The notes under the pieces: model-generated
Seen by the model: the letters and a program-made list of their open reading frames with translations, nothing else
What the model was told of the DNA's origin: nothing
The model's database searches: none
Position numbers and translations under genes: made by a program
Part shown: piece after piece, positions 1 to 64,000 of the stretch
Position numbering within the stretch: the first letter of the stretch is position 1
How the letters are laid out: the number at the start of each line of letters is the position of its first letter
IMG/VR virus record: IMGVR_UViG_3300043409_000928
Span: 1-64,000 of that record
DNA: 64,000 nt
Strand: one strand, 5' to 3'

Positions 1-288
1 AGCATAACGGGCATCTTCTTCTGCACGTTCACGGGCTTCTGCTTCGGAATGCTCTTTATCCATGGCACGATCGGAAGTGCAGAAACCCATCTCACGCAAT
101 TGCACACGACCTTGCGGGGTAGAGCCCAGCATCTGCAGATACGCATGGAGACCGTCGATCTCACCACTGAGCCACACTTCCGAATTCCACTGCTCATCAG
201 TAGAACTACGCGGGCGGAAACCATGCACATCCTTGTGGAAGTCGCTGTAGTGTGACTGGAGTTCTTCAACTTTGGTGTATTCGCGCAT
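1..288 (-). CDS. Conserved phage hypothetical protein (runs off window), paralog of 811..1191
   Basis: Manual translation MREYTKVEELQSHYSDFHKDVHGFRPR...; GGAG RBS and promoter upstream; shares DxHKDxxGFRPR motif with 811..1191. Confidence 0.8.
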   Translation of the reverse strand, partial: MREYTKVEELQSHYSDFHKDVHGFRPRSSTDEQWNSEVWLSGEIDGLHAYLQMLGSTPQGRVQLREMGFCTSDRAMDKEHSEAEARERAEEDARYA

Positions 289-321
289 CTGGGTTTCTCC
301 GTTTCGCTAGTGTAAGTGTAT

Positions 322-350
322 ATTATATACCCAAAGGCTCAAACTGTCAA
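322..350 (-). promoter_or_regulatory. sigma70 early promoter
   Basis: TTGACA-17-TATAAT. Confidence 0.85.
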
Positions 351-355
351 CCGAT

Positions 356-466
356 TTAGCCTCTGGTCAGGTCGGGCATAAAACACAATAGAACAACAAA
401 TAAAACAAAGGCCACGCAGGTGATTATTTCATTAATCTTTTGGTCACGATCAAGATCATTCCACAT
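356..466 (-). CDS. Small membrane protein (36 aa)
   Basis: AGGAG RBS; hydrophobic ITCVAFVLFVVLLCF. Confidence 0.55.
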   Translation of the reverse strand: MWNDLDRDQKINEIITCVAFVLFVVLLCFMPDLTRG

Positions 467-477
467 ATTAATTCTCC

Positions 478-561
478 TTAGATTTTAGTAAGTATCCAAC
501 ATTTGACAGCAAAAATAACTGCCACCACTACCACTGTTATAAGAATTTCTACGTCTGTCAT
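478..561 (-). CDS. Small membrane protein (27 aa)
   Basis: AAGGAG RBS; MTDVEILITVVVAVIFAVKCWILTKI. Confidence 0.55.
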   Translation of the reverse strand: MTDVEILITVVVVAVIFAVKCWILTKI

Positions 562-571
562 GCTGAGCTCC

Positions 572-811
572 TTAGTTCCAGTTTTTCTTGTCGCCTAAAT
601 CTTCATTGTAGTCGTAACCTGCTTGGTAAGCTTTTACCTCTGCTGGCGTCAACTCAGTAATGCGTGGGCCGCTGGTACCACCAACACCACCCCTGTGTGG
701 CACACGACTACGACCATAATAACTGTCAGCCGAGCCGCGGTCAAAAGGACTGCCATGTTGTTGCTGATAATCAACGCCATTGAAGGTAATCGTTCTGATT
801 TCGTCTGACAT
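572..811 (-). CDS. Hypothetical phage protein
   Basis: ORF track; HGSPFDRGSADSYYGR; coupled to upstream gene. Confidence 0.75.
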   Translation of the reverse strand: MSDEIRTITFNGVDYQQQHGSPFDRGSADSYYGRSRVPHRGGVGGTSGPRITELTPAEVKAYQAGYDYNEDLGDKKNWN

Positions 812-1191
812 TATACAGTCTCCTTGACCTTAAAGTAATGGTAGGGCAAGCCCAAATCGTAGCACAAGTATTCCCAGTCGCCATTGGCACTGGAAGCTTC
901 CATGATCCAACGAAGTGCTGTAGCACGGTCACCAGCACCCATGCAGATGGTGTTGGTCACATGCTGTTCAAACTTGGCAACAGCTTCAGCTTCAGACGCC
1001 TTGCGGGCGATTTCTTCGCGGTCAATTGCTTCGCCAAGAACTTTGAACTCGGCTTCAAAATCAGCTTCTGTCCAGGTAGAGGTATCAACACCACGGGGGC
1101 GGAAGCCATATGCATCCTTGTGCATATCCCAATACTGACAAGCATACTGCTCTACAGTAGTCATCTCTTCCCAGCTTTTAAAGTCTTCCAT
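811..1191 (-). CDS. Conserved phage hypothetical protein
   Basis: Start moved to MEDFKSW after AAGGAG RBS; DMHKDAYGFRPR motif. Confidence 0.8.
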   Translation of the reverse strand: MEDFKSWEEMTTVEQYACQYWDMHKDAYGFRPRGVDTSTWTEADFEAEFKVLGEAIDREEIARKASEAEAVAKFEQHVTNTICMGAGDRATALRWIMEASSANGDWEYLCYDLGLPYHYFKVKETV

Positions 1192-1221
1192 CTTGCTCTC
1201 CTTGTTCCTTACTATGTTCAT

Positions 1222-1250
1222 AGTATAAGCGATCTAGGCCCAACTGTCAA
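1222..1250 (-). promoter_or_regulatory. sigma70 early promoter
   Basis: TTGACA-17-TATACT. Confidence 0.8.
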
Positions 1251-1290
1251 CCGTTTTCTGGGCTTTTTTGAGTCTATTTTTGTTGTATTT

Positions 1291-1521
1291 TTACAACAAC
1301 TTTAATAACCCTACGATCCCAATGGCTATTGACACCAAATTAACTGCTATTTGTGGCTGATTTTTTGCTCGAATGGCCCAGGTTAAAAATGCCACGGTGC
1401 CTACTGCAAAGACCACAATATTGTAAGGATACATAGAAGGGCCAATGGCATTCAATGTGTGGCCGGCAATAATTAATACTGCTCCGGCCCACTGTAGTAC
1501 TTCGTCAAAGTTAAACTTCAT
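1291..1521 (-). CDS. Small multi-TM membrane protein
   Basis: Three hydrophobic segments. Confidence 0.7.
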   Translation of the reverse strand: MKFNFDEVLQWAGAVLIIAGHTLNAIGPSMYPYNIVVFAVGTVAFLTWAIRAKNQPQIAVNLVSIAIGIVGLLKLL

Positions 1522-1778
1522 TAGGCAAATTCGTAAAATTTAACTGAGGAGTCAAGCTTCTGCAAGTCACGGGCCGCGGCAGTCAATGCACGATACTTGG
1601 CCTGTACTTGACTGCGGGGCAATTCACCATCGCAAGTCAAATTCTCTGGGCTAAGATCTGCATCTAAACAATCAGCAACTTCCTGACGACCTTTGGCAGT
1701 TTGGATTTCAAATTGACGACCTTTGAAGATAGCGTTCCACTGATTCTTCTTGTCGATGTAAGTTTGAAGTGCTTTCAT
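1521..1778 (-). CDS. Hypothetical phage protein
   Basis: Start MKALQ after AAGGA; LSPENLTCDGE motif. Confidence 0.75.
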   Translation of the reverse strand: MKALQTYIDKKNQWNAIFKGRQFEIQTAKGRQEVADCLDADLSPENLTCDGELPRSQVQAKYRALTAAARDLQKLDSSVKFYEFA

Positions 1779-1808
1779 TCTGGTTCCTTTTTTACTGTTT
1801 AAGTGTTT

Positions 1809-1837
1809 ATTATACTGGGTTTTGGGCCTGTGGTCAA
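1809..1837 (-). promoter_or_regulatory. sigma70 early promoter
   Basis: TTGACC-17-TATAAT. Confidence 0.8.
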
Positions 1838-1846
1838 CCAAAATTT

Positions 1847-1897
1847 TGTTGTATTTTTGCAACACTAAACCAGTACTTTTGTTGCATTTTTACAACA
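1847..1897. promoter_or_regulatory. Two copies of an 18-bp palindromic operator-like site
   Basis: TGTTGTATTTTTGCAACA (1847-1864) and TGTTGCATTTTTACAACA (1880-1897); family recurs about 10 times. Confidence 0.6.
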
Positions 1898-2426
1898 TAG
1901 CTAGCCAGCTGTTTTTTGCTTTGGTGTAGAAAATATGACGCCCAATTTGGGTCACTTTGTGCTCTTGGACTGCCCAATACGGATCTTTGATATAGTCAGC
2001 ATGGTAAAACAAACTCTTGTCAAGGCTTGCGACCCTGTGTCCGTGGATCACATCAAATGCAATTGACTGCGCTTCGAACCATAAGTTAGGGTTGGGTTTG
2101 GGTAGCTTCTTAAGGCGGGTCCAAGAAAATTGATCCTTGGCATAAACCACAGAACAAATATTTTTGCCCCAGTAACCAGTGCTGAGCCTGTTCAGTGTGA
2201 CATGGGCCACTGCATATTTGCCAATCTGGTCTTCTACGCCGGCCTCGTAGTAGATGTTGCGAGCCAGACACTCAAGTTCTGCAGTGGTGTACTTGACTGT
2301 GACTGATGTTTTAACAATCCGATTCAGGTCCTGCACCTGCTCTTGGATGTTATCTAATTTTGTTTCAATCCGGACCATAAAAATTAGTGCGGCTGTTGCA
2401 AGTGCTATCCCAATCCACTTATTCAT
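1890..2426 (-). CDS. SleB/Hydrolase_2-family cell wall hydrolase
   Basis: CLARNIYYEA, VAHVTLNR, QFSW, IGRHIFY; N-terminal anchor. Confidence 0.85.
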   Translation of the reverse strand: MNKWIGIALATAALIFMVRIETKLDNIQEQVQDLNRIVKTSVTVKYTTAELECLARNIYYEAGVEDQIGKYAVAHVTLNRLSTGYWGKNICSVVYAKDQFSWTRLKKLPKPNPNLWFEAQSIAFDVIHGHRVASLDKSLFYHADYIKDPYWAVQEHKVTQIGRHIFYTKAKNSWLAML

Positions 2427-2488
2427 CTTTACCTCGAGTAAAGTTTAACAAGTTTCTAGTATAACACAGGTCAGATCATTTTGTCAAG

Positions 2489-2512
2489 AAAAAAGGACCC
2501 TAAGGTCCTTTT
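2489..2512. terminator. Intrinsic terminator (bidirectional-looking)
   Basis: AAAAGGACC-CTAA-GGTCCTTTT. Confidence 0.7.
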
Positions 2513-2532
2513 GGTGTTGCAATGCTACAAAT

Positions 2533-2586
2533 TTATTTCTGATGCTTGTGGCCGCAAATTGGGCATTCTTCTTGTGTTAGGTACAT
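2533..2586 (-). CDS. 17-aa micro-protein with CxxCxHxH
   Basis: MYLTQEECPICGHKHQK; AGGAGG RBS; TATAAATA late promoter upstream. Confidence 0.55.
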   Translation of the reverse strand: MYLTQEECPICGHKHQK

Positions 2587-2608
2587 GATGTAGTCCTCCT
2601 AGCATTAT

Positions 2609-3709
2609 TTATAGGTCCTGGTTAATTTTGGTGGTTTGGCTCTGTCTAAAGTTAGATTTTTCAGGATGGCAGTGTTTAAAGCAGGCAACCAACTGCTGGT
2701 CAGTTCCTTGACTGTTATAAATCCAGTCAAATCCATTGTTGACTATTTGTTTAACTGTGTGATCCGCATTGGCCACTAGGTCAGCTTCTGTTAGGCCAGC
2801 ATTGGTTAATTGTTTTACAAAGTCAGGATAGCGATGGTCAAATGTTTTCTGGAATGACATTATTCCAATAAAGCAACAGGGTGCCACTGACCAGTTACCG
2901 CCAATATAAATCTGTCGAAGGCGTAGGCTATCGCAATTGTTTGCAGGGTCTGGCAATGGTAATGTTTCAACCAGTGGAGCAATTGCCTGCGGTAATTGAC
3001 CGCGTTTTATTGCTGATTCCTTAGACTGTAATTCTCTAACAGGAATGGTTCTGCCAATTTTAACAGGACTAGTTGATGCAGGCTTTAACCAGTGTGTCGC
3101 TTCTCCATTCTTATCTAGCGCAGGTACATTGTCCCTGTCAGTGTGTCTGGCGCTAAATTGTGAGAAGCCTAGTTCAATGGACAGTTGTTTACATGCATCT
3201 ACTTGGTGTTCGTTGTGTTCAAATATTGTCATGGTCCAATTGGCCGTTCCACCTGCTGACATAAATGCCTGTGCATTTTCTAATATTTGATTCCAGTTGG
3301 TTTGTCTGCGGTAAAGATGATGAGTGTCTTCTAGTCCATCAAGTGCAAAGTTAACCGCAGGCCTGAACTGTGCAAGCCTGCGCCACCATTCAGCGGTCCT
3401 TGCACTTCCATTTGTGTTAATTATTATTGACCCACCGGGACTTGCATTGTAAAAGTATTCAACAATTTCCACTGCATCTTTATTGGTAATGAAATCTCCA
3501 ACTGTTCCATTGAGCAGATAGCTTGTAATACCAACAAGATCTTCCGCGGGCAAGTTTTGTTTTACGCTGGACAAGGACCATGTGTCATTGGTTGAAATGT
3601 TAGGATGTTCAAAGTAGCTGGCTGTGGGATACCTGGCACATTGCGGACATACTGAATTGCATAGCGCACTAATTTCCAAGTGCAAGGATGTTATGTCATT
3701 CCATTTCAT
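2609..3709 (-). CDS. Radical SAM protein with C-terminal Cys cluster (SPASM/twitch-like)
   Basis: CNSVCPQC; FALDG; C-terminal C...PCC...CxxxC. Confidence 0.85.
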   Translation of the reverse strand: MKWNDITSLHLEISALCNSVCPQCARYPTASYFEHPNISTNDTWSLSSVKQNLPAEDLVGITSYLLNGTVGDFITNKDAVEIVEYFYNASPGGSIIINTNGSARTAEWWRRLAQFRPAVNFALDGLEDTHHLYRRQTNWNQILENAQAFMSAGGTANWTMTIFEHNEHQVDACKQLSIELGFSQFSARHTDRDNVPALDKNGEATHWLKPASTSPVKIGRTIPVRELQSKESAIKRGQLPQAIAPLVETLPLPDPANNCDSLRLRQIYIGGNWSVAPCCFIGIMSFQKTFDHRYPDFVKQLTNAGLTEADLVANADHTVKQIVNNGFDWIYNSQGTDQQLVACFKHCHPEKSNFRQSQTTKINQDL

Positions 3710-3760
3710 TGCAATATTTATTCAATAGAAAAGGACCCTAAGGTCCCTGGCGCTGGTAAG

Positions 3761-4375
3761 TTATCTGTTATTATCAGTATTGTTTTCATTTTTTTCTAAT
3801 ATAAATCCTATCCTATCTCCTGCTGGACTATGATAGAATTGCTCTTTCCAAATTGGAATTATTTTGTCGGCATCATGATTTGAAAAATCATCATTGTATC
3901 TGAAATGTACTTCTATTACATTATTGCCAACAGTTTCAACATTGAGCCATTCATATCTGCTGGCTATCTGTTGTATCAGTGGTGGTAACTCAAACACATC
4001 AGGAATTTTGACCCAGTGACTGAATCTGTCTAGCCTATCAGCATCAGTTCTAAATCCTTCTACTGCAAGTACTTGTTGTCCACGATGATAATCAAAGCTT
4101 CTGTGACGGCCTTGAAATATTTCACACCAAAAGTATCCTGTGGGAATCACATCTGATGCTGAGTCTAAATATACAAAGCTGGCACCCATGGCCATTGTTC
4201 TAAAATTCACACAAGGTCTTACAATGTATCGGCCAGCTGTGCCAGGCACAACTCCTGCAGGGCCGCAAACATAGCCCAGTCTTTTGGCCAGAATAAATTT
4301 ATCTATTGCCCAAAGATCTTCGGGCTCTATTAGATCTAATACATCACAATCAGATATTAATTTTGCTTTTGGCAT
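3761..4375 (-). CDS. Hypothetical protein (possible degenerate ATP-grasp fold)
   Basis: DK...YIVRP...NVE..IEVHFR pattern; fold is a guess. Confidence 0.6.
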   Translation of the reverse strand: MPKAKLISDCDVLDLIEPEDLWAIDKFILAKRLGYVCGPAGVVPGTAGRYIVRPCVNFRTMAMGASFVYLDSASDVIPTGYFWCEIFQGRHRSFDYHRGQQVLAVEGFRTDADRLDRFSHWVKIPDVFELPPLIQQIASRYEWLNVETVGNNVIEVHFRYNDDFSNHDADKIIPIWKEQFYHSPAGDRIGFILEKNENNTDNNR

Positions 4376-4488
4376 GTACCTTAAACTCTTGAACTTTAAT
4401 TGCCACTTGATTGTAAATGGTTTACCTTCGGCCTTATGTTTCAGTATCTTTGCAAACTCTTTTTGTTTGTGTTTGCATAATCTGTATT

Positions 4489-4496
4489 TATAAATA
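4489..4496 (+). promoter_or_regulatory. T4-type late promoter
   Basis: TATAAATA, 4 nt before ATG 4501. Confidence 0.7.
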
Positions 4497-4500
4497 GATC

Positions 4501-5145
4501 ATGAAGCCCACTATTGCATTGTTTTTAGCTGATCCCAAGTGTTCAGTACAAAGTGGAAATGGCATAATGAATGCACTTGGGCAATATTATAATTTTAAAG
4601 TGTTTGGAAAAAATGCAGTAGAGGATGTATTTTTCAACGATGTTGATATGATTGCTGTGCCTGGTGGCATAGGCGATGCTAGTAGTTTTGAGAACCTATT
4701 CCGATACAACGGTGAACGAGTTCAGCAATTTGTAAAAGATGGCGGGCGGTATCTAGGAATTTGCATGGGTGCTTATTGGGCAGGCTCACACTATTTTAAT
4801 ATGCTAGATAGCGTAGATGCTGTTCAATACCTGTTACAACCCGACACAGATACACGTAGACCACATGCCAAGAACATTGATGTAACTTGGCTGGGGGAAC
4901 CTGAAAAGATGTTTTGGTACGATGGCTGTGCCCTGGTTGGCGATGCAGACAAGTTTGAAAGTATTGCCACCTATGCCAACGGTGATGCAATGGCAATCGT
5001 ACAAAACCGCATTGGTTTAATTGGGAGTCATCCAGAAAGCGAACAGTTCTGGTATGACAGCTACAGTTGGATGAAGGGCAAGTACCATAACGGTACTCAC
5101 CATCAACTACTGTTGGAGTTCGCTGATCAACTCATGCTCGCTTAG
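4501..5145 (+). CDS. Class I glutamine amidotransferase-like (BPL_N family) protein
   Basis: [13 protein letters not shown] nucleophile elbow, HPE. Confidence 0.8.
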
Positions 5146-5722
5146 TCATTACGCCGTCGGCAAGTCCATAGTCTACTGCTTCCTGAGCACTTAGGAAAGT
5201 ATCACGATCCATGTCTTTTTCAAACTGCTCAAAGGTCTTGCCTGCTGTGTTATGATCAACATAAAGCTGTGTCAGCACACGCTTCATCTTGGTAATTTCT
5301 TTGTATTGAATTTCAATATCACTTACCATGCCACGAGCACCACCACTTGGTTGGTGAATCATTGTGCGACTGTACGGCAAAACAAAACGCTTGCCTTTGG
5401 CTCCTGCTTGTGCTAGGAATGAACCCATACTGCAAGCCTGTCCCATTACAATGGTACTGACATCACTTTTGATGTATTGCATGGTATCGTAAATTGCCAT
5501 GCCACTGGTGATACTGCCGCCCGGACTGTTTACAAAAAGTGTAATGTCTTTCTCTGGATGTTCTGCTTCAAGGTAAAGCAACTGTGCCACAATTAGATTG
5601 GCCATCTGATCATGCACTTCGCCTTCCAGCAATACAATGCGTTCTTTGAGCAAGCGACTGTAGATGTCATATGCTCTCTCACCTGTGCCGGTCTTTTCAA
5701 TGACCATTGGTACTAGACTCAT
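5132..5722 (-). CDS. clpP: ATP-dependent Clp protease proteolytic subunit
   Basis: [33 protein letters not shown]. Confidence 0.97.
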
Positions 5723-5766
5723 GATTTTCCTTTAGTTATAATAGATTAAGTTTGGGCTACGTGTAA

Positions 5767-6021
5767 TTATACATAGTTGGGACTGGTGTTTTTACCAAAC
5801 TTCCAGACAAAGCAAGAGTTTTTATTGGACCAACTTACTCCTACTACATACAACGCAATGTCCCAGTGTGCCAGTGTGGCGTTGGCCATGATCAACAACG
5901 AGTCTTGATGTTCTTTGTATGCATCTAGACCCAGGTACCACGCTTCGCAAAAGCTGTCGTGATATTTTGGATCTAGGTGCTCGAGGATCTTGTCGATCTG
6001 TGTTATTTCGTTTACTTGCAT
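5767..6021 (-). CDS. Hypothetical protein
   Basis: ORF track, co-oriented. Confidence 0.55.
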   Translation of the reverse strand: MQVNEITQIDKILEHLDPKYHDSFCEAWYLGLDAYKEHQDSLLIMANATLAHWDIALYVVGVSWSNKNSCFVWKFGKNTSPNYV

Positions 6022-6049
6022 AGTTCAACTATTATAGCTGAACTAATTT

Positions 6050-6367
6050 TTAATTGCAACGAGTTTCTTCCCGAGTCACTGTGCCGTATTGGTCTTGATA
6101 GATGTAACGGGTGCAACTGGGTTGTATTACCTGCGGCTGTGAATAAACTACTGGGGGCGGTGCATAGTAAACTGGGGGCGGAGCATAGTAAGGCTCATAG
6201 TATGGACGGCTTAGGCCATATCCAATAACACCACCAATGATTGCTGGCGCAATCCAATGTCCGCCGTGTCCACGGTGACCACGGTGATGATTGCCATGAC
6301 CATGATGTTGCGCCATGGCAGAGCCGGCAGTCAATGTCAACAATAAAATTGCAATTAGCTTTTTCAT
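6050..6367 (-). CDS. Secreted His/Gly- and Pro/Tyr-rich protein
   Basis: Signal peptide (SAMA), YYAPPPV repeats. Confidence 0.75.
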   Translation of the reverse strand: MKKLIAILLLTLTAGSAMAQHHGHGNHHRGHRGHGGHWIAPAIIGGVIGYGLSRPYYEPYYAPPPVYYAPPPVVYSQPQVIQPSCTRYIYQDQYGTVTREETRCN

Positions 6368-6379
6368 AACAAGTCTCCT

Positions 6380-6700
6380 TTAGACTCTAAAACTCTCACC
6401 GCAACCACAGCGGTCTTTCTCATTGGGGTTGATGAATTCAAATCCTTCATTTAGCCCTTTGCGTACATAGTCCACAGTCAATCCGTTTAGATATACGCTA
6501 CTCTTTGGATCCATAAAAATCATACAACCTTCGCAGTCAAAACATTGATCCCCTGTGGCCTGACTGTCTACATATTCTAACACATAAGCAAGCCCAGAGC
6601 AACCGGTAGTTTTCACTCCAAGTCTAATACCTAGACCCCGGCCTCTGCGGCTCATCATACTTTGAACCTTAAGCTTTGCTGGCTCAGTTAGTTGGATCAC
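6380..6700 (-). CDS. iscA: Fe-S cluster assembly A-type carrier
   Basis: GCSGLAY and CGCGESF. Confidence 0.95.
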
Positions 6701-7080
6701 TTGTGGTTCTCTTTGTAGTTTGCTACCGCGGCCTTGATAGCATCTTCTGCAAGAATGCTACAATGTATCTTAACGGGTGGAAGCGACAACTCTGTGGCGA
6801 TTTCACTGTTTTTAATACTGCCTGCTTGGTCGATGTGCATGCCTTTGACCCATTCTGTAACAAGACTACTCGATGCAATCGCAGATCCGCATCCATATGT
6901 TTTGAATTTTGCATCTTGAATAATTCCTGTAGCAGGATCAACTTTGATCTGCAATTTCATCACGTCACCGCAAGCAGGTGCGCCAACCATACCAGTACCA
7001 ATACTAAGATCACTCTTATCAAAAGATCCGACGTTCCGGGGATTTTCATAGTGGTCGATTACTTTCTCTGAATAGGCCAT
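6697..7080 (-). CDS. iscU: Fe-S cluster scaffold protein
   Basis: [40 protein letters not shown]. Confidence 0.97.
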
Positions 7081-7081
7081 A

Positions 7082-7195
7082 TTATTTCCTAAACATGCCC
7101 AACACTTTTGCCTGCATCGATTTGGCAAAATCAGGTTGTGGGAAATTCCATCCTACAAACGCACCTACTGCAAACCAAAATAAAGTTTCTAACAT
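7082..7195 (-). CDS. Small membrane protein (37 aa)
   Basis: MLETLFWFAVGAFVGWNFPQP...; AAGGAGG RBS. Confidence 0.6.
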   Translation of the reverse strand: MLETLFWFAVGAFVGWNFPQPDFAKSMQAKVLGMFRK

Positions 7196-7432
7196 AACAC
7201 ATCCTCCTTAGGATATAGAAATATATTTACCTACTTTTTCAAAGAAAATGAGGCCTTTCAGCCCCATTTCTCATCGTACTTTGCCATGGCTAGTCGACGT
7301 GCAAGCCATAATCTAAATTTTACATAATCCGATAAGTCGTCTTCAACCAACTTACCAAACTCTGCACTTCTTCGATTACGACCATAAGTGACCTCATCGT
7401 TTATGATGAGGTCACTGTCTTCTAGCTCAAAT

Positions 7433-7660
7433 TTACTTTGCTGGTGTAGCGGCTGGCTTTGCGTCTGCTTTAGGTGCGTCTTTCTTTGCACTGTCACTTT
7501 TAGCAGGCTTCTTTTCGTCCTTCTTAACTTCGGCCTTGGCTGGAGCAGGTGCTGTAACAGCAGGTGCGGCTGGCTTGGCTTCTTCTTTCTTGGCGGCAGG
7601 TGCTTGTGCAAATGCAGTAGCGGCAAACATGGTTGCGACGATGGCGGATACTAGTTTCAT
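7433..7660 (-). CDS. Secreted low-complexity Ala/Lys/Pro-rich protein
   Basis: Signal peptide (AFA), PAK repeats. Confidence 0.75.
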   Translation of the reverse strand: MKLVSAIVATMFAATAFAQAPAAKKEEAKPAAPAVTAPAPAKAEVKKDEKKPAKSDSAKKDAPKADAKPAATPAK

Positions 7661-7766
7661 AAAATACCTTTAAAGTTATATACACACATTATTGTCTGTA
7701 TACATATATAACGCTTTGACTGACACTACAGTTGACACAATCCGGACAAATTTGGTAAATATTGTT

Positions 7767-8036
7767 ATGCCTGTTACACCTCCACCTTCAATTGCCGTTC
7801 GAGCCATAATCCAAGGGTACATTCCCGGACAACGAAGAATTTTTATTCTTTGGAACGCTAGAAACACAACTAAACTAGCATGTACCGCAATTGGTAATTC
7901 ACTACCATTTAATAACACAACTGGTTTCTATGTTAATCGGATGAGATTTGGCAGAGGCGCTACTTTTTTATTCACTGCAACTGGCCCAGGTGGCAGTAGT
8001 CAAGCAGTAATATCAGTAAGCCCACAAAACTTTTAA
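7767..8036 (+). CDS. Hypothetical late protein
   Basis: TAAATA-5nt-ATG at 7767. Confidence 0.55.
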   Translation: MPVTPPPSIAVRAIIQGYIPGQRRIFILWNARNTTKLACTAIGNSLPFNNTTGFYVNRMRFGRGATFLFTATGPGGSSQAVISVSPQNF

Positions 8037-8287
8037 CAACATAGTCCGGACAATTTAAGTAAAACTTCTGTTTCTTTTTCTACATCGGCCCAAATATCTA
8101 CGGTGATACTGTGTGGTGTCATTGCTCCATTGGTCCAGTACATTTGATCTGTGGTAATTCCAAACTGTTCCACCACTTGACGACCGTCGGGCAGTTGCGT
8201 CCACTCATACACAGCGGCCGCGGCATATATTTCAACATCTGCCGGATCACCTAATTTAAGATTTACAAGCCTTACTCGCTGTCGCAT
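8033..8287 (-). CDS. Hypothetical protein
   Basis: ORF track; overlapping operon. Confidence 0.6.
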   Translation of the reverse strand: MRQRVRLVNLKLGDPADVEIYAAAAVYEWTQLPDGRQVVEQFGITTDQMYWTNGAMTPHSITVDIWADVEKETEVLLKLSGLCC

Positions 8288-8583
8288 TCAATCAGTATCT
8301 TGGCCATGGCCAAGTCCTCTCTATTTTTAAAAGCCACTGCAATACCAATGGTGTTGCCACGATTGGGATCAAGAAACTGTTGCTGTGCCACATTGATGAT
8401 GCTAATTTGGTGTTCTTCCAATTGCTGTCGAACTTCTGCAATGGCCGCACGAATCTCCTGTTGTATATTAATAAACTCGTTGCCTGTTACATCTTCATAG
8501 AAGTGAAACTTTTTATACACCATCCAGTAGTGTGACCGTTCATCGGTCCACATATGATTAAAATCGTTTATTGCTTTTGCCAT
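8272..8583 (-). CDS. Hypothetical protein
   Basis: ORF track. Confidence 0.6.
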   Translation of the reverse strand: MAKAINDFNHMWTDERSHYWMVYKKFHFYEDVTGNEFINIQQEIRAAIAEVRQQLEEHQISIINVAQQQFLDPNRGNTIGIAVAFKNREDLAMAKILIECDSE

Positions 8584-9532
8584 TTAGTGTCTCATTAACA
8601 AACTTTTTAATTTTGTCTTGCATGTCAATTGTAGTAGAATCTGATCTACAAATTGCATACTGATTATAGATATTCATTGCCTTCCCGCATTCGCCATCAA
8701 CTGAAGGGGTATGAGCACCTCTGTTTGAGGTGTCCCATCCGTGAGTTGCATCAGGATAGTGAATCCATGCAGTGGCTTCTGTAAAGATTCTAGTAGAACA
8801 CTGGCTACTTGGTGTAGCAGTATCTTTACCACCAGTGAACACAATCACAGGAACCCAGTATGGACCAAGTCTTGGGGAATCTCTATAGCCTTGACTCTGA
8901 CATACTGGGTACAAACTAATGCCGCCCTGGTAGATACCTTTGGCATTTTCTGTGATAAACTTTTCATCAGTAAATGTTCGCATTACCGTCCATCCGCCTT
9001 GACTACCACCCATTAAAAATATCTTGTTTTTGTCAACTCCTTGCGTTTGTAGCCATCGTCCTGCGGCAATAGAATCAAGCATACGCATATTGACACCAAA
9101 GCGATTAAAAGTTGCCCAATTCTCTTCTCGTCCGCGAGACCAAAAGCTGTCAAGTATCAGAGTGTTGGCACCCAATGCACTACGGGCCCACAATGCAGTG
9201 GCAAAGTCGCCAGGTACTAATCCATGACCACCATGTACTATAACAAATGTGGGCCTATCTTTTACTCCGGCTGGATGTGGATTCCAACTTGCAAGCAAAT
9301 TACCCTGCCCGTTAAAGGAAGGAATAGTGGCCTGCATAGGTGCCAAATTTACTTTAATTGTATTGTTATAAAGACTGAACGCATTTTTTAGCGGACGTTC
9401 CGGAGCAGTTGTTGTTATAATAGGTGGTTGAAAATATTCAACATCTGCAACATTAAATGCACTGGTTGAAGCGCAACCAGTTAAAGTAAACCCCAACGCT
9501 AGGACCAATTTGCAAAGCATAATACACTCCAA
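8558..9532 (-). CDS. Alpha/beta hydrolase (dienelactone hydrolase-like) lipoprotein
   Basis: Lipobox LTGC; HGGHG; GGSQGG; D and HGWD. Confidence 0.8.
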   Translation of the reverse strand: MECIMLCKLVLALGFTLTGCASTSAFNVADVEYFQPPIITTTAPERPLKNAFSLYNNTIKVNLAPMQATIPSFNGQGNLLASWNPHPAGVKDRPTFVIVHGGHGLVPGDFATALWARSALGANTLILDSFWSRGREENWATFNRFGVNMRMLDSIAAGRWLQTQGVDKNKIFLMGGSQGGWTVMRTFTDEKFITENAKGIYQGGISLYPVCQSQGYRDSPRLGPYWVPVIVFTGGKDTATPSSQCSTRIFTEATAWIHYPDATHGWDTSNRGAHTPSVDGECGKAMNIYNQYAICRSDSTTIDMQDKIKKFVNETLNGKSNKRF

Positions 9533-9574
9533 TGAGTTTAAGTACTTTGATTTTAACTGAAAATGTCAGTTAGG

Positions 9575-9811
9575 TCAACCGTTTTTTGTGTGAGTGCTTT
9601 TGGCAATTTGGGCCAAGCTACTCAGAACCAATGACTGTGCTATGGCCCAAGCGCCTTGCCAGACCCAGAACTTTACAGGATCAGTGGACCAAAATTCAAG
9701 TATCATGATTTCGGTGCCAATTGCAAGTGCAATCAATCCCAGTAGAAACAGGGCACCACCCAGCATGAACGTTCTTTCAATTAAGCGCAGTTCGGCTCCC
9801 ACATTACGCAT
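9575..9811 (-). CDS. Membrane protein
   Basis: Two hydrophobic segments. Confidence 0.55.
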   Translation of the reverse strand: MRNVGAELRLIERTFMLGGALFLLGLIALAIGTEIMILEFWSTDPVKFWVWQGAWAIAQSLVLSSLAQIAKSTHTKNG

Positions 9812-10004
9812 CGTTGTAGTCCCGGTGTTGCACAATATAACTGGCCTTGGGGAATGCCAAACGAAGAGTCTTGTCTAACTTGCGCTCTAATTCTTCTCTG
9901 CGATTGGCTAGAATCTCGGAAGCGGTCTGACTTGATTCAGTCTTCCAACGACCAATCCATTTGCCGTTTTCTTTTGCTACTCCAACTTTGATATGAACAA
10001 TCAT
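9804..10004 (-). CDS. Hypothetical protein
   Basis: GAGG RBS; promoter at 10028-10056. Confidence 0.6.
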   Translation of the reverse strand: MIVHIKVGVAKENGKWIGRWKTESSQTASEILANRREELERKLDKTLRLAFPKASYIVQHRDYNDA

Positions 10005-10027
10005 AAATTCCTCTTATAAATAATTCA

Positions 10028-10056
10028 ATTATACAATCAGTTATGCCTGCTGTCAA
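10028..10056 (-). promoter_or_regulatory. sigma70 early promoter
   Basis: TTGACA-17-TATAAT. Confidence 0.8.
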
Positions 10057-10125
10057 CCATATTTATGTGGACAAGCACCCGGCTGTTTGATTTGATATAT
10101 AAATTTTTAAAAGGAGAAGGCAACC

Positions 10126-11562
10126 ATGCCATTGTTTACACCATTTGAGGGTGCATTACTATTTGCAGGATATGGAATTTTAATGTACATTTTAACTCAA
10201 TTTTTCACTAGGACAGTATCAGGAACCAAAGAAGGTTACTTGTTGGCAGATCGGGGCGTAAGTCCATTGATTGGCGCTATTAGTATTTCTTCGGCTTGGA
10301 TATGGGCCGGCGCAATTTTCTTAAGTTCAGAAATTGCTTATAAATGGGGCTGGCCAGGCCTGTTCTATTTTTCAATCATGAACATTCTAACGCTGTTCTT
10401 ATTTGCACCGTTTGCACAGAAGATTAGAAACTTGGCACCCCAAGGCTTTACTTGGAGTTCGTTTTTGAAAGAACGATTTGGTGGCCGTGTGCAAGGTGTA
10501 TACCTGGTATTGTTTGTTATGTTTGCTATTTGCGTACTGACATTCAATATTTTTGCCGCTTCTAAACTGGTACAGACATTGACAGGCATCAGCTTTGTTA
10601 CTTCGTCTATAGTACTAACTGCTCTTGCACTACTTTATAACCTGCGAAAAGGTTTAAAGGCAACAATCGTTACTGAAACATTCAAGTTGGGTATTGTTGG
10701 TCTATCAGTATTATTAGTTGTTCCGGCATTGTTCTTTGCAACAGATGGTTGGACTACACTGGCCGCAGGTATCAATGGTGCTTCTGGCAAATACACAAGC
10801 CTGTGGGGTACACCTGAAGCCTGGACATTGTTTATCACTTATGGTTTGATCACGCTGTTTAGTCAATGGGCCAATCCTTGGGCAGATAACAGTTTCCACC
10901 AACGTGCTTTTGCTGTGCCGCAAGACAAGGTGTTTAAGACATTCTCTTTGGCCACAGTATTGTTTGCTGGTATTCCATTGTTGATTGGTACCATTGGATT
11001 CTTTGCTGTTGGTGCAGGCATCAAGGTAGAAGGTTCAGCACTGCAAATGGTTAACATTATCACAATCGGACAGTTACTACCAAGTTGGTTAGTTGTACTG
11101 TTTGCATTTGCGGCATTTGCGGCCATGGTTTCAATTGCTGACAGTCAACTTACTTCGCTGTCAAGCTTGGTAGGACACGACCTACACGAAAAGTTTGGTA
11201 GCGACACTGATCCAGTTAAGTTTAGTCGTATTGCTATGCTATTGGCAAGTGTGCTTGTTGTGGGCCTAGTAAACATTCCAGGCTTTACACTACTATACTT
11301 GATCATGATCATTGCTATGGTTCGTATTACAACGCTATTCCCAAGTTTGTTGGCACTTAACGCACCGCGGTTGGTAACAAGTGCAGGTTTATTCTGGGGT
11401 ATGTTAACAGGTATCGTAGTTGGTATTCCAATGTACGCATACGGTTCATACTTTAAAATACCAGACTTGGCCATGACAGGGTTCTTTACTACATTGGTAA
11501 TTGTACCTGTGTTTGTTCTAATCATTAGTTTTTTTACAAAAAAAAATAATATGGCAGACTAA
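10126..11562 (+). CDS. Sodium:solute symporter (SSS; urea/proline-like)
   Basis: About 13 TM; GYLLADR, SSAWIWA, FLKERFG, HQRAFA, AMVSIADSQL. Confidence 0.9.
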   Translation: MPLFTPFEGALLFAGYGILMYILTQFFTRTVSGTKEGYLLADRGVSPLIGAISISSAWIWAGAIFLSSEIAYKWGWPGLFYFSIMNILTLFLFAPFAQKIRNLAPQGFTWSSFLKERFGGRVQGVYLVLFVMFAICVLTFNIFAASKLVQTLTGISFVTSSIVLTALALLYNLRKGLKATIVTETFKLGIVGLSVLLVVPALFFATDGWTTLAAGINGASGKYTSLWGTPEAWTLFITYGLITLFSQWANPWADNSFHQRAFAVPQDKVFKTFSLATVLFAGIPLLIGTIGFFAVGAGIKVEGSALQMVNIITIGQLLPSWLVVLFAFAAFAAMVSIADSQLTSLSSLVGHDLHEKFGSDTDPVKFSRIAMLLASVLVVGLVNIPGFTLLYLIMIIAMVRITTLFPSLLALNAPRLVTSAGLFWGMLTGIVVGIPMYAYGSYFKIPDLAMTGFFTTLVIVPVFVLIISFFTKKNNMAD

Positions 11563-11624
11563 CCATACATTCTAGCACATAAATAGAAGGAGCAGTTAAA
11601 TGCTCCTTTTATTTTTGGACAAAA

Positions 11625-12395
11625 ATGCACCTTACCAATCCCGACCATCCAATTCTATTCAAACTGCCATATGCTATTTCAGCAGAAGACCAACAAGCAA
11701 TTATCAACTATGCATATGAACATTCCAACAGTTGGAGTGGACAAGTTCAAGTATGGGACGATGATCGTGCTCAGTACGATCAAACAGATTACTTTGGCCG
11801 AGTACAGATCACACGTTTAACACAGGCCAGCATTGACCGTATCGCACACGACGGTAACTTAAATTCAAATTGGATTAACTGGGCCGCACGATTAGAACCT
11901 ACACTGGATTGGGAATGGATTGATACTCCTATTACTCCCATCTTACAAAAATATGTAGACCAAATCAAACACTTGTACGTTAAATTCAATCGTGTGCTTA
12001 TTCTTGTACAAAAGCCAGGTAGTGCGATTCCCATGCACTCTGACAAGGTAGTGAAGAATCAATACTCAGAAGAAAAGTTTGCACCCGGACCTGCTGTTGA
12101 TTTAAAAATGACAGAAAACAATGCACACTGGGACTACAACAGGTACCTGACTCTGAAATGGCCGCTGACAGAACTACCAGGCAATAACGGCACTCCAGCA
12201 GTGAGCATTGACGGGCAGGAGTTTCATTACAATACACACAACAACTTGTTTGCCATCAATGAAGTAGATATACTACATGGTGCAGGTGCAGTAGATCATC
12301 GTCGTGGAGTAATCTTCTTAGACGGGTTACTAGATTACGAAGCACTACGCAAAGAAACTTGGTTACCAATGGAGTTAAGCAATGCAATTTATTAA
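11625..12395 (+). CDS. 2OG-Fe(II)/AspH-like DSBH oxygenase
   Basis: IPMHSD ... LHGA ... RR. Confidence 0.6.
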   Translation: MHLTNPDHPILFKLPYAISAEDQQAIINYAYEHSNSWSGQVQVWDDDRAQYDQTDYFGRVQITRLTQASIDRIAHDGNLNSNWINWAARLEPTLDWEWIDTPITPILQKYVDQIKHLYVKFNRVLILVQKPGSAIPMHSDKVVKNQYSEEKFAPGPAVDLKMTENNAHWDYNRYLTLKWPLTELPGNNGTPAVSIDGQEFHYNTHNNLFAINEVDILHGAGAVDHRRGVIFLDGLLDYEALRKETWLPMELSNAIY

Positions 12396-13812
12396 TGCAC
12401 GACCAGAGTTTAAAGTATACCAAGACAGCATGGTGGCTGGTGCCACACTTTATTACAACGGTATATTTGACCAAAGTATAGACTCTGTGTTCAAAACACT
12501 TGATGCAGGTGGTTTTCCCACAGGATTGCGTGGCAACTTTGCGTTTGTATTCCAAAATGAAAAGCGAGTAGTTGGCGCAGTGGATCACGCTCCTAATATA
12601 AATTTATTTTACACTGATAGTTATGTATGTCACATATTTCTAAATGTAGATGACTTGACCACAAAACAACAGTATGCTCCAGTTGTCAACCAACGCTGGC
12701 TTTTTTGGGGAGGAAGTGTAGGCCAACGTACCAGTAATCCAGACATACTGCGATTAGAGGCCGGCACCTACTTTGAAAAAGACTTAGAGTCAAATGATAT
12801 ATCAATACACACTTATATTGATTTACACACACATCATCGCGATCCTTCAATTACTGTTGGTGACATTGCGGATATTACAGAACAGATCATTGAAGAACAA
12901 ACACGCGAACCATTTAACTTATTGTGGAGCTCAGGAACAGACAGTAATTGTATTCTGGGCTTTATTCGAAAACTAAATCGCACAGACAATTGCCAACTTA
13001 TTTCGTTGTACTCGGAAGCTTCTATCACAGACGAAAGGCCACAATGCAAGTACTTAGAAGGCGTATATGGTCTGGAAGCCGAATACAAAAATCTAGGCAA
13101 GTATGTTGGTATAACAGACGAAATAGTAAGTAGGTTCCGAAGTGAAGCAGAGTCTGAAGCGTATAAAAAGAACTTTCAACGAACCTGGCGTGGTTTTTGG
13201 TATGAACCAAATGTGTTTCAAAAGTACACTACACTGTATGACATGGGAGTACATACCAAACCTACGTTCACTGGCGAAGTAGGTGATCAGATATTTGGCA
13301 GTCGATTTGGAAAACTGCTGTTAAACTATTTGTCACATGTGCCTAATCCAACCAATGATGACATAGGCGAACTATTTGCCAGTGCTGATGCGTTTCGTTT
13401 TAAACGTGCGGCAACTATACAATATCCATGTTGGATAAAATCTTTAGAAAATAATGCTGGACGCAATGCTGGATGGAACGAAGCCAAATCTTGGATAAGC
13501 CAAAAGTGGAAGGAAATAGACACTGACGGAGATATTGTTAACAAAGCAGAACTGTTACAATATCTATACAAAGGTTCGCATAGGGTGTTTAACTACGGGC
13601 AATTAATTGACTGTGATTTCCGACACCCATTCACAGACTACAGATTATTCCATACAGTGTTTAAAACACCAGGTCATTGGAAAATTACCAATGGAAAGAC
13701 ACGCAGGCTTAGCCTAAATATTATCAACAACTTTGTAGATGCTGGCCCATGGACATGGGCCAAAAGTGGTATACAATTGTCTATGCAACAAACTTATAAA
13801 CCGGTAAAATAA
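12382..13812 (+). CDS. Asparagine synthetase-like N-type ATP pyrophosphatase
   Basis: LWSSGTDS PP-loop, TGEVGDQIFG, RHPFTD; degenerate GATase N-terminus without Cys1. Confidence 0.75.
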   Translation: MQFINARPEFKVYQDSMVAGATLYYNGIFDQSIDSVFKTLDAGGFPTGLRGNFAFVFQNEKRVVGAVDHAPNINLFYTDSYVCHIFLNVDDLTTKQQYAPVVNQRWLFWGGSVGQRTSNPDILRLEAGTYFEKDLESNDISIHTYIDLHTHHRDPSITVGDIADITEQIIEEQTREPFNLLWSSGTDSNCILGFIRKLNRTDNCQLISLYSEASITDERPQCKYLEGVYGLEAEYKNLGKYVGITDEIVSRFRSEAESEAYKKNFQRTWRGFWYEPNVFQKYTTLYDMGVHTKPTFTGEVGDQIFGSRFGKLLLNYLSHVPNPTNDDIGELFASADAFRFKRAATIQYPCWIKSLENNAGRNAGWNEAKSWISQKWKEIDTDGDIVNKAELLQYLYKGSHRVFNYGQLIDCDFRHPFTDYRLFHTVFKTPGHWKITNGKTRRLSLNIINNFVDAGPWTWAKSGIQLSMQQTYKPVK

Positions 13813-13813
13813 A

Positions 13814-14290
13814 ATGACAACACAAGAAGACATTAATAACATTGACGTTCGACACGTAGTATTTCTCGACACAGACATCGCAGGCGATCTTTACATGGAG
13901 AAGATGTACCCGTTGTGGTGCGATGTAGTTGTAGTAACATTAGAAGGCAAGTATCCAGAAAATCCAGTGCTTCGTGAACGAGTACTTGCCGAGTTATCAA
14001 CTAATAAAAACATATACTGTATGTTTTTTGGCGCCCGAGCGCAAAATCAATTAAACATTGCATCAGAACGCAGATTGTTTGTGTCTAACTATCTTATACG
14101 TGATTTGCAAGTATTTGGATGGCAAAAGAAAGGCATATTTGAGCTAGACGAAAGCAGAATCATGGAACTTTGTATGGTGTTCTGCAATACAATGTTTGAT
14201 CATGGACGCCTACAATCCTATAATTCAGTAATTGATCAACTTGAAAACAATGATTCGGTAAAGTGGTATCATCACTTAATTAAGTCATAA
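13814..14290 (+). CDS. Hypothetical protein
   Basis: ORF coupled to previous gene. Confidence 0.65.
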   Translation: MTTQEDINNIDVRHVVFLDTDIAGDLYMEKMYPLWCDVVVVTLEGKYPENPVLRERVLAELSTNKNIYCMFFGARAQNQLNIASERRLFVSNYLIRDLQVFGWQKKGIFELDESRIMELCMVFCNTMFDHGRLQSYNSVIDQLENNDSVKWYHHLIKS

Positions 14291-14382
14291 TTTAAGGAAA
14301 TAGAGCACCCAAACCTATACCAGAGGTATAAATAACAACAAGCAAGTTCATAAGTAATTTGCAATTTAAAGGATTATATAAC

Positions 14383-14682
14383 ATGCCAGTTACAGTTACT
14401 ACAGTATCTACCCGTCCAAATTCAACAGTTGAATTTTGGACATTTAATGAGGAAACTCGCGCACACTTGACAGCTGAATTCAGAGATACAGGTAAGCTCA
14501 CGAGTAGAACAGACAGCATTAGCGAAGACAGTTTAACAAAAACTGTTGTTCGTACATTTGCTGACCCAGCCGCACTAGATGCGTATAGAATTGATGCGTT
14601 ACGTACGGCAGCATCTGAGTCGCAACGTGAATACAACACATTACATGGCCATACCACTACTGCCACTATTGCTGTTGTTTAA
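14383..14682 (+). CDS. Thr-rich 99-aa protein
   Basis: AAGGA RBS; TATAAATA at 14327; own terminator. Confidence 0.75.
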   Translation: MPVTVTTVSTRPNSTVEFWTFNEETRAHLTAEFRDTGKLTSRTDSISEDSLTKTVVRTFADPAALDAYRIDALRTAASESQREYNTLHGHTTTATIAVV

Positions 14683-14703
14683 TTAGTAAGAATTACTGTT
14701 CAA

Positions 14704-14732
14704 AAAAATAGGCTACTTTAAGTAGCCTATTT
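14704..14732 (+). terminator. Intrinsic terminator
   Basis: AAATAGGCTACT-TTA-AGTAGCCTATTT. Confidence 0.7.
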
Positions 14733-14750
14733 GCATTGGTAAATATTAGT

Positions 14751-15425
14751 ATGACGCCTTATTTGACAGTTCCGTTTGCCCTGACAAATGATTCATTTGA
14801 TTGGTTAAACAACTACCTGAACCCAATGGTAGAAGAGTATCAAATAAATGCTACACTAGCATCAGGGTTGATAAACTTTAGTAACAGTCAGTTACAAGAC
14901 ATTTATAGTAGCACAGCCTGGATAGAAATTGTAGAGTATACTACACAACTTAGATTAAGCAATCCACGCCCGCAAATATTCATCTACAAAAGATTGCAAA
15001 AACCTAGACCTATCACATTGGGCAATCCTCATATTGACAGTTATGGTAATGATGGGATTGGAAATATTGTTGCTGTGCGTCTTAACATCATGCTTCGTGG
15101 GGAAGACTCAACTGAAATGGTTTGGTGGGATAAAGATCGTCACGATCCGGATGTGGTACGTACTGAATTTGCTCGTCCAGATAAATCAGTTCACGGGCGT
15201 TTACAAGCTCGCGGTAACTGTCTAGCAGAGCAATGGCAAATATTAGGGGAACCGGACTTTCGTGCCACACATTTGGCCAGAGTGCAAGAACATGCCAGCT
15301 TTGTACGCACTGATGTACTACATGCCCTGAACTGGGCTGGCAATCAGCCGCGTGTGATATTCAGTGTAAAGTTTGATGACCACTCATGGGAACACATTGA
15401 GCAACTAAGACTCGAATCACATTGA
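14751..15425 (+). CDS. 2OG-Fe(II)-like DSBH protein
   Basis: PHID ... RTDVLH ... PRVIFS; TAAATA-5nt-ATG. Confidence 0.6.
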   Translation: MTPYLTVPFALTNDSFDWLNNYLNPMVEEYQINATLASGLINFSNSQLQDIYSSTAWIEIVEYTTQLRLSNPRPQIFIYKRLQKPRPITLGNPHIDSYGNDGIGNIVAVRLNIMLRGEDSTEMVWWDKDRHDPDVVRTEFARPDKSVHGRLQARGNCLAEQWQILGEPDFRATHLARVQEHASFVRTDVLHALNWAGNQPRVIFSVKFDDHSWEHIEQLRLESH

Positions 15426-15433
15426 TGTTTTAG

Positions 15434-15946
15434 TTAAAGCACTTTGGTCATTCTATAGTATTGAGGTTCAAAGTTAACTCGTTGTGCAGACTTTAAACGA
15501 CTTGCATTGTCTTTGTGTACAAACGATGCAATCCTACTGCCGCCGCGCTTGCGTACAATTTCTTCAAAATACTGATGTAGTACTTGATTCACACGCTGGC
15601 CGCGGAACTCCTTCTCTGTAAAAGAAAGCGTTAACCAACCTTCTCTTGATAGTGGTCTATATTCAAATGCTATTCCACCTACAAACTGTCCCTGTGCATT
15701 TAACGCATACACTACATGAAGCTTGGTTTGATCGCCCCATACAACAGTTCTGGCCGCATATCCTTGATCAATTAACTCTGCATAGTTGCGAAGGAATGGT
15801 GCAAGAGCCGGAGTTTGTGCAATAATGTCACAAAACCAAATTGTTAGTTCGTTGTCTTGTGCATCTGTTTCTTTTCCTACAATCTTATGCACAGGGTCAA
15901 GTGTTACCCCTGATATTTTGATAAAGTCTAAATTGGTTATGTCCAT
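15434..15946 (-). CDS. GNAT acetyltransferase
   Basis: EFRGQRV motif A; VHKDN..S. Confidence 0.75.
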   Translation of the reverse strand: MDITNLDFIKISGVTLDPVHKIVGKETDAQDNELTIWFCDIIAQTPALAPFLRNYAELIDQGYAARTVVWGDQTKLHVVYALNAQGQFVGGIAFEYRPLSREGWLTLSFTEKEFRGQRVNQVLHQYFEEIVRKRGGSRIASFVHKDNASRLKSAQRVNFEPQYYRMTKVL

Positions 15947-15974
15947 ATTATGATTCCCTCATTGTGCGTACTTA

Positions 15975-16850
15975 TTACCAATTAAACCTACTTGCTTCGT
16001 CAATATCTTCAATTTTAATCACAATAGATCTAGTGGTAATGGTATTCATATAATTTTTTAATCGTTCGCTGACCAAATCATTTCGAACCTTCTTGCTTGG
16101 ACTGCCAAGTACTATGATATCAAAGTCTTGATTTTTATAACTTACCAACATATCAATGCACCATCCAGCTGGATTGGTAAATCCTGTTTTGCCAATTTTG
16201 ATATCGTATTGGCCAGCAAATACGTTGGTGTTATAGACCACTAACTTTTGCCACATGCCCCGCCGGTTTTGTGCGTCTGCGCTGGAGGTCTTACTCATTG
16301 CAGTTTCTTTGAAAATTGCGTATTTGGTCAGGTGACGATTTAACAGGTGTAAATCCCATGCAGTACTGGTGTTTAACAGGAGTCCAGTTGGTTCAATAAA
16401 AGATGTATTCTTCATTTCCAGGCGTTGCGCCGTGGCATTCATTTCTGCAATGAATAGGTCATAACCCATTGGGTGGTGCACAGCCAGTAATTTGGCCGCA
16501 AGATTATCGCTGGAGACCAGTGCCAGGTGAAGTAGTTCTCTACGGGTAATTATCATACCTAGTTTAAGAACTCTGCTACCTTCTATTCGTTGAGGAATAA
16601 CTGGTAATTTTTCATCCAAATCGGCTCGGCTTTCCAGCACAACAAACGCAGTCATTAATTTTGTCACACTGGCAATTGGCATCACCCGGTGGATATTTAA
16701 TTCATCAGCAATTGTGTTGGTTGTTTTATTGAAAACTAATATTGCTTGAGCAGGTTCAGCAGGTGGTTTATTTGTTTTCTTTTTTGCCTGAACAGGCATT
16801 GAACACATTACAACAATAAGTGGCCCGGCCAGCAGGAATCGAACCCACAT
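15975..16850 (-). CDS. D-Ala-D-Ala endo/carboxypeptidase (peptidase S11, PBP7-like)
   Basis: ASVTK (SxxK), SDN, KTG; signal peptide. Confidence 0.9.
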   Translation of the reverse strand: MWVRFLLAGPLIVVMCSMPVQAKKKTNKPPAEPAQAILVFNKTTNTIADELNIHRVMPIASVTKLMTAFVVLESRADLDEKLPVIPQRIEGSRVLKLGMIITRRELLHLALVSSDNLAAKLLAVHHPMGYDLFIAEMNATAQRLEMKNTSFIEPTGLLLNTSTAWDLHLLNRHLTKYAIFKETAMSKTSSADAQNRRGMWQKLVVYNTNVFAGQYDIKIGKTGFTNPAGWCIDMLVSYKNQDFDIIVLGSPSKKVRNDLVSERLKNYMNTITTRSIVIKIEDIDEASRFNW

Positions 16851-16905
16851 TCTAGAGGTAGAAGCTCTATGTACTATCCATTGTACTATGGCCAGATGAT
16901 GCAAT

Positions 16906-17127
16906 TTAAACGATCTTACCAAGGACTTGATAGATAAGTTGGTCCAACTCTTGCTGATAGTCTTTGCCAAATCTACGCTTTAAATAAATTGACTCAATTA
17001 TTTCTTTAGAATCAAGATCGCATTCAGGAGGCAAGTTACCTCTGGACTCTAATTCTTCAATCAGGTCTTCGGTATCAAAATCACTTAGACTTACATCAAC
17101 TTCAACTTCTGTATAGACTGTTGGCAT
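16906..17127 (-). CDS. Hypothetical protein
   Basis: DFDTEDLIEELESRG. Confidence 0.65.
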   Translation of the reverse strand: MPTVYTEVEVDVSLSDFDTEDLIEELESRGNLPPECDLDSKEIIESIYLKRRFGKDYQQELDQLIYQVLGKIV

Positions 17128-17144
17128 GTTTGACCTTTAAATTG

Positions 17145-17228
17145 TGGTGCCCCAGGTCGGACTCGAACCGACACGCCTTTCGGCACTGGCTTCTAAGACC
17201 AGCGTGGCTACCATTACACCACCGGGGC
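17145..17228 (-). tRNA. tRNA-Leu(TAG)
   Basis: Cloverleaf, long variable arm, encoded CCA. Confidence 0.95.
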
Positions 17229-17238
17229 AAAAAAAACT

Positions 17239-17403
17239 TTACTTACGCTGTCCTTCTTTTGGCTCTCTCTTGACAATTACACCAGCGGCCAACTCTGCTT
17301 GAATCATTGCGGCCTTCCAAGCATTGCGCTTGGTTGTATCAACAATGCTACACAGCATCCGCTTGGTTGTTTTGCTTAATCGAAATGTTTTACCTGGTTT
17401 CAT
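17239..17403 (-). CDS. Small basic protein (54 aa)
   Basis: MKPGKTFRLSKTTKRML... Confidence 0.6.
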   Translation of the reverse strand: MKPGKTFRLSKTTKRMLCSIVDTTKRNAWKAAMIQAELAAGVIVKREPKEGQRK

Positions 17404-17421
17404 ACTGAGCTTTCTTTATGT

Positions 17422-17511
17422 TGGCGGAGAGACTGAGACTCGAACTCAGAAGCCGGATTACGCCGACCGACGGATTAGCAATCCGCTCCAATACCATTAT
17501 GGGACCTCTCC
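17422..17511 (-). tRNA. tRNA-Ser(GCT)
   Basis: Cloverleaf, long variable arm, G73, CCA. Confidence 0.95.
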
Positions 17512-17594
17512 AAAATCTTTTACTTTGTAAAATTTATTATAAGCTATTTAAGCCGCTATTGTCAATGTTTTTCTGTGAAATTTTTAAAATAAAT

Positions 17595-17672
17595 TGGTGC
17601 CCCTGCCCCGATTCGAACGGGGATGATTTCTCCTTTTGAGAGAGACGACTTTGCCAATTTGTCTACAGGGGC
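17595..17672 (-). tRNA. tRNA-Leu(CAA), short variable arm
   Basis: CTCAAAA anticodon loop; CCA. Confidence 0.9.
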
Positions 17673-17683
17673 TATATAGTGTT

Positions 17684-18859
17684 ATGTCTTTAAAAGAAAT
17701 AGTTGAAAAAAGAAATGCTTGTAGTATTCCTTGGATACATACCGAAGTCAACCTACAAACAAACGAAATAAAACCCTGTTGTAAGTATCGCGGGGTAAGT
17801 GGTAATTTAAATGACGGCTTAGAATCAGTTTGGAATAACCCAGGTTATCAACAGTTACGGGACGACATTGCCAACGATCGCACACATCCAGCTTGTTCTG
17901 CGTGTGCAGTGCCCGACAATGTGTTTTCTTATAAAAGCTTTAAGAATAAGAATTACATGCCGCGATTGCACCGCATAGATATTGCACAGCCAGCGTTGCC
18001 AGAAATCATTCACATTACATTAAAGAACACCTGTAACTTGGCCTGCAGAATGTGCAGTCCTTATTCCAGCAGTAGATTAAATGAAGTGGCCAATAGAAAC
18101 TCTTTTCTTAAAAGCTTTTATAATTTTAAAAGCGTTAACAATCGTTTTGATTTAAATCAATTAAAAGGATCGTTTATTAATGCTCGTCATTTGACCATCA
18201 CAGGCGGCGAGCCGCTAATGGATAATGATTGCGAACAATTGATTGAAATGGTTCAATTGGAAAGCAGTCAACTAGAAAGCATAGTGTTTTCCACCAACAT
18301 GACTTATATGAATGATGGCCTGTTGGATCGTTTAAATGCAATGCGAATAAAGGTCAAATTAAATGTCAGCATTGATGGTCCAAAACGCATACACGAATAT
18401 ATTCGTGTTGGGTGTAACTGGGACGAGCTGGCAGAAAATCTTTGTCGTTTGCGGGCTCGCTACCCATTTGAATTTGGTATTAACAGTACTATCAGTGCGC
18501 TCAACATTGGCTACATCACTGACCTAATAACTGAAGTAGAACAATTGGGTGAACAAACTGGTGTTGAGTTTGGACATATAATGGCAACTCCTGTGCTAGA
18601 ACCGCATTTACATCCGAGTATATTTGCTTGGTCTGGATTTGCTGACATTTGCTCTGAGTACAAAGATCGATTGAACAGATATTCTACCAGTAGCATAGAT
18701 GGAGCAGATACCTTGATTAAAACAGCACAGGAGTTTTTAAATAGTCCCAGTGGTGATAGTGAACTTTTTAAAACCTTTATCAGCCAATTTGATAGTGTGG
18801 CCATGACTGATGTGCGGGCTGTGTATCCTGAGCTGACTGGATTTTTACCACCACTTTAA
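17684..18859 (+). CDS. Radical SAM protein with N-terminal SPASM/twitch-like domain
   Basis: PCC...CSAC; CNLACRMC; TGGEP; SIDG. Confidence 0.88.
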   Translation: MSLKEIVEKRNACSIPWIHTEVNLQTNEIKPCCKYRGVSGNLNDGLESVWNNPGYQQLRDDIANDRTHPACSACAVPDNVFSYKSFKNKNYMPRLHRIDIAQPALPEIIHITLKNTCNLACRMCSPYSSSRLNEVANRNSFLKSFYNFKSVNNRFDLNQLKGSFINARHLTITGGEPLMDNDCEQLIEMVQLESSQLESIVFSTNMTYMNDGLLDRLNAMRIKVKLNVSIDGPKRIHEYIRVGCNWDELAENLCRLRARYPFEFGINSTISALNIGYITDLITEVEQLGEQTGVEFGHIMATPVLEPHLHPSIFAWSGFADICSEYKDRLNRYSTSSIDGADTLIKTAQEFLNSPSGDSELFKTFISQFDSVAMTDVRAVYPELTGFLPPL

Positions 18860-18866
18860 ATCACAA

Positions 18867-18941
18867 TGGTCCCACCAACAGGAATCGAACCTGTATCTAA
18901 GGTTTAGGAAACCCCTATTCTATCCATTGAACTATAGTGAG
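18867..18941 (-). tRNA. tRNA-Arg(CCT)
   Basis: TTCCTAA loop; CCA. Confidence 0.93.
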
Positions 18942-18944
18942 AAT

Positions 18945-19018
18945 TGGCGGGCCCTGAGAGACTCGAACTCCCACTAACGGTTTTGGAGACCGCAGTACTG
19001 CCATTATACTAAGAACCC
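18945..19018 (-). tRNA. tRNA-Trp(CCA)
   Basis: CTCCAAA loop; CCA. Confidence 0.93.
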
Positions 19019-19162
19019 TTAAAACTCTTTCTTGAATATAGGAATCATTATTGCCGGTATCTTTGTGCAACCTTGTTCGTTGGGTACACTACAAGTCTTT
19101 GGCATTGCACCGCAAGCGGCAACAGTTACAAGTACGCACAGGGACAATAATTTTTTCATCAT
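19019..19162 (-). CDS. Small lipoprotein (47 aa)
   Basis: MMKKLLSLCVLVTVAAC lipobox. Confidence 0.55.
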   Translation of the reverse strand: MMKKLLSLCVLVTVAACGAMPKTCSVPNEQGCTKIPAIMIPIFKKEF

Positions 19163-19166
19163 ATTC

Positions 19167-19243
19167 TGGTAGCCTCACTCTGACTCGAACAGAGGACCTA
19201 TGCGTTATCAACACATTGCTCTAACCAACTGAGCTATGAGGCT
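19167..19243 (-). tRNA. tRNA-Ile(GAT)
   Basis: TTGATAA loop; CCA. Confidence 0.95.
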
Positions 19244-19263
19244 ATAAACTTACTTATAAATTT

Positions 19264-19337
19264 TGGCACGGGAACTAGGACTCGAACCTAGAACGACACA
19301 GTCAAAGTGTGTTGTGTTACCATTACACCATTCCCGA
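19264..19337 (-). tRNA. tRNA-Gln(TTG)
   Basis: CTTTGAC loop; CCA. Confidence 0.93.
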
Positions 19338-19345
19338 ACAGAAAC

Positions 19346-19421
19346 TGGTACCAAGAGTTGGACTCGAACCAACCACACCCTGTGCTTCAAACAGGTGCTC
19401 TACCAGATGAGCTATCTTGGC
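19346..19421 (-). tRNA. tRNA-Phe(GAA)
   Basis: TTGAAGC loop; CCA. Confidence 0.93.
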
Positions 19422-19433
19422 ATAAACTTATTA

Positions 19434-19506
19434 GGGGTGACCTACGGGGGTTGAACCCGTACTAACAGAATCACAATCTGTGGTGCTACCGCTACACTAA
19501 GGTCAC
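19434..19506 (-). tRNA. tRNA-His(GTG), no encoded G-1 or complete CCA
   Basis: TTGTGAT loop; C73; -1 base is T; 3' end reads CCT. Confidence 0.9.
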
Positions 19507-19530
19507 ACCTAATAAGTCTAATATATTCAA

Positions 19531-19606
19531 ACTCATTGCGGGCAAGATTTCGAAACCTGCATTAAGCCCCAACGGGCCTTTCTTAGCCATTAGAAGACCG
19601 CGAGTT
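19531..19606 (-). ncRNA. Degenerate tRNA-like element
   Basis: D-arm TTCT-AATGGCTA-AGAA, hairpin, T-arm with TTCGAAA; no 7-nt anticodon loop, no CCA. Confidence 0.45.
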
Positions 19607-19655
19607 CCTGAGGGTAATTACTCCCCAGCATGGATGTTATCTGCAGATAACATTT

Positions 19656-19788
19656 ACCATAGAAAAACACACTTGGCTCCCCTTACAACCTTGTTCCTGT
19701 CAATTCAGGATGAAACTGGATGCACCCAGTGGCTCCCCTTGGTTGTTTGTATCTGTCAATTCAGATTGAAAGTGTGTTTATCTATGGT
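19656..19788 (-). ncRNA. Stem-closed ncRNA candidate with internal duplication
   Basis: ACCATAGATAAACACACT...AGTGTGTTTTTCTATGGT terminal stem. Confidence 0.55.
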
Positions 19789-19858
19789 AGGGGTGCTCGG
19801 GAACGATCCGAGTTTTACTGGTTAAAAGCCAGTTACTTCACCTTAAAGTTTCACCCCC
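19785..19858 (-). tRNA. tRNA-Lys(TTT), atypical
   Basis: CTTTTAA loop; A8 instead of U8; T-loop ATCGTTC. Confidence 0.85.
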
Positions 19859-20078
19859 ATTAATTTCTCTCTTTTGCGCTTGTCGTTCTGATTTCCAGAA
19901 CACACGCTTCCAATCCTTCAAGTGTTTCCACCATTGCGGACTGCGTGTCAGAATACCCTGTTGCTTATGCGCCATAAAGAGACCCCCTATACTGATTGCA
20001 AAGATCAGTCCACGCTAGTATTTCTTTTTCATTACTCTTCATTGAATCATTCCAAGACATAATTGTCTCCTTTAAATT

Positions 20079-20153
20079 TGGTGGTAATGGTAAGAATCGA
20101 ACTTACACTTGACTGCGTATGAAGCAGGCGCACTACCGTTATGCTACATTACC
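20079..20153 (-). tRNA. tRNA-Met(CAT), elongator-type
   Basis: TTCATAC loop; G1-C72. Confidence 0.88.
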
Positions 20154-20154
20154 T

Positions 20155-20232
20155 TGGAGTACAGAGTCGGATTTGAACCGACGGCTTTACTGGTTTGCAA
20201 TCAGTTCCCTTGGGCCTCTCGGGCATCTGTAC
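20155..20232 (-). tRNA. tRNA-Cys(GCA)
   Basis: TTGCAAA loop; U73. Confidence 0.93.
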
Positions 20233-20240
20233 ATGTTGAA

Positions 20241-20460
20241 TTTGTTAAAGTAGTGCTACCACATTATAAGCACCATTCACCCGAATTAACAAGCTCGAGC
20301 GGGATTCGGTAAGTTACTTGGGATACCGGGCCAGCGTATAGACCTTTCTACCTCGGACACTACGTGCCCGGGTGGGGATCGAACCCATTTGCCTTCTACT
20401 GTTTTGGTCCTTCGAAGAAACCTAGACAGCGTGACTTTCTCTTGCTAACACTTTAACAAA
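20241..20460 (-). ncRNA. YrlA/Y-RNA-like ncRNA with permuted tRNA-like module
   Basis: Long terminal stem; T-arm > closed acceptor-like stem > D-arm order. Confidence 0.5.
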
Positions 20461-20463
20461 ACT

Positions 20464-20538
20464 TGGCGCCCTGTGATGGAATCGAACCACCATCCTGAGT
20501 TTCGAAGACTCTAATTCTATCCGTTGAACTAACAGGGC
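20464..20538 (-). tRNA. tRNA-Arg(TCG)
   Basis: CTTCGAA loop; CCA. Confidence 0.93.
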
Positions 20539-20544
20539 ATAAAC

Positions 20545-20619
20545 TGGTGGGCCAGTCTGGAATTGAACCAGAACTCAACCGATTATGAGTCGGACGCTTT
20601 ACCATTAAGCTACTGGCCC
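20545..20619 (-). tRNA. tRNA-Ile2(CAT), probable lysidine type
   Basis: CTCATAA loop; GGGCC acceptor stem resembles Ile2. Confidence 0.85.
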
Positions 20620-20623
20620 AATT

Positions 20624-20697
20624 TGGCGTACCTCCAGGGACTCGAACCCCGACGAACAGTTTTGGAGACTGTCATGCTGCCATTACATTAGAGATAC
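20624..20697 (-). tRNA. tRNA-Trp(CCA), second copy
   Basis: CTCCAAA loop; CCA. Confidence 0.92.
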
Positions 20698-20704
20698 ATA
20701 AAAA

Positions 20705-21067
20705 TTAATAATTGTCCCAGAACATCGTGTTGTTGCATTGATAATCAAAGTCGTTTTTTAACTCTTCTATATCCATGCTGTCAACTCTGTACTGGTGTTG
20801 AACCCCTGCCCATATACTAATGCGAACATAGTCTGCTGGCGCACTGGTTGGACGTGGTGTGGATGTTTTGTGTTGTATAAAACCTGTGCTGTTACCTGAC
20901 TTAAAAGAATACCCACCAGGAGTATCCCAATTCTCTAACAATGCTTGCATTTCAGCCTGAGTCATTGTGTAAGTGTGTGCATAGTTGTCAGCTACTCGAA
21001 TAGTTAGATCAACTGTGCCTTTGTCTTTGAACAGGTAAATTTTAAAAGTTTTATCAAACGCTAGCAT
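20705..21067 (-). CDS. Hypothetical protein
   Basis: AAGGA RBS; between tRNAs. Confidence 0.65.
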   Translation of the reverse strand: MLAFDKTFKIYLFKDKGTVDLTIRVADNYAHTYTMTQAEMQALLENWDTPGGYSFKSGNSTGFIQHKTSTPRPTSAPADYVRISIWAGVQHQYRVDSMDIEELKNDFDYQCNNTMFWDNY

Positions 21068-21076
21068 ATTATCCTT

Positions 21077-21168
21077 TGGCGGAAGCGGTGAGATTCGAAC
21101 TCACGGGAGGTTTAACCCTCCGCTAGTTTTCAAGACTAGTGCCATAAACCGGACTCGGCCACACTTCC
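21077..21168 (-). tRNA. tRNA-Ser(TGA)
   Basis: CTTGAAA loop; long variable arm. Confidence 0.95.
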
Positions 21169-21173
21169 TAAAT

Positions 21174-21258
21174 TGGTGGAGTATCCTGGGATCGAACCAG
21201 GCGTGCCCGAAGGCGGCGGATTTACAGTCCACTGCATCACCATTGATGCTTCTACTCC
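21174..21258 (-). tRNA. tRNA-Tyr(GTA)
   Basis: CTGTAAA loop; long variable arm. Confidence 0.93.
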
Positions 21259-21266
21259 ATGTAGAA

Positions 21267-21295
21267 ATTTTAACACACTAACACGCAAATGTCAA
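21267..21295 (-). promoter_or_regulatory. Internal sigma70 promoter upstream of tRNA-Tyr
   Basis: TTGACA-17-TAAAAT. Confidence 0.6.
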
Positions 21296-21300
21296 TGTGT

Positions 21301-21368
21301 GTATTAAAGCATACTCGGCTCGTGGCCTTGTCCCCTAAACATTCTAGTTTTGGAATATGCTTTAATAC
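21301..21368 (-). ncRNA. Stem-closed ncRNA candidate
   Basis: GTATTAAAGCATATT...AGTATGCTTTAATAC. Confidence 0.5.
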
Positions 21369-21465
21369 GATCTAATTTTTCCTCCCACAAAAGGGATTCC
21401 ATCCTAGTCGCCGCCCATTTGCCCATGTTTTAAGTGCGGGCTAGGATCTCGTTTCCTACTACACT

Positions 21466-21503
21466 AAAAGAAAAACCCCTGGAGCCTTTCGAGTCCAGGG
21501 GTT
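21466..21503 (-). terminator. Attenuator terminator ahead of tRNA cluster 1
   Basis: AACCCCTGGA-CTCGAAAGGC-TCCAGGGGTT followed by TTTCTTTT. Confidence 0.85.
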
Positions 21504-21523
21504 AAGTAAACGGTCTGATTACT

Positions 21524-21640
21524 TTATCCTGGACATGCTCCTAGAATATGACGATATGACATAAACTTAGAAACGCTGAAGCTTAGGCTCTGTTGTGAGC
21601 ACCAACTTTGTTTCGATATGGATATGGTTTTGTTCATCAT
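21524..21640 (-). CDS. Leader (attenuator) peptide 1, 38 aa
   Basis: MMNKTISISKQSWCSQQSLSFSVSKFMSYRHILGACPG; ATG 7 nt after TATAAT (leaderless); 3' end pairs with terminator arm. Confidence 0.75.
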   Translation of the reverse strand: MMNKTISISKQSWCSQQSLSFSVSKFMSYRHILGACPG

Positions 21641-21647
21641 AGTAATC

Positions 21648-21676
21648 ATTATACACTTACTTAGCCTTTCTGTCAA
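21648..21676 (-). promoter_or_regulatory. sigma70 promoter of tRNA cluster 1 leader
   Basis: TTGACA-17-TATAAT; nested TAAGTA. Confidence 0.85.
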
Positions 21677-21702
21677 CCTCTGTTTGACTTATCGGCAAAA
21701 AT

Positions 21703-21915
21703 TTAACTTTTTAATTTTTCTTCTGCTTTCAGTTGTGAAAGCTTCATGTCGTACATCAACTTGATGCCAAACACCAACATGATGCTACATGCACCAATTC
21801 CAAGAATGGTCAGTGGTACAGTATTGAGCAACATGCCCGTACCTGTACCAATCACTATTGCCAAGATGAAAATTTTAACCACTTCATAAGCGGCTCGTTG
21901 TTTAAGTGTCAACAT
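21703..21915 (-). CDS. Two-TM membrane protein
   Basis: Hydrophobic; own promoter 21936-21963. Confidence 0.65.
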   Translation of the reverse strand: MLTLKQRAAYEVVKIFILAIVIGTGTGMLLNTVPLTILGIGACSIMLVFGIKLMYDMKLSQLKAEEKLKS

Positions 21916-21989
21916 AGAAATCCTTGTAAAGAACTATTATAGCACAAAAAATCAGTTTGTCAACCTGTGTTGTAAAAATACAACGGTAG

Positions 21990-22409
21990 CTATTTTGTTT
22001 TAGCCGCAATGTCCTTGTAGCCCGCGGTGCTGGGATGAATGCCATCAGTTTGTAGTCTTGTGATTGGCAGTACTGTATCTCCGTACTTGCCAGCAATTTC
22101 ACGCACTAGGCCTTGTATCCACTGTATGTTGACTTCGCTGGCTTTTAGGTTGCCAGCTGGCAAGATCCAGTACACTCGATCTGCTTTTACCTGCTCACGC
22201 ATCTTGACCAGTTCGTACTCGGTTTTGACATACTTGTGATCATTACTGCCCAAACTGATGATGACTGTGCTGGCTGGCTTCAGGTTCTTGGCATAGTCCT
22301 TGTTCCATTGTGATGTATTGATACCACCTTTGCCTACCAGCGCACAGTCCTGTCGGAACTGCTGTGTGCCAACTGCAATACTGTCACCTAGGATCAAACA
22401 TTCTAACAT
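21990..22409 (-). CDS. SGNH/GDSL hydrolase
   Basis: LGDS, GSND, DGIHP. Confidence 0.85.
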   Translation of the reverse strand: MLECLILGDSIAVGTQQFRQDCALVGKGGINTSQWNKDYAKNLKPASTVIISLGSNDHKYVKTEYELVKMREQVKADRVYWILPAGNLKASEVNIQWIQGLVREIAGKYGDTVLPITRLQTDGIHPSTAGYKDIAAKTK

Positions 22410-22471
22410 TTTGGTCTCCGTAAAAAAACAACCATTGCACAATTATACAATGGTTGTTTTAGGTTGTCAAC

Positions 22472-23617
22472 CTAATTTAAATTAGGCTTTTTGTACTGCA
22501 AGTTTGTCAACGATTGACCCCGTACTTTATCAAGCATGTTGGTGAATTCTAGAAACTTTTCCGGTTGTCCAATGGTGTCTAATTTTTTTAATATATTTGC
22601 CAGTTCCATAGTAATTTTAGATAAGTTGGCGCCTTGGAGAATCTGAATCGCATTATTAATTTCAACTCTGGCTTGGGTTTTCATCTCAGCAGGCAGATTT
22701 TCAAATTTTAACGGTATTGGTGTTGTTGCCACATGCGCTTTAAACTGCAAAGATGGAAACATATCTGACAACGACTGAAAGAATTTTGATGTTGCTGTGT
22801 AGTCTAATAATCCATAGGATGTTATTGTAGAATGAATTGCTACATTTTTAAATTCTTTACAAAATAATAAAGTATTTTTTTCTACAACTGGCCAGTCCGT
22901 TCCGTATCGCACGTATTCTGCTGTTTTTCCCACTGCATCAATGCTTAAATTTAAATGTAAATTTTTAAACTGTTTTAATCTGCCAATGAAGAGAGGGTTA
23001 TATACACTACAGTTGGTAAAGATAAACAACTCAATGTCTTGCTTGCCAATGGATATCAGATAGTCCAGCACATCGTAATATTTTTTAATCAGCATTGGCT
23101 CACCACCAGTTAAAAACAGTCTATCAGTGTCCTTTAATTGTTCAAGTATTTGGTTCCAGTTACTGGTAGAAGTTTCGTAGTCTGAGTCAGAACTAATTGA
23201 AAAGAATTTTGTTAACTCTGGGTTTGCTTCAACTTCTTTTTGCAACATTGAACTAGATTCGGTGTTGCACATTCTACAACTAAAATTACACTGATTACTG
23301 ATACGCAATTCCATCCATTTGGTGCCCAAGTGGTCAGTTGACGTCAAATCAAAATTTTCACATAACTTTGCATATTTTGTTGTGTAATATTTTCTAATAC
23401 TGTGCAGGCCTTTATCTTCTTTTTGCCAACAACTATTACAAGTAGATGGACGAATACCATCTAGAAACTGTTGTTTAATTTCCCGAAGATAATTAGATTT
23501 TATATAATCGTTTGGACTAACTAAAATTTTATCTCGACTGGTACAGCAAAGAGACGCCCGGTTAGATTGATAAAAGAGAGAAAGCCAAGGGGCTGGGCAA
23601 AAGGATGATGAAATCAT
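22472..23617 (-). CDS. Radical SAM protein with N-terminal SPASM/twitch-like domain
   Basis: CPAPW..CC..CNSC; CNFSCRMC; TGGEP; TAAGTA-5nt-ATG. Confidence 0.88.
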   Translation of the reverse strand: MISSSFCPAPWLSLFYQSNRASLCCTSRDKILVSPNDYIKSNYLREIKQQFLDGIRPSTCNSCWQKEDKGLHSIRKYYTTKYAKLCENFDLTSTDHLGTKWMELRISNQCNFSCRMCNTESSSMLQKEVEANPELTKFFSISSDSDYETSTSNWNQILEQLKDTDRLFLTGGEPMLIKKYYDVLDYLISIGKQDIELFIFTNCSVYNPLFIGRLKQFKNLHLNLSIDAVGKTAEYVRYGTDWPVVEKNTLLFCKEFKNVAIHSTITSYGLLDYTATSKFFQSLSDMFPSLQFKAHVATTPIPLKFENLPAEMKTQARVEINNAIQILQGANLSKITMELANILKKLDTIGQPEKFLEFTNMLDKVRGQSLTNLQYKKPNLN

Positions 23618-23647
23618 ACCAATACTTATCGTCGAAGTTACGAGCAA

Positions 23648-24286
23648 TCAGCAGTAGCCTAGGTGTTCCAATCTAGAGACCAAATTGGTCCAGGCAATTT
23701 GTCGTTTAACTTCTGCTGTGATTTGAATCCTGCTGACAGGGCAGTTGGGACTTTGTGCCCTGTGTGCAATTTCAGTTCTGTTCCAACATGCACCTGGATC
23801 TAGTACCGTAAATGCTGGCGTTGTACCCCAATCATCTATTAGAGATTTAAAACTGTATGCTGTTCGACCCACTCCATTTCGAAGTTCAGTGAACTCACGC
23901 TCGACAATTCGATCACTGTCAATCCCGTCATCCCACCAGTCCAGCGTCACTGGGCTTAGTCCTTGTATTGGAATATTAAAACGAGCCACCATGGCCGTGC
24001 CACGTTCAAATGCATCTATGTGAGCCACCTTGGGACATTGCTTAGGCTGTGAAATAAAACAAGCAAATCTTTTAAATTCTAATTTTAATTCATCAAAATG
24101 TGCCAGTACTGCATCACGCTGTGGCCAAGATTTAAACAATTCTTGTGGTACGTCAACTCGGTCAAATGCCCCTTTGATTAATTTTAATGCTGGATATAGG
24201 TTTGGTGTTAAATTCTCCATGCCCCATGCACAGTCTGAATCAGACGGATTAAATTTAGGCATTGGGATATGATAGTGTTTATGCAT
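23648..24286 (-). CDS. 2OG-Fe(II)-like DSBH protein
   Basis: AHID ... RTEIAH ... R; resembles 14751..15425. Confidence 0.6.
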   Translation of the reverse strand: MHKHYHIPMPKFNPSDSDCAWGMENLTPNLYPALKLIKGAFDRVDVPQELFKSWPQRDAVLAHFDELKLEFKRFACFISQPKQCPKVAHIDAFERGTAMVARFNIPIQGLSPVTLDWWDDGIDSDRIVEREFTELRNGVGRTAYSFKSLIDDWGTTPAFTVLDPGACWNRTEIAHRAQSPNCPVSRIQITAEVKRQIAWTNLVSRLEHLGYC

Positions 24287-24351
24287 TATATTACTTATTG
24301 GGAAAATTCTGGTGTAAAATTCAGATAATTAACTTATACAAGGAGTTTACG

Positions 24352-25254
24352 ATGAAGTTAAAAATATTGCTGTCCAGTTTATTAATCAGTGGAAGTGCCA
24401 TTGCTGGTCCAGTAGAATTTACGGTTACACATGCACCGGGTGGACCAAGTGATACCACCACACGCTTACTGGCCAAAACAGTGGGCGGTAATGAATTTGT
24501 AGTTGTTAATAGGCCAGGTGCTGGTGGTGCCATTGCTGTCAAGCAATTGTTGGACGAAAAGACCGTTTTGGTAGCAACTATGAGCCAAATCTATGTTACC
24601 AATCCCGTGCTATTTCCCAACCTAGGTTACGACCCAGACACTGATTTAGAACTAATTGGCGTTGTGGCAAGTATGCCCAGTGTGCTGGTATGCAATTCTA
24701 ATAAGAATATAAATTCCATCGGCGACTTGGCCAAAAGCCGATCACTTAACTTTGGTGTAGCAGGGTATGGAAGCAGTGAACATTTGGCAACTGAAGTGCT
24801 GTTTAAAAAATTAAAAGCCAATCACCTGGCTGTTCCTTATAGCAAGGGTGGTACTGCCGCAGTACAAGACATGTTGGGTGGAAACATTGATTGTATGTTT
24901 GCAAACTATCCGGTGGTAAGTGAGTGGGTTGGTAACAGTCGATTGAAGTTTATCATGAGCAGTCATGACTTGGGTCTTAAAGTTCCAACTTGGAAGTCTA
25001 GCTTTGCTGAGCCATTCCCATTTGAAAGCTACCTAGGATTAGTTGTTGCTCGTTCAATGAACGAAGCTGACAAGGAAGTGCTGAAGGCAAAGTTTACTCA
25101 AGCGTTTGGCAATAAAGAACTTGCAACTGCGTTGTCTAGGGCGGGCCTATTCCCTGTGCTTGCAATGGATAAGAAGTCTGTTGAAGCCGGGCTGTATAAC
25201 AATACAAAATTAAGAACGTTCATTTTACAGAACAATATTAAAATATCCAACTAA
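24352..25254 (+). CDS. Tripartite tricarboxylate transporter substrate-binding protein (Bug/TctC)
   Basis: PGGPSD..R, VVVNRPGAGG, VPYSKGG, DMLGG. Confidence 0.9.
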   Translation: MKLKILLSSLLISGSAIAGPVEFTVTHAPGGPSDTTTRLLAKTVGGNEFVVVNRPGAGGAIAVKQLLDEKTVLVATMSQIYVTNPVLFPNLGYDPDTDLELIGVVASMPSVLVCNSNKNINSIGDLAKSRSLNFGVAGYGSSEHLATEVLFKKLKANHLAVPYSKGGTAAVQDMLGGNIDCMFANYPVVSEWVGNSRLKFIMSSHDLGLKVPTWKSSFAEPFPFESYLGLVVARSMNEADKEVLKAKFTQAFGNKELATALSRAGLFPVLAMDKKSVEAGLYNNTKLRTFILQNNIKISN

Positions 25255-26460
25255 TTATCGTATCCACAAACAGTCGGACTGTAAGTTTGCAATAGGTCCT
25301 AGGCTGTAGGTATGTGAAACTACAACAAGCCCGTCAACGTCCTTGGCTGGATCTTGTTGTTTTTTAATGAAAGGTGTTAGGTTATTTTTAATATAATTAA
25401 TGCCCTCTAACCATACCTGGCCAGCTCTAGTGTCTTTGTATAGATCTAGAAACCATCCATCAAATTCACTGCTCCAATCATACACAGCTTTCTTTGCCTG
25501 GAACCAGTTGGGATTCCATGTGGTGTATAACAGTCCACGAAGTAGTGGATCATGATGAAGTCTATACACTTCAGTGGTAACATATGAAGTGTCCCAAATT
25601 TTTTGATTTTCAGGAAATGCTTCTAACCATCGTTTAATTACGTGCCCTTGCTTGATTATAAGCTCTGGCATGTCTGGAGTCCAGTAAAAGAACTCAACAG
25701 TACTATTTGGATACTCTTTTAGGTGTTCTGCTACAGTAATCATATTGGTAGTACGATCGCTGAATGTCATCAACAGTTCTCCGCGGTGGAGTTGCGTTCT
25801 TGGCTTTTCAATACCAACTACAATAGCAATCTTATGATCCTTGTCAAACTTTTTTCGAATCTCAGAAAAGTGTAGAAAGTTAAAGCGGGTCATACCTGCT
25901 GGGTTTAAACCTTCACGCTTGTTTAGTACCCAACTGGCATCACCTGCGGTTTCGAGTTCTGCAAATAGTGCATCACTACAGTCTGTAATTGTAATTTTTG
26001 TTTTAGGCATCCAGGTTGAAATTTCTTTTAACCTGGGAATAGTATTCAAATTGTGTTCTGACTCGGGTGCATTGTATGCATCTGTATTGGAAGGATCAAT
26101 TATCATTGCAGATGAACTGGCCTTGGTCATTGTGTTGGTAATAATCTCATCAATGTGCAGTCCTTGCCGATAAAAGCTCATTAAGATGTTATGGCTATCG
26201 GCACCGCCTGAATAACTTAAAATGAGGTAATCGTATTGCTCGCGCAACTGTCGAGCACGTTGGTCATACAACTGGTCTAATGACTGCTCGGGCTCTTTTT
26301 TCCAATCGTACTTGTTGAACTCGTCATTGTTAAAAACCCAAGTAACTGGCTTCTTTACTTCCATTGCATATATACATGCACGAATTTTTGAATCAAACTC
26401 TAGGTCACCTACAATATAGTATCCAAGTTTTTTATTAATATATGGGTTGTGTATTCTCAT
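25255..26460 (-). CDS. N-type ATP pyrophosphatase (PP-loop) protein
   Basis: LSYSGGADS. Confidence 0.7.
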   Translation of the reverse strand: MRIHNPYINKKLGYYIVGDLEFDSKIRACIYAMEVKKPVTWVFNNDEFNKYDWKKEPEQSLDQLYDQRARQLREQYDYLILSYSGGADSHNILMSFYRQGLHIDEIITNTMTKASSSAMIIDPSNTDAYNAPESEHNLNTIPRLKEISTWMPKTKITITDCSDALFAELETAGDASWVLNKREGLNPAGMTRFNFLHFSEIRKKFDKDHKIAIVVGIEKPRTQLHRGELLMTFSDRTTNMITVAEHLKEYPNSTVEFFYWTPDMPELIIKQGHVIKRWLEAFPENQKIWDTSYVTTEVYRLHHDPLLRGLLYTTWNPNWFQAKKAVYDWSSEFDGWFLDLYKDTRAGQVWLEGINYIKNNLTPFIKKQQDPAKDVDGLVVVSHTYSLGPIANLQSDCLWIR

Positions 26461-27383
26461 AGTTGCGTGAACCGTTTTACTTTGTCAGAGGACCAATTGC
26501 TTAGATGTGTTATTAGTTCATCACGTGGAACAAACACACATTTATTTTTATAGTTATGACGAAGTCGAGTGTCAGTTGGATTCATTATAAAGTCTACTTT
26601 CTCAGAGCTAACATACTTTGGAAAAATTTCTAATTCCTGACCCCAATACATTCCGTATATGATTGGTTTTACGTAGTATTCCCAACTGAAGATCAATGGA
26701 GGTGGCTCTCCTGTTTCTTTGTCTACTAGTCCGTTTCCTTTAATGTATTCCAATGCATTGATATAGCCGGTAACTACTGGATCACTTAGGTATGCCAAAG
26801 CAAAGTTATTAAATGGCGCCCTACGGTCAATACAAACAATCTTTCCCGACCGCACAACCTGCTTTAATGCTCGTTGGCTCGCAACTTCAATTGCAGTCCA
26901 TGACTCCATACAGTATGCTTTACCTTGCCTGAAGACAAAATCAAAACTTTCAATTCCTTGGCAAAAATCTCGATCTTTGGGTAATTGAGCCAGGAACTTT
27001 TTCATCATGTGATGTTCGGCTGGAATGCCCGTGGATATTGCATTTGCTTCTATTTCTTCACGAATTGCAAATGGGTCTATTTCAACAATTGTACACTCAA
27101 ATCCGTATTTCTTTTCAAGTATCTTAATGTTATTGTATTCAAAATCATTGTAACCTGGATGATACATGAATGCACACTCGTATGGCAAACCCAGCGTGTG
27201 AAATGTGTGCAGTAGCACTTGGCTGTCTAGGCCACTGGTAAGACTTATTAAAACTTTGCTTTGTGCTTCATTAGCAAGTCTAGTACATGACTTTTCCATT
27301 TCCTGCCGGACTGTGCCAATTGGTTCCGAGCAGGCTGTATATTCTACATAAAATTTGTCGTTGTCATCTAGACCATATATCAT
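26457..27383 (-). CDS. N-type ATP pyrophosphatase (PP-loop) protein
   Basis: SLTSGLDSQ; TAAGTA-5nt-ATG. Confidence 0.65.
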   Translation of the reverse strand: MIYGLDDNDKFYVEYTACSEPIGTVRQEMEKSCTRLANEAQSKVLISLTSGLDSQVLLHTFHTLGLPYECAFMYHPGYNDFEYNNIKILEKKYGFECTIVEIDPFAIREEIEANAISTGIPAEHHMMKKFLAQLPKDRDFCQGIESFDFVFRQGKAYCMESWTAIEVASQRALKQVVRSGKIVCIDRRAPFNNFALAYLSDPVVTGYINALEYIKGNGLVDKETGEPPPLIFSWEYYVKPIIYGMYWGQELEIFPKYVSSEKVDFIMNPTDTRLRHNYKNKCVFVPRDELITHLSNWSSDKVKRFTQL

Positions 27384-27391
27384 GCACTTAC

Positions 27392-27571
27392 TTACCAACT
27401 GCCGTTGTCAACAACTATCCTGACTGATAGCACGAGTATCTGTACTACAACTTCTCGACGACCGGGGCACGGCCATTCAGCCTTGGTTGGATCAATGCAG
27501 TAAGAAATACGCCAATGAAATGGATTACAAATTAATGTAACCCATATGCCACTGTATCTAAACCAATCCAT
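27392..27571 (-). CDS. Hypothetical protein
   Basis: NPFHWR motif; coupled. Confidence 0.55.
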   Translation of the reverse strand: MDWFRYSGIWVTLICNPFHWRISYCIDPTKAEWPCPGRREVVVQILVLSVRIVVDNGSW

Positions 27572-28089
27572 TAAATATTCCCTTCGTGCTTGGGCATTAT
27601 AAAACCCCACTCATTTGTGGTGCCATGCACATCGTAGGACTTTTCTTCACTGTCATAAGTCCAACCCAGCTCTCGCATCATTTTGTGCTTGACCAATAAG
27701 TTAGGAATACGAAAACGTTCGCAATCTGCAAAGCCCATCATGACACCAACTTCTACTACTGCGCCGCTACGGCAAATGCCTGCATGGCAGTGAACCACAA
27801 CATTCATACGATTTTCCCAAGCATGTTTCAACAAGCGAACCAGCTCAACAGCCTGTGCGTCTGTGATAGCAAACTCACTCATGTCAATAGTCTTACCATC
27901 ACCGGTATTGGTCATGCCATCTTCTTCAATATCCAAAAATGTAAATTGGTGCACTTCTTTGAACTCATGACGGGGTGTAGGAAATGCCATGTCGTGATCC
28001 GAAATTTGAATCAACATGCTGTTGGCACCGCAATCGTGGTGGCGCCCAGCGGCTACATTTTCTAAAGGTATGTTTTCAATCCAGGGCAT
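27571..28089 (-). CDS. Cys-based (tyrosine/dual-specificity-like) phosphatase
   Basis: VHCHAGICRS (CX5R). Confidence 0.85.
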   Translation of the reverse strand: MPWIENIPLENVAAGRHHDCGANSMLIQISDHDMAFPTPRHEFKEVHQFTFLDIEEDGMTNTGDGKTIDMSEFAITDAQAVELVRLLKHAWENRMNVVVHCHAGICRSGAVVEVGVMMGFADCERFRIPNLLVKHKMMRELGWTYDSEEKSYDVHGTTNEWGFIMPKHEGNI

Positions 28090-28099
28090 GTTCTTCTCC

Positions 28100-29581
28100 T
28101 TATAACGACATTAATAGTTGTATGTACTCGGTCAGCCGCTTGTCTTTTGCTGTGACCAGTTCAAAACGAGTCCATTTATTTTTATTTTCTTTTAAAAATC
28201 TATCTTCACTGAATCCAAGTTGAAGTAATTGCAGTATTGACCATGATCCGTGATAGGCATTAGTGGTCAGATTTATCTCCGTTATTGTTTCTTTAAGAAA
28301 TTTGCTAGTTTCTTTAAAACTCCAATAATCGTTATGCCAATTTCCACGATCTTGTTTGATAGGAAAAAAGTAACCGTATTTTTCTTTTTCTTTTTCAAAC
28401 TCACTTGGATTTCGAATCAATGATGTTGTATCGTCGGTAGCCATCATACCCAGGCAATGCCAGGAAATATTGTACAGGTTATTATCATTGAACCAGTGTG
28501 CTGTGCTCTTGATACTTTCTCTAGTGTCACCGGGTAGTCCAATGATAAAACTTAGTGTCTGGTGTATCTTGCCTTTCCAGATATTATGATAAAGTTCTGG
28601 TATATACTCTCGGGCTCGTTTCCCACTCCAACCTTTGCCTATACTGGCCGATGCTTGTTCTCCTAGTGTTTCAATACCATGAAACGTGCTTATCATTCCA
28701 GTTTCTTGCAGTATGTGAGGAACGTCGTCAAATCGCTCCAGTAGGTCGGCTCGTATATAAGATGTAAACTTAATTTTGAATGGTAAACTAGTAATCATGT
28801 CATGCCAAGCTTTCATCTTGTATTCTGTATCGTTGAAAGTGTCGCATATAACGTAGTACAGTTGTGTACCAAAGTTTTCATAGTTACTCAACATCTCTTC
28901 TTTGACCAAGTCAAAGCTTCTAAGGTAGTCTAGCTTTCCTCGACCTAATAATAGGTGATTACAAAATTTACACTTGAAGATACATCCTCGACTTATTTCA
29001 ACTGGTAGTGCTTCGCCTGGTAATATTGCATCTTGTTTGACAAATCTAAAATTGTCAGTTTCAATGTTAAAGTTTTCATGTATTGGTACTGAGTAAACTT
29101 TATATGTTTGACTTGTAATTCTTGTGTTCTCTAATGTATAAGCAGGCTCATCACCGTGTCCTGAGATATGCTTCAGGACATCTACAAATATATCTTCACC
29201 ATATTTTGAAACAACTGAATGAATATTTTGTATTGTTGAGAGTGTCAATCCTGAAAGACCGTAGCCACCAAATATTAATTTTAGATTTGGATATTTTGCT
29301 GTAATGTGATTCAAAGCCAGTGTAAAACTTGCTGTAAATTGCATCTGACCAACGGTAGGTGTAAGGAATGTTGTACTGACACCCAGTACTAATGTGTCAT
29401 TGGAAACAAATTTTTCCAGTGCTGCCACAAGTTGATCATAAGAAAAATAAACCACATGATCAATAACTTGTGCTGTGTATCCGGCTTGCCTTACTGAGTG
29501 AGCAATTTTATATGCGCCCAGAGTACGATACATTGTAATGTTACTAACGTCTGGTCCAGTGTTAAGAATAACAACATCCAT
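28100..29581 (-). CDS. B12-binding radical SAM protein (class B methyltransferase-like)
   Basis: N-terminal B12 domain (GVSTTF, IFGG, GE); SRGCIFKCKFC; GIET; IIGLPGDT. Confidence 0.85.
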   Translation of the reverse strand: MDVVILNTGPDVSNITMYRTLGAYKIAHSVRQAGYTAQVIDHVVYFSYDQLVAALEKFVSNDTLVLGVSTTFLTPTVGQMQFTASFTLALNHITAKYPNLKLIFGGYGLSGLTLSTIQNIHSVVSKYGEDIFVDVLKHISGHGDEPAYTLENTRITSQTYKVYSVPIHENFNIETDNFRFVKQDAILPGEALPVEISRGCIFKCKFCNHLLLGRGKLDYLRSFDLVKEEMLSNYENFGTQLYYVICDTFNDTEYKMKAWHDMITSLPFKIKFTSYIRADLLERFDDVPHILQETGMISTFHGIETLGEQASASIGKGWSGKRAREYIPELYHNIWKGKIHQTLSFIIGLPGDTRESIKSTAHWFNDNNLYNISWHCLGMMATDDTTSLIRNPSEFEKEKEKYGYFFPIKQDRGNWHNDYWSFKETSKFLKETITEINLTTNAYHGSWSILQLLQLGFSEDRFLKENKNKWTRFELVTAKDKRLTEYIQLLMSL

Positions 29582-29627
29582 TTACTTTTATTCCTTGAAA
29601 ATTTAGTGGCTGTGTTACTTATTGTAA

Positions 29628-29655
29628 TGGCTCCAGTGGCTGGGATCGAACTCAG
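29628..29655 (-). pseudogene. tRNA 3'-end remnant
   Basis: CTGAGTTCGATCCCAGCCACTGGAGCCA: T-arm, acceptor strand and CCA only. Confidence 0.65.
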
Positions 29656-29668
29656 GCTGAGAAGTATA

Positions 29669-29744
29669 TGGCTGGCAAACCTGGGCTCGAACCAGGGACA
29701 TTTCGGTTAACAGCCGAACGCTCTACCAACTGAGCTATATGCCA
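29669..29744 (-). tRNA. tRNA-Asn(GTT)
   Basis: CTGTTAA loop; G73. Confidence 0.95.
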
Positions 29745-29760
29745 ATAATAAATTTAATTC

Positions 29761-29890
29761 ACTTTATAGGTGCTCTCTGTGACGCTTGAATTCACGGTAG
29801 CCCTGCTCTTCCTGGCACCTCTTGACCTGCTCGAGACTAGTCAAGTGCAGTGTTGTTCCAGTGTAGCTACTCAGAAAGCACGTATAAAGT
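29761..29890 (-). ncRNA. Stem-closed ncRNA candidate
   Basis: ACTTTATACGTGCTTTCTG...CAGAGAGCACCTATAAAGT. Confidence 0.5.
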
Positions 29891-30088
29891 GTCCGGCTAC
29901 TCACACCACATGAGCCCCGGACTGAGCGGTTACTCTGTCCATAACATTTTTCTTATGGGATGGCGTTATACCACACCCCAGGCAGTTTCCAGTATCCCAT
30001 ATAGTGGGACTGTGAGGTCAGGTCCTAGTGTACCCCCTGTTCTCTCGTTTCAGGGACGCTGTTTTATAACGCAAAACAGTAAACCGGG
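29890..30088 (-). ncRNA. Structured ncRNA candidate, copy A
   Basis: Shares ordered motifs with 32545-32745. Confidence 0.6.
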
Positions 30089-30322
30089 TTATTTAATTTT
30101 ACGCATATAGTTTTTTACATTTATTTCGCCTGAATTAAATTCAAGCAATGCAGTTACCGGTGCGTTAAATTGTTCTGTCTTTCCATCATTCCTATGCTGG
30201 CTTGCTAGTTCTCTTGCTCGAGCAGATGCCATAAGAATCAGATTAAACTTGTTTCCGCCTGCATTTTCAATGCATACCTCCACATCAATTTCTGTGCCGC
30301 GACTTAGTGATTTAGAATGCAT
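30089..30322 (-). CDS. rpoZ: RNA polymerase omega subunit homolog
   Basis: NKFNLILMASARAREL...PVTALLEF..GEI. Confidence 0.8.
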   Translation of the reverse strand: MHSKSLSRGTEIDVEVCIENAGGNKFNLILMASARARELASQHRNDGKTEQFNAPVTALLEFNSGEINVKNYMRKIK

Positions 30323-30348
30323 TGTTTGCCTTTGTTGTTAACTACTCA

Positions 30349-30422
30349 TGGAGCGGGATAAGAGAATCGAACTCTTGACCGAAGATTGGAAATCTGCTGT
30401 TTTACCATTAAACTAATCCCGC
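30349..30422 (-). tRNA. tRNA-Gly(TCC)
   Basis: TTTCCAA loop; U73. Confidence 0.95.
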
Positions 30423-30955
30423 CAATGCACACCACCTACCTGTGTCAAACGTAATGCTATGCTGACTCTGGTATCAGTTACGCCTGATACGTTATGTAGA
30501 ATATTCGAGTGAAGCATCACCCATTTTCTTAACGGCACTATAGTCGAATAACATTTTTCGAGGTCGTCAAACACAGTTGTATTTGCTATGCTAGCTTTTC
30601 TAATTAAAGGAAATCCCTTTTCTATGAACCAATTTGTCTGAACATCTATGCCCCCTTGATCCAGGATATAAAAAATAGTAGTTTCACCTGCCGCGTCTGT
30701 GTGAGGAGCTTTAGTTCCGTATGGGGGGAGAATTTCTTGAATAGAACTGTCACTTAACTGGTAACCATCCAGTTGAGGCACAATATTTGCTGTTATCCAA
30801 TCTTTCATTTTTGTTGACTGCCTGTATTTCATAAAACACTGTTGTCTAGCATAGTATTGAGAAGACAGTGAAATACAGGAATATGCGTCTTGTTCTAGAT
30901 CATATGGTAAGGGTGGATAATCTAATTCTTTATAAAAATCTTCAGGACTAAACAT
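30413..30955 (-). CDS. 2OG-Fe(II)-like DSBH protein
   Basis: PHTD ... ILHNV ... R; stop codon lies inside tRNA-Gly. Confidence 0.6.
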   Translation of the reverse strand: MFSPEDFYKELDYPPLPYDLEQDAYSCISLSSQYYARQQCFMKYRQSTKMKDWITANIVPQLDGYQLSDSSIQEILPPYGTKAPHTDAAGETTIFYILDQGGIDVQTNWFIEKGFPLIRKASIANTTVFDDLEKCYSTIVPLRKWVMLHSNILHNVSGVTDTRVSIALRLTQVGGVHWRD

Positions 30956-30977
30956 TACTTTTTCTCCGTTTTAAACT

Positions 30978-31054
30978 TGGTCGGAGTACTAGGATTCGAA
31001 CCTAGGACCTCATCGTCCCAAACGATGCGAACTACCGGGCTGTTCTACACTCCG
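30978..31054 (-). tRNA. tRNA-Pro(TGG)
   Basis: TTTGGGA loop. Confidence 0.95.
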
Positions 31055-31061
31055 ACATAAC

Positions 31062-31136
31062 TGGTTGCAGGGGATGGATTCGAACCACCGATCTTCAGCT
31101 TATGAGACTGACGAGTTGCCACTTCTCTACCCCGCG
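31062..31136 (-). tRNA. tRNA-Met(CAT), initiator-like
   Basis: C1:A72 mismatch; CTCATAA. Confidence 0.9.
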
Positions 31137-31155
31137 ATAACTTACTAACTTTAAC

Positions 31156-31231
31156 TGGTGCCGCTTGTCGGATTCGAACTGACCACCTGCCGCTTACAAG
31201 GCGGCTGCTCTACCAAATGAGCTAAAGCGGC
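31156..31231 (-). tRNA. tRNA-Thr(TGT)
   Basis: CTTGTAA loop. Confidence 0.95.
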
Positions 31232-31260
31232 GAAACTTTTATAACCTTACTTATGTGTGC

Positions 31261-31335
31261 TGGTGCGCGGTGAGAGTTTCGAACTCCCGACCCTCTCGGT
31301 GTAAACGAGACGCTCTACCACTGAGCTAACCGCGC
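31261..31335 (-). tRNA. tRNA-Val(TAC)
   Basis: TTTACAC loop. Confidence 0.95.
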
Positions 31336-31345
31336 CGTTGATTTA

Positions 31346-31786
31346 TTAATCACCTAGATATTCGTAATTGGTTGACTCAGTGTTTTCTCTAAAAACAATA
31401 GCACCATTTTTTGTATGAAACCTTTTGGCCATCTCTGTTTTAGGACTCAGTGTAACAAATCTTTTAATATGTGTCTTGTGCTGTTGTATATGCTTCACTG
31501 CATCAAATATCAACTGTTTACCAGCGCCTGGCTTGTAACTCCAGATTGTATAAAATACTGCTGTGTCTGGTTCCTCTGAACTTTCAAACAATTGATCTTC
31601 GCTGGTGGGAATTCCAATTTGGTAACTCACACAAGTAATGGCTCGTGCTATATCATTTTCATCTCTTAAAACAAAAATGTCTTTGTTATCGCCCATGCGC
31701 TCTACAGTAGGAATATGCGGGCGTACTGGATCGTCCTTGAGATATTCTGCAAGTTTTTCACTTAGATTTTGAAGAAGGTATAACAT
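31346..31786 (-). CDS. Conserved phage protein, GNAT-like fold
   Basis: DDPVRP, AVFYTIWS..GAG, FVTLSP. Confidence 0.7.
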   Translation of the reverse strand: MLYLLQNLSEKLAEYLKDDPVRPHIPTVERMGDNKDIFVLRDENDIARAITCVSYQIGIPTSEDQLFESSEEPDTAVFYTIWSYKPGAGKQLIFDAVKHIQQHKTHIKRFVTLSPKTEMAKRFHTKNGAIVFRENTESTNYEYLGD

Positions 31787-31961
31787 CAGAGTTACTTAGT
31801 CGTTTATAATTGTTATTGCTATCATCTTTGATAACTGCTTCGGCTTGGTTCTCACCTTCAGCCTTTTTCTTTTTTCCAAACGCCAATTCCCAATTGCTTG
31901 TAAATGTATCTTCATCTACACTCTTTGGTCTTGGCGCGGATCCTTTGCCAGCTTCTTGCAT
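31758..31961 (-). CDS. Small conserved phage protein
   Basis: GKGSAPRP...NWELAFG. Confidence 0.6.
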   Translation of the reverse strand: MQEAGKGSAPRPKSVDEDTFTSNWELAFGKKKKAEGENQAEAVIKDDSNNNYKRLSNSDVIPSSKSK

Positions 31962-31982
31962 ACTAACTTTCCTTTAAAATAG

Positions 31983-32058
31983 TGGTGGAGGTGACAAGGA
32001 TCGAACTTGCGACATCCAGCTTGCAAAGCTGGCGCTCTCCCAACTGAGCTACACCCCC
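31983..32058 (-). tRNA. tRNA-Ala(TGC)
   Basis: G3-U70; TTTGCAA. Confidence 0.95.
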
Positions 32059-32076
32059 AAAAATTTTATGATTTGC

Positions 32077-32164
32077 ACCATAGAAAAACACACTCAAGTC
32101 CGCGGCACGGAAGGCACTATACCCGCGATGGCTTTTGACCAGGCCTAGTGTGTTTATCTATAGT
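32077..32164 (-). ncRNA. Stem-closed ncRNA candidate
   Basis: ACTATAGATAAACACACT...AGTGTGTTTTTCTATGGT, near-identical stem to 19656-19788. Confidence 0.55.
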
Positions 32165-32165
32165 T

Positions 32166-32273
32166 AGCATATTGAAACACACTATACAACAGGTTTAGGT
32201 CTGCTTCTGTATCCTGCTACGGCCGAGTATGAAGTTATCTCTGGACCTATGCCGTAATGTGTTTTAATATGCT
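32166..32273 (-). ncRNA. Stem-closed ncRNA candidate
   Basis: AGCATATTAAAACACATT...AGTGTGTTTCAATATGCT. Confidence 0.55.
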
Positions 32274-32460
32274 CTGCGAACCCCGGTGGTAATTGTAGTG
32301 CATCCTCTCCCGGGTTACCCCAGTACGACCTCACCTTCCACCCACTTCCCGGCAGGTTCCGTTAACGCATTGCCAGCGGCCTTTTGGTTCGAAGACTACC
32401 ACCCGTGGTTGTCACACCACTTCTCATCCTGCGGGTCACAGTATCCGACGACACTCGGAA
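32272..32460 (-). ncRNA. GC-rich structured ncRNA candidate
   Basis: CTGTGACCC/GGGTTCGCAG and GGTGGTAGT/ATTACCACC long-range stems. Confidence 0.5.
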
Positions 32461-32464
32461 CGTC

Positions 32465-32540
32465 TGGTTGCGGGGCTTGGATTTGAACCAAGGATGGCAA
32501 TGGCTTATGAGACCACGCTGGTGACCAGGCCCTCCCCGCG
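32465..32540 (-). tRNA. tRNA-Met(CAT), initiator-like, aberrant D arm
   Basis: C1:A72; CTCATAA; CCA. Confidence 0.8.
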
Positions 32541-32544
32541 ATTA

Positions 32545-32745
32545 GGATTAAGCTACTGGTTTCCACACCAGCCCTTAAATTGAGCAGTTACTCTGTCCAT
32601 CTCATTTATTCAAAGTCTGTGTGCAGTTGAGATTCTGCCTATCAGAGTCTGCGAGGGTAGTTTCCAGCCTCACGCTTACGGTTTTCTGCCACCGGATCTC
32701 TATCGCTAATCAAACGCTATTTTAACGAAAATAGTAACGGGATAG
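32545..32745 (-). ncRNA. Structured ncRNA candidate, copy B
   Basis: Shares ordered motifs with 29890-30088. Confidence 0.6.
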
Positions 32746-32870
32746 ATGGGCTCAGTTACAAACTGATTTAATGCTCCCTGCTCGGCGTTTTGACTTGCAT
32801 CCTTTTCAGGCTGACCTTCAAGGTCCATTTAATGCGTCCTGCTTTGCGTTCTGGAACCACCCTAAACTCT

Positions 32871-32899
32871 ATTATAGCACCAATCAACGTGAGTGTCAA
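32871..32899 (-). promoter_or_regulatory. sigma70 promoter (internal)
   Basis: TTGACA-17-TATAAT. Confidence 0.8.
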
Positions 32900-32913
32900 T
32901 TGGTGCCAAATCT

Positions 32914-32988
32914 TGGCGACTCGTGGGAGAATCGAACTCCCGTAAGCGGATAGACAATCCGCAGTAATAACCTCTATACGAACGAGCC
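32914..32988 (-). tRNA. tRNA-Asp(GTC)
   Basis: TTGTCTA loop; G73. Confidence 0.92.
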
Positions 32989-32995
32989 TAATTTC

Positions 32996-33080
32996 TGGTG
33001 CGACTGGCCGGAATCGAACCGGCACGCCCTTCAGCGAGAGATTTTAAGTCTCTTGTGTCTACCGATTTCACCACAGTCGC
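32996..33080 (-). tRNA. tRNA-Leu(TAA)
   Basis: CTTAAAA loop; long variable arm. Confidence 0.95.
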
Positions 33081-33083
33081 AAT

Positions 33084-33300
33084 ACCATATGTAAAATTAC
33101 AAAGGAACTCCACTTACCTTGCAGGACCGTCTCCTGCTACTTCTGCTTCGTCATTACGCTCTAGTAAATCCTACCGTGCCATTTGGTGATGTTGCCATCC
33201 CTCAGCTTTCATATACACTACATTGAGCCAGCCCGTCAGCTGGTTATACTCAATACAGGTACCTAGCAGTACTAGTAACCTTTATAACTTTACATATGGT
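33084..33300 (-). ncRNA. Stem-closed ncRNA candidate (~215 nt)
   Basis: ACCATATGTAAAGTTATAAAGG...CCTTTGTAATTTTACATATGGT. Confidence 0.55.
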
Positions 33301-33371
33301 ACTCGATAGGAGAATCGAACTCCTCTTTCCGGCGTGAAAGGCCAGCGTCCTAACCGATAGACGAATCGAGC
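33297..33371 (-). tRNA. tRNA-Glu(TTC)
   Basis: CTTTCAC loop. Confidence 0.95.
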
Positions 33372-33386
33372 ACAAATGCCACCAAA

Positions 33387-33399
33387 TTTTTAAAGAACA
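33387..33399 (-). promoter_or_regulatory. boxA-like antitermination element
   Basis: TGTTCTTTAAAAA vs rrn boxA TGCTCTTTAACA. Confidence 0.6.
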
Positions 33400-33430
33400 A
33401 TCACTTCAACTTTCGCTGTAGTGTTTGGTT

Positions 33431-33566
33431 ATTATATACGGACAATGCCGTAATGTCAACCGTTTTCTAACTTTCTTTTGTTGTATTTCTACAACAACTT
33501 TCAAACTGTTTCTACTGTATTGCTACAGTATGCCACTAGTATATGCTATCTACTGATTCCTGTCAA
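33431..33566 (-). promoter_or_regulatory. Tandem sigma70 promoters, each with an upstream palindrome
   Basis: TTGACA-17-TATAAT (33431-33459); TTGACA-17-TATACT (33538-33566); TGTTGTATTTCTACAACA at 33479 and 33586. Confidence 0.8.
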
Positions 33567-33607
33567 CAACTATCTGCCTTTATTTTGTTGTATTTCTACA
33601 ACAAACT

Positions 33608-33681
33608 TGGAGCGGGATAGGAGAATCGAACTCCTGACTAAACCTTGGCAAGGTTTCGTTTGACCATTAAACTAATCCCGC
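33608..33681 (-). tRNA. tRNA-Gly(GCC)
   Basis: TTGCCAA loop; U73. Confidence 0.95.
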
Positions 33682-33697
33682 ATAACCTTTCCACAAT

Positions 33698-33728
33698 AAA
33701 AAAACCCTGGAGTTTTTATTTCCAGGGC
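33698..33728 (-). terminator. Attenuator terminator ahead of tRNA cluster 2
   Basis: CCCTGGA-AATAAAAAC-TCCAGGG-TTTTTTT. Confidence 0.85.
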
Positions 33729-33751
33729 CTGTAATCTCACTATGCGTAGAG

Positions 33752-33817
33752 TTACGGCCTCGGAGTATCCTCTGTGGCTGGTCCTGTATTACCTGGTAAC
33801 AATTTTGCATTTAACAT
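33752..33817 (-). CDS. Leader (attenuator) peptide 2, 21 aa
   Basis: MLNAKLLPGNTGPATEDTPRP; ATG 6 nt after TATAAT (leaderless); 3' end pairs with terminator arm. Confidence 0.75.
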   Translation of the reverse strand: MLNAKLLPGNTGPATEDTPRP

Positions 33818-33823
33818 AGTACC

Positions 33824-33852
33824 ATTATATATCCTTTTAAACAAGAAGTCAA
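33824..33852 (-). promoter_or_regulatory. sigma70 promoter of tRNA cluster 2 leader
   Basis: TTGACT-17-TATAAT. Confidence 0.85.
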
Positions 33853-33855
33853 TGG

Positions 33856-34518
33856 TTATGGCGAAATAAATTGAGATTTTATTTTTTGCCAAACACCGTC
33901 AGTTGATCCAGTAGCACAATCTACAATGCGGGCAGTGACAGTGACTCGCCAACCTGCACCTTGGATAACATGATGGGGGAGATTGGTACGAACCAACGCA
34001 CTTGGCGTATTAGTTGTTGATTCAAAAATAACAGGAGGAACACCATCCCAATCAATTTTACCTGCCTTCAAGTCCATGACCCAAGGATACGTGTAGTCTA
34101 GAATTTTAGTTCCACCAAGGTTGATATCATAGTCATTGTATCCATCACCTGTATCCAGGAACCAGCGTATTGCACCGGCGCCTGTTGTGAGATCATAGAA
34201 ATTTATTCTAGCCTCAAGTTTGCCTGCATCCACATGTACGTTCTTATCAAACAAGTTTGGGCAAACAATAAAAATACCCATAGTCTCTGCACGTAGCCCC
34301 AATGGATTTAAAAATGCATCTGCTACTGCCCGTGTAGCATCCAGCTTACAATCTAGGGTGTGTTCTGGATTAAAATACAGGCGTTGATCATTTTTGTGAC
34401 GCTCCAACAACAACTGTACTACCCCACTTTGCAATGCTTCCTTATCCTCTTCTGGCAATGTTAGTGTTAAAGGAATAAAGTAATCGGCGTTGGGTGTTGG
34501 TAGTGCAGTAATATCCAT
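33856..34518 (-). CDS. 2OG-Fe(II)-like DSBH protein
   Basis: VHVD ... RTNLPH ... WRVT; TAAATA-4nt-ATG. Confidence 0.6.
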   Translation of the reverse strand: MDITALPTPNADYFIPLTLTLPEEDKEALQSGVVQLLLERHKNDQRLYFNPEHTLDCKLDATRAVADAFLNPLGLRAETMGIFIVCPNLFDKNVHVDAGKLEARINFYDLTTGAGAIRWFLDTGDGYNDYDINLGGTKILDYTYPWVMDLKAGKIDWDGVPPVIFESTTNTPSALVRTNLPHHVIQGAGWRVTVTARIVDCATGSTDGVWQKIKSQFISP

Positions 34519-34521
34519 CAC

Positions 34522-34980
34522 TTATTTATTTTGCGTTAGAACCAGTTTGCATGTGGCCATAAACTCATCATATGCCGCTTGTACCATTGGATGCTCTAAC
34601 AGCTTGACCGCTTCTGCTTCCATTGCTTTTAGGCCAGCTTCGGTAACTTCTCTAGCACTGGGAATTTCAATGTAATAGCGTTCGTCACCAAAGGCCTTGG
34701 CCAGGGCTTCCCATGCCTTCTTTTGTTTTACAGTGATAGGCTTGTTATGTGGTCGCATTTCGCTTGCTTGTTGTACAGCCTTGCTCATGGCATCTTCTGC
34801 AAATCTGCCTGCGGCAATCATTGGAGCCAAGGCTGGTTCAATATTGAAGCGACGAGTCTGTCCACCAGGGTAGCTCATTACTAGATGATTACCTTTAGTG
34901 AAACCATCCAGCAAGTTGCTGTCGTATTCTGAAACTGGAACATACCTGCGTCCAACTTTTTCGTAATAGATCTTTTTCAT
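34522..34980 (-). CDS. Conserved phage hypothetical protein
   Basis: YYEKVGRRYVPVSEY. Confidence 0.7.
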   Translation of the reverse strand: MKKIYYEKVGRRYVPVSEYDSNLLDGFTKGNHLVMSYPGGQTRRFNIEPALAPMIAAGRFAEDAMSKAVQQASEMRPHNKPITVKQKKAWEALAKAFGDERYYIEIPSAREVTEAGLKAMEAEAVKLLEHPMVQAAYDEFMATCKLVLTQNK

Positions 34981-34983
34981 TCT

Positions 34984-35106
34984 TCAACTCCAAAACAATT
35001 TTTTAACAAAACTAAAAACGATCATAAAAATTGAGAAGTAAGCAGCCGCGCCCACCATCAATAGCAATACAACAGCCCACCAACCTGCCCGATCGCCTTC
35101 TGTCAT
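34984..35106 (-). CDS. Small membrane protein (40 aa)
   Basis: Hydrophobic; ATGA overlap. Confidence 0.5.
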   Translation of the reverse strand: MTEGDRAGWWAVVLLLMVGAAAYFSIFMIVFSFVKKLFWS

Positions 35107-35588
35107 TCTTCAACACCTAGTAGTCTTGCAATAATTACCTTATCAAAACCTTCTTCAACTGTTGGCATTTCAAATCGAGCAACCATGTCTTGTATGACTT
35201 CTGGTGGAATGACTTTACCAGGCCGATCTAACATTTTGGCATGCACAGTTGATGATGGAGTGTTAAACACCACAGCAATTTTAATATAGGTAGCTGGCGC
35301 CATACGCAATTTACGAGCACGGGTTTTAATAGTAGTACTGGTTTGGTCCCATACCACGTCCTTGCCTTCAGCAAAGGCCAACTGTGCTGATTCAGCCATT
35401 AGCCCTATTGCTGTTGGCATGTAGTCTTCAAATACTTCATTGTAGGTCTTTCCAACCGACATAGCATACCGTTCAACAAATATATCAGTACTAACAACAA
35501 CAGTATTATCCCAATTGAATGTTTGATGGCCAATCCAGGTACTTTTACCTGATCCAGGAACTCCAACCAGCACATACAATATTGGCAT
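35103..35588 (-). CDS. P-loop kinase (AAA_33, polynucleotide-kinase-like)
   Basis: GVPGSGKST; STD; PTVEEGFD. Confidence 0.85.
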   Translation of the reverse strand: MPILYVLVGVPGSGKSTWIGHQTFNWDNTVVVSTDIFVERYAMSVGKTYNEVFEDYMPTAIGLMAESAQLAFAEGKDVVWDQTSTTIKTRARKLRMAPATYIKIAVVFNTPSSTVHAKMLDRPGKVIPPEVIQDMVARFEMPTVEEGFDKVIIARLLGVEE

Positions 35589-35589
35589 T

Positions 35590-35775
35590 TTATTTTTCTG
35601 CTCGTAGTCTACGGCAACCTTCTTTGACTTCTACAGGATAGTCAGGACTGATTTCTGCAATGCTACAGTTGTATACTTTTTCTCTTGGCCAAGGAACAGT
35701 AAACAAAAGATACACACAAACGCACATGGCAGTGATTGCTCCGCACAACTCCCAATTAATTGTCAACAGTTTCAT
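35590..35775 (-). CDS. Small membrane protein
   Basis: TM plus YNCSIAEISPDYP. Confidence 0.55.
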   Translation of the reverse strand: MKLLTINWELCGAITAMCVCVYLLFTVPWPREKVYNCSIAEISPDYPVEVKEGCRRLRAEK

Positions 35776-36340
35776 CCGTGTCCTGTTCGTATATGCCACG
35801 AGCTTCGGCATGTTCTTTGCATAAGGTAGTAATCCAACCACCGCCAACTTGCTTGCCAGGATTGCCGCACTCCTCACAGGTAACAGCACTCATCGATTCT
35901 GCCATGCTAACAAGTCCGCTGATGTAATCATCACCACCCGAGTAATAAAATCTCAGAGTACCAAACTTCTCTTTGACTTGGTCTAAGGTAACTTGGCATA
36001 CTGGCTGTTCTACTTCACGCAGAGGTTGATCAATAAGTTCTTGTTTGCGTTTTTCTTTATACTCCAGATTAATCAGATCTTTATATTCTTCGTCAAACAA
36101 CTCACTGTTACCAGCTTTGAGCTGAGTGGCTATTTTATTAATTTTAATGGCAACATCATGTTGTCTAATCTTCCAATCAATATGATGTTGGATATTGCCC
36201 ATCAGCTGATCCAAGATATTAAACCAACCTTCACCACATTCAAAGCCCCAACACATACAAGTTTCTTTCATATCCTTGTTGCGGTTCACCATCATCTTTG
36301 GGTACCGCTCGCACAACAATTTGTCTAGCTCTTGTTTCAT
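35756..36340 (-). CDS. Conserved phage protein with C-terminal Zn finger
   Basis: CGEGW, QVKEKFGTLRFY, CEECG..C..H. Confidence 0.8.
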   Translation of the reverse strand: MKQELDKLLCERYPKMMVNRNKDMKETCMCWGFECGEGWFNILDQLMGNIQHHIDWKIRQHDVAIKINKIATQLKAGNSELFDEEYKDLINLEYKEKRKQELIDQPLREVEQPVCQVTLDQVKEKFGTLRFYYSGGDDYISGLVSMAESMSAVTCEECGNPGKQVGGGWITTLCKEHAEARGIYEQDTDETVDN

Positions 36341-36341
36341 A

Positions 36342-36539
36342 TTAATCCTTGTCTACAGGCATACAATGCGTTGGGAATAAGCCCTTCTGGACCCACATGT
36401 CTCCACCTTTATCTGGTGTCATTACAATACCCCCAAGGCACATGACTTGTGGAGGCTTGCTGATAAGCATCATAAAAATGCTCACTACAACCATGAGCCA
36501 TAACAGTATCATGAAAATTCTATATACCCATTTATTCAT
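36342..36539 (-). CDS. Small membrane protein
   Basis: TM segment. Confidence 0.55.
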   Translation of the reverse strand: MNKWVYRIFMILLWLMVVVSIFMMLISKPPQVMCLGGIVMTPDKGGDMWVQKGLFPTHCMPVDKD

Positions 36540-36772
36540 AGCTTCTCTCCACAATGTGGACACAGTTTAGTATTGGCATTACGCATTTCCTTCAGTGTCC
36601 GGTTTAGTTTCTTGGCATCAGCCAGTTGACTTTTAATCAACTTACGATTTCGATCACCCTTGGCCTTGCCTAATTCTTCTTTAAGGTGTAGCTTCATTTT
36701 GTTAAGCCTGCCTTCAAAGATTTCAATAAAGCCCGTTATCCCCGGACTACTGCTGGCTGGTGTAGCACTCAT
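36536..36772 (-). CDS. Hypothetical protein with CPHCG
   Basis: ORF track. Confidence 0.65.
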   Translation of the reverse strand: MSATPASSSPGITGFIEIFEGRLNKMKLHLKEELGKAKGDRNRKLIKSQLADAKKLNRTLKEMRNANTKLCPHCGEKL

Positions 36773-37023
36773 TTTATTTCATCCGGTGTTTCAACAAAGT
36801 CACTGATGATTAGATTGAGTGCTTCAATCCTACGCATGTTGCCTACAACATCTTCGGGATGCAACCAGTAGCCGTCAGGATTTTCGTCGGTCTTGGGATT
36901 CTTCTTCCACTTGGCCAATTCACTTTTGAGATTGGCTCGATAGTCTTTCAGGTTCATACTGGTAATACGATCTGCGGCTTCGCCGTCAATCCATTGATAA
37001 GGTTTGTGTTTGGCTTTACTCAC
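36769..37023 (-). CDS. Hypothetical protein
   Basis: YWLHPEDV. Confidence 0.65.
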   Translation of the reverse strand: MSKAKHKPYQWIDGEAADRITSMNLKDYRANLKSELAKWKKNPKTDENPDGYWLHPEDVVGNMRRIEALNLIISDFVETPDEIK

Positions 37024-37213
37024 TTAGTGATCCTTTTAATATAGTATCTCGACCTTGTTCACCAATGGTGTCATCAAGTATTTCTACTGTGCGTTGTAAC
37101 ATTGCACATGCTAACATTATAAGCTCTTCTCTGTCGTCTGTCAACTGAATGGAGCTGTCTATGAGCTCCATAATTTCAGTCATTCGTTGCTGTACATTGT
37201 CACGATCCTTCAT
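37016..37213 (-). CDS. Hypothetical protein
   Basis: ORF track. Confidence 0.6.
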   Translation of the reverse strand: MKDRDNVQQRMTEIMELIDSSIQLTDDREELIMLACAMLQRTVEILDDTIGEQGRDTILKGSLSE

Positions 37214-37224
37214 CTATTTTTTCC

Positions 37225-39294
37225 TTAAAATACGCTACGGGCCATTATTGAAAATCCTGTTGCTTGTACTCCTGCGGCACCACCTGCATTGAACTGTCGT
37301 ACTACATTAAATCCAACACTTGTTTTATTAGTGTGTTTGACAGTATAACCAAGTACTAGATTCATTTCACGAACTTCTGGTGCCAAGCTTGAACGCATTG
37401 TTTGTGACTGTGGATTTGCAGTACTTGTTCCATCACCATTGTCGCTGTATGTGTAAGATGTGACTCCGGTTACTGTTGCGCCACCGCTTCGTACCTGCAC
37501 TGGTTGGGCAACAAATAATGTAATTGCATCATGTAATTTGCCTTGGTCAACAAACACTCGTTGTTGTGATGCACCCAGCTTCCAACTATCACTTACAAGT
37601 GTAGAATCCAATTGGATCATGCTACCTTGTACATTAGAGGTTTTGGTAAAGCCCACGGTATAATTGCCAATCAATGCGGTATTCTCAGCCACCTTGTAAC
37701 TGCCGCCTGCGCCGAACCAAGTGGTATTGCTACCACCAAATGCCATTGCGCCGCCACCTTGTGAACCAAGCACAGAGTTTGCTTCCTTCAAGGCACCCGC
37801 TTCAAAGCTTAACCGAGTACGCTCACTCTGTTGCCATTCATATTGAGTTGCAGTACCTGTGTCACTGGTCATCAGTGTTATTACACTATCTTTACCAAAT
37901 GGTACTGCCATGTGTCTATAGTTTGAAGAAGCCATGGACATCCACGGGCTGGCATATTGGTAACTCATTGAGTTGGTAAATGCCACTGCCTTTGTTAGGT
38001 TTGCAGTATAATTGCGGCCGATACTGTCAACCACTTGTGCGTTTTGTAACACTGAACTGGTGGCCAAACTAATTGCGCCAGATGTGGCTACTCCTGTGCC
38101 AGTGAGGCCAACTGTTTTGCCTTGTGGACCAGAGCCGTTGAGTTTGGTCATGTTGGCCAGTGTCACTGTGCCCATTGGCTGGGTGGCCTTATCAAAGTTT
38201 ACCATGCCACGGCCAGTCACATTTGAGTCTCCCATTGGAGTGGCTGTATTTAGAATCAATGAAACAATTTGTTCTGCCCTTAACTGTGGCCACGCCTGTT
38301 TCATCAATGCCACACCACCAGACACATAGGCAGTAGCACCACTGGATCCGGTAACTGGAATGGCACCGCTGGAGTTTGACTTTCCGTCAGCATCTTTCAA
38401 TCCATATTGGTTGGCCACTGAACCATACAACTGCATGCCAGGGGCGACAACATAGAAGTCCTTGACCAGATAAGGATCATTACAGGTAGAACCAGATATG
38501 TTATTGCAAATGGAACCGGCCTTGTTTGACGAAGTGGCAATGTTGCCGTTGGTGTCAGAATAGCCAACAATCAGCATCTTGCCACCCAGTACCAAATTAC
38601 CTTTGCTATCAACCTGTGTGGCAAACATTCCTGGTACCTGTGAGTATGCCAGTCCCTGATTGCCTGCGGCCGCAACAATGATACTTCCTCTGTTGGTACC
38701 TACGGCAAATGCTTGAACATCAGTGACACTGTAACCATACAATGATCCATATGCGGCAGGCGCTTTATAAATTCCTGCAGACATTTGGGAGATGCCTTTG
38801 GTAAAAGTTGAATCAAACGTAGATCCTAAACTCAGGTTAATAACCGATGCGCCGTTGGCACTGGCCCAATCCACTGCTTGCTTGACTGCGGTAAAATTAA
38901 TGCCAGTTGTCTTGCCACCAGAACCAACTTGGGCCAGCAATAGGCTTGCATCAGGTGCCGCGCCAACAGTGCCTGAATCATTTTTATTGGCGGCCGCAAT
39001 GCCAGCCATCATTGTTCCATGATGGCCCCAAGTTACCACGGATGCGGGATTATAGAAATTTTTACTGCCAACAATTTTATTGGCAAAGTCTGCGTGAGTT
39101 AAATCAAAGCCCTGGTCAACAATGGCAATTGTTATACCTTTGCCAGTGAACCCTCTGGACCAGGCAATGGGTACACCTGTTTTTGCAAGTGCAGTTGAGA
39201 TTTCCTGCGCTTCATAATTTAGTGCTTTGGTCTGTGCGTAGGCTGTACTGCCTAGGGCCAATAAAATTGCTAAGGTTAGTGCTTTGAGTTTCAT
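37225..39294 (-). CDS. Subtilisin-like S8 protease with C-terminal beta-barrel (autotransporter-like)
   Basis: Signal peptide; IVDQG, HGT, AAGN, TGSSGA; terminal Phe. Confidence 0.88.
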   Translation of the reverse strand: MKLKALTLAILLALGSTAYAQTKALNYEAQEISTALAKTGVPIAWSRGFTGKGITIAIVDQGFDLTHADFANKIVGSKNFYNPASVVTWGHHGTMMAGIAAANKNDSGTVGAAPDASLLLAQVGSGGKTTGINFTAVKQAVDWASANGASVINLSLGSTFDSTFTKGISQMSAGIYKAPAAYGSLYGYSVTDVQAFAVGTNRGSIIVAAAGNQGLAYSQVPGMFATQVDSKGNLVLGGKMLIVGYSDTNGNIATSSNKAGSICNNISGSTCNDPYLVKDFYVVAPGMQLYGSVANQYGLKDADGKSNSSGAIPVTGSSGATAYVSGGVALMKQAWPQLRAEQIVSLILNTATPMGDSNVTGRGMVNFDKATQPMGTVTLANMTKLNGSGPQGKTVGLTGTGVATSGAISLATSSVLQNAQVVDSIGRNYTANLTKAVAFTNSMSYQYASPWMSMASSNYRHMAVPFGKDSVITLMTSDTGTATQYEWQQSERTRLSFEAGALKEANSVLGSQGGGAMAFGGSNTTWFGAGGSYKVAENTALIGNYTVGFTKTSNVQGSMIQLDSTLVSDSWKLGASQQRVFVDQGKLHDAITLFVAQPVQVRSGGATVTGVTSYTYSDNGDGTSTANPQSQTMRSSLAPEVREMNLVLGYTVKHTNKTSVGFNVVRQFNAGGAAGVQATGFSIMARSVF

Positions 39295-39302
39295 GGGTGT
39301 CC

Positions 39303-39629
39303 TTAAACAGTTGTAGAAATTTGATAACCCTCAGACTTTAAAAAAGCAATAGCTTCTTTAATCTTTGTCTGTTTGCGTTCTACTGTGGCCAGGGCCTTGA
39401 CTGCACCTTCTCTAGTCCTGGCAAAGACCTTTATACCAGTACTAGTATGGACTCCAAAGTAATGTGTAGTGGCGTCGGTAAAAGTTCTTTGTGTGTAACC
39501 ATACATGCAAAATTCTGCGCTGGCTTGACCCATGGGCAGTTGTGCTTTAGTGCTTTTACTTGGAGGATATTTGGCACTCCAATATTCCTCAAAACTGCCT
39601 CTTTTACGGACTGTGTCTGTTGTAGCCAT
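39303..39629 (-). CDS. Hypothetical protein
   Basis: RBS; promoter 39653-39681 (TTGACA-17-TATAAT). Confidence 0.65.
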   Translation of the reverse strand: MATTDTVRKRGSFEEYWSAKYPPSKSTKAQLPMGQASAEFCMYGYTQRTFTDATTHYFGVHTSTGIKVFARTREGAVKALATVERKQTKIKEAIAFLKSEGYQISTTV

Positions 39630-39661
39630 TTTGGTTCCTTGTGTGTCTATATATTATACTA

Positions 39662-40048
39662 TTAAACAGGCTTGTTGTCAACTAGTCTGCGGATGCGGTG
39701 GGCCATGTCCTCGGGCGTGTCACCTTTGCCTGTAAGCATGAAAGCCACATGCTCCACCATGTCTGCGCTTTTGAACTCCAGGTCAATGCCCAAGTTCTTG
39801 AACACCAGGTTCACTTGCTTAAGAGTCTCAACAACGGTGTCGTGGACGATAGTGCAATGCTCGTTTTCAATTTCGTCCTCGTCGTAGCCGATATCTTCTA
39901 ATATAGTGTTATAGGCACACTGGTCGTCCATGATACAGAACTTACCAAAAGCCTTATTAAGGTCAGGATCCATAAAGTCATCAATGCCATCACCGATGTC
40001 ATTGGAATCAATGCTGTTAAGGTATTCTTGTTTGGTAAATGTACGCAT
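39662..40048 (-). CDS. Acidic hypothetical protein
   Basis: AAGGA RBS. Confidence 0.7.
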   Translation of the reverse strand: MRTFTKQEYLNSIDSNDIGDGIDDFMDPDLNKAFGKFCIMDDQCAYNTILEDIGYDEDEIENEHCTIVHDTVVETLKQVNLVFKNLGIDLEFKSADMVEHVAFMLTGKGDTPEDMAHRIRRLVDNKPV

Positions 40049-40220
40049 GATAGTTCCTTTGTGTGTATGTGTTTATCATACAACTACTTTGGCAAGTTGT
40101 CAACCTAGTTATTAATCGTTGCCCCACCCAAGTGCCCCAGTTCCTCTAGGGCTTGAACACTGTTCCTCAGTGTGCTTGTGTGCTCTTTCCTTCAGCAACC
40201 TTATTTTTCGTTATGTGTTT

Positions 40221-40249
40221 ATTATACGGCCTTTTGGGCCTGCTGTCAA
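40221..40249 (-). promoter_or_regulatory. sigma70 early promoter
   Basis: TTGACA-17-TATAAT. Confidence 0.8.
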
Positions 40250-40321
40250 CCGTTTTTGTGTTGTATTTTAGCCACAAAAAAGCCCCAATTAAGGGGCTAA
40301 TTTGTCTAATTTTTAAGCAAA

Positions 40322-40600
40322 TTAGAGGGTGATGCCCAAAGATTGAGCCTTGTATGCAAGTGCAACTAGACGGCGACTTGCTTCACCATGGCGATATTCA
40401 GTGACCTGAACGCCATTACCTGCTAGGCGGCTGTTTGCATAAATTGCATGACCGCGTTGACGAATAACGCTGATTGTGGCAGTTGGATTGGCAATACCAA
40501 AACGCTTGCTGATTGCGGCTTCGGTCAATGTTTCACCATTGAGAACCAGTGCCTTAAACAGTTTGTATTGCTTAGTATCTTCTTTGAATTTCTTTAACAT
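40322..40600 (-). CDS. Winged-HTH-like DNA-binding protein
   Basis: GETLTEAAISKRFGIANPTATISVIRQRG. Confidence 0.65.
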   Translation of the reverse strand: MLKKFKEDTKQYKLFKALVLNGETLTEAAISKRFGIANPTATISVIRQRGHAIYANSRLAGNGVQVTEYRHGEASRRLVALAYKAQSLGITL

Positions 40601-40717
40601 GTTGTTTCCTTAAATTATTACATCACTATGTGATGCTTTTAACATTGTAACATTACTTAAACAGAAAGTCTATGAGGTGTTAGCCACATAGACTTCTTTT
40701 GGCAAAACTACCGTTTA

Positions 40718-40984
40718 TTACTTCTGTGCAATGAACTCGTTTAGGACCTTGGCCTTCTTTATGATCTCTTCTTCAGTAGGAAAAGGTCGGAAGGTAGGTT
40801 GTGCTGGAACTGCTTCAACTGGTTGATCAATTGAATGGGCTCGAATCTGGACCAGGTTAACTTCCTGTTCCCACTGCCGAGTTAACATTTCTCGATTTGC
40901 ATGCCAGTCTTGCTCTAGCATTTCTTTTGACATCTTGAGTAGTTCAAGACGAAGTTGGTAGCCATTGGGGGCTGTTGTACTCAT
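40718..40984 (-). CDS. Conserved T4-like hypothetical protein
   Basis: YQLRLELLKM...FPTEEEIIKKA. Confidence 0.7.
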   Translation of the reverse strand: MSTTAPNGYQLRLELLKMSKEMLEQDWHANREMLTRQWEQEVNLVQIRAHSIDQPVEAVPAQPTFRPFPTEEEIIKKAKVLNEFIAQK

Positions 40985-41055
40985 TGTAATTCTCCTGTGT
41001 TTGAGTGTGTTGTAAAACTGTTGTCTTACATATTAATTATACACTACAAAAACAC

Positions 41056-41081
41056 AAAAGCCACCGTAGTGGTGGCTTTTG
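41056..41081. terminator. Intrinsic terminator
   Basis: CAAAAGCCACC-GTAGT-GGTGGCTTTTG. Confidence 0.7.
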
Positions 41082-41099
41082 GCAAAGCTAATTTAAAAA

Positions 41100-41660
41100 T
41101 TAAAAACTGCGAGTGTAGTTAACTGCTATAACATTTTGCTTTGCATCGCCTGTTACTTTATCGTAACGAACGCCAACTGCATCTTGCTTGGTAAATGCAT
41201 ACGAAACGCCGGCACGAACTGTTTGGGTTGTGTCGCCATTCAAAGCGGCATCTTGCACGGCACTACGATAGCGATAACCAACCTTTGCAGTTAAGCCAGT
41301 GCTACCAATTGGAGCAGAAAGACCTGGTTCAACTGAGTAGTACGAGAAGTTACCAGTGGCCTTAAACACCTGACCAACTGCCACTGTGGTGTATCCGCTT
41401 ACTGGACCAAGTAATTTGACCTGAGCAGTTACACCAGCTTCTGCGCGATTAGAAATTGCATTGGTATTATCAGTCTGTGTGTTTGATACTTGAAAATGAC
41501 CAGAAAAGTTTGGTGTAATACTACCACGGACTGTTAAGTTCATATTCATTGCATCATTGCCTGTTGAATTGTCGATACTGCTACCTTCAATTGATACTGA
41601 TGCGGCACTTGCGGCGCCACTTACTAATGTAATTGCTAGAATTGCTAATAGTTTCTTCAT
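41100..41660 (-). CDS. Outer-membrane beta-barrel protein
   Basis: Signal peptide; alternating beta pattern; C-terminal YTRSF. Confidence 0.8.
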   Translation of the reverse strand: MKKLLAILAITLVSGAASAASVSIEGSSIDNSTGNDAMNMNLTVRGSITPNFSGHFQVSNTQTDNTNAISNRAEAGVTAQVKLLGPVSGYTTVAVGQVFKATGNFSYYSVEPGLSAPIGSTGLTAKVGYRYRSAVQDAALNGDTTQTVRAGVSYAFTKQDAVGVRYDKVTGDAKQNVIAVNYTRSF

Positions 41661-41745
41661 TGTTTAAGTTTCCTTTTGAGTATGCACAGCAAAACACTCT
41701 GTGCTGTACATACTTAGTGAAGTAATAAAATAGCAGTATACCAGA

Positions 41746-42297
41746 CTAATCACCGTAGTGTGCTCTTACGGGCCGTTTAAGCATGACTTTTACTAGGTCA
41801 TCCAAAAGATAAGGAGTACAATTGTTTCCGTCCATGCTAACATCCATAATCCTGCCATCTACACCACACGGTCGGGCATGTAAGTGCCCGTGAAAATGTA
41901 TAGATCCACGATGCATCTGGTCCCATTCCCACATGGGATAATGGAACAGTACAATATATTCGCCTTTGTAATTAAACGCATGATAGTCATGTACTTCGGT
42001 GAAGCAGTTTCTAAACATCCGGTCTTTTAAATTCTTTATGTCATGGTTGCCTGTGATTAATACCTTTTCGCCGCGACAGCGATTGATAATTCGAGTGGCC
42101 TTTTCTACGTCTCCAAATGCCACATCTCCTAGGATGTATACTTTATCAATTGGACTTATCATGCTGTTCCACTGACTAATAATAACTTCATTCATTTCGT
42201 CAGTGTTGGCATACGGTCGTGTGGCGGCGCAGAACTTTAAAATGCCATGATGATGAAAATGGATGTCGCTGGTAATCCAGGTTTTGCTTTCAATCAT
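41746..42297 (-). CDS. Calcineurin-like metallophosphoesterase
   Basis: SDIH, LGD, GNHD, HGHLH. Confidence 0.9.
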   Translation of the reverse strand: MIESKTWITSDIHFHHHGILKFCAATRPYANTDEMNEVIISQWNSMISPIDKVYILGDVAFGDVEKATRIINRCRGEKVLITGNHDIKNLKDRMFRNCFTEVHDYHAFNYKGEYIVLFHYPMWEWDQMHRGSIHFHGHLHARPCGVDGRIMDVSMDGNNCTPYLLDDLVKVMLKRPVRAHYGD

Positions 42298-42455
42298 TCT
42301 TGCTTTCTTAGTCGATCAATTTCATCTGCGGCTTCTTCCAGCAGGTCGGCAATTCGATCCGGGGCTCCTTCTTGTACACTCTTTCGAGTCTGAATTTGCC
42401 TCCGGATCTCTGCTCTTTTTCTTAAACGAAACACAAGGTCTTGTTCGCTGATCAT
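42294..42455 (-). CDS. Small conserved phage protein
   Basis: RLRKRAEIRRQI...DRIADLLEEAADEI. Confidence 0.65.
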   Translation of the reverse strand: MISEQDLVFRLRKRAEIRRQIQTRKSVQEGAPDRIADLLEEAADEIDRLRKQE

Positions 42456-42955
42456 TTAGACACACTGGTCCTGGCTTCTGCCATTAACGTGGCATCTCCA
42501 CGAGTCAACACTTCCAACAACAACCGCTTTTCTTCCAAGTACACTTTGGCAAAGGCAACATCTTCTTTTACAATGCTTCTGGTGTTGGAGATCAAGTCGG
42601 CCAACTTTACAGTCTGTGCTCCGGCAGGTGCACCGGCAGTATGTGCCCGGTCAATTGCCTTGCGAATAGCACGATTGCCTTGTTCGGGACGACTGACATC
42701 AGTTAACCAGCCCACTAACTCAGCAACCGCGGCGCCAAATTCGGCACGGATCACTTCGTTGGTAACGCCAGTGTCTTCAACAACATCATGCAACCAAGCG
42801 GCCGCCAACATTTCGGGTGTGTGGGAAACTGTTGAAACAATGCTGGCTACTTCAGCAGGATGCACAATGTACGGCTCATTAGTGTACTTCCGTAATTGTG
42901 CCACAGCTGAATGGGCCGCTGTTGCAAAAATTCTGGCTCGTTCTACTAATTCCAT
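42452..42955 (-). CDS. HD-domain hydrolase, SpoT/Mesh1 small alarmone hydrolase-like
   Basis: AH..Q.RK..EPYIVHP, LHDVVEDT, VKLADLISN. Confidence 0.85.
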   Translation of the reverse strand: MELVERARIFATAAHSAVAQLRKYTNEPYIVHPAEVASIVSTVSHTPEMLAAAWLHDVVEDTGVTNEVIRAEFGAAVAELVGWLTDVSRPEQGNRAIRKAIDRAHTAGAPAGAQTVKLADLISNTRSIVKEDVAFAKVYLEEKRLLLEVLTRGDATLMAEARTSVSK

Positions 42956-43029
42956 ATGATTCTCCTGTTTCATATAGTATTATAGCACAAATTGGGCAGT
43001 GAAGTCAACCGTTGTGAAAATACAACAAG

Positions 43030-43375
43030 AAGAAACCCGCCGAAGCGGGTTCTGAGTTTCTGTTACGAGGTATGTCTTACCCTAAGTGGCTGTTAGGCCG
43101 CTAATGCGAACTGTGAGTCGTTTGCTTTTACTTTATTTCTTCTTTTTACATCGTTGCTGATGTGCTGTCCACTTGTTTACTTGTTGCCCTGTCGAAACCA
43201 TGACTGGCCCATCAAAAAAGGACTATAAAGAATACTACTATCAGTACGATAGATAGAACTCCACATACGAGTTGATACAGATATTCACTATCCATACAAT
43301 CCCCTTTTGGTGGACCAGGCGGGAGTCGAACCCGCGTCCAGAACACTTTTCTCTTTGCTTCATACAGCAATAACT
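43030..43375 (-). ncRNA. ssrA: Circularly permuted two-piece tmRNA
   Basis: T-arm/CCA piece (ends 43308) precedes GGGCCAG piece (starts 43210); G3-U70; tag ANDSQFALAA at 43093-43125; promoter TTGACC-17-TATACT at 43379-43407; terminator at 43030-43051. Confidence 0.92.
43212..43295 (-). CDS. 27-aa hydrophobic peptide inside tmRNA intervening segment
   Basis: MDSEYLYQLVCGVLSIVLIVVFFIVLF; AAGGGG RBS. Confidence 0.5.
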   Translation of the reverse strand: MDSEYLYQLVCGVLSIVLIVVFFIVLF

Positions 43376-43403
43376 TACAGTATATACTTATTTGATCAGC
43401 AGG

Positions 43404-45146
43404 TCAAATCAATTTAAATAGGCCAAACGCACTGCCATTTTCGTTGCTGTATGCCAGATAGTTGACATTAGAATTTCCTGGAATAGAACTTGAACCAAAC
43501 CAGTATGATGCTCGTTCTTGTTCTGTAACAACTGCCCATGTACCGTCACCATCAATTACTTCGCCATCGCTGTCTCTATTCAGTACCCACTTTTGTGTAA
43601 TTGTAGATTCTGAGTTATACCACCATACTGATTCTGTTGGTACTAGTGGCTCAACAGTTCCTGAATAAATTCTATTCTCTGCGGCAAAGTATATGTTGGT
43701 TCCAAACTCATTTGTAATTCTTCTTTGGTAGCCTTCGTCTCCTGGAATACCGTTTGCATCTTCTAATAATTCTGCTGTTTCGAGTCTGCTCAATCCTTGA
43801 TTGAATTTTACTACCTTGCCATCTCCTCCAATCATTGGTTTCAAATCTGTTCCTACTTTACAAATATAAAATTCTGGAGCAACTGATGCTGGGACTAAAT
43901 TATTGGTTGTATCAAACGAAAATCCATTTAGTTCAGCACTTGGAATTGACAGTATATGATTGTATCCTCTATGCAATGTAATTTCAGGATTCCTGTTTAG
44001 GTAAACATCTTTACGACCATTGACCACTTGTTCACTTTGTACTCCTGTCACAGCCCAACAGTTTCTATCTGCAATCCATACAAAGTTAAAATTTGTCACT
44101 GGAGGATCAATGATTGCTTCGGCTGTGGCATCACCACCATCTTGTTCGTTACCAGAAATTGTGTTTGCGTTATATCCTATGAACTTTCCGCAATAGTCGT
44201 ACAATGGTTCTAGTTGAGCAAAGAATGGATCTTGTGGAGTCAGTGCCGCAATGGCCAAGGCATAAACATCTGGGCCAACAATGCTTGGCCAAATATTATT
44301 ATTTCTTATACCGTTAATATCTGCAGGATAGTTTGCTGTTTTTCCTAGGTTAGATACGATCGACTGTGCTTGTGCTGTTGCATCTTTTAAGTTGGGACTA
44401 TCAATAGGCGGGTATGGAGGATTCCATTTAACAGCGGGCGCAGATGCTATTGTTACTGGCTGTACGTCGGTGGTCTTATACGGCTTGCCAGTTTTTAAAT
44501 TTGTTTTGTGTCTAAAGTCAGGAAACAACTGTCTGTTGATTGATTTGTCAAGTGCTTTCTTAACTCCTTGTAATCTTTTAGTTAACTGGTCAATTTTTTG
44601 ACCTGGAATATTGGCCATCTTCCCGCCGTGCTTTTGAATACTACCAAGTATACTGCTTGGATTGTAAGAACCTGTATTAAGGCCGCCGTCGCCGTTTAAG
44701 CACAATTGTGGTTTTGTCAATCGACCAATGTCATTTAAGATTGCATTCATTTCAGCAAACTCGGCATCAATGATCTGGCTCAACACATCAGGGATTTTTG
44801 GCGCCTTGAGAGGAATTTTACATAGCCCATCTAACGCCAATAAACTTTGCACTTCTGCAATTGCACTGTTTACTCTGCCTAGTATTTCTTTTGCGCCAGA
44901 TAGATCTTCTAGTGCCTTTAACTGATCTTTGATGCCGCGCAGTTCATTTTGTAAATCTTTGATCGTAGGCAAGTCAGTATTTTCAGAAATTAATGCATCA
45001 AGGTCAAGCTTTATACATAACAAAGGACCTTTGAGCATGTTACTAAGACCACCAAACAGTATGGCACATATGATGTCCTTGATTGGTTTGTTCAAGATGC
45101 CTTTGGTCGCAACCTTAACGCCTGGGATAATTGGGATGTCTGCCAT
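43404..45146 (-). CDS. Putative virion structural (baseplate/tail-region) protein
   Basis: Late promoter TAAGTA; context. Confidence 0.6.
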   Translation of the reverse strand: MADIPIIPGVKVATKGILNKPIKDIICAILFGGLSNMLKGPLLCIKLDLDALISENTDLPTIKDLQNELRGIKDQLKALEDLSGAKEILGRVNSAIAEVQSLLALDGLCKIPLKAPKIPDVLSQIIDAEFAEMNAILNDIGRLTKPQLCLNGDGGLNTGSYNPSSILGSIQKHGGKMANIPGQKIDQLTKRLQGVKKALDKSINRQLFPDFRHKTNLKTGKPYKTTDVQPVTIASAPAVKWNPPYPPIDSPNLKDATAQAQSIVSNLGKTANYPADINGIRNNNIWPSIVGPDVYALAIAALTPQDPFFAQLEPLYDYCGKFIGYNANTISGNEQDGGDATAEAIIDPPVTNFNFVWIADRNCWAVTGVQSEQVVNGRKDVYLNRNPEITLHRGYNHILSIPSAELNGFSFDTTNNLVPASVAPEFYICKVGTDLKPMIGGDGKVVKFNQGLSRLETAELLEDANGIPGDEGYQRRITNEFGTNIYFAAENRIYSGTVEPLVPTESVWWYNSESTITQKWVLNRDSDGEVIDGDGTWAVVTEQERASYWFGSSSIPGNSNVNYLAYSNENGSAFGLFKLI

Positions 45147-45156
45147 AGTGGACTAC

Positions 45157-45825
45157 TTATACTAAATCTGAAGGGAGACCACCGCCGCTCCTGGCATGCC
45201 ATGTAAATGGATTACCACCAGTTCTAGTAACGCCAATTGCCGACGCCGCATTTGATGAGCCACCCAAGGCCACATGTGTCCAGTTGCCTTCAAACAACAA
45301 TTGACTGAACGGCAACCCAGCTGACCTTACAAATTTAAAGATTTTTTTGGCACCTTCAACCCCGCCAAGTGAAAGGTCAGCGGCACGACCCCAAGTGTGG
45401 TCACCGGTACCACTGCCACCAAGCTCTTTATCAAACGCACGAGTTCGATATCCTGAATTTATGTTTAGGGCTGGAAATTCTGCTTTGAGTGGATCAAGCA
45501 CCTGCTGGCAAAGCTTTTGCCAATTACATGCAATTTCAACAGCTGGACAAGATCCTTGACCATCAACAGGCTTGTATTTCATTTGGGAAAATCTGTAACT
45601 TTTACTACAGCCAGTATCCCATTGAGCATCTGTGTATGCTGTACAATCAGTTAAATCGACTGGTGGTGCAGGAGGTGGATCAGGACGATCTTTGTCACCA
45701 CCACCACCAGTTTTTTTCTGGTCTTCTGTGGCCGCAATATACCCAGCAGGCGTGTTATCGTAGTAAATTACTCCGCTTGGTGTCTTTTTGCGGCCGCCTT
45801 GGCCTGGTGATGTTGCTGTACACAT
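45157..45825 (-). CDS. Peptidase M15 (Zn D,D-peptidase-like)
   Basis: NSGYR, HTWGRAAD, WTHV. Confidence 0.8.
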   Translation of the reverse strand: MCTATSPGQGGRKKTPSGVIYYDNTPAGYIAATEDQKKTGGGGDKDRPDPPPAPPVDLTDCTAYTDAQWDTGCSKSYRFSQMKYKPVDGQGSCPAVEIACNWQKLCQQVLDPLKAEFPALNINSGYRTRAFDKELGGSGTGDHTWGRAADLSLGGVEGAKKIFKFVRSAGLPFSQLLFEGNWTHVALGGSSNAASAIGVTRTGGNPFTWHARSGGGLPSDLV

Positions 45826-45882
45826 TGATTAAAACTCCCATGTCTAAGCCTATATTTATGGAAGTTTTACGGAATGAAAGGG

Positions 45883-46446
45883 CTAACCTTCCTCTCCTGG
45901 CGCTGGCACATAAGCAGGCGGCGGCACGCTCTCTTGCCAGTCAGGCGGATCATATTCAATTACAGCGTCTGGACTTCCTAAATTGGTCCCTTTCATTTTA
46001 ACTGCGCCAAGATCATACTCAACATAGCTAAACAAGTGACTACAATATTGTCTAGCACCAATCAGTGATTCATCTGTTAAAAGCCCTTCGGCCAGCACAC
46101 TTCCGCGGGCCCGTGCTATGGCAGTTCCTTTCGCATGACCAATTAACAATGGACCCGATGCATATCCAGAAAAGTTGACGCCGCCAAATGTAAGATTATA
46201 TCCATACTCCATAAAAGTTGTTTCAAGAAACGCTTTAACATTTTCTGGTAAACTTGCTCCAACTTTCTCTGATCTGAAATCCATCAAATATTGATGAGCT
46301 TCGACTCTGTTTAATGCAATTCTAGGATACGCTTGCATAAATTTATCTTGGGCCGCTCTACGGTTTTTACTAACTTCTAATACATAGTCCACAAAGCCGG
46401 ACTCATATTCTTGCACTAGTTCACTGCCAGTTACTGGTTCAGCCAT
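45883..46446 (-). CDS. Hypothetical protein
   Basis: ORF track. Confidence 0.65.
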   Translation of the reverse strand: MAEPVTGSELVQEYESGFVDYVLEVSKNRRAAQDKFMQAYPRIALNRVEAHQYLMDFRSEKVGASLPENVKAFLETTFMEYGYNLTFGGVNFSGYASGPLLIGHAKGTAIARARGSVLAEGLLTDESLIGARQYCSHLFSYVEYDLGAVKMKGTNLGSPDAVIEYDPPDWQESVPPPAYVPAPGEEG

Positions 46447-47405
46447 GCGTCATCTCCTCCAAAAGGTAATAATTTTTCTTTGGGCAACTTACCATCTTTG
46501 GTCATTACTTCCATAATTTTTTGTGTATACCATGCTTCTCCGGTTGCTATTGCCTTAGCACTTAGTAAGTTGTCACCTGCTACTTGATTTACAACAATGT
46601 TACTTATCGGTGTAGATGCATTGTTTAACGATAAATCGTTGTTGAATGGCAATATTTCTTCTTTAATCGCAGGTACCACATCTATAATTTTTTGCCTATA
46701 CCATGCGTCAACTGCGGCTATAACACCATTGGATAATCCAGGATTAGCATTGCCAATTGAGGATGAGGCAAACATACTAGCAGATGCAACCACTGGAGGC
46801 ACACTACCTCCACTGAACGGTAAGCCTTGTGGGGGTGCTGCCGGTATGACACCAGAATTTATTACAGTCTGTATTATTTTATCCTCAAAGGCCGCTGTAG
46901 CACTTGCTTTTGCAGTTAGAGTTATACGCTTTAAACCTTCTGGTGTGTCAAATGGTAATCCTGCCGCCGGTGCCGCTTGAAAGGATTTCTCCAATACGGC
47001 ACTGATCACTGCCGCATTTACTGCCGCGATGGCCGCATTGGAAATATTAGGAGGTCCTATCGCCGGCGATGCTGGAGGTGTACTACTTCCGTCTGCATTA
47101 CTAGAACTAGATGTAGGTGTTTGGTTACCTGTGCCATTGGCTCCATCTACATATACATCTGGACTGCCATCTTCTCTAGTATGCCCGCATTCGTCTTCAT
47201 CACCTTGACGATTTACAGGTATCCCATTGATAAAAACTGTAGGACTACCGTTTGTAGTATATGACTCTATGTGTAAATCGTGTGATTCTACAAAACTTCC
47301 ATCAATTGCAATCAATAGGCCGTTGGCATAAACAGTACCCTGGGCAATATCTCGTATTTCCCCATCGCCATCATTTATGTCGCCTAATCGTTGAACGGCT
47401 GGCAT
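46431..47405 (-). CDS. PAAR spike-tip protein (gp5.4-like) with C-terminal extension
   Basis: PAVQRLGD, GSPTVFINGIPVNRQGD..CGH. Confidence 0.8.
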   Translation of the reverse strand: MPAVQRLGDINDGDGEIRDIAQGTVYANGLLIAIDGSFVESHDLHIESYTTNGSPTVFINGIPVNRQGDEDECGHTREDGSPDVYVDGANGTGNQTPTSSSSNADGSSTPPASPAIGPPNISNAAIAAVNAAVISAVLEKSFQAAPAAGLPFDTPEGLKRITLTAKASATAAFEDKIIQTVINSGVIPAAPPQGLPFSGGSVPPVVASASMFASSSIGNANPGLSNGVIAAVDAWYRQKIIDVVPAIKEEILPFNNDLSLNNASTPISNIVVNQVAGDNLLSAKAIATGEAWYTQKIMEVMTKDGKLPKEKLLPFGGDDAWLNQ

Positions 47406-47406
47406 T

Positions 47407-47724
47407 TTAGTTGAAAACCATACCCTTTGGGGCAACTTGGATGCCGCTTAACGCTGAAGTGTATTGATCAGCAAGTTCTTTATCTGTATTTGCTACGCAC
47501 ACTACCAGTGCCTTATTGATCGACAAATCTCGAGTACTGCCAGGGGCAACTGTCATAAGGTATGGTGTTAGTGCTGGGCCACCTTTAGGGCCAACGCTGA
47601 GTGTGACTGGACGATCGATGACATAAAAGCCACTGTCTTCACTGGTGTAACATCCAATGAGTTCTTCTCCTGAACTCATTTTTAGTGTCACTACATCTCC
47701 GGCTTTTCTAATATTAAGTAACAT
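47407..47724 (-). CDS. Conserved phage protein (Sm-like beta fold suspected)
   Basis: GDVVTLKMSSGEELIG. Confidence 0.7.
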   Translation of the reverse strand: MLLNIRKAGDVVTLKMSSGEELIGCYTSEDSGFYVIDRPVTLSVGPKGGPALTPYLMTVAPGSTRDLSINKALVVCVANTDKELADQYTSALSGIQVAPKGMVFN

Positions 47725-47941
47725 TTCTTTCCTTTAAAAATTTATCTATACCAAGGCTATTTCCAACATATTGCCCCATGAACCAAAACTGCGGGACAAG
47801 ATTAGGATTGTATCCCAGTCTATGTTCCCAAATTTTAAATACTTTTTTAGTTCCTATTACATTCAAGTCGTATATATCAAACTTAAACCCTGCATCAACC
47901 AACTTACGCAACGATTCCTTGCAACCAGGGCAAAATTTCAT
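47714..47941 (-). CDS. Glutaredoxin-like protein (start uncertain)
   Basis: CPGC, VPQFW..GQYVG; next to nrdB. Confidence 0.75.
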   Translation of the reverse strand: MKFCPGCKESLRKLVDAGFKFDIYDLNVIGTKKVFKIWEHRLGYNPNLVPQFWFMGQYVGNSLGIDKFLKERNVT

Positions 47942-47960
47942 TACATACAATTCACTGGAA

Positions 47961-49061
47961 TCAGAGTTTAAATCCAGCGAAGGTACTTTTGCTAACATCT
48001 TGCTTAATTCCTCCAATGACATAACTTTCAATTTCGGTTTCTTGGGGGGCCACTTGAAGTCCCTTGCTACTTGTCCAATGCTCTGTCCAAGGTAACGGAT
48101 TATCGTTAGCACTTCGGTCATATCGTTGTTCAACTCCTAGCCCTTTAAGACGGCGATTACCAATGTATTCAACATACTGATGTAATAGACGTTCATTTAA
48201 ACCAACAATAGCACCTCGGCTAAACAAATGGTCTGCCCAATCTTTTTCTTCAGCAACAACTTGGTCATAAATTTCACCAATGGCTGAATAATTCTCTTGT
48301 GCAATTTCCTGCATTTCAGGGTCATCCCCTCTTTGCCAATTCTTAATGATGTGACTGGTAATGCTTAGATGTTGGCTTTCGTCTCGAGCAATCAAACTAA
48401 TAATTTTAGCAGAGCCTTCCATTTTTTTTAGTTCGCCAAAAGCAAAGCTACATGCAAAGCTGACAAAAAACCTAAGTGCTTCAAGTGCGTTTACATTTAC
48501 CATGGCCAAGAACAGCTTCTTTTTGACATCTCGCATTGTACCTTTGCCTGCTACTGTAAATTGCTGTGCCGCGGCAATGAATTCATCGTATGATTTGGTC
48601 ACTGATTTAGCCCTGGCAATAATCTTCTCATCATCCAGCATGGTATCAAATACTTCGCTTGGATCACTGTAAACATTTTTAATAATATGTGTGTATGACC
48701 TGCTGTGAATGTTTTCAAAGAATTGCCATGCGTTCATGCATCCTTCAAGTTCGGGCAACGAACAATATGGCATGAATGCCATTGCTGGCGCACGACCTTG
48801 TACGCTGTCAAGCAGTATTTGATACTTTAAGTTGGCAGTGAAAATAAACTTCTGTTCATCACGGAAGTCCATGTAGTCACTACGATCTTTTTGCAAACTT
48901 ACTTCTTCAGGTCTCCAGAAATATCCAAGCTGTGTTTGTGTAAGTTTATCAAACACCGGATACTTGAATACATCAAACCGTTGGGCATTTAGAGCCTCAC
49001 CAAAAAACATAGGCTGTTTGGTAAAGTCTACTTTATTCTGATTAAAAACTGTCGCTGACAT
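47961..49061 (-). CDS. nrdB: Ribonucleotide reductase class Ia beta subunit
   Basis: FWRPEEV, ENIHSRSY, DESQH, VAPQETEI. Confidence 0.97.
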   Translation of the reverse strand: MSATVFNQNKVDFTKQPMFFGEALNAQRFDVFKYPVFDKLTQTQLGYFWRPEEVSLQKDRSDYMDFRDEQKFIFTANLKYQILLDSVQGRAPAMAFMPYCSLPELEGCMNAWQFFENIHSRSYTHIIKNVYSDPSEVFDTMLDDEKIIARAKSVTKSYDEFIAAAQQFTVAGKGTMRDVKKKLFLAMVNVNALEALRFFVSFACSFAFGELKKMEGSAKIISLIARDESQHLSITSHIIKNWQRGDDPEMQEIAQENYSAIGEIYDQVVAEEKDWADHLFSRGAIVGLNERLLHQYVEYIGNRRLKGLGVEQRYDRSANDNPLPWTEHWTSSKGLQVAPQETEIESYVIGGIKQDVSKSTFAGFKL

Positions 49062-49069
49062 TCAAATCC

Positions 49070-51403
49070 TTAAATTGTGCAAGCTTCGCAAGCTTCGTCA
49101 CTATCGGGTATTAATAGTGTCGGTTGTAAATTATGATGGGTGTCTGACACAGATTGTATGTTATCTTCATCTTCACCTTTCATATCGTATGTATTCTGGT
49201 AGTAACTGGTTTTCCAACCCAATTTATATGTGGTCAACAGATCTGTGAACATCACACTCATTGGCACTTCGTTGTCTGGATAATGTTTTGGATTGTAACT
49301 CCAATTTCCACTAATGGCTTGATCAAAGTATTTTTGCATTGCGGCCACAATACGAATGTAACCATCGTTAACGCCTTCTTCATACAGGTAAGAGTACTCA
49401 TTTTTCAATGAATTATATTGAGGAACAATTTGTTTCAACGGACCTTTCTTACTCTTCTTTGTACTCATTGCGGCTCGCGGTGGCTCAATACCATTTGTTT
49501 CATTGCTGGCCACACTACTAGATTCACTGGGCATTTGTGCGCTCAGTGTGCTGTGACGCATGCCATGCTCTGCAACTTCTCTGCGTAGGGCTTCCCAATC
49601 GTAATGTAATTCAGTGCCGAGAAACTCGTCAACTTCACGCTTGTATGTGTCAACTGGTAAAATGCCTTGGCTGTATTTTGTACGATCAAAGAATTCACAT
49701 GGACCTTTTTCCTTGGCCAACTGCACACTGGCCTTGATCAAATAATACTGGAATGCTTCTGTTAAACGATTGACTGACCTGGCGGCTTCTGGATCGCTGT
49801 ACTTTAAACCTTTCTTGGCCAGGTAATGTGCCATACCAATGTAACCAATTCCAAGACTGCGACGAGCCTTGGTACTGCGCTCTGCGGCCGCAACTGGGTA
49901 ACGCTGATAGTCAATGATCTGATCCAGAGCACGAACCGCCAGTTCTGTTAGATTTTTAAGATCATCTAACTCTCTTAGATTGCCAACATTGATTGCACTA
50001 AGAATACAAAGGGCAATTTCTCCTTCGACATCATCCATGGATTGAATTGGATCTGTTGGCAATGTAATTTCTTGACACAGGTTACTCATGCGAATCATAT
50101 CTTGAAAGCTACTGTGACTGTTACAGTGGTCAATGTTCATGATATAGATGCGGCCGGTTTCGGCTCTCTCTTTCAGCATCTGCCCAAACAATGCCATTGC
50201 CTTCACAGTCTTCTTTGGAATCTTAGAATTGTTTTCGTATTTTACATACAGCGCATCAAAGGTATCGTTGTTACCAAATGCTTCGTACAGGCCAGGAACA
50301 TCATGTGGTGAGAACAGTGTGATGTCACCATCAACAATCAGTCTCTCATAGAACAGTTTGCTCAACTGGATTGAATAGTCCAACTTACGAACACGATTGT
50401 CTTCTGTTCCTTTGTTGTTCTTCAACACCAGTATGTCTTCAATTTCTTTGTGCCAAATTGGGAAATGCACAGTGGCACTTCCGCCACGCACACCATTTTG
50501 TGTACAGCTACGCACCACTGACTCAAATACTTTTAAGAAGGGAACAACTCCAGTGTGTGCCACTTCACCGCCTCGGATCTTTGAATTAATAGCACGAATG
50601 CGACCAAGATTTAGACCAATGCCAGCTCGTTGTGCAATGTAATAACCAACGGCGGTAGAACTATTAAAGATTGAAGGTAATGTGTCATCAACATCAACCA
50701 GCACACAACTGGCAAATTGTCGAATAGGGGTACGCACTCCGCTCATTACAGGAGTAGGAATATTAATTTTAAATGTAGAAATTGCGTCATAGTAACGACG
50801 AATGTAACTCAGACGCTTGTCAGCTGGATAGGTAGCAAACAATGTTGCCGCAATCATCATGTACATGTACTGTGGCGTTTCAAACACCCGACCATTGCTA
50901 CGATCTTGAACAAGATACTTGTCAACCACTTGGCGCATACCAGCGTAAGTGAAATCTAAATCACGCTGGTGGCTAATGTACACATCCAACTGGCGCCATT
51001 CTGGTTCGGTATATTGAGTCAACAATTCGGCATCATATACTCCTCGATCAACATTCTTTTTAACTAGATCATATAAAGGAATGTAATCAAATTGTCCAAA
51101 TACATCTTTGCGTAATCCGTATAGCAGTAAACGGGACGCGGCATATTGATAGTTTGGTTTTTCTAGGCTAACTAAATCGCTAGCACTACGCACTAGAATT
51201 TCTTGTATATCTGCGGTAGTGATGCCATCATTGAATTGCAAATCTGCATTCATTTCAATTTGACTTACGCTGACTCCTGCTAACCCTTCACAAGCCTCTT
51301 CTACCATTAAATGGATTTTGTTTATGTCCAACGGCTCTCGGTGCCCATCTCTCTTTACAACATTTATTATACTTTTGCTCATATCTCTTATTTGATTATC
51401 CAT
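49070..51403 (-). CDS. nrdA: Ribonucleotide reductase class Ia alpha subunit
   Basis: ATP cone VVKRDG, FASC, SNLCQEI, C-terminal CEAC. Confidence 0.97.
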   Translation of the reverse strand: MDNQIRDMSKSIINVVKRDGHREPLDINKIHLMVEEACEGLAGVSVSQIEMNADLQFNDGITTADIQEILVRSASDLVSLEKPNYQYAASRLLLYGLRKDVFGQFDYIPLYDLVKKNVDRGVYDAELLTQYTEPEWRQLDVYISHQRDLDFTYAGMRQVVDKYLVQDRSNGRVFETPQYMYMMIAATLFATYPADKRLSYIRRYYDAISTFKINIPTPVMSGVRTPIRQFASCVLVDVDDTLPSIFNSSTAVGYYIAQRAGIGLNLGRIRAINSKIRGGEVAHTGVVPFLKVFESVVRSCTQNGVRGGSATVHFPIWHKEIEDILVLKNNKGTEDNRVRKLDYSIQLSKLFYERLIVDGDITLFSPHDVPGLYEAFGNNDTFDALYVKYENNSKIPKKTVKAMALFGQMLKERAETGRIYIMNIDHCNSHSSFQDMIRMSNLCQEITLPTDPIQSMDDVEGEIALCILSAINVGNLRELDDLKNLTELAVRALDQIIDYQRYPVAAAERSTKARRSLGIGYIGMAHYLAKKGLKYSDPEAARSVNRLTEAFQYYLIKASVQLAKEKGPCEFFDRTKYSQGILPVDTYKREVDEFLGTELHYDWEALRREVAEHGMRHSTLSAQMPSESSSVASNETNGIEPPRAAMSTKKSKKGPLKQIVPQYNSLKNEYSYLYEEGVNDGYIRIVAAMQKYFDQAISGNWSYNPKHYPDNEVPMSVMFTDLLTTYKLGWKTSYYQNTYDMKGEDEDNIQSVSDTHHNLQPTLLIPDSDEACEACTI

Positions 51404-51468
51404 TGTTTGTAGTGCTCCATAGTCTTAAAACGGTCAAATACTTAACCAGGATCACTGACGTAATATCT

Positions 51469-51915
51469 TTACACTTTAACCAGCCTAGCTAGGTCGCTAG
51501 GCGCCCATATTTTTAAAATTTGCAAGTCTGCATTATTAATGTCAACTACTTCACCTACATAGTAATTTAACAATTGTTTGCTTGGCAGTAACGCCATAAG
51601 ACGCGGTTCGTTGTCAACTATGGCCAACATTAGCTCGCAGTCTTTGCCAAGAAGAGCCAATGTATAAAAAATGCCAAGTCCTTGTGCGCTGGGACAGAAG
51701 CTACCATCACCGACCAATTCCCAGGGATTGGGCCAAGTTTCTTGTCGCCAGGGATCAAATTTCTTATTAACCAATGGTACAAACTTCCACCATATAGCAA
51801 CCTTGCTATACAGTTCTGTATTGTCCAATCCGTCTAATGAGACACGCCATTCTCGCCATGCCAACAGCTTTCCTTGCTTATCAAGGAACCAATGATCTAA
51901 ATTTTGTTGTTCCAC
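51469..51915 (-). CDS. Hypothetical protein (start uncertain)
   Basis: WPNPWEL..C motif. Confidence 0.65.
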   Translation of the reverse strand: MEQQNLDHWFLDKQGKLLAWREWRVSLDGLDNTELYSKVAIWWKFVPLVNKKFDPWRQETWPNPWELVGDGSFCPSAQGLGIFYTLALLGKDCELMLAIVDNEPRLMALLPSKQLLNYYVGEVVDINNADLQILKIWAPSDLARLVKV

Positions 51916-51923
51916 GCGGATAT

Positions 51924-52601
51924 TTATACTAGCTTGTAATACTGTTCTACTCGCTGTAACCAAAGATCGCTGTAGTGTTTAAATTCTGCGCCTTCAATTA
52001 TGAATGTTTCGTATGCACCTTCCCTATCAGCCATGAATAGCACACCTTGTTGAATATCAGTGCCATGTACTTCATTGTGTGCCAATGCGTAGGCTGTGGT
52101 TTGAATAAAGTAATCTTGCATCCACTCGGGCTTCTTCATTTTCTTGGCAGTCTTATGGTCCATGATACTGGGCTTGCCCTTGTACACGCCGCACAAGTCT
52201 GTGGTACCAGCATACAGGCCGGGGTAGTAAAGACTTGCTTCCATACCCCATACTTCATCAACGCCTGGAAGGCCGTTGTTGATAATCATGTCAGACATGC
52301 TACGAGCCAGCACATGGATAGGAGTACTACCCGGTGGTCGTTCTATGCCTTCTATAAAGTTTTCAACATGCTTGTGAACCAGTGTCCCAAGCCCTGCACT
52401 TTCTGTACTGATGCGTTGAGCTTCTGCTTCGCCTACTCGCTTGCGCCATTCAATTAAGAATGTTTTATCTGCGGTGCCACTCAGGATTGTTGTTACACTA
52501 GGAACCCGCGAGCCATCGGGGGTAGCATAAAGACGACTAGGACCGTCGATCCTAGTTAATTTTTCGTATTTGTATTTGGGATTAAAAGTTATCATTGTCA
52601 T
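51924..52601 (-). CDS. PD-(D/E)xK exonuclease
   Basis: PSVTTIL, GT..H, AGTTD, DHKT, Q..AY. Confidence 0.85.
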   Translation of the reverse strand: MTMITFNPKYKYEKLTRIDGPSRLYATPDGSRVPSVTTILSGTADKTFLIEWRKRVGEAEAQRISTESAGLGTLVHKHVENFIEGIERPPGSTPIHVLARSMSDMIINNGLPGVDEVWGMEASLYYPGLYAGTTDLCGVYKGKPSIMDHKTAKKMKKPEWMQDYFIQTTAYALAHNEVHGTDIQQGVLFMADREGAYETFIIEGAEFKHYSDLWLQRVEQYYKLV

Positions 52602-52704
52602 TTAGTATAAACGATAATGATGGAAAAGTCAAGAATTATTTTAAAAAGGGTTGTAGAAATACAACAGATTTACTGGGCTCTACTTATTGTTAAGTTAGGG
52701 ATAA

Positions 52705-53289
52705 TCACAGCCGTTTCAAATAATCTACTAGTGGATCGTCTTTACTAAATGATACCTGTATTCCTGCACGTATTCCAGTCATTCCTTCAACGCTGTGTAT
52801 ACAAGTATTATTAAGTAGATACCATTTTCCTACAGGGGTGGGCATACGATATACTTCTGTTAAGTCTCTATAATTGTGAAATACTACTTGTGTCAATTGA
52901 TCTGTGAAAGCTGGTAAATCTTTATATCTCCAATACACAATGTCGCCACCGGAATGTTCTGTGTTATATATTAATGTAAATTCTCTACTAGTATCTACAT
53001 GAGGTGGATAAAAATTCTTTGTACCATCAACTTCTACTCTACGAAACAGTATACTTTGAGGCAATACAGTAATATTAGAACGTATCCACTCGGCAAGATC
53101 TGATTGCATTACCAGCCTAGTTTCAATAGTAGGCGTAAAAATAACAGGCTGATCTCCTATAATAATTTGACGGCCGGGCCAGGTATATTTTGATCTAGAA
53201 ACAGAGACATCTGTTACTAGTTCAAGTGGCAAAGGAGTTAAATGCTCTAACACCTTACAAAAATACTTTGTAGGTACAATGTTAGACAT
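52705..53289 (-). CDS. 2OG-Fe(II)-like DSBH protein
   Basis: PHVD ... WYLLNNTCIHSV ... R. Confidence 0.6.
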   Translation of the reverse strand: MSNIVPTKYFCKVLEHLTPLPLELVTDVSVSRSKYTWPGRQIIIGDQPVIFTPTIETRLVMQSDLAEWIRSNITVLPQSILFRRVEVDGTKNFYPPHVDTSREFTLIYNTEHSGGDIVYWRYKDLPAFTDQLTQVVFHNYRDLTEVYRMPTPVGKWYLLNNTCIHSVEGMTGIRAGIQVSFSKDDPLVDYLKRL

Positions 53290-53325
53290 TTTAAGTGATC
53301 CAACGCATATTGGGATCGCTAAAGT

Positions 53326-53508
53326 TTACCAGGCTCGGCAAGACCAATAACGGGCTTTCCATCTTGGTCCAGGATTTTCACAGTTGTGTCTTGCTCTAAA
53401 ACTCTTACGGCGGGCAGGATTACTTTTCTTGATACGCATATTAGGATCACCAAAGTTTACTTTGACCACTGTGCCTTTTTCGTTGCTAATTACCAAGCAA
53501 TGACCCAC
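53326..53508 (-). pseudogene. Apparently 5'-truncated conserved phage domain
   Basis: VVKVNFGDPNMRIKKSNPARRKSFRARHNC...YWSCRAW without a convincing start. Confidence 0.5.
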
Positions 53509-53837
53509 TGAAAAGTGGTTTGTGTAGTTGAGTTGGTTTGGCGATCAATTGTATAACCAAGGTCTGAAAAGTATTGAACTACCTTGTTCATTTGTAAAGT
53601 CTTTTGACGATCATCTCTTGCACCAGTCCAAGCATCAAAATATTCAGCGGCTGTGGCATATCCAACATCAGCGGCATTCTTGGCCATTGTACTTGTTGTT
53701 GCAACAATTACTTGAACTGCGCCGTCTGCTGACGCAAGTAAAACTTCTTCTTCTAGGTCGCGTATTTCGCGAAGAACAAAAATGTCCTGAAGCGCCTTGG
53801 TTCTAGCTTCGCTGGCTGTTAACATTATTCTACTCAT
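53490..53837 (-). CDS. Hypothetical virion-region protein
   Basis: Coupled operon. Confidence 0.7.
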   Translation of the reverse strand: MSRIMLTASEARTKALQDIFVLREIRDLEEEVLLASADGAVQVIVATTSTMAKNAADVGYATAAEYFDAWTGARDDRQKTLQMNKVVQYFSDLGYTIDRQTNSTTQTTFQWVIAW

Positions 53838-54175
53838 AATCCTAATTCCTTCTTAGCGGCCGCTGTTGCATCCTTGTTAATTTTTACTTTATTTTCTTCT
53901 GCTTTATCTTCAGTGTCTGCTGTTGGTATAGTGGTAAGCATGATTTCATTATTGTTTACATCAGCTACCAAATTGTTATTTTTTACTTTGAATGTGGAAA
54001 TAAGTCCACGAATAGCGTCAATCTGCCCGCTTGCACTAAAGCCCATCTTGTTTAAAGATTGTACTAAAGATTGCATAGGCATTTTTGCTACACCATCATT
54101 TTTGCCTTTAATTAAAAGCATCTTGATAGCGTTGGCAAAACTTTGATCTACACTAGACAGTTCAAGCAATATCAC
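53834..54175 (-). CDS. Hypothetical protein
   Basis: Coupled operon. Confidence 0.65.
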   Translation of the reverse strand: MILLELSSVDQSFANAIKMLLIKGKNDGVAKMPMQSLVQSLNKMGFSASGQIDAIRGLISTFKVKNNNLVADVNNNEIMLTTIPTADTEDKAEENKVKINKDATAAAKKELGL

Positions 54176-54791
54176 TCTTCATCTCCCTGCCAGTAGGTTC
54201 AGCTTCTGGGCCGGCGCTACTTGGGAAAATTGGAGCTTCGGCACCAGCTTCTTCACCAGGAACTGCTGGAGCAATTGCGGCACCGCCACTTGTCAATCCA
54301 GTAATAGCACTATCCAAACTGTCTTTGGTCTGTGTTAGTGTTTCAATTGCACCTTCCAATGCAGTCTTGACTGTTTGTGCGTATTGTTCACCTGCACCAT
54401 CACCAAAGCGAGCTTTGATTTGGTCTACTAGTGTGATCATATCGCTACCAAGCATGTCAGCTACATCTTCGATCATTCCTTGGAATTCGTTGTTCATTGC
54501 TTTGGCGGCAATAACTACTTCTGCTTGTTCTAGGTTGTCTTCGTCTAGATCTGCTTCAAAAATAACTGCACCAACATTGGCCAAATCTTCATAGACTTCC
54601 CTGTGTAAAATTGCACGAGCATAGGCTTCTCCGCCCTTACTTGATAATGTGTCAATTTCTTCGTTGATACGAGCCAATTCCTCACGCAAACGACGGCCAC
54701 CTAAGGTCTCGTCTACTACAATGCTTTCTTTGCGTAGGGCAGAACGAGCGGCTTTTGCCGTGTTAATTGTTGTGATATCATTAAATTTCAT
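54162..54791 (-). CDS. Acidic coiled-coil head/scaffold-like protein
   Basis: Late promoter TAAATA, GGAG RBS; E-rich. Confidence 0.65.
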   Translation of the reverse strand: MKFNDITTINTAKAARSALRKESIVVDETLGGRRLREELARINEEIDTLSSKGGEAYARAILHREVYEDLANVGAVIFEADLDEDNLEQAEVVIAAKAMNNEFQGMIEDVADMLGSDMITLVDQIKARFGDGAGEQYAQTVKTALEGAIETLTQTKDSLDSAITGLTSGGAAIAPAVPGEEAGAEAPIFPSSAGPEAEPTGREMKSDIA

Positions 54792-54811
54792 AATGTTCTC
54801 CAGTGATCTAT

Positions 54812-55078
54812 TTAGCGTCTTTTTTTGTTTAATCGCGTTACTCGCTTACTTAACGGATTATACTTTTTGGTTCTGCGTGTTTTCATAATAATTCTGCCGC
54901 GCATTCTTGCTTTTGTACGCTTAAACTGAATACGTTTTTTAATATCTATTTTTTTACTACAGCTACTAGCGGCACTTACAACTCGGCCTTTTCTACGACC
55001 AGAAGTACAACGTACTTTGCGCTTGATTTTTTTACCTCTGCGGGCCCAGACGATTTTGGCTTCTACTAGTATTTTCAT
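54812..55078 (-). CDS. Highly basic Lys/Arg-rich protein
   Basis: Roughly 40% K+R. Confidence 0.7.
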   Translation of the reverse strand: MKILVEAKIVWARRGKKIKRKVRCTSGRRKGRVVSAASSCSKKIDIKKRIQFKRTKARMRGRIIMKTRRTKKYNPLSKRVTRLNKKRR

Positions 55079-55081
55079 TTA

Positions 55082-55369
55082 TTATTTTGGTAAATGTGTA
55101 ATTACATATCCCAATAGTGCAAGCAATCCTACAATAATTGTTGCGGTTGATGTTACCATTATTTTAAACTTTTCGTCTTTGGCATTGGATAATAAACTTT
55201 TGATTTCATTGCAACTTTTACGATTTTCGTCTTTGAAATTGCTAAAATCATCATGTAATCTGTTTATGCGTTCTTCAACCTGCTCAAATTTTTCTTCCAA
55301 TCTCGAATAGCGTTCAGCACACAACTCAACATGCAGTTCTAAGCTCGTAGATTCAATTTTACTCATCAC
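55082..55369 (-). CDS. Coiled-coil protein with C-terminal TM
   Basis: HVELCAERY; hydrophobic tail. Confidence 0.7.
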   Translation of the reverse strand: MMSKIESTSLELHVELCAERYSRLEEKFEQVEERINRLHDDFSNFKDENRKSCNEIKSLLSNAKDEKFKIMVTSTATIIVGLLALLGYVITHLPK

Positions 55370-55479
55370 ACTCTTTCCATAGTTGTATTACACCCATTCT
55401 TATGAGTATAAATTTCAATCTGTAACGGAGCCTAGGTGAGTCGTTGTAACGGGTTTTTAATTATACTATATTTAGTCAA

Positions 55480-55890
55480 TTAGAAAGAATCGTAGCGTAT
55501 AAAAAACGTATTGGTTTTTCTTCCCTTGGTAATAATCTTGTCAGACAGCTTGGCAGTTTCTGCTAAACCAGTGGTCATAAGCTTACCTTCTGCATCGTCC
55601 CTAAGGGTGTCTTCGGTCATCTGGCCAATTGCACTGGTGATCCATTTCAAACACCATACTCGATGCGTTCCGCTATAATCCTTACCAAATAATCCATTGG
55701 TTAAGTCTTGGTCGTCAATTACTTCAACTCCAGCAAGTAAAGGTTGTCCCCTATTTGAAATAGTGTTCATAAGCTGTGCCAGATTATCTGAACTGGACGG
55801 ACCAATATCATACAATGTCCATACGCTGAAAAACTCTGGATCTGCTCCAAGGTGTGCCCCTGGAATCATGTAAGATTTTTTATCTGACAT
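55480..55890 (-). CDS. Hypothetical protein
   Basis: ORF track. Confidence 0.65.
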   Translation of the reverse strand: MSDKKSYMIPGAHLGADPEFFSVWTLYDIGPSSSDNLAQLMNTISNRGQPLLAGVEVIDDQDLTNGLFGKDYSGTHRVWCLKWITSAIGQMTEDTLRDDAEGKLMTTGLAETAKLSDKIITKGRKTNTFFIRYDSF

Positions 55891-56666
55891 TACGAAGATC
55901 TGACAAGTGCCTTGGCCAACATATGACCGGCGGCGGCCCCTACTCCTATTTTTGCCAGGGTTGAAAGAAAACCGTTGCCTGTTCGGGTTCCTGCTAGGCC
56001 TGCGCCGCCAACTGCGGCAAGTTCAGCATTGCCTACATCGGTCAATTCCATTCCCTTATTCTTTGACAGTAATTCAAGCACCGGCAGTAGTTCACTGCGC
56101 TTACCACGAAGTCTATAATACTGAAGTAACCTGGTGACGCACATGTGTTTTTGGTATGTGGTACCATTTTCCCAATCTGTGATTAATCTGCGTAGACTTT
56201 TATAGTTGCTGATATCAATGTTCATTTGTCCTTCTATGCGATACATCAACCGAATTGCAGTGGTTCTATCAAGAGTGCCTGTTGCAATTCCTCGCAAGAA
56301 GTCTTTGATCATTTTAGAATTTACTTTAATTTGATCGGATAAGACTTTATTTTGTTCTAGTGCTTTTAGTTGTGCCGCAGTCTTACTATTTGGATTAAGA
56401 ATGATATGCAGGCCCTGATATAAGTCAGTGCCACCAACTCTAGGAAGAGCAAAATTACCATACTGCAATGTTCTCTGTGCATAGTTTTGAGCAAATGGTG
56501 CTGTTTCAAATTCTTTGCTTAACATATAAAGTGTCAACAAGTTTAAAAATACACTATCTACTGCATCACGCAGAGTTAACTGAGATAGGTAGTTATTACG
56601 AAACATTTTGCTTTCGTTGCAGTTTTCTAAAATAAAACTAAAGCTTTCGTCTTTATTCTCTTCCAT
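55890..56666 (-). CDS. Hypothetical virion-region protein
   Basis: ORF track. Confidence 0.7.
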   Translation of the reverse strand: MEENKDESFSFILENCNESKMFRNNYLSQLTLRDAVDSVFLNLLTLYMLSKEFETAPFAQNYAQRTLQYGNFALPRVGGTDLYQGLHIILNPNSKTAAQLKALEQNKVLSDQIKVNSKMIKDFLRGIATGTLDRTTAIRLMYRIEGQMNIDISNYKSLRRLITDWENGTTYQKHMCVTRLLQYYRLRGKRSELLPVLELLSKNKGMELTDVGNAELAAVGGAGLAGTRTGNGFLSTLAKIGVGAAAGHMLAKALVRSS

Positions 56667-56667
56667 A

Positions 56668-59600
56668 TTATACCTTTTTCATAAACACGGGCCTGTTGAC
56701 TATCTTGATCTTGCCGTGTGGTGTATCTGCAACAAAGCCTTCGTGCCCTGGTTCGTCTCTTACACTTGCTACTACTGAATTATTTTCGCTTGCGTGATTA
56801 TCAAGTTGACTCTTTAGCATGTATTTTAAATTAACAATAGCATTGGCCAATTTAAATACAGCATCAAATCCTGCTTTGTTCTTGATCAAGTGGTCACTTA
56901 CATTTTGCAACTTGGAAGCTGTCAACTTGCTGTCTGGGCTTTGCAACCAATCAGTAAACTCTTTTTGTGTCAGCCCGTTTTCACCTCTGTATGCTTTGGC
57001 ATTTAGGAAGCTTTTAAATATGTCTGGCAAATTAGAAATCTTCATTGAGCTCATTGACATGTTATCCAATAACTTGTCAATTGACGGTCCTTTGGCAGTG
57101 ATAAACTGTTTGACTTTTTCTACTTCATTGGCTGGCAATACAAACGAACCTGTGCTAATTTGCATTACTGGACTTAGAACTACCAATCCTGGACTTGACT
57201 TTAATGTTTCAATTTCTGCTGGCGTCAGTGCTCTTGGCTCTTCTTCACTCTTATCGCTAAAATAGCTATGAACTACAATACCAGCTTGACTCTTAGAAAT
57301 TTTCTTGCCCAAGTCGCTACTGGCATCAACTGTGTATTTTACCTTTAACGGCTGGATGTCAATTACACCGTCATGCACCTGTGGGGTGTTCATCCACATG
57401 ATGTCACCTTGGATAAATCCACGGAATCTAGAAGGAACAATCTTTTCCAGCATTGGATATAGTCTGGCCAACTGAGTTGAATACTCTAGACGACCTGGTT
57501 GATCTGGCTTGCGATCAAAAATCATATCCCTAAACATTTTAGTACTTCTTGCCATACCATCATATTTCTTGGCACCAAAGCCCGACTTGTCAGTCATGAT
57601 AAAACCTTGGTCATCCCGTCCAAATATGATTGCTGGTGTGCCGTCCCATTTAACTGAGTTAACGCTGGGATTGTGTGCGGCATGTATGATTGCTTCTACT
57701 GCTCGCGTTGCTCCAGCAGATCCTTCTTCAAATACTAGATCTTCAGGATGGTCAATACGAGCCTTGGCTTCAGTTAGCATATTAATCTTAGAGTTTAAAA
57801 TTCTTCTGCTTTCTGTTTTAGTTTCTGCCTGCTGAACAATTTGTGCAATCTGTTGTTTCACTGCATCTGGTAGATCTTGTCCACTCTTTTTAATGTTTGC
57901 GTACACACTTGTCATTAGGTCTACATCAGCAAATACACTTGGATTTGTTGTTGGAGTTGCCGGTGCTGTTGGCTCAGTAGGTTCTGTGGTTGCAGTAGGT
58001 TCCGTCGTAGTCGTTGTTGTTGCAGTAGGTTCTATTGTCGTAGTTGTTGCAGTATCAGGTGCAGTATCAGGTGCAGTATCAGGTGTAGTTGGTTTTGCTG
58101 GAGCAGTAGTTGGTGCCGCAGGAGCAATTTTTAATGTATCGTATGTTGCTTTGACAACACCTTTTTCCACGCCCTGCTGTTGCAAGAAGTCGGAAATATC
58201 ATCACTGTCCATTGGACTACCAGCCTTAACCCATGCCTGTTGTAATTTATCAGCAGTTATTTTGTTAGTTAAGTTTCCACCTGTAACTGCAAGCTTTTGC
58301 AATACCTTGGTAGCACCCTTTTGTATTTGGGTAAGCATACCTGGCTCTTCGTAGATGTACTGAACTGCTTCAAATACTGCACGTTGTTGACCGCGCATCA
58401 ATCGTTTGCCTTCGAGAGTAAACAATCGTTTAGCATTGTCTTTGTCTATAAACAACTGATGCATTTTTGTTGAAGTATCGCGCTGAATGTTATTCAGCCT
58501 ATCAGTAGACGGATCGTCAATAATCCTATTAAATAATCCACCACCGATAATTTTCCACTCTTTTCCTTCTTCGCCTGTCCACTGAGCATTGCTTGGTTCA
58601 CCCTTGGCGCCAAATTGTACAATGTCACCAACCTGTCGATTACCTGGACCACTTTGTACTTTGTCTGCATCTGTGTCTAGTGTAGTACCTTTTGGTTCTT
58701 CAGCGGCTGACTTATCATCTTTACCGGGCATTGCACTTGCGCCTGCGGCTACACCTTGTGCCAATGCTATTATTGCATCACCAACTTGGTTCATGCCATC
58801 TCTAACTGTATCGTAAGTTGTGAATGCTACCTCAGTTGAGTCACCAAGAGCTTTCTGAACTATATCAGCATATTGTTGAGTTGATAATTCTGCCAATTTG
58901 GAATTAAATGCTTGTAATGCCATTGCGGCATCTGCTCCATTACCGCCCGGGGGAACTGCATCATAAAATGCGGACTTCAACCCATCAAGTTGTGTGTAGT
59001 CGGCTTTTAACATTGGCATGTCTGTTACATTGATATACTGAGTATTGTTAACAGTTACATCCATTTTAACATTGCCAACTACATCATTAATTGCTGTTAT
59101 GTTAGTAGTAATTCCAATTAAGTCTGCAATCTGGTCTGCTACTGCAATGACTGCATCTTTAACTAGCTCAAATGCTTTACCTGTTAACCAAGTAATAGCG
59201 GCTGTCTTGAGTCCTCGTCCAATTGCTGTAGACAACTTTTCGCCCTTGACCAAATCAAGGCTGGCCCGTAGTGTAAATGCTACTAGTGTGCCTGCGGCTG
59301 GACTACCTGCGATACTTGCAATCACAGTTAACAGGCCAATGATTGCGGCAGTTGTGCCTGGATTTTCTTTGGCGGCACCTGCTAGGGCATTGATGCCCAT
59401 CATAACTTTGCTGTTGTCCCCTAGCTTGCCTTTGATATCTCGTTTTAACTGTTCAAACTTTTGATCAAATGCAACTACTACTTTGGTATCTTGTAGCCAT
59501 ACTCCAACTTGATCAATAATTTTATTTGCTTCCTTGGCAACATCCACGCCCTTACCAATTAAGGTACGATTGTTACCACTGGCTGATGCACTTTGTTCTA

Positions 59601-59805
59601 CGCCTTGGAAAATTTGATTCACTTGATCCTGTGATAGAACTGCTTCTATCAATGGCGTAAACTCTTTATAAATTCTGTTTACTACATATGACTGTTCTGC
59701 TGTAAGCCCACTAACTGACTCAGCAAGGATTGCCCTACTATTAGCCAATGCTTCTGTAAGACTCTTCTTCCTAGCGGTCATTTGGTTAACTTCTTTAATT
59801 TTCAT
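56668..59805 (-). CDS. Large multidomain head-associated protein with C-terminal ligase-like nucleotidyltransferase domain
   Basis: HPED..SVKWDG..EGFV..KIVNR; Thr/Pro linker; TM-like segment. Confidence 0.7.
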   Translation of the reverse strand: MKIKEVNQMTARKKSLTEALANSRAILAESVSGLTAEQSYVVNRIYKEFTPLIEAVLSQDQVNQIFQGVEQSASASGNNRTLIGKGVDVAKEANKIIDQVGVWLQDTKVVVAFDQKFEQLKRDIKGKLGDNSKVMMGINALAGAAKENPGTTAAIIGLLTVIASIAGSPAAGTLVAFTLRASLDLVKGEKLSTAIGRGLKTAAITWLTGKAFELVKDAVIAVADQIADLIGITTNITAINDVVGNVKMDVTVNNTQYINVTDMPMLKADYTQLDGLKSAFYDAVPPGGNGADAAMALQAFNSKLAELSTQQYADIVQKALGDSTEVAFTTYDTVRDGMNQVGDAIIALAQGVAAGASAMPGKDDKSAAEEPKGTTLDTDADKVQSGPGNRQVGDIVQFGAKGEPSNAQWTGEEGKEWKIIGGGLFNRIIDDPSTDRLNNIQRDTSTKMHQLFIDKDNAKRLFTLEGKRLMRGQQRAVFEAVQYIYEEPGMLTQIQKGATKVLQKLAVTGGNLTNKITADKLQQAWVKAGSPMDSDDISDFLQQQGVEKGVVKATYDTLKIAPAAPTTAPAKPTTPDTAPDTAPDTATTTTIEPTATTTTTTEPTATTEPTEPTAPATPTTNPSVFADVDLMTSVYANIKKSGQDLPDAVKQQIAQIVQQAETKTESRRILNSKINMLTEAKARIDHPEDLVFEEGSAGATRAVEAIIHAAHNPSVNSVKWDGTPAIIFGRDDQGFIMTDKSGFGAKKYDGMARSTKMFRDMIFDRKPDQPGRLEYSTQLARLYPMLEKIVPSRFRGFIQGDIMWMNTPQVHDGVIDIQPLKVKYTVDASSDLGKKISKSQAGIVVHSYFSDKSEEEPRALTPAEIETLKSSPGLVVLSPVMQISTGSFVLPANEVEKVKQFITAKGPSIDKLLDNMSMSSMKISNLPDIFKSFLNAKAYRGENGLTQKEFTDWLQSPDSKLTASKLQNVSDHLIKNKAGFDAVFKLANAIVNLKYMLKSQLDNHASENNSVVASVRDEPGHEGFVADTPHGKIKIVNRPVFMKKV
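57950..58125 (-). repeat. Thr/Pro-coding low-complexity repeats
   Basis: gcagtatcaggt x3; EPTAT repeats. Confidence 0.7.
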
Positions 59806-61076
59806 CTTGTCATTTCCTTGAATAACGCTAGGAGTTTTGGATTATCTGCAAGGGTGCCGCCTGCGTCAGTAAACTTTTTCCATTCTGTACCAAATGCGGC
59901 TGGTTCCATTAATTGTGTATTTGCAAAAATCTGTTTATTGGCTTCTGGGCTTGCACCTGGTAACGGTGCATTAGTGCCCGGCTTGCCACCTGCGGTAGTA
60001 GCCGTGGCGGCTGTTGTTGCTGTAGTTGTAGTAGCTGTTGCGGCATCTTTCTCACCACCTACATCAGTTGATGCTGGGGAGCCGCCACCTACTTTCAATG
60101 ACTGGCTTTGTTTGTCAAATGCTATTGACCAGTCAACTACCAATTGTACACTGGCCTTTGGTCTACCAGTTTTGGCCACTTCTGCAAACGCAAGGGTAAG
60201 AAATGCCTTGAACATTCCCTGGATGGCTTCAGCCACCTGTTTTACCTTTTCTTCTACTACTGTGGTATCAGTTGAAGGATTATGCGACACTAGGAATATT
60301 TTTAAATTTCCCGGAGACACCAATTGTGGTGTATTCTGTACCAATGCTTCTAGCTTGGCTGATGGTAAATTTGCATACTTGTCTTTGATTGCTTTTGTAA
60401 TGCTAACAAAAACTAAGTTTTCAATATTGTCTTTGTAATTTTGATCTGGTGACAGGCCGCTGGTTGGATCTAATAATAGTTCTGTTACTTGTGAGCTAAA
60501 CTGTTCAAAGCTTTGCTTAACAGTCTCATCTGCTTTAAATGGGGTATTGTTTAGATCTTGCCCTTCAGACAGTACCATTGCTGATGCAATGCAAAGTGAT
60601 ATACTATCTATAGCTTGATCAAATTTTAAATTTGGTAATTGCTCTGGTGCTTCACCGTTTTGTGCAACTTGAACAATCACATCTAACAACTGGTTTATAC
60701 CACCGCCTGCAATTTGTACCACTGATTGCTTGTTCTTTTGCATGTACTCAATTATCTGGTCTGCACTAATTGGTGTATTGTCTGCTTTGGAAACATTTTG
60801 TGCCGCAGTTAATGCCAACTTAATAATTGCTGAAAAAGGTACAGGGGATTTGCCTTGCTGTACTGACATATAGGTATTGCCCAGGGCCTTACGAAGTTCT
60901 CCACCAAATCCATTTTTAATGGAATCTGCAAGTTTTTTCATTGCGGCGCCTTGGCCTTGAAGACTTCTAATAAAACCAGTGATACCATCTCCGCCGCTTG
61001 CGGCCTGTGCAGAAGCTATCAGATTATCTAAAAATCCTTCTTCAAGTTGAATCTTTTTTATTTCATTAACTTTCAC
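59802..61076 (-). CDS. Putative internal virion protein
   Basis: MKVNEI..LEEG start; Thr/Ala run. Confidence 0.7.
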   Translation of the reverse strand: MKVNEIKKIQLEEGFLDNLIASAQAASGGDGITGFIRSLQGQGAAMKKLADSIKNGFGGELRKALGNTYMSVQQGKSPVPFSAIIKLALTAAQNVSKADNTPISADQIIEYMQKNKQSVVQIAGGGINQLLDVIVQVAQNGEAPEQLPNLKFDQAIDSISLCIASAMVLSEGQDLNNTPFKADETVKQSFEQFSSQVTELLLDPTSGLSPDQNYKDNIENLVFVSITKAIKDKYANLPSAKLEALVQNTPQLVSPGNLKIFLVSHNPSTDTTVVEEKVKQVAEAIQGMFKAFLTLAFAEVAKTGRPKASVQLVVDWSIAFDKQSQSLKVGGGSPASTDVGGEKDAATATTTTATTAATATTAGGKPGTNAPLPGASPEANKQIFANTQLMEPAAFGTEWKKFTDAGGTLADNPKLLALFKEMTR

Positions 61077-61324
61077 TGTTCGCGTTCCTTAATGGCTCTG
61101 ATGCCGCGAGTAAACTTCGCAATATCTCCGTTTTTAATAGCCAACTGCAATCGTCGGATTAGTTCCTCAGATTGATGCTGTGGATAGTTCTGTTCAATTA
61201 CTTCCATTAGGTTAACAATACGGGCAATGGCTTGCACAGCCAGGCCTTCAACAATCAAATTCTTGTCTTGTTTAGGTACTAGCCCTGTAATTTCGTCTAA
61301 TATACTACGAGTGTGTTTACGCAT
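61073..61324 (-). CDS. Conserved phage hypothetical protein
   Basis: TRSILDEI; late promoter. Confidence 0.7.
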   Translation of the reverse strand: MRKHTRSILDEITGLVPKQDKNLIVEGLAVQAIARIVNLMEVIEQNYPQHQSEELIRRLQLAIKNGDIAKFTRGIRAIKEREQ

Positions 61325-61370
61325 GATCGTTGTTATTTATGCTAAATAATGTTAATAGGAGATTGTACAA

Positions 61371-61814
61371 ATGCAATTATCGCCAAGTGCCCAAGAGTTA
61401 AGAGACTTATCCAACCGTATTGCTCGCATAACCGAGTATAATACGCAAGATGATACAAATGAACCAGATGTAGACATTACGCCTACTGATTTATCACGTT
61501 TAAAAATAGCATTACGACCCCTTGTAAGCGATGATTTGCAAAGTCGCTTTATGCAGGTGCTAAACAAAATGGTTAGCGGACAACCAGTCACCTTTTCTGA
61601 AAGTAAACTTTTAACTTCTGCATTTATTAGTATGGCTGACATTATTTCAGGCGATAACTCTTTAATTTCGCGCTTACGCAAAGACATTCGTGATTACAAT
61701 GACCAGCATGACGCAGATAGCGAAGAAGATATTGCGGCTGATGTTTCTCCGGACATGTCTTTTGATGCTTCCGCAGACGAAGAATTACCAAAAGACAACC
61801 GCGAACTAAAGTGA
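61371..61814 (+). CDS. Hypothetical protein
   Basis: TAAATA plus AGGAG RBS. Confidence 0.7.
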   Translation: MQLSPSAQELRDLSNRIARITEYNTQDDTNEPDVDITPTDLSRLKIALRPLVSDDLQSRFMQVLNKMVSGQPVTFSESKLLTSAFISMADIISGDNSLISRLRKDIRDYNDQHDADSEEDIAADVSPDMSFDASADEELPKDNRELK

Positions 61815-63281
61815 TTAAGTTTCACGACTTACAATAGCACGTAGCGCATCTCTATTGGCATTGCTGGCAACCGCTATCCCAGAATTTGGCTTTAATATAT
61901 CAAATCCTTCTTTGGCTTGAGGCTTTTCCCATTTGGTCGATTGTGTACTTGTTTCGGTGGGCGTAACTGTTGTTCCTAAGTTTGTCCTAGACTTAATCTT
62001 CTCATATACATCTGATGCTTTACTTGCAGTTGTTGTACTATCGCCATCCATGTCAGTAATACGCAAGGTATCTGGATTAAAACTTAATTCAATTTTCTGT
62101 CCAACTGAACCAGAACTACGAGTTTTCATAAACTGCAATTGTACCATGCAACGCTCACGCATTGTGGGTGTGCTGTAAATACCAAACACATTGTCAGCAG
62201 TTTGAATCTTACTCAAGCCACCTGCAATCATACTGTGGTCAAACTCCACACTTTCAACTGCACTACGATTTAATTGACTGGCAGTTGCCAATAACAACTG
62301 TTCACCAACAACCAAGTTTCGCAATTCTTCTGCAACAAGTTTATCCTTGACAAACATGTCACTGACGCTGATCTTTTGTCCTGCTGGCATCATCAAGTCA
62401 AGATAATCAACTAAAATTGCATCAACTTTGATCTTGCGCTGAGTCTGAAATTCTCTAATCCATGCTAACAAATCGTTTGGGGTTACGCCATTTGTCAACT
62501 GCACAATTTGTAGTATGCCTGCTTTCTTACCTGCCATACGCACTTTAAGATCCACATGTTCTAATTTCTTAAACACTTCTCGAGTGGGAGTATCCGACAG
62601 CATTGCATCCATACGCATTGCACACAGTCCCTCACTGAGTTCTAAACTAAAGTAAACTGTATTCAAACCTGTCATTGCCCAGTTGAGTCCTAGGTTTTGC
62701 AAAAACAAACTCTTGCCTGCACCCGAGGCACCTGCAAAAATGTTTAACTCGCCTTTGTTAAAGCCACCATATAGCTTGTCATCAAGACTTTTCCATCCGG
62801 TACTCAACTGTCCATTATTATCTTTGAGTGCTGTTAACCTGCCCTGTGGATCAGCAAAGTAATCTGTGCCGAATGTCTTTGGTAACCCTACTTGTACTGC
62901 GTCCTTAATTAATTTTTCAACAGCACCATACTGACTTTTATCCAGTAGGTCTGCACTTTTTAAAATTGCCTGTTCCAATGCTTTGTGTCTAGCAAACCCT
63001 TCAAACTCATCAAGGAACCAAGTTGCATGATCCACTGCTGTTTGTCCAGCATCTGTTAACTCTACGCCTGTGATTGCTTTAACTTGTGTTATGTCTGGAA
63101 TGTTACCATGTTCATTTACATAGTTCTTAATAAACTCTGCCGCGGCACGGAGCCTACGATCAAAATGATCTGGATCCAATACATTCTGACAGCGAGCGGC
63201 CAGATCCCTGTTGGAGATTAAAAAGTTCAGAAACAGCTTTTGGGTTTCGTGGTTATATTCTTTTATATCATCTGCCATCAA
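61815..63281 (-). CDS. DnaB-like replicative helicase (T4 gp41-like)
   Basis: GASGAGKS, SLELSE, VDYLDLM, SQLNR. Confidence 0.93.
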   Translation of the reverse strand: MMADDIKEYNHETQKLFLNFLISNRDLAARCQNVLDPDHFDRRLRAAAEFIKNYVNEHGNIPDITQVKAITGVELTDAGQTAVDHATWFLDEFEGFARHKALEQAILKSADLLDKSQYGAVEKLIKDAVQVGLPKTFGTDYFADPQGRLTALKDNNGQLSTGWKSLDDKLYGGFNKGELNIFAGASGAGKSLFLQNLGLNWAMTGLNTVYFSLELSEGLCAMRMDAMLSDTPTREVFKKLEHVDLKVRMAGKKAGILQIVQLTNGVTPNDLLAWIREFQTQRKIKVDAILVDYLDLMMPAGQKISVSDMFVKDKLVAEELRNLVVGEQLLLATASQLNRSAVESVEFDHSMIAGGLSKIQTADNVFGIYSTPTMRERCMVQLQFMKTRSSGSVGQKIELSFNPDTLRITDMDGDSTTTASKASDVYEKIKSRTNLGTTVTPTETSTQSTKWEKPQAKEGFDILKPNSGIAVASNANRDALRAIVSRET

Positions 63282-63475
63282 TTATTCCCCCATCGCAATG
63301 CAGTTATTGCGGCATCATCTCTATTGTTAAAATCAAATATCATATAGTTTTCGTTTAGTTCTGTTTTATACTTGCCACCTGGAAGACCAAATTCTTCTAT
63401 CACCCAGGCACATACATGGTTCCACCACTCTGTGGTATCCTGGCCTATTTTCCAACTTAGTTTGACTTTATACAC
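63278..63475 (-). CDS. Hypothetical protein
   Basis: WVIEEFGLPG..F...ALRW. Confidence 0.65.
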   Translation of the reverse strand: MYKVKLSWKIGQDTTEWWNHVCAWVIEEFGLPGGKYKTELNENYMIFDFNNRDDAAITALRWGNN

Positions 63476-64000
63476 ACCACCGCCTACATAGTAATTTAAT
63501 CTTCAATGGTGAGCTCTCAATCGCCGATAACACACTTTGTAGCACAGCAATCCTTCCAAACTTCTGTGCGGCCTCATTTGCATCTTTAATACCATCTGGC
63601 CATTCTGGAAAACTAACACTCCATCCCAACTCTGCCGCTTGCATTGCAAGTACTAAACCAGCTTTGTCTCTATCAGGCAATACCACTGGCTCATTGTCAA
63701 TGTCTTCAATAATTTTTGCTTGCTCTGGGCTAATTGTGTTGGTCATAATAGCAACACCATCCAGTGTCAATGCATCATACTCGCCTTCAGTTACAATTGT
63801 GTATTTGCGACTATGACTTTGATGATCCAAATTGAATACAAAACTTGGAGGACGACTTGTGACCATCTTTGCAGTTTTCTTGTCCGGTACGTCACCTATC
63901 CAGCGGGCACTATATCCTACAATTTTACCATCACTTATATAAGGTAGTATAACACGATTATCCATGCCTTGTACAGGACTTGCACTAGTGTACCAATCGC
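63468..64000 (-). CDS. DNA primase (TOPRIM), N-terminus outside window
   Basis: EGEYD, PDRDKAG, KDANEA; frame open to window edge. Confidence 0.9.
   Translation of the reverse strand, partial: DWYTSASPVQGMDNRVILPYISDGKIVGYSARWIGDVPDKKTAKMVTSRPPSFVFNLDHQSHSRKYTIVTEGEYDALTLDGVAIMTNTISPEQAKIIEDIDNEPVVLPDRDKAGLVLAMQAAELGWSVSFPEWPDGIKDANEAAQKFGRIAVLQSVLSAIESSPLKIKLLCRRWCV

What the first reader, a model, noticed from the sequence alone, without database searches (positions are those of the whole stretch)
19656..33300. Family of RNAs closed by a conserved terminal helix with variable interiors
SEEN: four elements (19656-19788, 21301-21368, 32077-32164, 32166-32273) have 15-18 bp terminal stems with the core AAACACACT/AAACACATT/AAGCATATT paired to AGTGTGTTT/AGTATGCTT, but unrelated interiors of about 38-97 nt. 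Two stems 12 kb apart are nearly identical. Three more elements (20241, 29761, 33084) have long but different closing stems. INFERENCE: a shared processing or protein-binding handle carrying interchangeable cargo (decoys, sponges or guides), co-transcribed with tRNAs; reminiscent of the stable RNAs of unknown function in the T4 tRNA cluster.
Basis: partly seen in the sequence, partly recalled or inferred. Interest (0 to 1): 0.65.

Follow-up and report, generated by a model that had tools for sequence, protein, structure and literature searches.

The report
Helix-clamped RNAs between phage tRNAs
Between the tRNA genes of this large freshwater phage sit small RNAs that share one 18-base-pair closing helix, hold over a hundred different interiors across related phages and nearly always follow the lysine tRNA; their function is unknown, but the design looks like a plug-in slot for accessory RNAs.

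Summary
Elements A (19656-19788), B (21301-21368), D (32077-32164) and C (32166-32273), all on the minus strand, are members of one family. Each has an 8-bp outer helix, usually a 1x1 mismatch, a 9-bp inner helix (AAACACAYU/AGUGUGUUU) and then an unrelated interior ("cargo").

The window is the start of a 285-kb phage record. In IMG/VR I found 247 such elements in 109 contigs: 183 unique sequences and about 110 cargo types of 9-207 nt.

- One cargo occurs with different clamps, and one clamp with many cargos.
- The outer helix covaries.
- 127 elements begin on the ACCA end of the upstream tRNA. 57 end on the first 2-3 bases of the next tRNA.
- 83 of 91 tRNA-Lys(UUU) genes are followed by one, against 0 of 58 tRNA-Lys(CUU).

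Best reading: these are inter-tRNA spacer RNAs cut out by tRNA end-processing. A constant clamp closes them and insulates an exchangeable cargo.

There is no Rfam match. There is no Ro or RNase III gene in this record or in four complete relatives. Bacterial genomes gave almost nothing. The clamp's partner and the cargo functions are unknown. I found no prior description.

The parts
19656..19788 (-). Element A: canonical clamp (8 bp, U.U mismatch, 9 bp) with a 97-nt cargo made of two tandem modules. Its first four bases are the ACCA end of tRNA-Lys(UUU).
   Evidence: Fold. Internal direct repeat D3. The same cargo occurs in L031, L043, L063, L067, L072, L106 and L109.
19785..19858 (-). tRNA-Lys(UUU). 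Its discriminator and CCA form positions 1-4 of clamp A.
   Evidence: 83 of 91 tRNA-Lys(UUU) genes in clamp-bearing contigs are followed by a clamp.
21301..21368 (-). Element B: variant clamp. A 6-bp outer helix runs straight into an inner helix AAGCAUAUU/AGUAUGCUU, which differs from the canonical one by two compensated changes. The cargo is 36 nt. It lies upstream of a class II tRNA-Tyr(GUA), between a terminator-like hairpin and a predicted promoter.
   Evidence: The same clamp encloses an A-type cargo in L106:6249-6386, also upstream of tRNA-Tyr.
32166..32273 (-). Element C: clamp with a different outer helix (AGCAUAUU/AAUAUGCU), an A.C mismatch, the canonical inner helix and a 72-nt cargo.
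   Evidence: The same cargo occurs with three outer-helix variants in L010, L051 and L077.
32077..32164 (-). Element D: canonical clamp with a 52-nt cargo, one base after C and 18 nt before tRNA-Ala.
   Evidence: An identical cargo follows tRNA-Lys(UUU) in L051. A 114-nt lake metatranscriptome contig lies on 32079-32162.
33081..33303 (-). Distant relative: a 22-25 bp closing helix that starts on the ACCA of tRNA-Glu(UUC) and ends 2 nt before tRNA-Leu(UAA). The cargo is 173 nt. The outer helix ACCAUAUG/CAUAUGGU is family-like; the inner helix is different.
   Evidence: Inverted repeat I2. (99% identical in L010, L016, L105).
29760..29891 (-). Closing helix of 9 bp, a C.C mismatch and 10 bp, with its own sequence. 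The cargo is homologous to L051:4372-4499, which sits in a canonical clamp. It ends 15 nt before tRNA-Asn.
20233..20466 (-). Structured RNA of about 230 nt between tRNA-Arg(UCG) and tRNA-Cys, with its own closing helix and internal covarying hairpins.
   Evidence: alignment A1, 8 loci.
32871..32899 (-). Consensus sigma-70 promoter (12 of 12 matches, TG before the -10) of the unit that holds C, D and tRNA-Ala.
21267..21295 (-). Predicted promoter (11 of 12 matches) just downstream of B. It overlaps a small hairpin with a canonical-like inner helix.
   Evidence: sequence read.

Best explanation
The elements are a family of small RNAs encoded as spacers inside the phage's polycistronic tRNA units.

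Anatomy: each consists of a constant clamp and a variable cargo. The clamp is an 18-bp helix formed by the element's two ends: 8 bp, usually one mismatch, then 9 bp of nearly fixed sequence. The cargo is 9 to about 200 nt and folds on its own.

Biogenesis (inferred): the clamp's first four bases are the discriminator and CCA of the upstream tRNA. Its last two or three bases are often the first bases of the downstream tRNA. The enzymes that trim tRNA ends would therefore release a hairpin-closed RNA with a helix of about 14 bp and almost flush ends. These are RNase P on the 3' side and the 3'-end pathway of the upstream tRNA on the 5' side.

Role of the clamp (inferred): it does two things. It insulates cargo folding from tRNA folding, so any RNA module can be inserted without spoiling tRNA processing. 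It also protects the released RNA from exonucleases.

Exchange (inferred): the near-identical arms also give short homologies by which cargos are swapped between sites and between phages.

Cargos (inferred): they are accessory RNAs. Their turnover and their position behind tRNA-Lys(UUU), a tRNA that defence nucleases target in other systems, point to phage-host conflict.

Shown: the anatomy, the conservation, the covariation, the position relative to tRNA ends and the modularity.
For: Family size:
- 247 elements in 109 viral contigs, 183 unique, about 110 cargo clusters.
- An empty clamp with a 9-nt loop exists (L143:2148-2192).

Helix is selected as RNA on the tRNA strand:
- With no pairing filter, positions 7 and 8 pair in 47 of 47 unique elements, using U-A/G-C/A-U and A-U/G-C/C-G. 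The shuffle maxima are 41 and 43.
- Position 9 is unpaired in 43 of 47.
- G.U outnumbers A.C 56 to 6 outside position 9.

Modularity:
- The D cargo is identical in the window (after C) and in L051 (after tRNA-Lys).
- The C cargo has three different outer helices.
- The B-type clamp carries an A-type cargo in L106.
- 40 cargo clusters follow a single tRNA-Lys lineage, often between unchanged flanks.

Ends:
- 127 of 247 overlap the upstream tRNA by exactly 4 nt.
- 57 overlap the downstream tRNA by 1-5 nt (55 of them by 2-3).
- 113 have a tRNA within -5 to +10 nt.
- 75 are flanked by tRNAs on both sides.

Link to one tRNA:
- Lys(UUU) 83 of 91, Glu(UUC) 18 of 80, Gln(UUG) 8 of 76, Lys(CUU) 0 of 58, Pro 0 of 90.
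- The link held when contigs were found by the tRNA alone: 63 of 92, plus 6 variant or empty clamps.

Transcription:
- Consensus promoters lie upstream on the same strand.
- Lake metatranscriptome contigs lie on D, on C and across tRNA-Ala-D-C.

Context from the literature:
- PARIS cleaves host tRNA-Lys and phage T5's own tRNA-Lys rescues infection (PMC11464382).
- Spacers of E. coli tRNA precursors act as sRNA sponges (papers found).
Against: - No RNA ends were mapped. The metatranscriptome data are contigs and cannot show termini. Depth over C and D is no higher than over neighbouring ORFs.
- The CCA of the upstream tRNA is paired inside the clamp. This should hinder, not help, ordinary 3' trimming, and the nuclease that frees it is unknown.
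- The inner helix is far more conserved in sequence than pairing alone requires. That hints at a specific partner, which this model does not name.
- B lies between a terminator-like hairpin and a predicted promoter, so it may be poorly transcribed.
- The counts come from related metagenomic contigs and are not independent events. My census required the core motif, so divergent clamps are under-counted.
- There is no evidence at all for what any cargo does.
Confidence: 0.6

Rival explanations
1. The clamp is only a processing or insulating hairpin of the tRNA-Lys(UUU) trailer. The cargos are neutral insertions in its loop with no function of their own.
For: - Empty clamps exist.
- The cargos share no motif.
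- Every lineage of tRNA-Lys(UUU) keeps the clamp whatever the cargo.
Against: - Individual cargos are kept almost unchanged in different contexts. The D cargo is identical in L051, where the neighbouring 230-nt RNA is only 85% identical. Whole-element column identity is 96% for D and 94% for C.
- Neighbouring proteins in the loci are mostly 25-80% identical.
- Some cargo hairpins show compensatory changes.
- All cargo representatives fold into compact structures inside the clamp.
Confidence: 0.2
2. The clamp is a sequence-specific handle for a dedicated RNA-binding protein, giving a Y-RNA-like ribonucleoprotein that tethers different cargos to one effector.
For: - The inner helix is nearly invariant and a mismatch sits at a fixed place. 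This is what a protein site in a helix often looks like.
- Y RNAs have the same logic: terminal stem as handle, variable interior, some tRNA-like (PMC4201824).
- Four of 34 cargo representatives in the first census carry T-loop-like GGTTCGA.
Against: - No Ro/TROVE homolog in this record or in four complete clamp-bearing genomes.
- The clamp lacks the GNCGAA motif of bacterial Y RNAs.
- The YrlA model gives only a 20.6-bit hit, and that hit lies on real tRNAs.
- No candidate partner gene was found; ORFs inside the arrays are not shared among the loci.
Confidence: 0.15
3. The clamps are RNase III sites, like the leader-trailer stems of rRNA operons or the T7 early sites. Host RNase III cuts both arms and frees the tRNA 3' end and the cargo hairpin.
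For: - The helices are 18-25 bp long and often hold one internal mismatch.
- Other closing stems in the window differ in sequence but have similar length.
- A staggered cut after ACCA would leave a correct tRNA end (inference).
Against: - RNase III needs no such sequence conservation.
- No phage RNase III gene was found, and host RNase III cannot be tested here.
- The overlap with the downstream tRNA's first bases fits RNase P better.
Confidence: 0.2
4. The elements are DNA-level mobile cassettes: MITE-like terminal inverted repeats or integron attC-like sites moved by a recombinase.
For: - The arms are inverted repeats.
- The same element is found at different sites, elements occur in tandem, and cargo is replaced between fixed flanks.
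Against: - Empty sites keep both arms, so the arms are not part of the moving unit.
- There are no target-site duplications at A or D (read).
- Differences between the arms are biased toward G.U on the transcribed strand.
- The arms overlap functional tRNA ends.
- The arms lack the attC core consensus.
- Recombinase genes were not searched for.
Confidence: 0.07

Closest known systems
Stable non-tRNA RNAs of the phage T4 tRNA cluster (species 1 and 2); from my own knowledge, not checked here
   Same: Small structured RNAs encoded among phage tRNA genes, co-transcribed with them and released by tRNA-processing enzymes. Their function is unknown.
   Different: Here there is one shared closing helix with over 100 interchangeable interiors, a fixed junction with the tRNA's ACCA, and a near-obligate link to tRNA-Lys(UUU). 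No sequence relation was tested.
Spacer-derived sRNAs of bacterial tRNA precursors (3' external transcribed spacer of glyW-cysT-leuZ; internal spacers of met tRNA operons)
   Same: Functional RNAs cut out of tRNA polycistrons, with biogenesis coupled to tRNA maturation.
   Different: Those are single-stranded Hfq-dependent sponges defined by complementarity to sRNAs. These are helix-clamped and structured, and show no detectable complementarity to the phage genome.
Y RNAs / bacterial YrlA with Ro60 (Rsr)
   Same: The two ends pair into a long stem that serves as the constant part. The interior is variable and sometimes tRNA-like. Some phages encode them near tRNAs (PMC4201824, PMC12135203).
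   Different: No Ro gene, no GNCGAA motif, no match to the YrlA model. The clamp is fused to tRNA ends.
tRNA-linked hairpins of murid herpesvirus 68 (TMERs) and engineered tRNA-guide arrays; from my own knowledge
   Same: A tRNA directly followed by stem-loops that tRNA-processing nucleases release.
   Different: Those are a eukaryotic virus or man-made, with microRNA-type hairpins and no shared clamp with variable cargo.
Promoter-stem-loop (PeSL) repeats of T4-type phages and integron attC sites; from my own knowledge
   Same: Short conserved repeats flank exchangeable modules and make shuffling easy.
   Different: Those flank protein genes and act at the DNA level. Here the unit is a non-coding RNA and the repeat is selected as an RNA helix.

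Membership tests
Y RNA / YrlA (Ro60-bound RNAs) | A Ro60/Rsr (TROVE) gene in the same genome, usually adjacent | tested here: not met
   Bxz1 gp220 is a true Ro (E about 1e-99 to solved Ro structures). It finds nothing in the 285-kb record or in four 99-100% complete clamp-bearing genomes.
Y RNA / YrlA (Ro60-bound RNAs) | Conserved GNCGAA-type motif or bulged helix in the terminal stem | tested here: not met
   The motif is as given in PMC4201824. The clamp consensus read has no such motif.
Y RNA / YrlA (Ro60-bound RNAs) | Match to the Rfam covariance models | tested here: not met
   The only YrlA hit is 20.6 bits (gathering score 69) and lies on 19217-19296, over real tRNAs. No Y_RNA hit at E up to 5.
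Y RNA / YrlA (Ro60-bound RNAs) | tRNA-like domain in the interior | tested here: inconclusive
   T-loop-like GGTTCGA occurs in 4 of 34 cargo representatives, at the edge of the shuffle range. Most cargos have none.
Any described RNA family (Rfam 15) | Score at or above the family's gathering threshold | tested here: not met
   Only tRNA and tmRNA families pass in the window. Nothing lies on the elements at E up to 5.
tRNA-precursor spacer RNAs (ETS/ITS-derived) | Lies inside a tRNA polycistron, bounded by mature tRNA ends | tested here: met
   127 of 247 overlap the upstream tRNA's ACCA. 113 have a downstream tRNA within -5 to +10 nt. 75 are flanked on both sides. Same strand, promoters upstream.
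tRNA-precursor spacer RNAs (ETS/ITS-derived) | Accumulates as a discrete stable RNA | tested here: inconclusive
   Short metatranscriptome contigs lie on D and on C, but contigs show no ends and the depth is modest.
tRNA-precursor spacer RNAs (ETS/ITS-derived) | Acts by base pairing with other RNAs (sponge) | tested here: inconclusive
   No complementarity of the A, C or D cargos to the phage genome above shuffled controls. Host RNAs are unknown.
RNase III processing stems | Double-stranded helix of about two turns | tested here: met
   Helices of 18-25 bp.
RNase III processing stems | Cleavage by RNase III | not testable with these tools
   No end data. No phage RNase III gene.
Intrinsic terminators | Short G+C-rich hairpin with a small loop followed by a U run | tested here: not met
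   The terminator scan lists none of the clamps on the minus strand. The clamps are A+U-rich with interiors of 9-207 nt.
MITE / terminal-inverted-repeat transposon | The repeats move with the element (empty sites lack them) and leave target-site duplications | tested here: not met
   Empty clamps keep both arms. No duplications flank A or D.
Integron attC site | R/L core sites with the GTTRRRY consensus and an integron integrase | tested here: not met
   The arms end in ACCA and UGGU and lack the core consensus. An integrase was not searched for.

The most novel reading that the evidence does not exclude
The clamp behind tRNA-Lys(UUU) is a docking and expression platform for a fast-turning repertoire of small structured RNAs.
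- It would be an RNA counterpart of the protein-coding anti-defence islands of phages.
- Each cargo would be an inhibitor, decoy or aptamer for a different host factor.
- The conserved arms would serve as both RNA clamp and cassette-exchange sites.
- The attachment to the tRNAs that anticodon nucleases attack (Lys, Glu, Gln with a 5'-U anticodon) would be functional, not historical.
Probability: 0.25. Interest if true: 0.9.

Novelty: new variant of a known kind. Interest (0 to 1): 0.75.

Why it matters
Phage tRNA arrays are now read as counter-defence tools, but the non-tRNA RNAs inside them are almost unstudied.

This family gives a simple, searchable signature: one helix, fused to tRNA ends. 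It marks over a hundred distinct conserved small RNAs in large freshwater phages. If the cargos act on host factors, that is a large untapped set of natural RNA effectors.

The clamp is also a natural solution for inserting arbitrary RNA modules into tRNA operons without disturbing processing. That is of practical interest for expressing stable RNAs.

The near-obligate pairing with tRNA-Lys(UUU) is a concrete, testable clue to function.

Tried and rejected
- **Y-RNA/Ro idea:** rejected. From memory, part of the 29761 cargo resembles the 3' stem strand of a vertebrate Y RNA. The homologous cargo in L051 changes those bases while keeping a local hairpin, so I treat it as coincidence. I did not search with those letters.
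- **Phage-encoded RNase III, Rnl1, Rnl2:** none found. The Rnl1 model rang in no control genome, so that blank says nothing.
- **Guides against phage RNAs:** longest complementarity is 13 nt, within the shuffle range.
- **Shared motif among cargos:** none above shuffles.
- **Terminator reading:** rejected.
- **B as a chance look-alike:** I first thought so, since it had no BLAST homolog and sits upstream of a promoter. L106 reversed this.
- **Bacterial genomes:** one hit only, a 1.5-kb contig binned to a Candidatus Planktophila MAG. It is probably phage DNA and is not enough to name a host.
- **GenBank phages:** only tRNA-level similarity.
- **ORFs inside the arrays as candidate partners:** none is shared widely among the loci.
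- **Reads:** It returned contigs only, so ends, strand and abundance of the small RNAs could not be read.
- **Not attempted:** I built no covariance model. The census used regular expressions and therefore misses clamps with more than one change in the 7-nt core.

Full report
**Setting.** The window is the first 64 kb of a 285,304-bp IMG/VR virus record (41.5% G+C, linear, CheckV 86%).
- It carries ribonucleotide reductase and a DnaB-type helicase.
- It has 29 ARAGORN tRNAs and a permuted tmRNA, all on the minus strand.
- The tRNAs form two clusters, 16.8-21.3 kb and 29.7-33.7 kb, separated by radical-SAM and related genes.
- Perfect sigma-70 consensus promoters on the minus strand head the tRNA units.
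- GenBank phages show only tRNA-level similarity.

- On the minus strand, A, B, D and C each fold with the claimed terminal helix in the minimum-free-energy structure (z = -5.3, -4.8, -3.3, -4.2).
- A, D and C share one layout: an 8-bp outer helix, a single mismatch (U.U or A.C) and a 9-bp inner helix AAACACAYU/AGUGUGUUU.
- A and D differ at one arm position. Their 15-nt arm motif occurs nowhere else in the genome.

**It is a large family.**
- A scan of IMG/VR for the arm motif found it paired in inverted orientation in many contigs. All of these are tRNA-rich, with the tRNAs on one strand.
- A second scan asked only for the anticodon arm of one tRNA-Lys(UUU) lineage, so it is independent of the clamp. 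It brought 109 contigs.
- Together they give 247 elements in 109 contigs: 183 unique sequences, about 110 cargo clusters, cargo length 9-207 nt with a median of 56.
- A scan of one genome for each of 185,579 prokaryote species found a single hit, on a 1.5-kb MAG contig.
- Rfam has nothing.
- Three literature searches gave no description of anything similar.

**The helix is selected as an RNA helix on the tRNA strand.**
- I took elements by the inner cores alone, with no pairing demanded at positions 5-9. Positions 7 and 8 pair in 47 of 47 unique sequences with three pair types each, above every shuffle. Position 9 is unpaired in 43 of 47.
- In the whole set, outer positions 1, 2, 3, 7 and 8 each show three to five standard pair types. 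That census did demand pairing.
- G.U exceeds A.C by 56 to 6 outside position 9 in the first census.
- Across all clamps the mismatch is present in a little over half. It is near-constant only behind tRNA-Lys.
- The inner helix is almost invariant in sequence, which pairing alone does not explain.

**Clamp and cargo are separable.**
- The D cargo is identical in the window, where it follows C, and in L051, where it follows tRNA-Lys. It occurs with two clamp variants.
- The C cargo has three different outer helices with full compensation.
- The A cargo occurs as one module, as two modules, or with an enlarged middle hairpin.
- In L106 the A cargo sits inside the B-type clamp upstream of tRNA-Tyr, just where B sits in the window. 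This makes B a true member.
- The cargo of the 29761 element sits in a canonical clamp in L051.
- Behind one tRNA-Lys lineage there are 40 cargo clusters, several between the same flanks.
- Clamps with almost no cargo exist.
- The cargos share no motif. Each is well kept: whole-element column identity is 94-96% for the C and D alignments. Nearby proteins in the loci are mostly 25-80% identical.

**Position relative to tRNAs.**
- 127 of 247 elements start exactly on the discriminator and CCA of an upstream tRNA.
- 57 end on the first bases of the next tRNA, mostly tRNA-Met(CAU) and tRNA-His. In 55 of them the overlap is 2-3 bases.
- 113 have a tRNA within -5 to +10 nt, and 75 are flanked on both sides.
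- In the window, A overlaps tRNA-Lys(UUU). The 33084 element runs from the ACCA of tRNA-Glu to 2 nt before tRNA-Leu.
- The choice of upstream tRNA is far from random: Lys(UUU) 83 of 91, Glu(UUC) 18 of 80, Gln(UUG) 8 of 76, Leu(UAG) 7 of 55, Leu(UAA) 4 of 55, Lys(CUU) 0 of 58, Pro 0 of 90.
- At least five quite different tRNA-Lys(UUU) sequences all carry the clamp.
- With contigs found by the tRNA alone, 63 of 92 have the canonical clamp and 6 more have variant or empty ones.
- These counts come from related contigs and are not independent events.

**Expression.**
- Twelve lake or freshwater metatranscriptomes hold parts of the region.
- Laid on 29550-33850, they give a 114-nt contig on D (32079-32162), a 151-nt contig on C (32163-32271) and a 1,770-nt contig across tRNA-Ala, D and C.
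- These are contigs of relatives. They show presence in RNA libraries, not ends or strand, and DNA carry-over cannot be excluded.
- Depth over C and D is ordinary. Two neighbouring stretches are very deep (see the notes below).

**How it most likely works.**
- The overlap with tRNA ends on both sides makes excision by tRNA end-processing the simplest route. RNase P would cut at the next tRNA's first base. An endonuclease or trimming would act at the upstream CCA. The product is a hairpin with a helix of about 14 bp and nearly flush ends, which should resist exonucleases.
- The clamp also keeps cargo folding apart from tRNA folding. This would explain why so many unrelated cargos are tolerated at one place.
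- The near-identical arms offer homology for swapping cargos.
- All of this is inference from anatomy.
- What frees a CCA that is paired in the clamp is open. Host RNase III is one candidate; no phage RNase III exists.
- The conserved inner helix and fixed mismatch suggest a specific partner. It is not Ro.
- Cargo functions are unknown. They are not antisense to the phage's own genome.
- tRNA-Lys is the target of PARIS and is supplied by T5 as a resistant copy (PMC11464382). Phage tRNAs in general evade anticodon nucleases (PMC10264068). That makes a role in phage-host conflict a reasonable guess, not a result.

**Comparison with known systems.**
- In working principle the family is closest to spacer-derived RNAs of tRNA precursors and to the stable RNAs of the T4 tRNA cluster.
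- In design, a constant stem with a variable interior, it is closest to Y RNAs. It fails every tested membership criterion for Y RNAs.
- It also fails the tested criteria for terminators, MITEs and attC sites.

**Verdict.** I rate it a new variant of a known kind: non-tRNA RNAs of phage tRNA operons. It has three features I have not seen described:
- one shared clamp;
- more than a hundred exchangeable cargos;
- a near-obligate junction with tRNA-Lys(UUU).

Noticed in passing
window 32541-32870 (-), especially 32574-32717: An RNA of about 330 nt starts at the consensus promoter at 32899 and ends at an initiator-like tRNA. The stretch 32574-32717 reaches summed contig depths of 8,055 and 3,011 in two lake metatranscriptomes, against 0-10 over nearby ORFs. 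A 105-nt contig with one mismatch lies on 32603-32707. It is conserved in 15 loci and has no Rfam match. Identity unknown.
   Followed up: partly
window 32274-32465 (-): A G+C-rich structured stretch of 192 nt between the initiator-like tRNA and element C. It is conserved in 17 loci and deep in one metatranscriptome (2,212). No Rfam match.
   Followed up: partly
window 29929-29940 and 32587-32598 (-): The motif GGACAGAGUAAC, followed by a hairpin whose stem differs between the two copies while staying paired, occurs in two separate non-coding stretches. It may be a shared RNA module.
   Followed up: no
window 20233-20466 (-): A 230-nt RNA between tRNA-Arg(UCG) and tRNA-Cys. It is conserved in at least 10 loci at 76-85% identity, with several covarying hairpins and a T-loop-like GGGUUCGA. 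Not in Rfam.
   Followed up: partly
window 19423-19520 (-): tRNA-His is enclosed by a 21-bp helix: its acceptor stem is extended by about 12 bp of leader-trailer pairing. It looks like a clamp with a tRNA as cargo, and the CCA does not seem to be encoded.
   Followed up: no
window 19507-19655 (-): A 149-nt conserved non-coding stretch after element A, present in 4 loci. There it lies next to canonical clamps, on both sides in L106, L030 and L111. It has a T-arm-like hairpin. ARAGORN does not call it as a tRNA.
   Followed up: no
window 32465-32540 (-): A tRNA-Met(CAU)-like gene with the C1xA72 acceptor end of initiator tRNA but odd D and anticodon arms. ARAGORN calls it; Rfam's tRNA model does not.
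   Followed up: no
window 21177-21258 (-): A class II tRNA-Tyr(GUA) with a long variable arm. ARAGORN misses it and Rfam finds it at 33.6 bits.
   Followed up: no
window 21262-21300 (-): A small hairpin with a canonical-like inner helix (ACACACAUU/AGUGUGUU) overlaps the predicted promoter just downstream of B. It is either a decayed clamp or a chance promoter match.
   Followed up: no
window 22472-29581 (-): Between the two tRNA clusters lie a twitch-domain radical SAM protein, a B12-binding radical SAM protein, and a protein with an SGLDS PP-loop-like motif and a weak PAPS-reductase match. They are possible tRNA or nucleoside-modifying enzymes.
   Followed up: partly
window 35103-35588 (-) and 30089-30322 (-): A 161-aa P-loop protein matches the kinase domain of polynucleotide kinase-phosphatase (E = 8e-9). 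A 77-aa ORF inside the tRNA array gives a weak, sub-threshold match to RNA polymerase omega (E = 0.007).
   Followed up: partly
window 43002-43421 (-): A phage-encoded permuted (two-piece) tmRNA with tag ANDSQFALAA. The best Rfam model is the betaproteobacterial one.
   Followed up: no
L116 (1,478-bp contig binned to a Candidatus Planktophila MAG): The only prokaryote-genome hit for the clamp. It is probably a phage fragment binned with a freshwater actinobacterium, and is only a weak host hint.
   Followed up: no
L126, L149, L162, L181 (downstream of tRNA-Lys(UUU)): Other clamp classes of 21-23 bp also start on ACCA but have different sequences. One has an inner helix AAAUACAUU/GGUGUAUUU close to the canonical one. 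The census by core motif therefore under-counts the superfamily.
   Followed up: partly

Follow-up and report, generated by a model that had tools for sequence, protein, structure and literature searches.

Both tRNA gene clusters of this uncultivated giant phage begin with a very short open reading frame (ORF) followed by an intrinsic terminator, which raises the question of whether tRNA synthesis is controlled by translation of the leader. We addressed this in a 64,000-nucleotide stretch of IMG/VR record IMGVR_UViG_3300043409_000928 (positions 1 to 64,000), referred to in the following as the window, and in related viral loci, designated L followed by a number. No relative of this phage was found at the DNA level in the GenBank phage collection. 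A previous sequence-only reading had proposed that the two leaders are codon-matched attenuators that sense depletion of the tRNAs encoded by their own cluster.

Architecture of the two tRNA cluster heads

The layout described by the sequence-only reading is present at both clusters. All features are on the minus strand, and each cluster is headed by a consensus sigma70 promoter, an ATG 6–7 nt after the -10 element, a short ORF and an intrinsic terminator 22–24 nt after the stop codon (Table 1). An ATG 6–7 nt after the -10 also occurs at three other strong promoters in the window, so this feature alone is weak evidence. The tRNA-Tyr gene counted in the sequence-only reading (21177–21258) was missed by ARAGORN, but was found by the Rfam tRNA model at 33.6 bits. 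Two details of that reading needed adjustment. The complementarity between the last codons and the 5' arm of the terminator was claimed for both leaders, but while the ORF end in leader 1 (GUCCAGG) pairs fully with the arm, in leader 2 a hairpin containing the stop codon overlaps it by only 2 nt. In addition, the assignment of a CAT tRNA as an Ile2 (ATA) decoder is presumptive. The internal promoters mentioned in that reading were confirmed at the positions listed in Table 1 and at 17565.

Table 1. Features at the heads of the two tRNA clusters, all on the minus strand. L097 carries a homolog of leader 2; L064 is a diverged unit.
Feature	Position	Description	Observations
Leader-1 promoter	21648..21676	TTGACA-17-TATAAT (12/12)	Promoter, spacer and first codons nearly invariant in 9 relatives
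Leader ORF 1	21524..21640	38 codons (MMNKTISISKQSWCSQQSLSFSVSKFMSYRHILGACPG) plus TAA (21526–21524); ATG at 21640, 7 nt after the -10; mRNA predicted to be leaderless	ORF kept in all homologs; P 0.037 in shuffles for an ORF ending 18–34 nt before the stem
Antiterminator 5' strand	21528..21534	GTCCAGG (last codons TGT CCA GGA), complementary to the terminator 5' arm	Without the 3' arm, minimum-energy fold pairs it with CCUGGAC (duplex -12.8 kcal/mol); equivalent in 36/38 units
Spacer	21502..21523	22 nt with inner hairpin AGUAA..UUACU, a possible pause hairpin	Same hairpin in L064
Intrinsic terminator 1	21466..21501	CCCCTGGA / TCCAGGGG stem (-16.1 kcal/mol) plus TTTTTCTTTT	Stem conserved, loop variable in relatives
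Structured RNA	21270..21460	Conserved, between leader 1 and the first tRNA	16 of 35 pairs show compensatory changes; motif in at least 120 viral contigs; no Rfam match
Internal promoter	21267..21295	TTGACA-17-TAAAAT, directly before tRNA-Tyr	Not conserved in the relatives inspected
tRNA cluster 1	16821..21258	18 tRNAs: Tyr, Ser-TGA, Trp, CAT, Arg-TCG, Cys, CAT, Lys, His, Phe, Gln, Ile-GAT, Trp, Arg-CCT, Leu-CAA, Ser-GCT, Leu-TAG, Arg-TCT	
Leader-2 promoter	33824..33852	TTGACT-17-TATAAT (11/12)	Homolog at L097:3358-3386 is TTGACA-17-TATAAT
Leader ORF 2	33752..33817	21 codons (MLNAKLLPGNTGPATEDTPRP) plus TAA (33754–33752); ATG at 33817, 6 nt after the -10	L097 homolog MLNANLLPGTNTPAVEGTPQA, same length and frame
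Stop-codon hairpin	33726..33759	GGCCGTAACTC / GAGATTACAGGCC; 3' arm shares 2 nt with the base of the terminator	Covarying equivalent in L097, GGCTTGATC / GATCAAGCC
Intrinsic terminator 2	33698..33727	CCCTGGA / TCCAGGG plus T7; tRNA-Gly(GCC) starts 16 nt later	Compensatory pair CCTTGGA / TCCAAGG in L097; stem and loop of the family type CCCTGGAACTAAACACTCCAGGG
tRNA cluster 2	29669..33681	12 tRNAs: Gly-GCC, Glu, Leu-TAA, Asp, CAT, Ala, Val, Thr, CAT, Pro, Gly-TCC, Asn	
Internal promoters	33431..33566	Two consensus promoters (33566–33538 and 33459–33431) between tRNA-Gly(GCC) and tRNA-Glu; a third at 32899–32871	One conserved at L097:3645-3673

Conservation and specificity of the leader units

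To determine whether the layout is specific to tRNA arrays, we scanned the window plus 96 loci, about 770 kb of related phage DNA in total, for a promoter with an ATG at +4–9, a short ORF and a terminator. The scan hit only the leader-1 family, leader 2 and two diverged units, L064 and L011, all of which sit at the heads of tRNA arrays. When the ORF requirement was removed, only these units had an ATG at the start and a stop codon 22–30 nt before the stem. A motif scan based on the associated RNA then found at least 117 further viral loci, of which 46 carried a strict leader unit (38 distinct peptides), while 53 of the other 64 carried the family-type terminator.

The geometry of the units is conserved. 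The stop codon lies 17–32 nt, mostly 22–32 nt, before the terminator stem, with a mode of 26–27 nt, and shuffles gave P values of 0.037, 0.105, 0.035 and 0.021 for four unalignable units. In 36 of the 38 distinct units, the ORF-end window pairs with the 5' arm of the terminator (5.6 nt paired, compared to 0.9 nt in shuffles), using different stem sequences. Three independent indels in the leader-1 family are all 3 nt long and thus in frame, and Ser is kept through codon box switches (AGC/TCT, TCA/AGC), although codon positions 1, 2 and 3 vary almost equally (18/19/25). In 28 of the 38 units, a small ORF with an SD but no promoter starts within 11–22 nt of the T-run and would need readthrough for its expression.

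Equilibrium folding, however, kept the leader-1-type terminator more than 80% formed wherever the ribosome was placed, and predicted a clear switch only for L064, L011 and leader 2 of L097. Kinetic control must therefore be assumed.

Codon content of the leaders and their arrays

We next asked whether the leaders match the tRNAs encoded downstream. The counts given in the sequence-only reading hold: 31 of 38 codons in leader 1 fall in the 12-amino-acid set of cluster 1, and 19 of 21 in leader 2 fall in the 10-amino-acid set of cluster 2. For leader 1, P was 0.008 against composition-preserving shuffles, 0.010 against all stop-free windows and 0.037 against small ORFs of the window; for leader 2, the same tests gave 2e-4, 0.004 and 0.003. 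At the codon level with wobble rules, the matches were 30/38 for leader 1 (P 0.0045), 18/21 for leader 2 (P 1.9e-4) and 19/21 for leader 2 of L097 (P<3e-5). The partition of amino acids between the two leaders follows that between the clusters, with a Fisher P of 8.9e-6 in this phage and 9e-8 in the L097 phage, although these two values are not independent.

Some covariation was seen among relatives, for Tyr, Asp, Glu and Pro. The L092 leader has lost its only Tyr codon and its array lacks Tyr, Asp and Glu tRNAs, whereas leaders with Asp (plus Glu and an extra Pro in L072 and L084) head arrays that hold those tRNAs. The L164 leader and its array share exactly the same 18 amino-acid types. Permutations within subfamilies gave P values of 0.0005 for concordance, 0.006 for recall and 0.034 for precision, but these do not fully remove shared ancestry, and the effect sizes are small (recall 0.97 for a leader's own array and 0.92 for others).

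The match fails for Thr, Val and Asn, and for Glu in L076. The L011 leader is not enriched for its known, incomplete array (28/50, about the share that its set holds of the 61 sense codons), and arrays with only 6 amino-acid types (L123, L139 and L223) have leaders with 18–19 types. Codon matching thus holds statistically in this phage and its close relatives, but it is not a family rule. The more general property is a high amino-acid diversity of the leader (mean z +1.5), with 9 leaders holding all 20 amino acids in 40–53 codons.

Relationship to previously described systems

The units most closely resemble the enterobacterial leader-peptide attenuators of amino-acid biosynthesis operons (trpL, hisL, leuL, thrL, ilvL and pheL), which also have a short ORF, an intrinsic terminator before the regulated genes and an alternative pairing that involves the 3' end of the ORF and the 5' arm of the terminator. 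The logic also matches that proposed here: in these systems, a ribosome at the stop codon leads to termination, and a lagging ribosome to readthrough. In the phage units, the genes presumed to be regulated are tRNAs, plus a small ORF and a structured RNA, rather than enzymes; the leader has no Shine–Dalgarno sequence and is predicted to start at the 5' end of the transcript; there is no run of one regulatory codon, but a mixed leader with 16–20 amino-acid types; and the element is carried by phages. No Rfam leader family matched.

T-box riboswitches also couple the state of the tRNA pool to readthrough of an intrinsic terminator, but bind an uncharged tRNA directly, need no translation and control synthetase and amino-acid genes in Gram-positive bacteria. 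No T-box match was found by Rfam search, and an ORF is maintained in the phage units. In the pyrBI and pyrE attenuators, a leader ORF likewise ends close to a terminator and the outcome depends on how closely the ribosome follows the polymerase. There, however, a closely following ribosome prevents formation of the terminator hairpin and the signal is UTP-dependent pausing, whereas here the ribosome is predicted to remove an antiterminator, the opposite polarity. Phages T4 and T5 have tRNA clusters with host-type promoters and interspersed small ORFs, and phage tRNAs, including those that offset anticodon nucleases or host tRNA loss, are proposed to keep decoding going during infection. To our knowledge, and according to full-text literature searches, no leader-peptide attenuator has been described for any of them. 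What is new in the proposed attenuator is that it would gate tRNA genes, is predicted to be leaderless and uses a mixed-codon leader.

Alternative explanations

One possibility is that the unit is a translation-coupled attenuator that reports general translation status, such as ribosome availability, overall elongation rate, or the stringent or host-shutoff state during infection, rather than the particular tRNAs of its array. The diversity of the leaders whatever the array holds, the absence of codon runs and the already high recall between leaders and other arrays are consistent with this, and the structural evidence serves this reading equally well. On the other hand, the split in composition between the two paralogous leaders in this phage and in the L097 phage, the covariation of Tyr, Asp, Glu and Pro, and the within-subfamily permutations speak against it, and we consider it a tentative alternative. 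Equally tentative is that the unit is a self-contained small gene, consisting of a promoter, an ORF of 21–53 codons or a small RNA, and an ordinary terminator, whose product acts on its own, with the tRNAs transcribed from their own promoters and the compositional match inherited or coincidental. The terminators are strong and predicted to dominate at equilibrium, consensus promoters lie just downstream, each subfamily keeps peptide motifs, one Trp is near-universal (39/40), and attenuator-derived RNAs and leader peptides that act in trans are known in Sinorhizobium (PMC6614838, PMC7298713). However, the conserved spacing and pairing across unalignable sequences, the promoterless small ORF after the T-run and the restriction of the unit to the heads of tRNA arrays in the DNA scanned argue against it. 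Furthermore, variable positions change freely with little third-position excess, and no Pfam or PHROG family matched.

It is unlikely that the leader encodes an arrest peptide of the TnaC, SecM or ErmCL type, in which the nascent chain, perhaps with a ligand, stalls the ribosome and so sets termination, independently of tRNA supply. The conserved Trp and the subfamily motifs SAYWSLF, LW.ICE, AWSHA.GR.NSIPG and SWCSKQS could be tunnel-interacting segments, but the distance from the Trp to the stop codon varies from 11 to 27 codons between subfamilies, the C-terminal residues differ completely, and nothing points to a ligand. That the layout arose by chance from ordinary promoters and terminators with incidental ORFs is very unlikely, given its recurrence in dozens of diverged phages with conserved geometry and covarying pairing, even though an ATG at the start site is common at the promoters of this phage and the leader-1 match alone is only P 0.01–0.04.

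A model for the leader units

Taken together, these results partly support the interpretation offered in the sequence-only reading: the attenuator gains strong comparative support, whereas matching of each leader to its own array is not general. We consider each unit most likely to be a ribosome-mediated transcription attenuator at the 5' edge of a phage tRNA cluster, although with no more than moderate confidence. The parts, their conservation, the alternative pairing, the maintained ORF and the compositional match are shown by sequence and comparison, whereas translation of the ORF, activity of the terminator, the direction of the switch and the signal, be it specific tRNAs or translation in general, are inferred. 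The proposal that tRNA loss switches the array on is also limited by the consensus promoters 100–250 nt downstream of both terminators, so that readthrough could at most add to transcription of the arrays; in cluster 2, only tRNA-Gly(GCC) depends on it.

In this model, host RNA polymerase starts at or within 1–3 nt of the ATG. A ribosome that keeps pace and reaches the stop codon would cover the 3' end of the ORF, allowing the terminator to fold and transcription to end. A ribosome that lags, because of slow decoding or a missing or uncharged tRNA, would leave the antiterminator intact, and the polymerase would read on into the tRNA genes, in most relatives first into a small ORF of 50–60 residues and the conserved structured RNA. 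Since the leaders carry unusually many amino-acid types and in this phage are partitioned like the two clusters, the sensed quantity is probably decoding capacity for the codons that the phage's own tRNAs serve. This would give a demand-driven tRNA supply, and may let the phage make tRNAs on demand.

Organization of the two leader units

All 30 tRNA genes of the window were found on the minus strand, in two clusters. One further gene, tRNA-Tyr, was missed by ARAGORN but was found by the Rfam tRNA model at 33.6 bits. The sequence-only reading had described both clusters as headed by a promoter, an ATG just after the −10 element, a short ORF and an intrinsic terminator, and when the minus strand was read this observation held for both units, with the layout exactly as described. 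The coordinates of these and other features are collected in the table below. The predicted terminators consist of GC-rich stems of 7–8 bp followed by T-runs. The CCCTGGA/TCCAGGG stem shared by the two leaders occurs nowhere else in the window, which rules out the idea that it is a common repeat of this genome.

The source contig, IMGVR_UViG_3300043409_000928 (285 kb), has no relative at the DNA level among GenBank phages, and DNA searches of the leader regions against the same collection returned nothing beyond tRNA matches. It carries a permuted (two-piece) tmRNA of the betaproteobacterial type, scoring 132 bits and with the tag ANDSQFALAA. Four related loci (L005, L006, L017 and L022; loci retrieved from other contigs are designated L followed by a number) carry one too, which hints at a betaproteobacterial host. 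Two radical-SAM proteins and a GDSL-type lipase are encoded between the two tRNA clusters, with a ribonucleotide reductase and a subtilase further along.

Three more strong promoters in the window have an ATG exactly 6 nt after the −10. Leaderless mini-ORFs may thus be a general habit of this phage, or ATG may be a favored start-site sequence.

Features of the window and of related loci
Feature	Location	Strand	Description
Leader 1 promoter	21676-21648	−	TTGACA-17-TATAAT; ATG 7 nt after the −10; ORF of 38 codons
Leader 1 stop codon	21526-21524	−	TAA, followed by a 22-nt spacer
Leader 1 terminator (predicted)	21501-21466	−	CCCCTGGA..TCCAGGGG plus T-run
Structured RNA	21270-21460	−	Between the leader 1 terminator and the first tRNA
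Consensus promoter past the leader 1 terminator, before tRNA-Tyr	21295-21267	−	ATG 6 nt after the −10; ORF of 2 codons (ATG GAG TAG)
tRNA-Tyr	21177-21258	−	Found by the Rfam tRNA model
Leader 2 promoter	33852-33824	−	TTGACT-17-TATAAT; ATG 6 nt after the −10; ORF of 21 codons
Leader 2 stop codon	33754-33752	−	
Leader 2 terminator (predicted)	33727-33698	−	CCCTGGA..TCCAGGG plus T7; tRNA-Gly(GCC) starts 16 nt later
Consensus promoters past the leader 2 terminator	33566 and 33459		The latter conserved in L097
Further strong promoter	37144-37116	−	ATG 6 nt after the −10; ORF of 11 codons
Further strong promoter	22470-22442	−	ATG 6 nt after the −10; ORF of 10 codons, running over the SD of the GDSL-lipase gene
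GDSL-type lipase	21990-22442		
Radical-SAM protein, 391 residues	22472-23647	−	
Radical-SAM protein, 493 residues	28100-29581	−	
Subtilase	37225-39294		
Permuted tmRNA	43031-43421	−	
Ribonucleotide reductase	49070-51403		
Small ORF after the leader terminator	L076:8474-8632	−	
Small ORF after the leader terminator	L081:323-484	−	
Small ORF after the leader terminator	L072:346-498	+	
Small ORF after the leader terminator	L071:9582-9740	+	
Promoter and 14-codon ORF	L097:3139-3232		ATG 6 nt after the −10; immediately before tRNA-Ile(TAT)
tRNA-Ile(TAT)	L097:3233 onward		About 92 nt, with an unusually long insert
tRNA-Ile(TAT)	L071:12875-12966		About 92 nt, with an unusually long insert

Codon content of the leaders

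To determine whether the codon match between each leader and its own cluster was more than chance, we compared the observed counts with several null models. When only amino acids exclusive to one cluster were counted, the ratios were 26:7 for leader 1 and 2:15 for leader 2 (Fisher P = 8.9e-6). The match is real in this genome, although the leader 1 figure alone would not be remarkable. The matching codons are distributed along both leaders, with no runs of a regulatory codon.

Match between leader codons and the tRNA clusters
Test	Leader 1	Leader 2
Codons in the amino-acid set of its own cluster	31/38	19/21
P, composition-preserving shuffles	0.008	2e-4
P, all stop-free windows	0.010	0.004
P, small ORFs of the window	0.037	0.003
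Codons decodable by own cluster (wobble rules)	30/38	18/21
P, codon level	0.0045	1.9e-4
Codons decodable by the other cluster	11/38	4/21

Homologs of the two leaders

Pattern scans and look-ups of neighboring genes gave nine further distinct leader 1 sequences, with full downstream arrays known for several of them. The pattern hits L079, L080 and L089 were chance matches inside coding genes and were rejected. The promoter, the first codons, the last ten codons, the spacer and the terminator stem are nearly invariant, whereas the middle of the ORF varies. The ORF is always intact: three independent indels are each exactly 3 nt, and two Ser positions are kept through six-fold box switches. Codon positions 1, 2 and 3 vary 18/19/25, so the peptide as such is weakly constrained while the reading frame is kept. 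In L076, the same A-to-G change occurs in both TCCAGG copies, at the ORF end and in the terminator 3′ arm, each giving a G·U pair with the shared CCUGGA, which could reflect selection to keep the two pairings balanced.

The content of the leaders covaries with that of the arrays in several places. The L092-type phage has moved tRNA-Tyr to its other cluster and has no Asp or Glu tRNA in this array; its leader has lost the single Tyr codon and has no Asp or Glu codon. The clade whose arrays contain tRNA-Asp has two Asp codons in the leader, and L072 and L084, whose arrays start with Glu and Asp and contain Pro, have Glu, Asp and an extra Pro codon. There are also counter-examples. Thr is in the window and L092 leaders without a Thr tRNA in the array, and is in the L076 array without a codon in the leader. 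Glu in the L076 array and Val in the L072 array are both missing from the corresponding leader, while Asn, Gly and Ala are in all of the leaders and in none of these arrays.

A homolog of leader 2 was found in the L097 phage, with the same promoter, ATG offset and length, and encoding MLNANLLPGTNTPAVEGTPQA. Of its codons, 19/21 are decodable by its own cluster (P < 3e-5), and seven of the eight differing residues stay within the cluster 2 set (P = 0.057). The stop-codon hairpin and the terminator stem both carry compensatory changes. This homolog was reached through a neighboring gene; the first leader 2 pattern and a second 17-mer found only the window itself and one true homolog among chance hits, and a scan with a cluster 2 ORF returned only the window's own contig. 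The gene upstream of leader 2 has an 88%-identical relative in L002, but there it is followed by another gene and not by the leader. Two exact-protein look-ups gave no match. L097 also has a promoter followed by a 14-codon ORF, MMKHFSIAGSISIR, that contains three ATA codons and ends in a hairpin without a T-run, and the tRNA-Ile(TAT) just behind it is the ATA decoder. The tRNA-Ile(TAT) genes of L097 and L071 may contain an intron or a long variable region.

Distribution of the architecture

We then scanned the window and 96 loci on both strands for a promoter, an ATG 4–9 nt after the −10, an ORF of 12–70 codons and a perfect-stem terminator. The scan found only the leader 1 family, leader 2 and two unalignable units, L064 (39 codons) and L011 (50 codons), both of which sit at the head of a tRNA array. 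When the ORF requirement was dropped, 19 of 680 promoter-like sites had a nearby terminator, and among these only the leader units had an ATG at the start and a stop 22–30 nt before the stem. The geometry is non-random. The unit is not universal, however, since more distant relatives (L027, L066, L017, and the Leu-TAA head in L011) have arrays with no such leader.

Between leader 1 and the first tRNA lies a conserved structured RNA with four helices, compensatory changes in 16 of 35 pairs, and conserved single strands CACUAUAAACAU and AAAUGGGCGG. It is seen in the window, in our alignment A2 and in loci L115–L231, and has no match in Rfam. A scan for its motif found at least 120 viral contigs in IMG/VR, many of them 100–360 kb, whereas 185,579 species genomes gave only 9 hits, mostly in contigs from metagenome-assembled genomes, one of them of Herbaspirillum (L232). 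Of the 117 new loci, 46 carry a strict leader unit 230–475 nt upstream of the motif, giving 38 distinct peptides, and 53 of the other 64 loci carry the family-type terminator at the same place. The ATG offsets are 6–7 nt (26 units) or 9–10 nt (11 units), the ORFs are 24–53 codons, and the stop-to-stem distances are 17–32 nt, with a mode of 26–27. The module has no relative among GenBank phages.

In 28 of the 38 units, an SD-led ORF of 50–60 residues starts 11–22 nt after the T-run with no promoter of its own, and it can only be expressed by readthrough. These ORFs encode a family of helical small proteins (..LT.EQ...L.Q.K..RA..) with no significant match in Pfam or PHROG. The window and L077 have lost this small ORF.

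Alternative RNA structure

When the nascent leader 1 transcript was folded without the 3′ arm of the terminator, GUCCAGG, from the last codons, paired over 7 bp with CCUGGAC, the 5′ arm of the terminator, enclosing a small hairpin. L064 and L011 do the same with quite different sequences, GGGGGUUUGG/CCAAACCCUC and CAGGGUC/GACCCU. Across the 38 distinct units, at least 4 nt of the 5′ arm pair with the window around the stop codon in 36 units, with a mean of 5.6 nt, against 0.9 nt after shuffling the upstream sequence. This is the strongest single argument for an attenuator. In leader 2, the stop-codon hairpin shares only the two basal pairs of the terminator, which would still disable the terminator, but the case is weaker.

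Equilibrium modeling with a masked ribosome footprint gave a clear switch for L064, L011 and the L097 leader 2 homolog, with a terminator probability of 0.01–0.4 without a ribosome or with one stalled upstream, and about 1 with a ribosome near the stop. There was no switch for the leader 1 type or for leader 2 of the window, where the terminator stayed above 0.8. In the trp attenuator, the terminator can be the more stable structure and the choice is kinetic; the equilibrium result therefore weakens the model without refuting it.

Leader and array content across the family

The sequence-only reading had proposed comparing leader codons with downstream anticodons in related phages, and this was done for 40 leader/array pairs. 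Recall (array amino acids found in the leader) was 0.97 for the leader's own array and 0.92 for other arrays, and precision (leader codons served by the array) was 0.60 and 0.56, respectively. Global permutation gave P < 5e-5, and permutation only within subfamilies gave P = 0.006 for recall, 0.034 for precision and 0.0005 for concordance, although shared ancestry is not fully removed by these tests and many arrays are cut by locus ends. One leader of 35 codons (L164) holds exactly the 18 amino-acid types of its array and lacks Asp and Glu, as the array does. In contrast, phages with arrays of 6 types still have leaders with 18–19 types, and the leader of L011 is not enriched for its known, incomplete array. 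The codon match is thus not general across the family.

The property that does hold across the whole family is high amino-acid diversity, with a mean z of +1.5, and nine leaders hold all 20 amino acids in 40–53 codons. For single leaders, this diversity was not individually significant (P = 0.13, 0.05 and 0.03), and it becomes significant only across the family.

Proposed mechanism and alternatives

The best-supported reading of these units is a ribosome-mediated (leader-peptide) transcription attenuator. In this model, the mRNA is leaderless, a ribosome at the stop codon removes the antiterminator and the terminator then forms, whereas a lagging ribosome gives readthrough. The regulated output would be the DNA immediately downstream, which in most relatives is a small ORF, then the structured RNA, then the tRNAs, and in the window is the structured RNA plus cluster 1, and tRNA-Gly(GCC) plus cluster 2. 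The presence and conservation of the parts, the intact reading frame, the alternative pairing and the codon match in this genome rest on sequence and comparison, while translation of the leaderless ORF, termination at the hairpins, and the dependence of readthrough on leader translation and on the supply of charged tRNA are inferred. The main difficulty is the set of consensus promoters just past both terminators, which would limit the dynamic range for most of the array. The interpretation offered in the sequence-only reading, that each leader senses the tRNAs its own operon can resupply, is supported only in part: that the signal is the supply of the very tRNAs encoded downstream is plausible for this lineage but remains an inference.

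A general translation-rate sensor fits the wider family about as well. A stand-alone small gene whose RNA or peptide acts in trans cannot be excluded. Subfamily motifs do exist in the peptides, in the leader 1 family variability is spread nearly evenly over the codon positions, and searches of Pfam and PHROG gave no hit to the leader peptides. Such a gene does not, however, explain the conserved pairing, the spacing or the promoterless small ORF. The leaders do not fit arrest peptides of the TnaC, SecM or ErmCL type, which call for a conserved motif at a fixed distance from the stall or stop site: the only near-universal residue, Trp (39 of 40 leaders), lies 11–27 codons from the stop depending on the subfamily, and the C-termini are unrelated. 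A covariance-model search of window positions 16000–44000 against Rfam (E ≤ 0.1) gave only tRNAs, the tmRNA and two chance plastid-UTR matches lying on tRNA genes, with no match to the His_leader, Trp_leader, Leu_leader, Thr_leader or other leader families, nor to the T-box riboswitch model.

Significance

Leader-peptide attenuation as a class of mechanism is established, but is not known outside amino-acid biosynthesis operons and a few other protein-coding operons, and it is not known to have been described for tRNA genes. A search of the full-text literature found no description of leader-peptide control of tRNA genes or of such units in phages. What is new here is the target, the predicted leaderless start, the mixed-codon leader, and the phage setting and its breadth. 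The family is large, with at least 117 loci, and varied, which gives a natural mutational series for experiments, and since the promoters are consensus sigma70, the units should be directly testable in E. coli. They could also serve as compact sensors of translation capacity in synthetic biology.

A further possibility, which we regard as tentative, is that a widespread family of uncultivated, mostly freshwater giant phages carries a decoding-capacity sensor, in which ribosome progress along a leaderless ORF rich in amino-acid types sets readthrough of a terminator into the phage's own tRNA genes and an associated small protein and structured RNA. This would give the virus a homeostatic, demand-driven tRNA supply, for example when host tRNAs decay or are cut by anticodon nucleases, and in phages with split arrays, paralogous leaders would have specialized to the codons that each array serves.

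If these units work as their anatomy suggests, they would be the first case of tRNA genes regulated by the act of decoding itself, and would show that phage tRNA arrays can be regulated rather than simply expressed throughout infection. That bears on why large phages carry so many tRNAs, and on how they respond to host defenses that target tRNA.

Follow-up and report, generated by a model that had tools for sequence, protein, structure and literature searches.

Structure of the leader upstream of the first tRNA cluster

The stretch of DNA analysed here, referred to below as the window, comprises 64,000 nucleotides (IMGVR_UViG_3300043409_000928:1-64000) of a 285-kb uncultured freshwater jumbo phage contig, and on its - strand, between positions 21676 and 21466, it holds a promoter, a short open reading frame and a set of competing RNA hairpins. 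The promoter (21676-21648) is a 12/12 match to the sigma-70 consensus, with the -35 TTGACA at 21676-21671, a spacer of 17 nt and the -10 TATAAT at 21653-21648, and it is conserved in five of the related loci recovered below, which are designated by L numbers (L001, L002, L022, L071 and L102). Seven bases after the -10 lies the ATG (21640) of a 38-codon ORF, MMNKTISISKQSWCSQQSLSFSVSKFMSYRHILGACPG, which ends at the TAA in 21526-21524. Since the ATG sits where transcription should start, the mRNA is leaderless or nearly so.

The end of the ORF is where the alternative pairings begin. GTCCAGG (21534-21528), inside codons 36-38, can pair with CCTGGAC (21499-21493), enclosing a small inner hairpin formed by AAGTAA (21524-21519) and TTACTT (21509-21504), which is predicted in all folds and does not vary within the subfamily of this unit. 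CCTGGAC is in turn part of a strong intrinsic terminator (21503-21466, -19.2 kcal/mol), whose 10-bp GC-rich stem is made of the arms AACCCCTGGA (21503-21494) and TCCAGGGGTT (21483-21474), that is, AACCCCUGGA and UCCAGGGGUU in the RNA, with an apical mini-helix and a U tract that runs to 21466. The antiterminator and the terminator share six to seven nucleotides and cannot form together. A further strand, UAUUCUAGGA (21548-21539), can pair with UCCAGGAUA as a weak anti-antiterminator; this hairpin forms in the MFE of the full transcript, and in L002 three substitutions all fall in its loop.

When folded, a transcript cut just before the 3′ arm of the terminator adopts exactly the antiterminator that had been proposed in the original prediction (-15.6 kcal/mol locally), whereas with the 3′ arm added it switches to the terminator, and GUCCAGG then pairs weakly with UAUUCUAGGA upstream. 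Every sequence element quoted in that prediction is present at the stated coordinates, although the GUCCAGG/CCUGGAC pairing alone reaches only p = 0.015 against 2000 shuffles, and in five of the six other sequences of the subfamily its first G is an A with no compensating change. It had also been claimed that four of the seven codons not matching the first tRNA cluster fall in the last five codons, and this is correct at the amino-acid level (7 of 38 codons lie outside the amino-acid types of that cluster, 4 of them in the last five), while under strict wobble rules 10 codons are unread by its anticodons.

Genomic context and a second unit

The contig carries ribonucleotide reductase, a DnaB-like helicase, a tmRNA and 30 tRNA genes, all of them on the - strand and arranged in two clusters. 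Cluster 1 (21258-16821), which starts 208 nt downstream of the terminator, has 18 tRNAs: Tyr, Ser, Trp, Met, Arg, Cys, Met, Lys, His, Phe, Gln, Ile, Trp, Arg, Leu, Ser, Leu and Arg. Cluster 2 (33681-29669) has 12: Gly, Glu, Leu(taa), Asp, Met, Ala, Val, Thr, Met, Pro, Gly and Asn. Transcripts that read through the terminator first enter a conserved structured RNA-like element (- strand, 21465-21352), of which at least 48 distinct copies with covarying stems occur in related loci and which has no Rfam match. Between the terminator and tRNA-Tyr there is, however, a separate promoter (- strand, 21295-21267; TTGACA, 17 nt, TAAAAT, with TG), 9 nt upstream of tRNA-Tyr and conserved in L001 and L022.

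Immediately upstream of cluster 2 lies a second unit of the same design (- strand, 33852-33698), which we call att2, the first being att1. It has a promoter (TTGACT-17-TATAAT), a leaderless 21-codon ORF, MLNAKLLPGNTGPATEDTPRP (33817-33752), a helix GGCCGUAACUC / GAGAUUACAGGCC that holds the stop codon and ends in the first bases of the terminator, and the terminator itself (CCCUGGA..UCCAGGG followed by U7), with tRNA-Gly starting 17 nt later. An exact search for the att2 terminator found one other phage, where it belongs to an ordinary leader with all 20 amino acids, so att2 has no second copy.

A family of related leaders in IMG/VR

Near and distant BLAST of the unit and of a relative against INPHARED found no homologue among cultured phages, and Rfam searches, at gathering and at permissive thresholds, found nothing for the leader, for the downstream element or for 20225-20470, the best matches being His_leader (14.1 bits against a threshold of 49, E = 10) and L10_leader (13.8 bits), with no T-box. 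Searches anchored on the proteins next to att1 and att2 gave only two non-syntenic relatives. In contrast, scans of IMG/VR anchored on the unit itself, on two tRNA sequences and on an 18-mer of the leader ORF brought about 290 loci from lake and freshwater phage contigs, from which 64 distinct modules were extracted in the first sample and 72 further distinct leaders in the second, which was anchored on the leader. One copy sits on a 6-kb contig binned with a Polynucleobacter genome, which is a weak hint as to the host, but fits the beta-type tmRNA.

The ORF is kept in all of these 64 + 72 relatives despite low identity, and gap runs within it are multiples of three in 93 of 127 cases, against 5 of 23 after the stop. 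In about 25 distinct leaders the ATG lies 6-11 nt after a consensus -10, while others have a short purine-rich 5′ UTR. No Pfam or PHROG family matches the leader. Its conserved peptide motif (an invariant Trp, then DRTPE) coincides with a covarying mid-leader RNA helix, UUGGU/ACCAG plus GCGA/UCGC, so that this conservation may act at the RNA level, and the helix could be a pause hairpin, although this is an inference.

Covariation of the antiterminator helix

In every module a long-range helix runs from a G-run near the end of the ORF to the C-run that forms the base of the terminator stem, and the stop codon lies inside the 5′ strand or shortly 3′ of it, within 11 nt of its end in most leaders and up to about 25 nt in a few long-type leaders. 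The sequence of the helix differs between subfamilies, for example GGGUCC / GGACCC, GGGUCUUAGUUAA / UUAAUUAAGACCC, GGGUUUUGGUAAG / UUACCAAAACCC, GUUCGUGUGU / ACACACGAAC and GGGCUUAUUAG / CUAACAAGCCC. In 43 of 64 modules it beats 200 shuffles at p <= 0.01, with mean z = -3.6. As MAFFT alignment of the whole family misaligns the 5′ strand, anchor-based counting and a subgroup alignment were used instead: in a fixed register over 47 distinct helices, positions 0-5 are 89-100% paired, with 3-4 pair types at positions 2-5, and the first 12 positions average 82% paired, against 24-63% for slid controls; on the alignment of 21 sequences, 10 of 15 pairs show changes on both sides, the covariation score being 0.348 against 0.198, and 0 of 500 shuffles reach it. 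The terminator stem also covaries across the family. The contested nucleotides are the bottom G-C pairs of the terminator, which, from what is established of intrinsic termination, are those whose closure is needed to release the transcript. In the att1 subfamily, on the other hand, the shared strand lies deeper in the terminator arm and the helix, whose 5′ strand GUCCAGG is homologous to the GGGUCC-type strand of the family, is shorter (6-7 bp).

Folding with ribosome footprints

The original prediction held that a ribosome reaching the stop codon masks the antiterminator strand and causes termination, while a stall upstream frees it and allows read-through. The 5′ strand of the att1 antiterminator ends 2 nt before the stop codon, so a terminating ribosome must cover it. 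Equilibrium folding with a 28-nt footprint moved codon by codon, the transcript ending at the last stem G, agrees in direction with that inference, although it leaves open whether ribosome position decides which helix forms. In typical relatives the basal terminator pairs have a probability of 0.0-0.2 without a ribosome or with one stalled upstream, which becomes 1.0 when the A site is within the last 7-12 codons. The two copies in the window are among the weaker switches: in att1 the probability is 0.46 in free RNA, ranges from 0.1 to about 1.0 with upstream stalls depending on the codon, and is 1.0 once the A site is within the last 9 codons, while att2 goes from 0.91 (0.4-0.5 with stalls at codons 10-16) to 1.0. 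In addition, in some long-type leaders (L184, L109) a ribosome modelled exactly at the stop codon no longer covers the 5′ strand. Assembled metatranscriptome contigs are thin and ambiguous: one spans the terminator (21428-21550) and another, from a relative, ends at 21457, just past the U tract.

Linkage to tRNA clusters

In the leader-anchored sample, which does not depend on tRNA anchors, 63 of 66 loci with at least 1.5 kb downstream have at least three same-strand tRNAs there, and in 62 the first of these lies within 1 kb, whereas 40 of 56 loci with at least 3 kb upstream have no tRNA upstream. Forty-one chance matches of the same 18-mer in bacterial genomes have no tRNA clusters. In 33 of 60 relatives no consensus promoter lies between the terminator and the first tRNA, and in L041, L171 and att2 the first tRNA follows the terminator by only 7, 8 and 17 nt, where expression of that tRNA requires read-through. 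However, 27 of 60 relatives do have a consensus promoter in that interval, as does the window before tRNA-Tyr, and clusters contain internal promoters, so that the attenuator can control only part of tRNA transcription. In 42 of 64 relatives the terminator is followed by a 50-58 aa ORF of unknown family, without Pfam or PHROG matches, and in most the conserved structured RNA element comes next; in the window this ORF is missing and the element starts right after the U tract.

Amino acid composition of the leaders

The leaders contain all 20 amino acids, in 38-55 residues, far more often than would be expected by chance. In the first sample 29 of 50 do so, against 1.6 expected from the pooled composition of the family itself; after de-replication to 17 dissimilar leaders the count is 8 against 0.7 expected, which no simulation in 5000 reached; and in the second sample it is 63 of 74, with 73 of those 74 having at least 19. 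The rare residues occur about once each but at shifting positions, Cys being present in 45 of 50 leaders across 22 alignment columns and His in 50 of 50 across 16. This is what selection for at least one codon of each kind would give, and not what a folded peptide would show.

In the lineage that includes att1 the downstream cluster is partial, and the leader follows it. L089, L046 and L069 have 16 tRNA amino-acid types, lacking Ala, Asp, Glu and Gly, and outside the structure-constrained last five codons their leaders are made of those types to 100% in L089, where these four amino acids are absent from both leader and cluster, and to 97% in L046 and L069. The window, L001 and L071 have 12 types and 85-91% matching leaders, and att2 is 93% cluster-2 types, while all other leaders score 0.46 on average against that set. 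These codon fractions and permutations were preferred because the presence or absence of each amino acid in the leader against the tRNA set is noisy (odds ratio about 4), as loci are truncated and ARAGORN misses tRNA-Tyr. Counting whole leaders without the start codon, 30 of 37 att1 codons belong to cluster-1 types (P = 1.7e-4) and 18 of 20 att2 codons to cluster-2 types (P = 3.6e-3), and the 2x2 Fisher test of exclusive types gives p = 9e-6. The leucine codons follow the same split, since att1 uses CUA, read by tRNA-Leu(tag) in cluster 1, and att2 uses UUA and UUG, read by tRNA-Leu(taa) in cluster 2. Nevertheless, this co-variation comes from one lineage, that is, two or three independent events, only 28 of 38 att1 codons are read by cluster-1 anticodons under strict wobble, and some leaders with 18 amino-acid types precede only 9-13 visible tRNAs (L032, L039, L070, L011).

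A proposed ribosome-mediated attenuator

The best-supported reading, to which we would give a probability of about 0.65 in the absence of experimental evidence for translation, termination or regulation, is that att1 is a ribosome-mediated (leader-peptide) transcription attenuator at the head of the tRNA gene cluster of a jumbo phage. A strong promoter would start an mRNA at or next to the AUG of the leader, and while RNA polymerase transcribes the next ~60 nt, GUCCAGG could pair with CCUGGAC and sequester the 5′ arm of the terminator, so that polymerase would read through into the conserved structured RNA and the tRNA genes. If a ribosome translated quickly to the end of the leader it would cover GUCCAGG, the terminator would form, and transcription would stop at 21466-21470. 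Slow, stalled or absent translation would leave the antiterminator free and raise tRNA transcription, and such slowing could come from any scarce aminoacyl-tRNA, from a general loss of translation capacity, or from tRNA-cleaving host defences. In most relatives the leader contains all 20 amino acids and precedes an array with tRNAs for nearly all of them, whereas in the lineage of this phage the array is split, and each leader is built mostly from the amino acids of its own cluster.

A bolder and more tentative extension is that large phages carry a pan-amino-acid leader peptide, with about one codon for each of the 20 amino acids, that works as a sensor of the whole aminoacyl-tRNA supply of the cell. 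In this case a shortage of any tRNA, whether through host shut-off, a mismatch in codon usage or tRNA-cleaving anti-phage defences, would stall the ribosome and open the gate to the tRNA array of the phage itself, and when the array is split during evolution, each part would acquire a leader written in its own amino acids.

Alternative explanations

An alternative explanation, which seems unlikely, is that the unit is an RNA-only element in which translation of the ORF would be incidental: either a plain terminator that insulates the tRNA array from upstream transcription, next to a promoter that makes a small stable RNA, or a switch read by a protein, by uncharged tRNA or by RNase III. In its favor, the terminator loop and several helices are conserved as RNA, the att1 and att2 terminators are predicted to form in much of the free RNA, and separate promoters exist for the tRNAs. 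However, the ORF is kept open through extensive divergence with frame-preserving indels, the start codon sits at the predicted transcription start in about 25 distinct leaders, the stop codon is always inside or next to the 5′ strand of the helix, no T-box or other Rfam family matches, and an untranslated RNA gives no reason for the signature of all 20 amino acids.

Slightly less probable is a nascent-peptide arrest sensor of the TnaC, SecM or Erm-leader type, in which the conserved residues would stall the ribosome in response to a specific small molecule or condition and not to tRNA supply. Trp is invariant, and in the main subfamily W-x-x-I-N is followed 9-14 residues later by D-R-T-P-E, which is loosely reminiscent of the arrangement W12...D16...P24 attributed to TnaC. 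Yet the att1 subfamily lacks DRTPE and att2 lacks Trp altogether, the spacing varies, Pro is not the last codon in the main family, the terminator is intrinsic and not Rho-dependent, and the codons of the motif are explained by an RNA helix; this model does not explain the all-20 composition or the tracking of the split clusters either.

It is also improbable that the ORF encodes a functional micropeptide with its own promoter and terminator, for example a RiPP precursor for the nearby radical SAM enzymes (22472-23647, 17636-18859 and 28100-29581), the upstream helix only stabilizing or tuning that small mRNA. The conservation of the ORF, with its invariant Trp and DRTPE-like motif, could mean that the peptide itself matters, but homologues of these radical SAM genes occur in only 3-6 of 63 family loci, whereas a tRNA cluster follows almost every leader, in many members with no promoter in between. 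Furthermore, Cys, His, Tyr and Phe shift position between subfamilies while staying present about once per peptide, which is unlike a folded or modified peptide, the conserved Trp and DR-TP codons coincide with the covarying RNA helix, and no Pfam or PHROG family matches. Finally, a chance combination of promoter, open frame and terminator, which for att1 alone might be entertained (p = 0.015 for the 7-bp complementarity, z = -2.5 for the folding of the whole transcript), is effectively refuted by about 130 homologous units that keep all the components, with covariation.

Comparison with known systems

The proposed mechanism is that of the leader-peptide attenuators of amino-acid biosynthetic operons of Enterobacteria (trpL, hisL, pheL, thrL, leuL, ilvL), with which the unit shares a short ORF in the leader, an intrinsic terminator before the regulated genes and an antiterminator that shares a strand with the terminator and would be masked by a ribosome reaching the end of the leader, and a possible upstream hairpin could play the role of the 1:2 pause structure. 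It differs from them in that there are no runs of one regulatory codon, but instead about one codon of every amino acid, or of the subset served by the downstream cluster, in that the regulated genes are tRNA genes of a virus and not biosynthetic enzymes, in that the mRNA is leaderless in many members, and in the absence of sequence or covariance-model similarity. The pheM leader of pheST likewise appears to sense how well a tRNA is supplied or charged and to adjust a component of the translation machinery, but it would sense a single tRNA species and control a synthetase, whereas here the whole tRNA repertoire appears to be sampled and the tRNA genes themselves are the target. T-box riboswitches are also terminator/antiterminator switches that respond to tRNA status, although they bind one uncharged tRNA directly and need no translation, while here there is a conserved ORF and no T-box signature. 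In the translation-stress attenuators (ermC, cat, vmlR, msr/mef leaders) and TnaC, a ribosome stalled in a short leader ORF remodels the downstream RNA and turns on genes that relieve the stress; there the stall depends on a drug or metabolite acting with a specific nascent peptide, whereas here the composition suggests sensing of elongation over all codon types, and the output is tRNA. Full-text literature searches found no description of a leader-peptide attenuator in front of tRNA genes or phage tRNA clusters.

Implications for phage tRNA genes

Why phages carry tRNA genes, and when they express them, is an old open question. If the reading proposed here is accepted, this would be, to our knowledge, the first leader-peptide attenuator whose target is tRNA genes, and the first whose regulatory codons are the whole code rather than one amino acid, in a design that is compact (about 170 nt) and portable, and that could serve as a natural sensor of translation capacity. 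A translated leader that samples all amino acids and gates the tRNA array would mean that the supply of phage tRNA is under feedback control by translation itself.

Immediately after the terminator of att1, the proposed attenuator unit that precedes tRNA cluster 1, a conserved structured RNA-like element of about 110 nt begins (21352-21465, - strand), of which at least 48 distinct copies occur in related phage contigs; its stems covary, its loops and junctions are conserved (GGAAACGAG, CACUAUAAACA, AAACGGGCGG, GUAUUAAAGCA), and it has no match in Rfam; in some relatives its 5′ part also reads as a promoter of the type TTGACA..TACACT. In 42 of 64 relatives, the terminator is followed, at a distance of about 15-20 nt, by an ORF of 50-58 aa with a Shine-Dalgarno sequence (for example, in the related loci L095:8876-9052(-) and L054:2702-2854(-)), which carries a conserved ...LTxEQxxxLIxxKxxRA... 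motif and belongs to no Pfam or PHROG family. This ORF is absent from the window.

A second attenuator-like unit, att2 (33698-33852, - strand), lies directly in front of tRNA-Gly(gcc) and cluster 2, and its 21-codon leader is made almost only of cluster-2 amino acids. No second copy of this unit was found in IMG/VR, where only its terminator sequence recurs, in the locus L198. Within cluster 2, the hairpin GTTGTAGAAATACAACAAAA is repeated (~33583-33606 and ~33475-33498, - strand), once after tRNA-Gly and once before a promoter, and a similar hairpin precedes a promoter in the related locus L001; it may be a processing or termination signal. The same cluster also contains long stretches (32545-32870 and 32060-32465, - strand) that are led by a promoter but in which there is neither a convincing ORF nor a tRNA, and these may be unknown non-coding RNAs.

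In cluster 1, tRNA-Tyr (21177-21258, - strand; anticodon GTA, with a long variable arm) is missed by ARAGORN and is found only by Rfam, at 33.6 bits; the same gene is often missed in relatives, which biases the tRNA inventories. Between tRNA-Cys and tRNA-Arg(tcg), the stretch 20305-20506 shows a metatranscriptome word depth of 10^3-10^4, against at most about 50 in most flanking bins, and holds a tRNA-like T-arm and acceptor fragment (GGGTTCGATCCCCACCCGGGCAC, about 20395-20365 on the - strand), with no tRNA call and no Rfam match. This depth probably comes from similarity to abundant cellular RNAs.

Four radical SAM genes lie in this single 64-kb window (2609-3709(-), 17636-18859(+), 22472-23647(-), and 28100-29581(-)), one of which has a SPASM domain and sits on the opposite strand, in the middle of tRNA cluster 1. 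In addition, the phage encodes a tmRNA of the beta-proteobacterial or permuted type (43002-43421, - strand), with the tag ANDSQFALAA, and a 6.2-kb contig that carries a full leader module and tRNA-Tyr (L329) is binned in a Polynucleobacter genome; both of these point, if only weakly, to a betaproteobacterial host.
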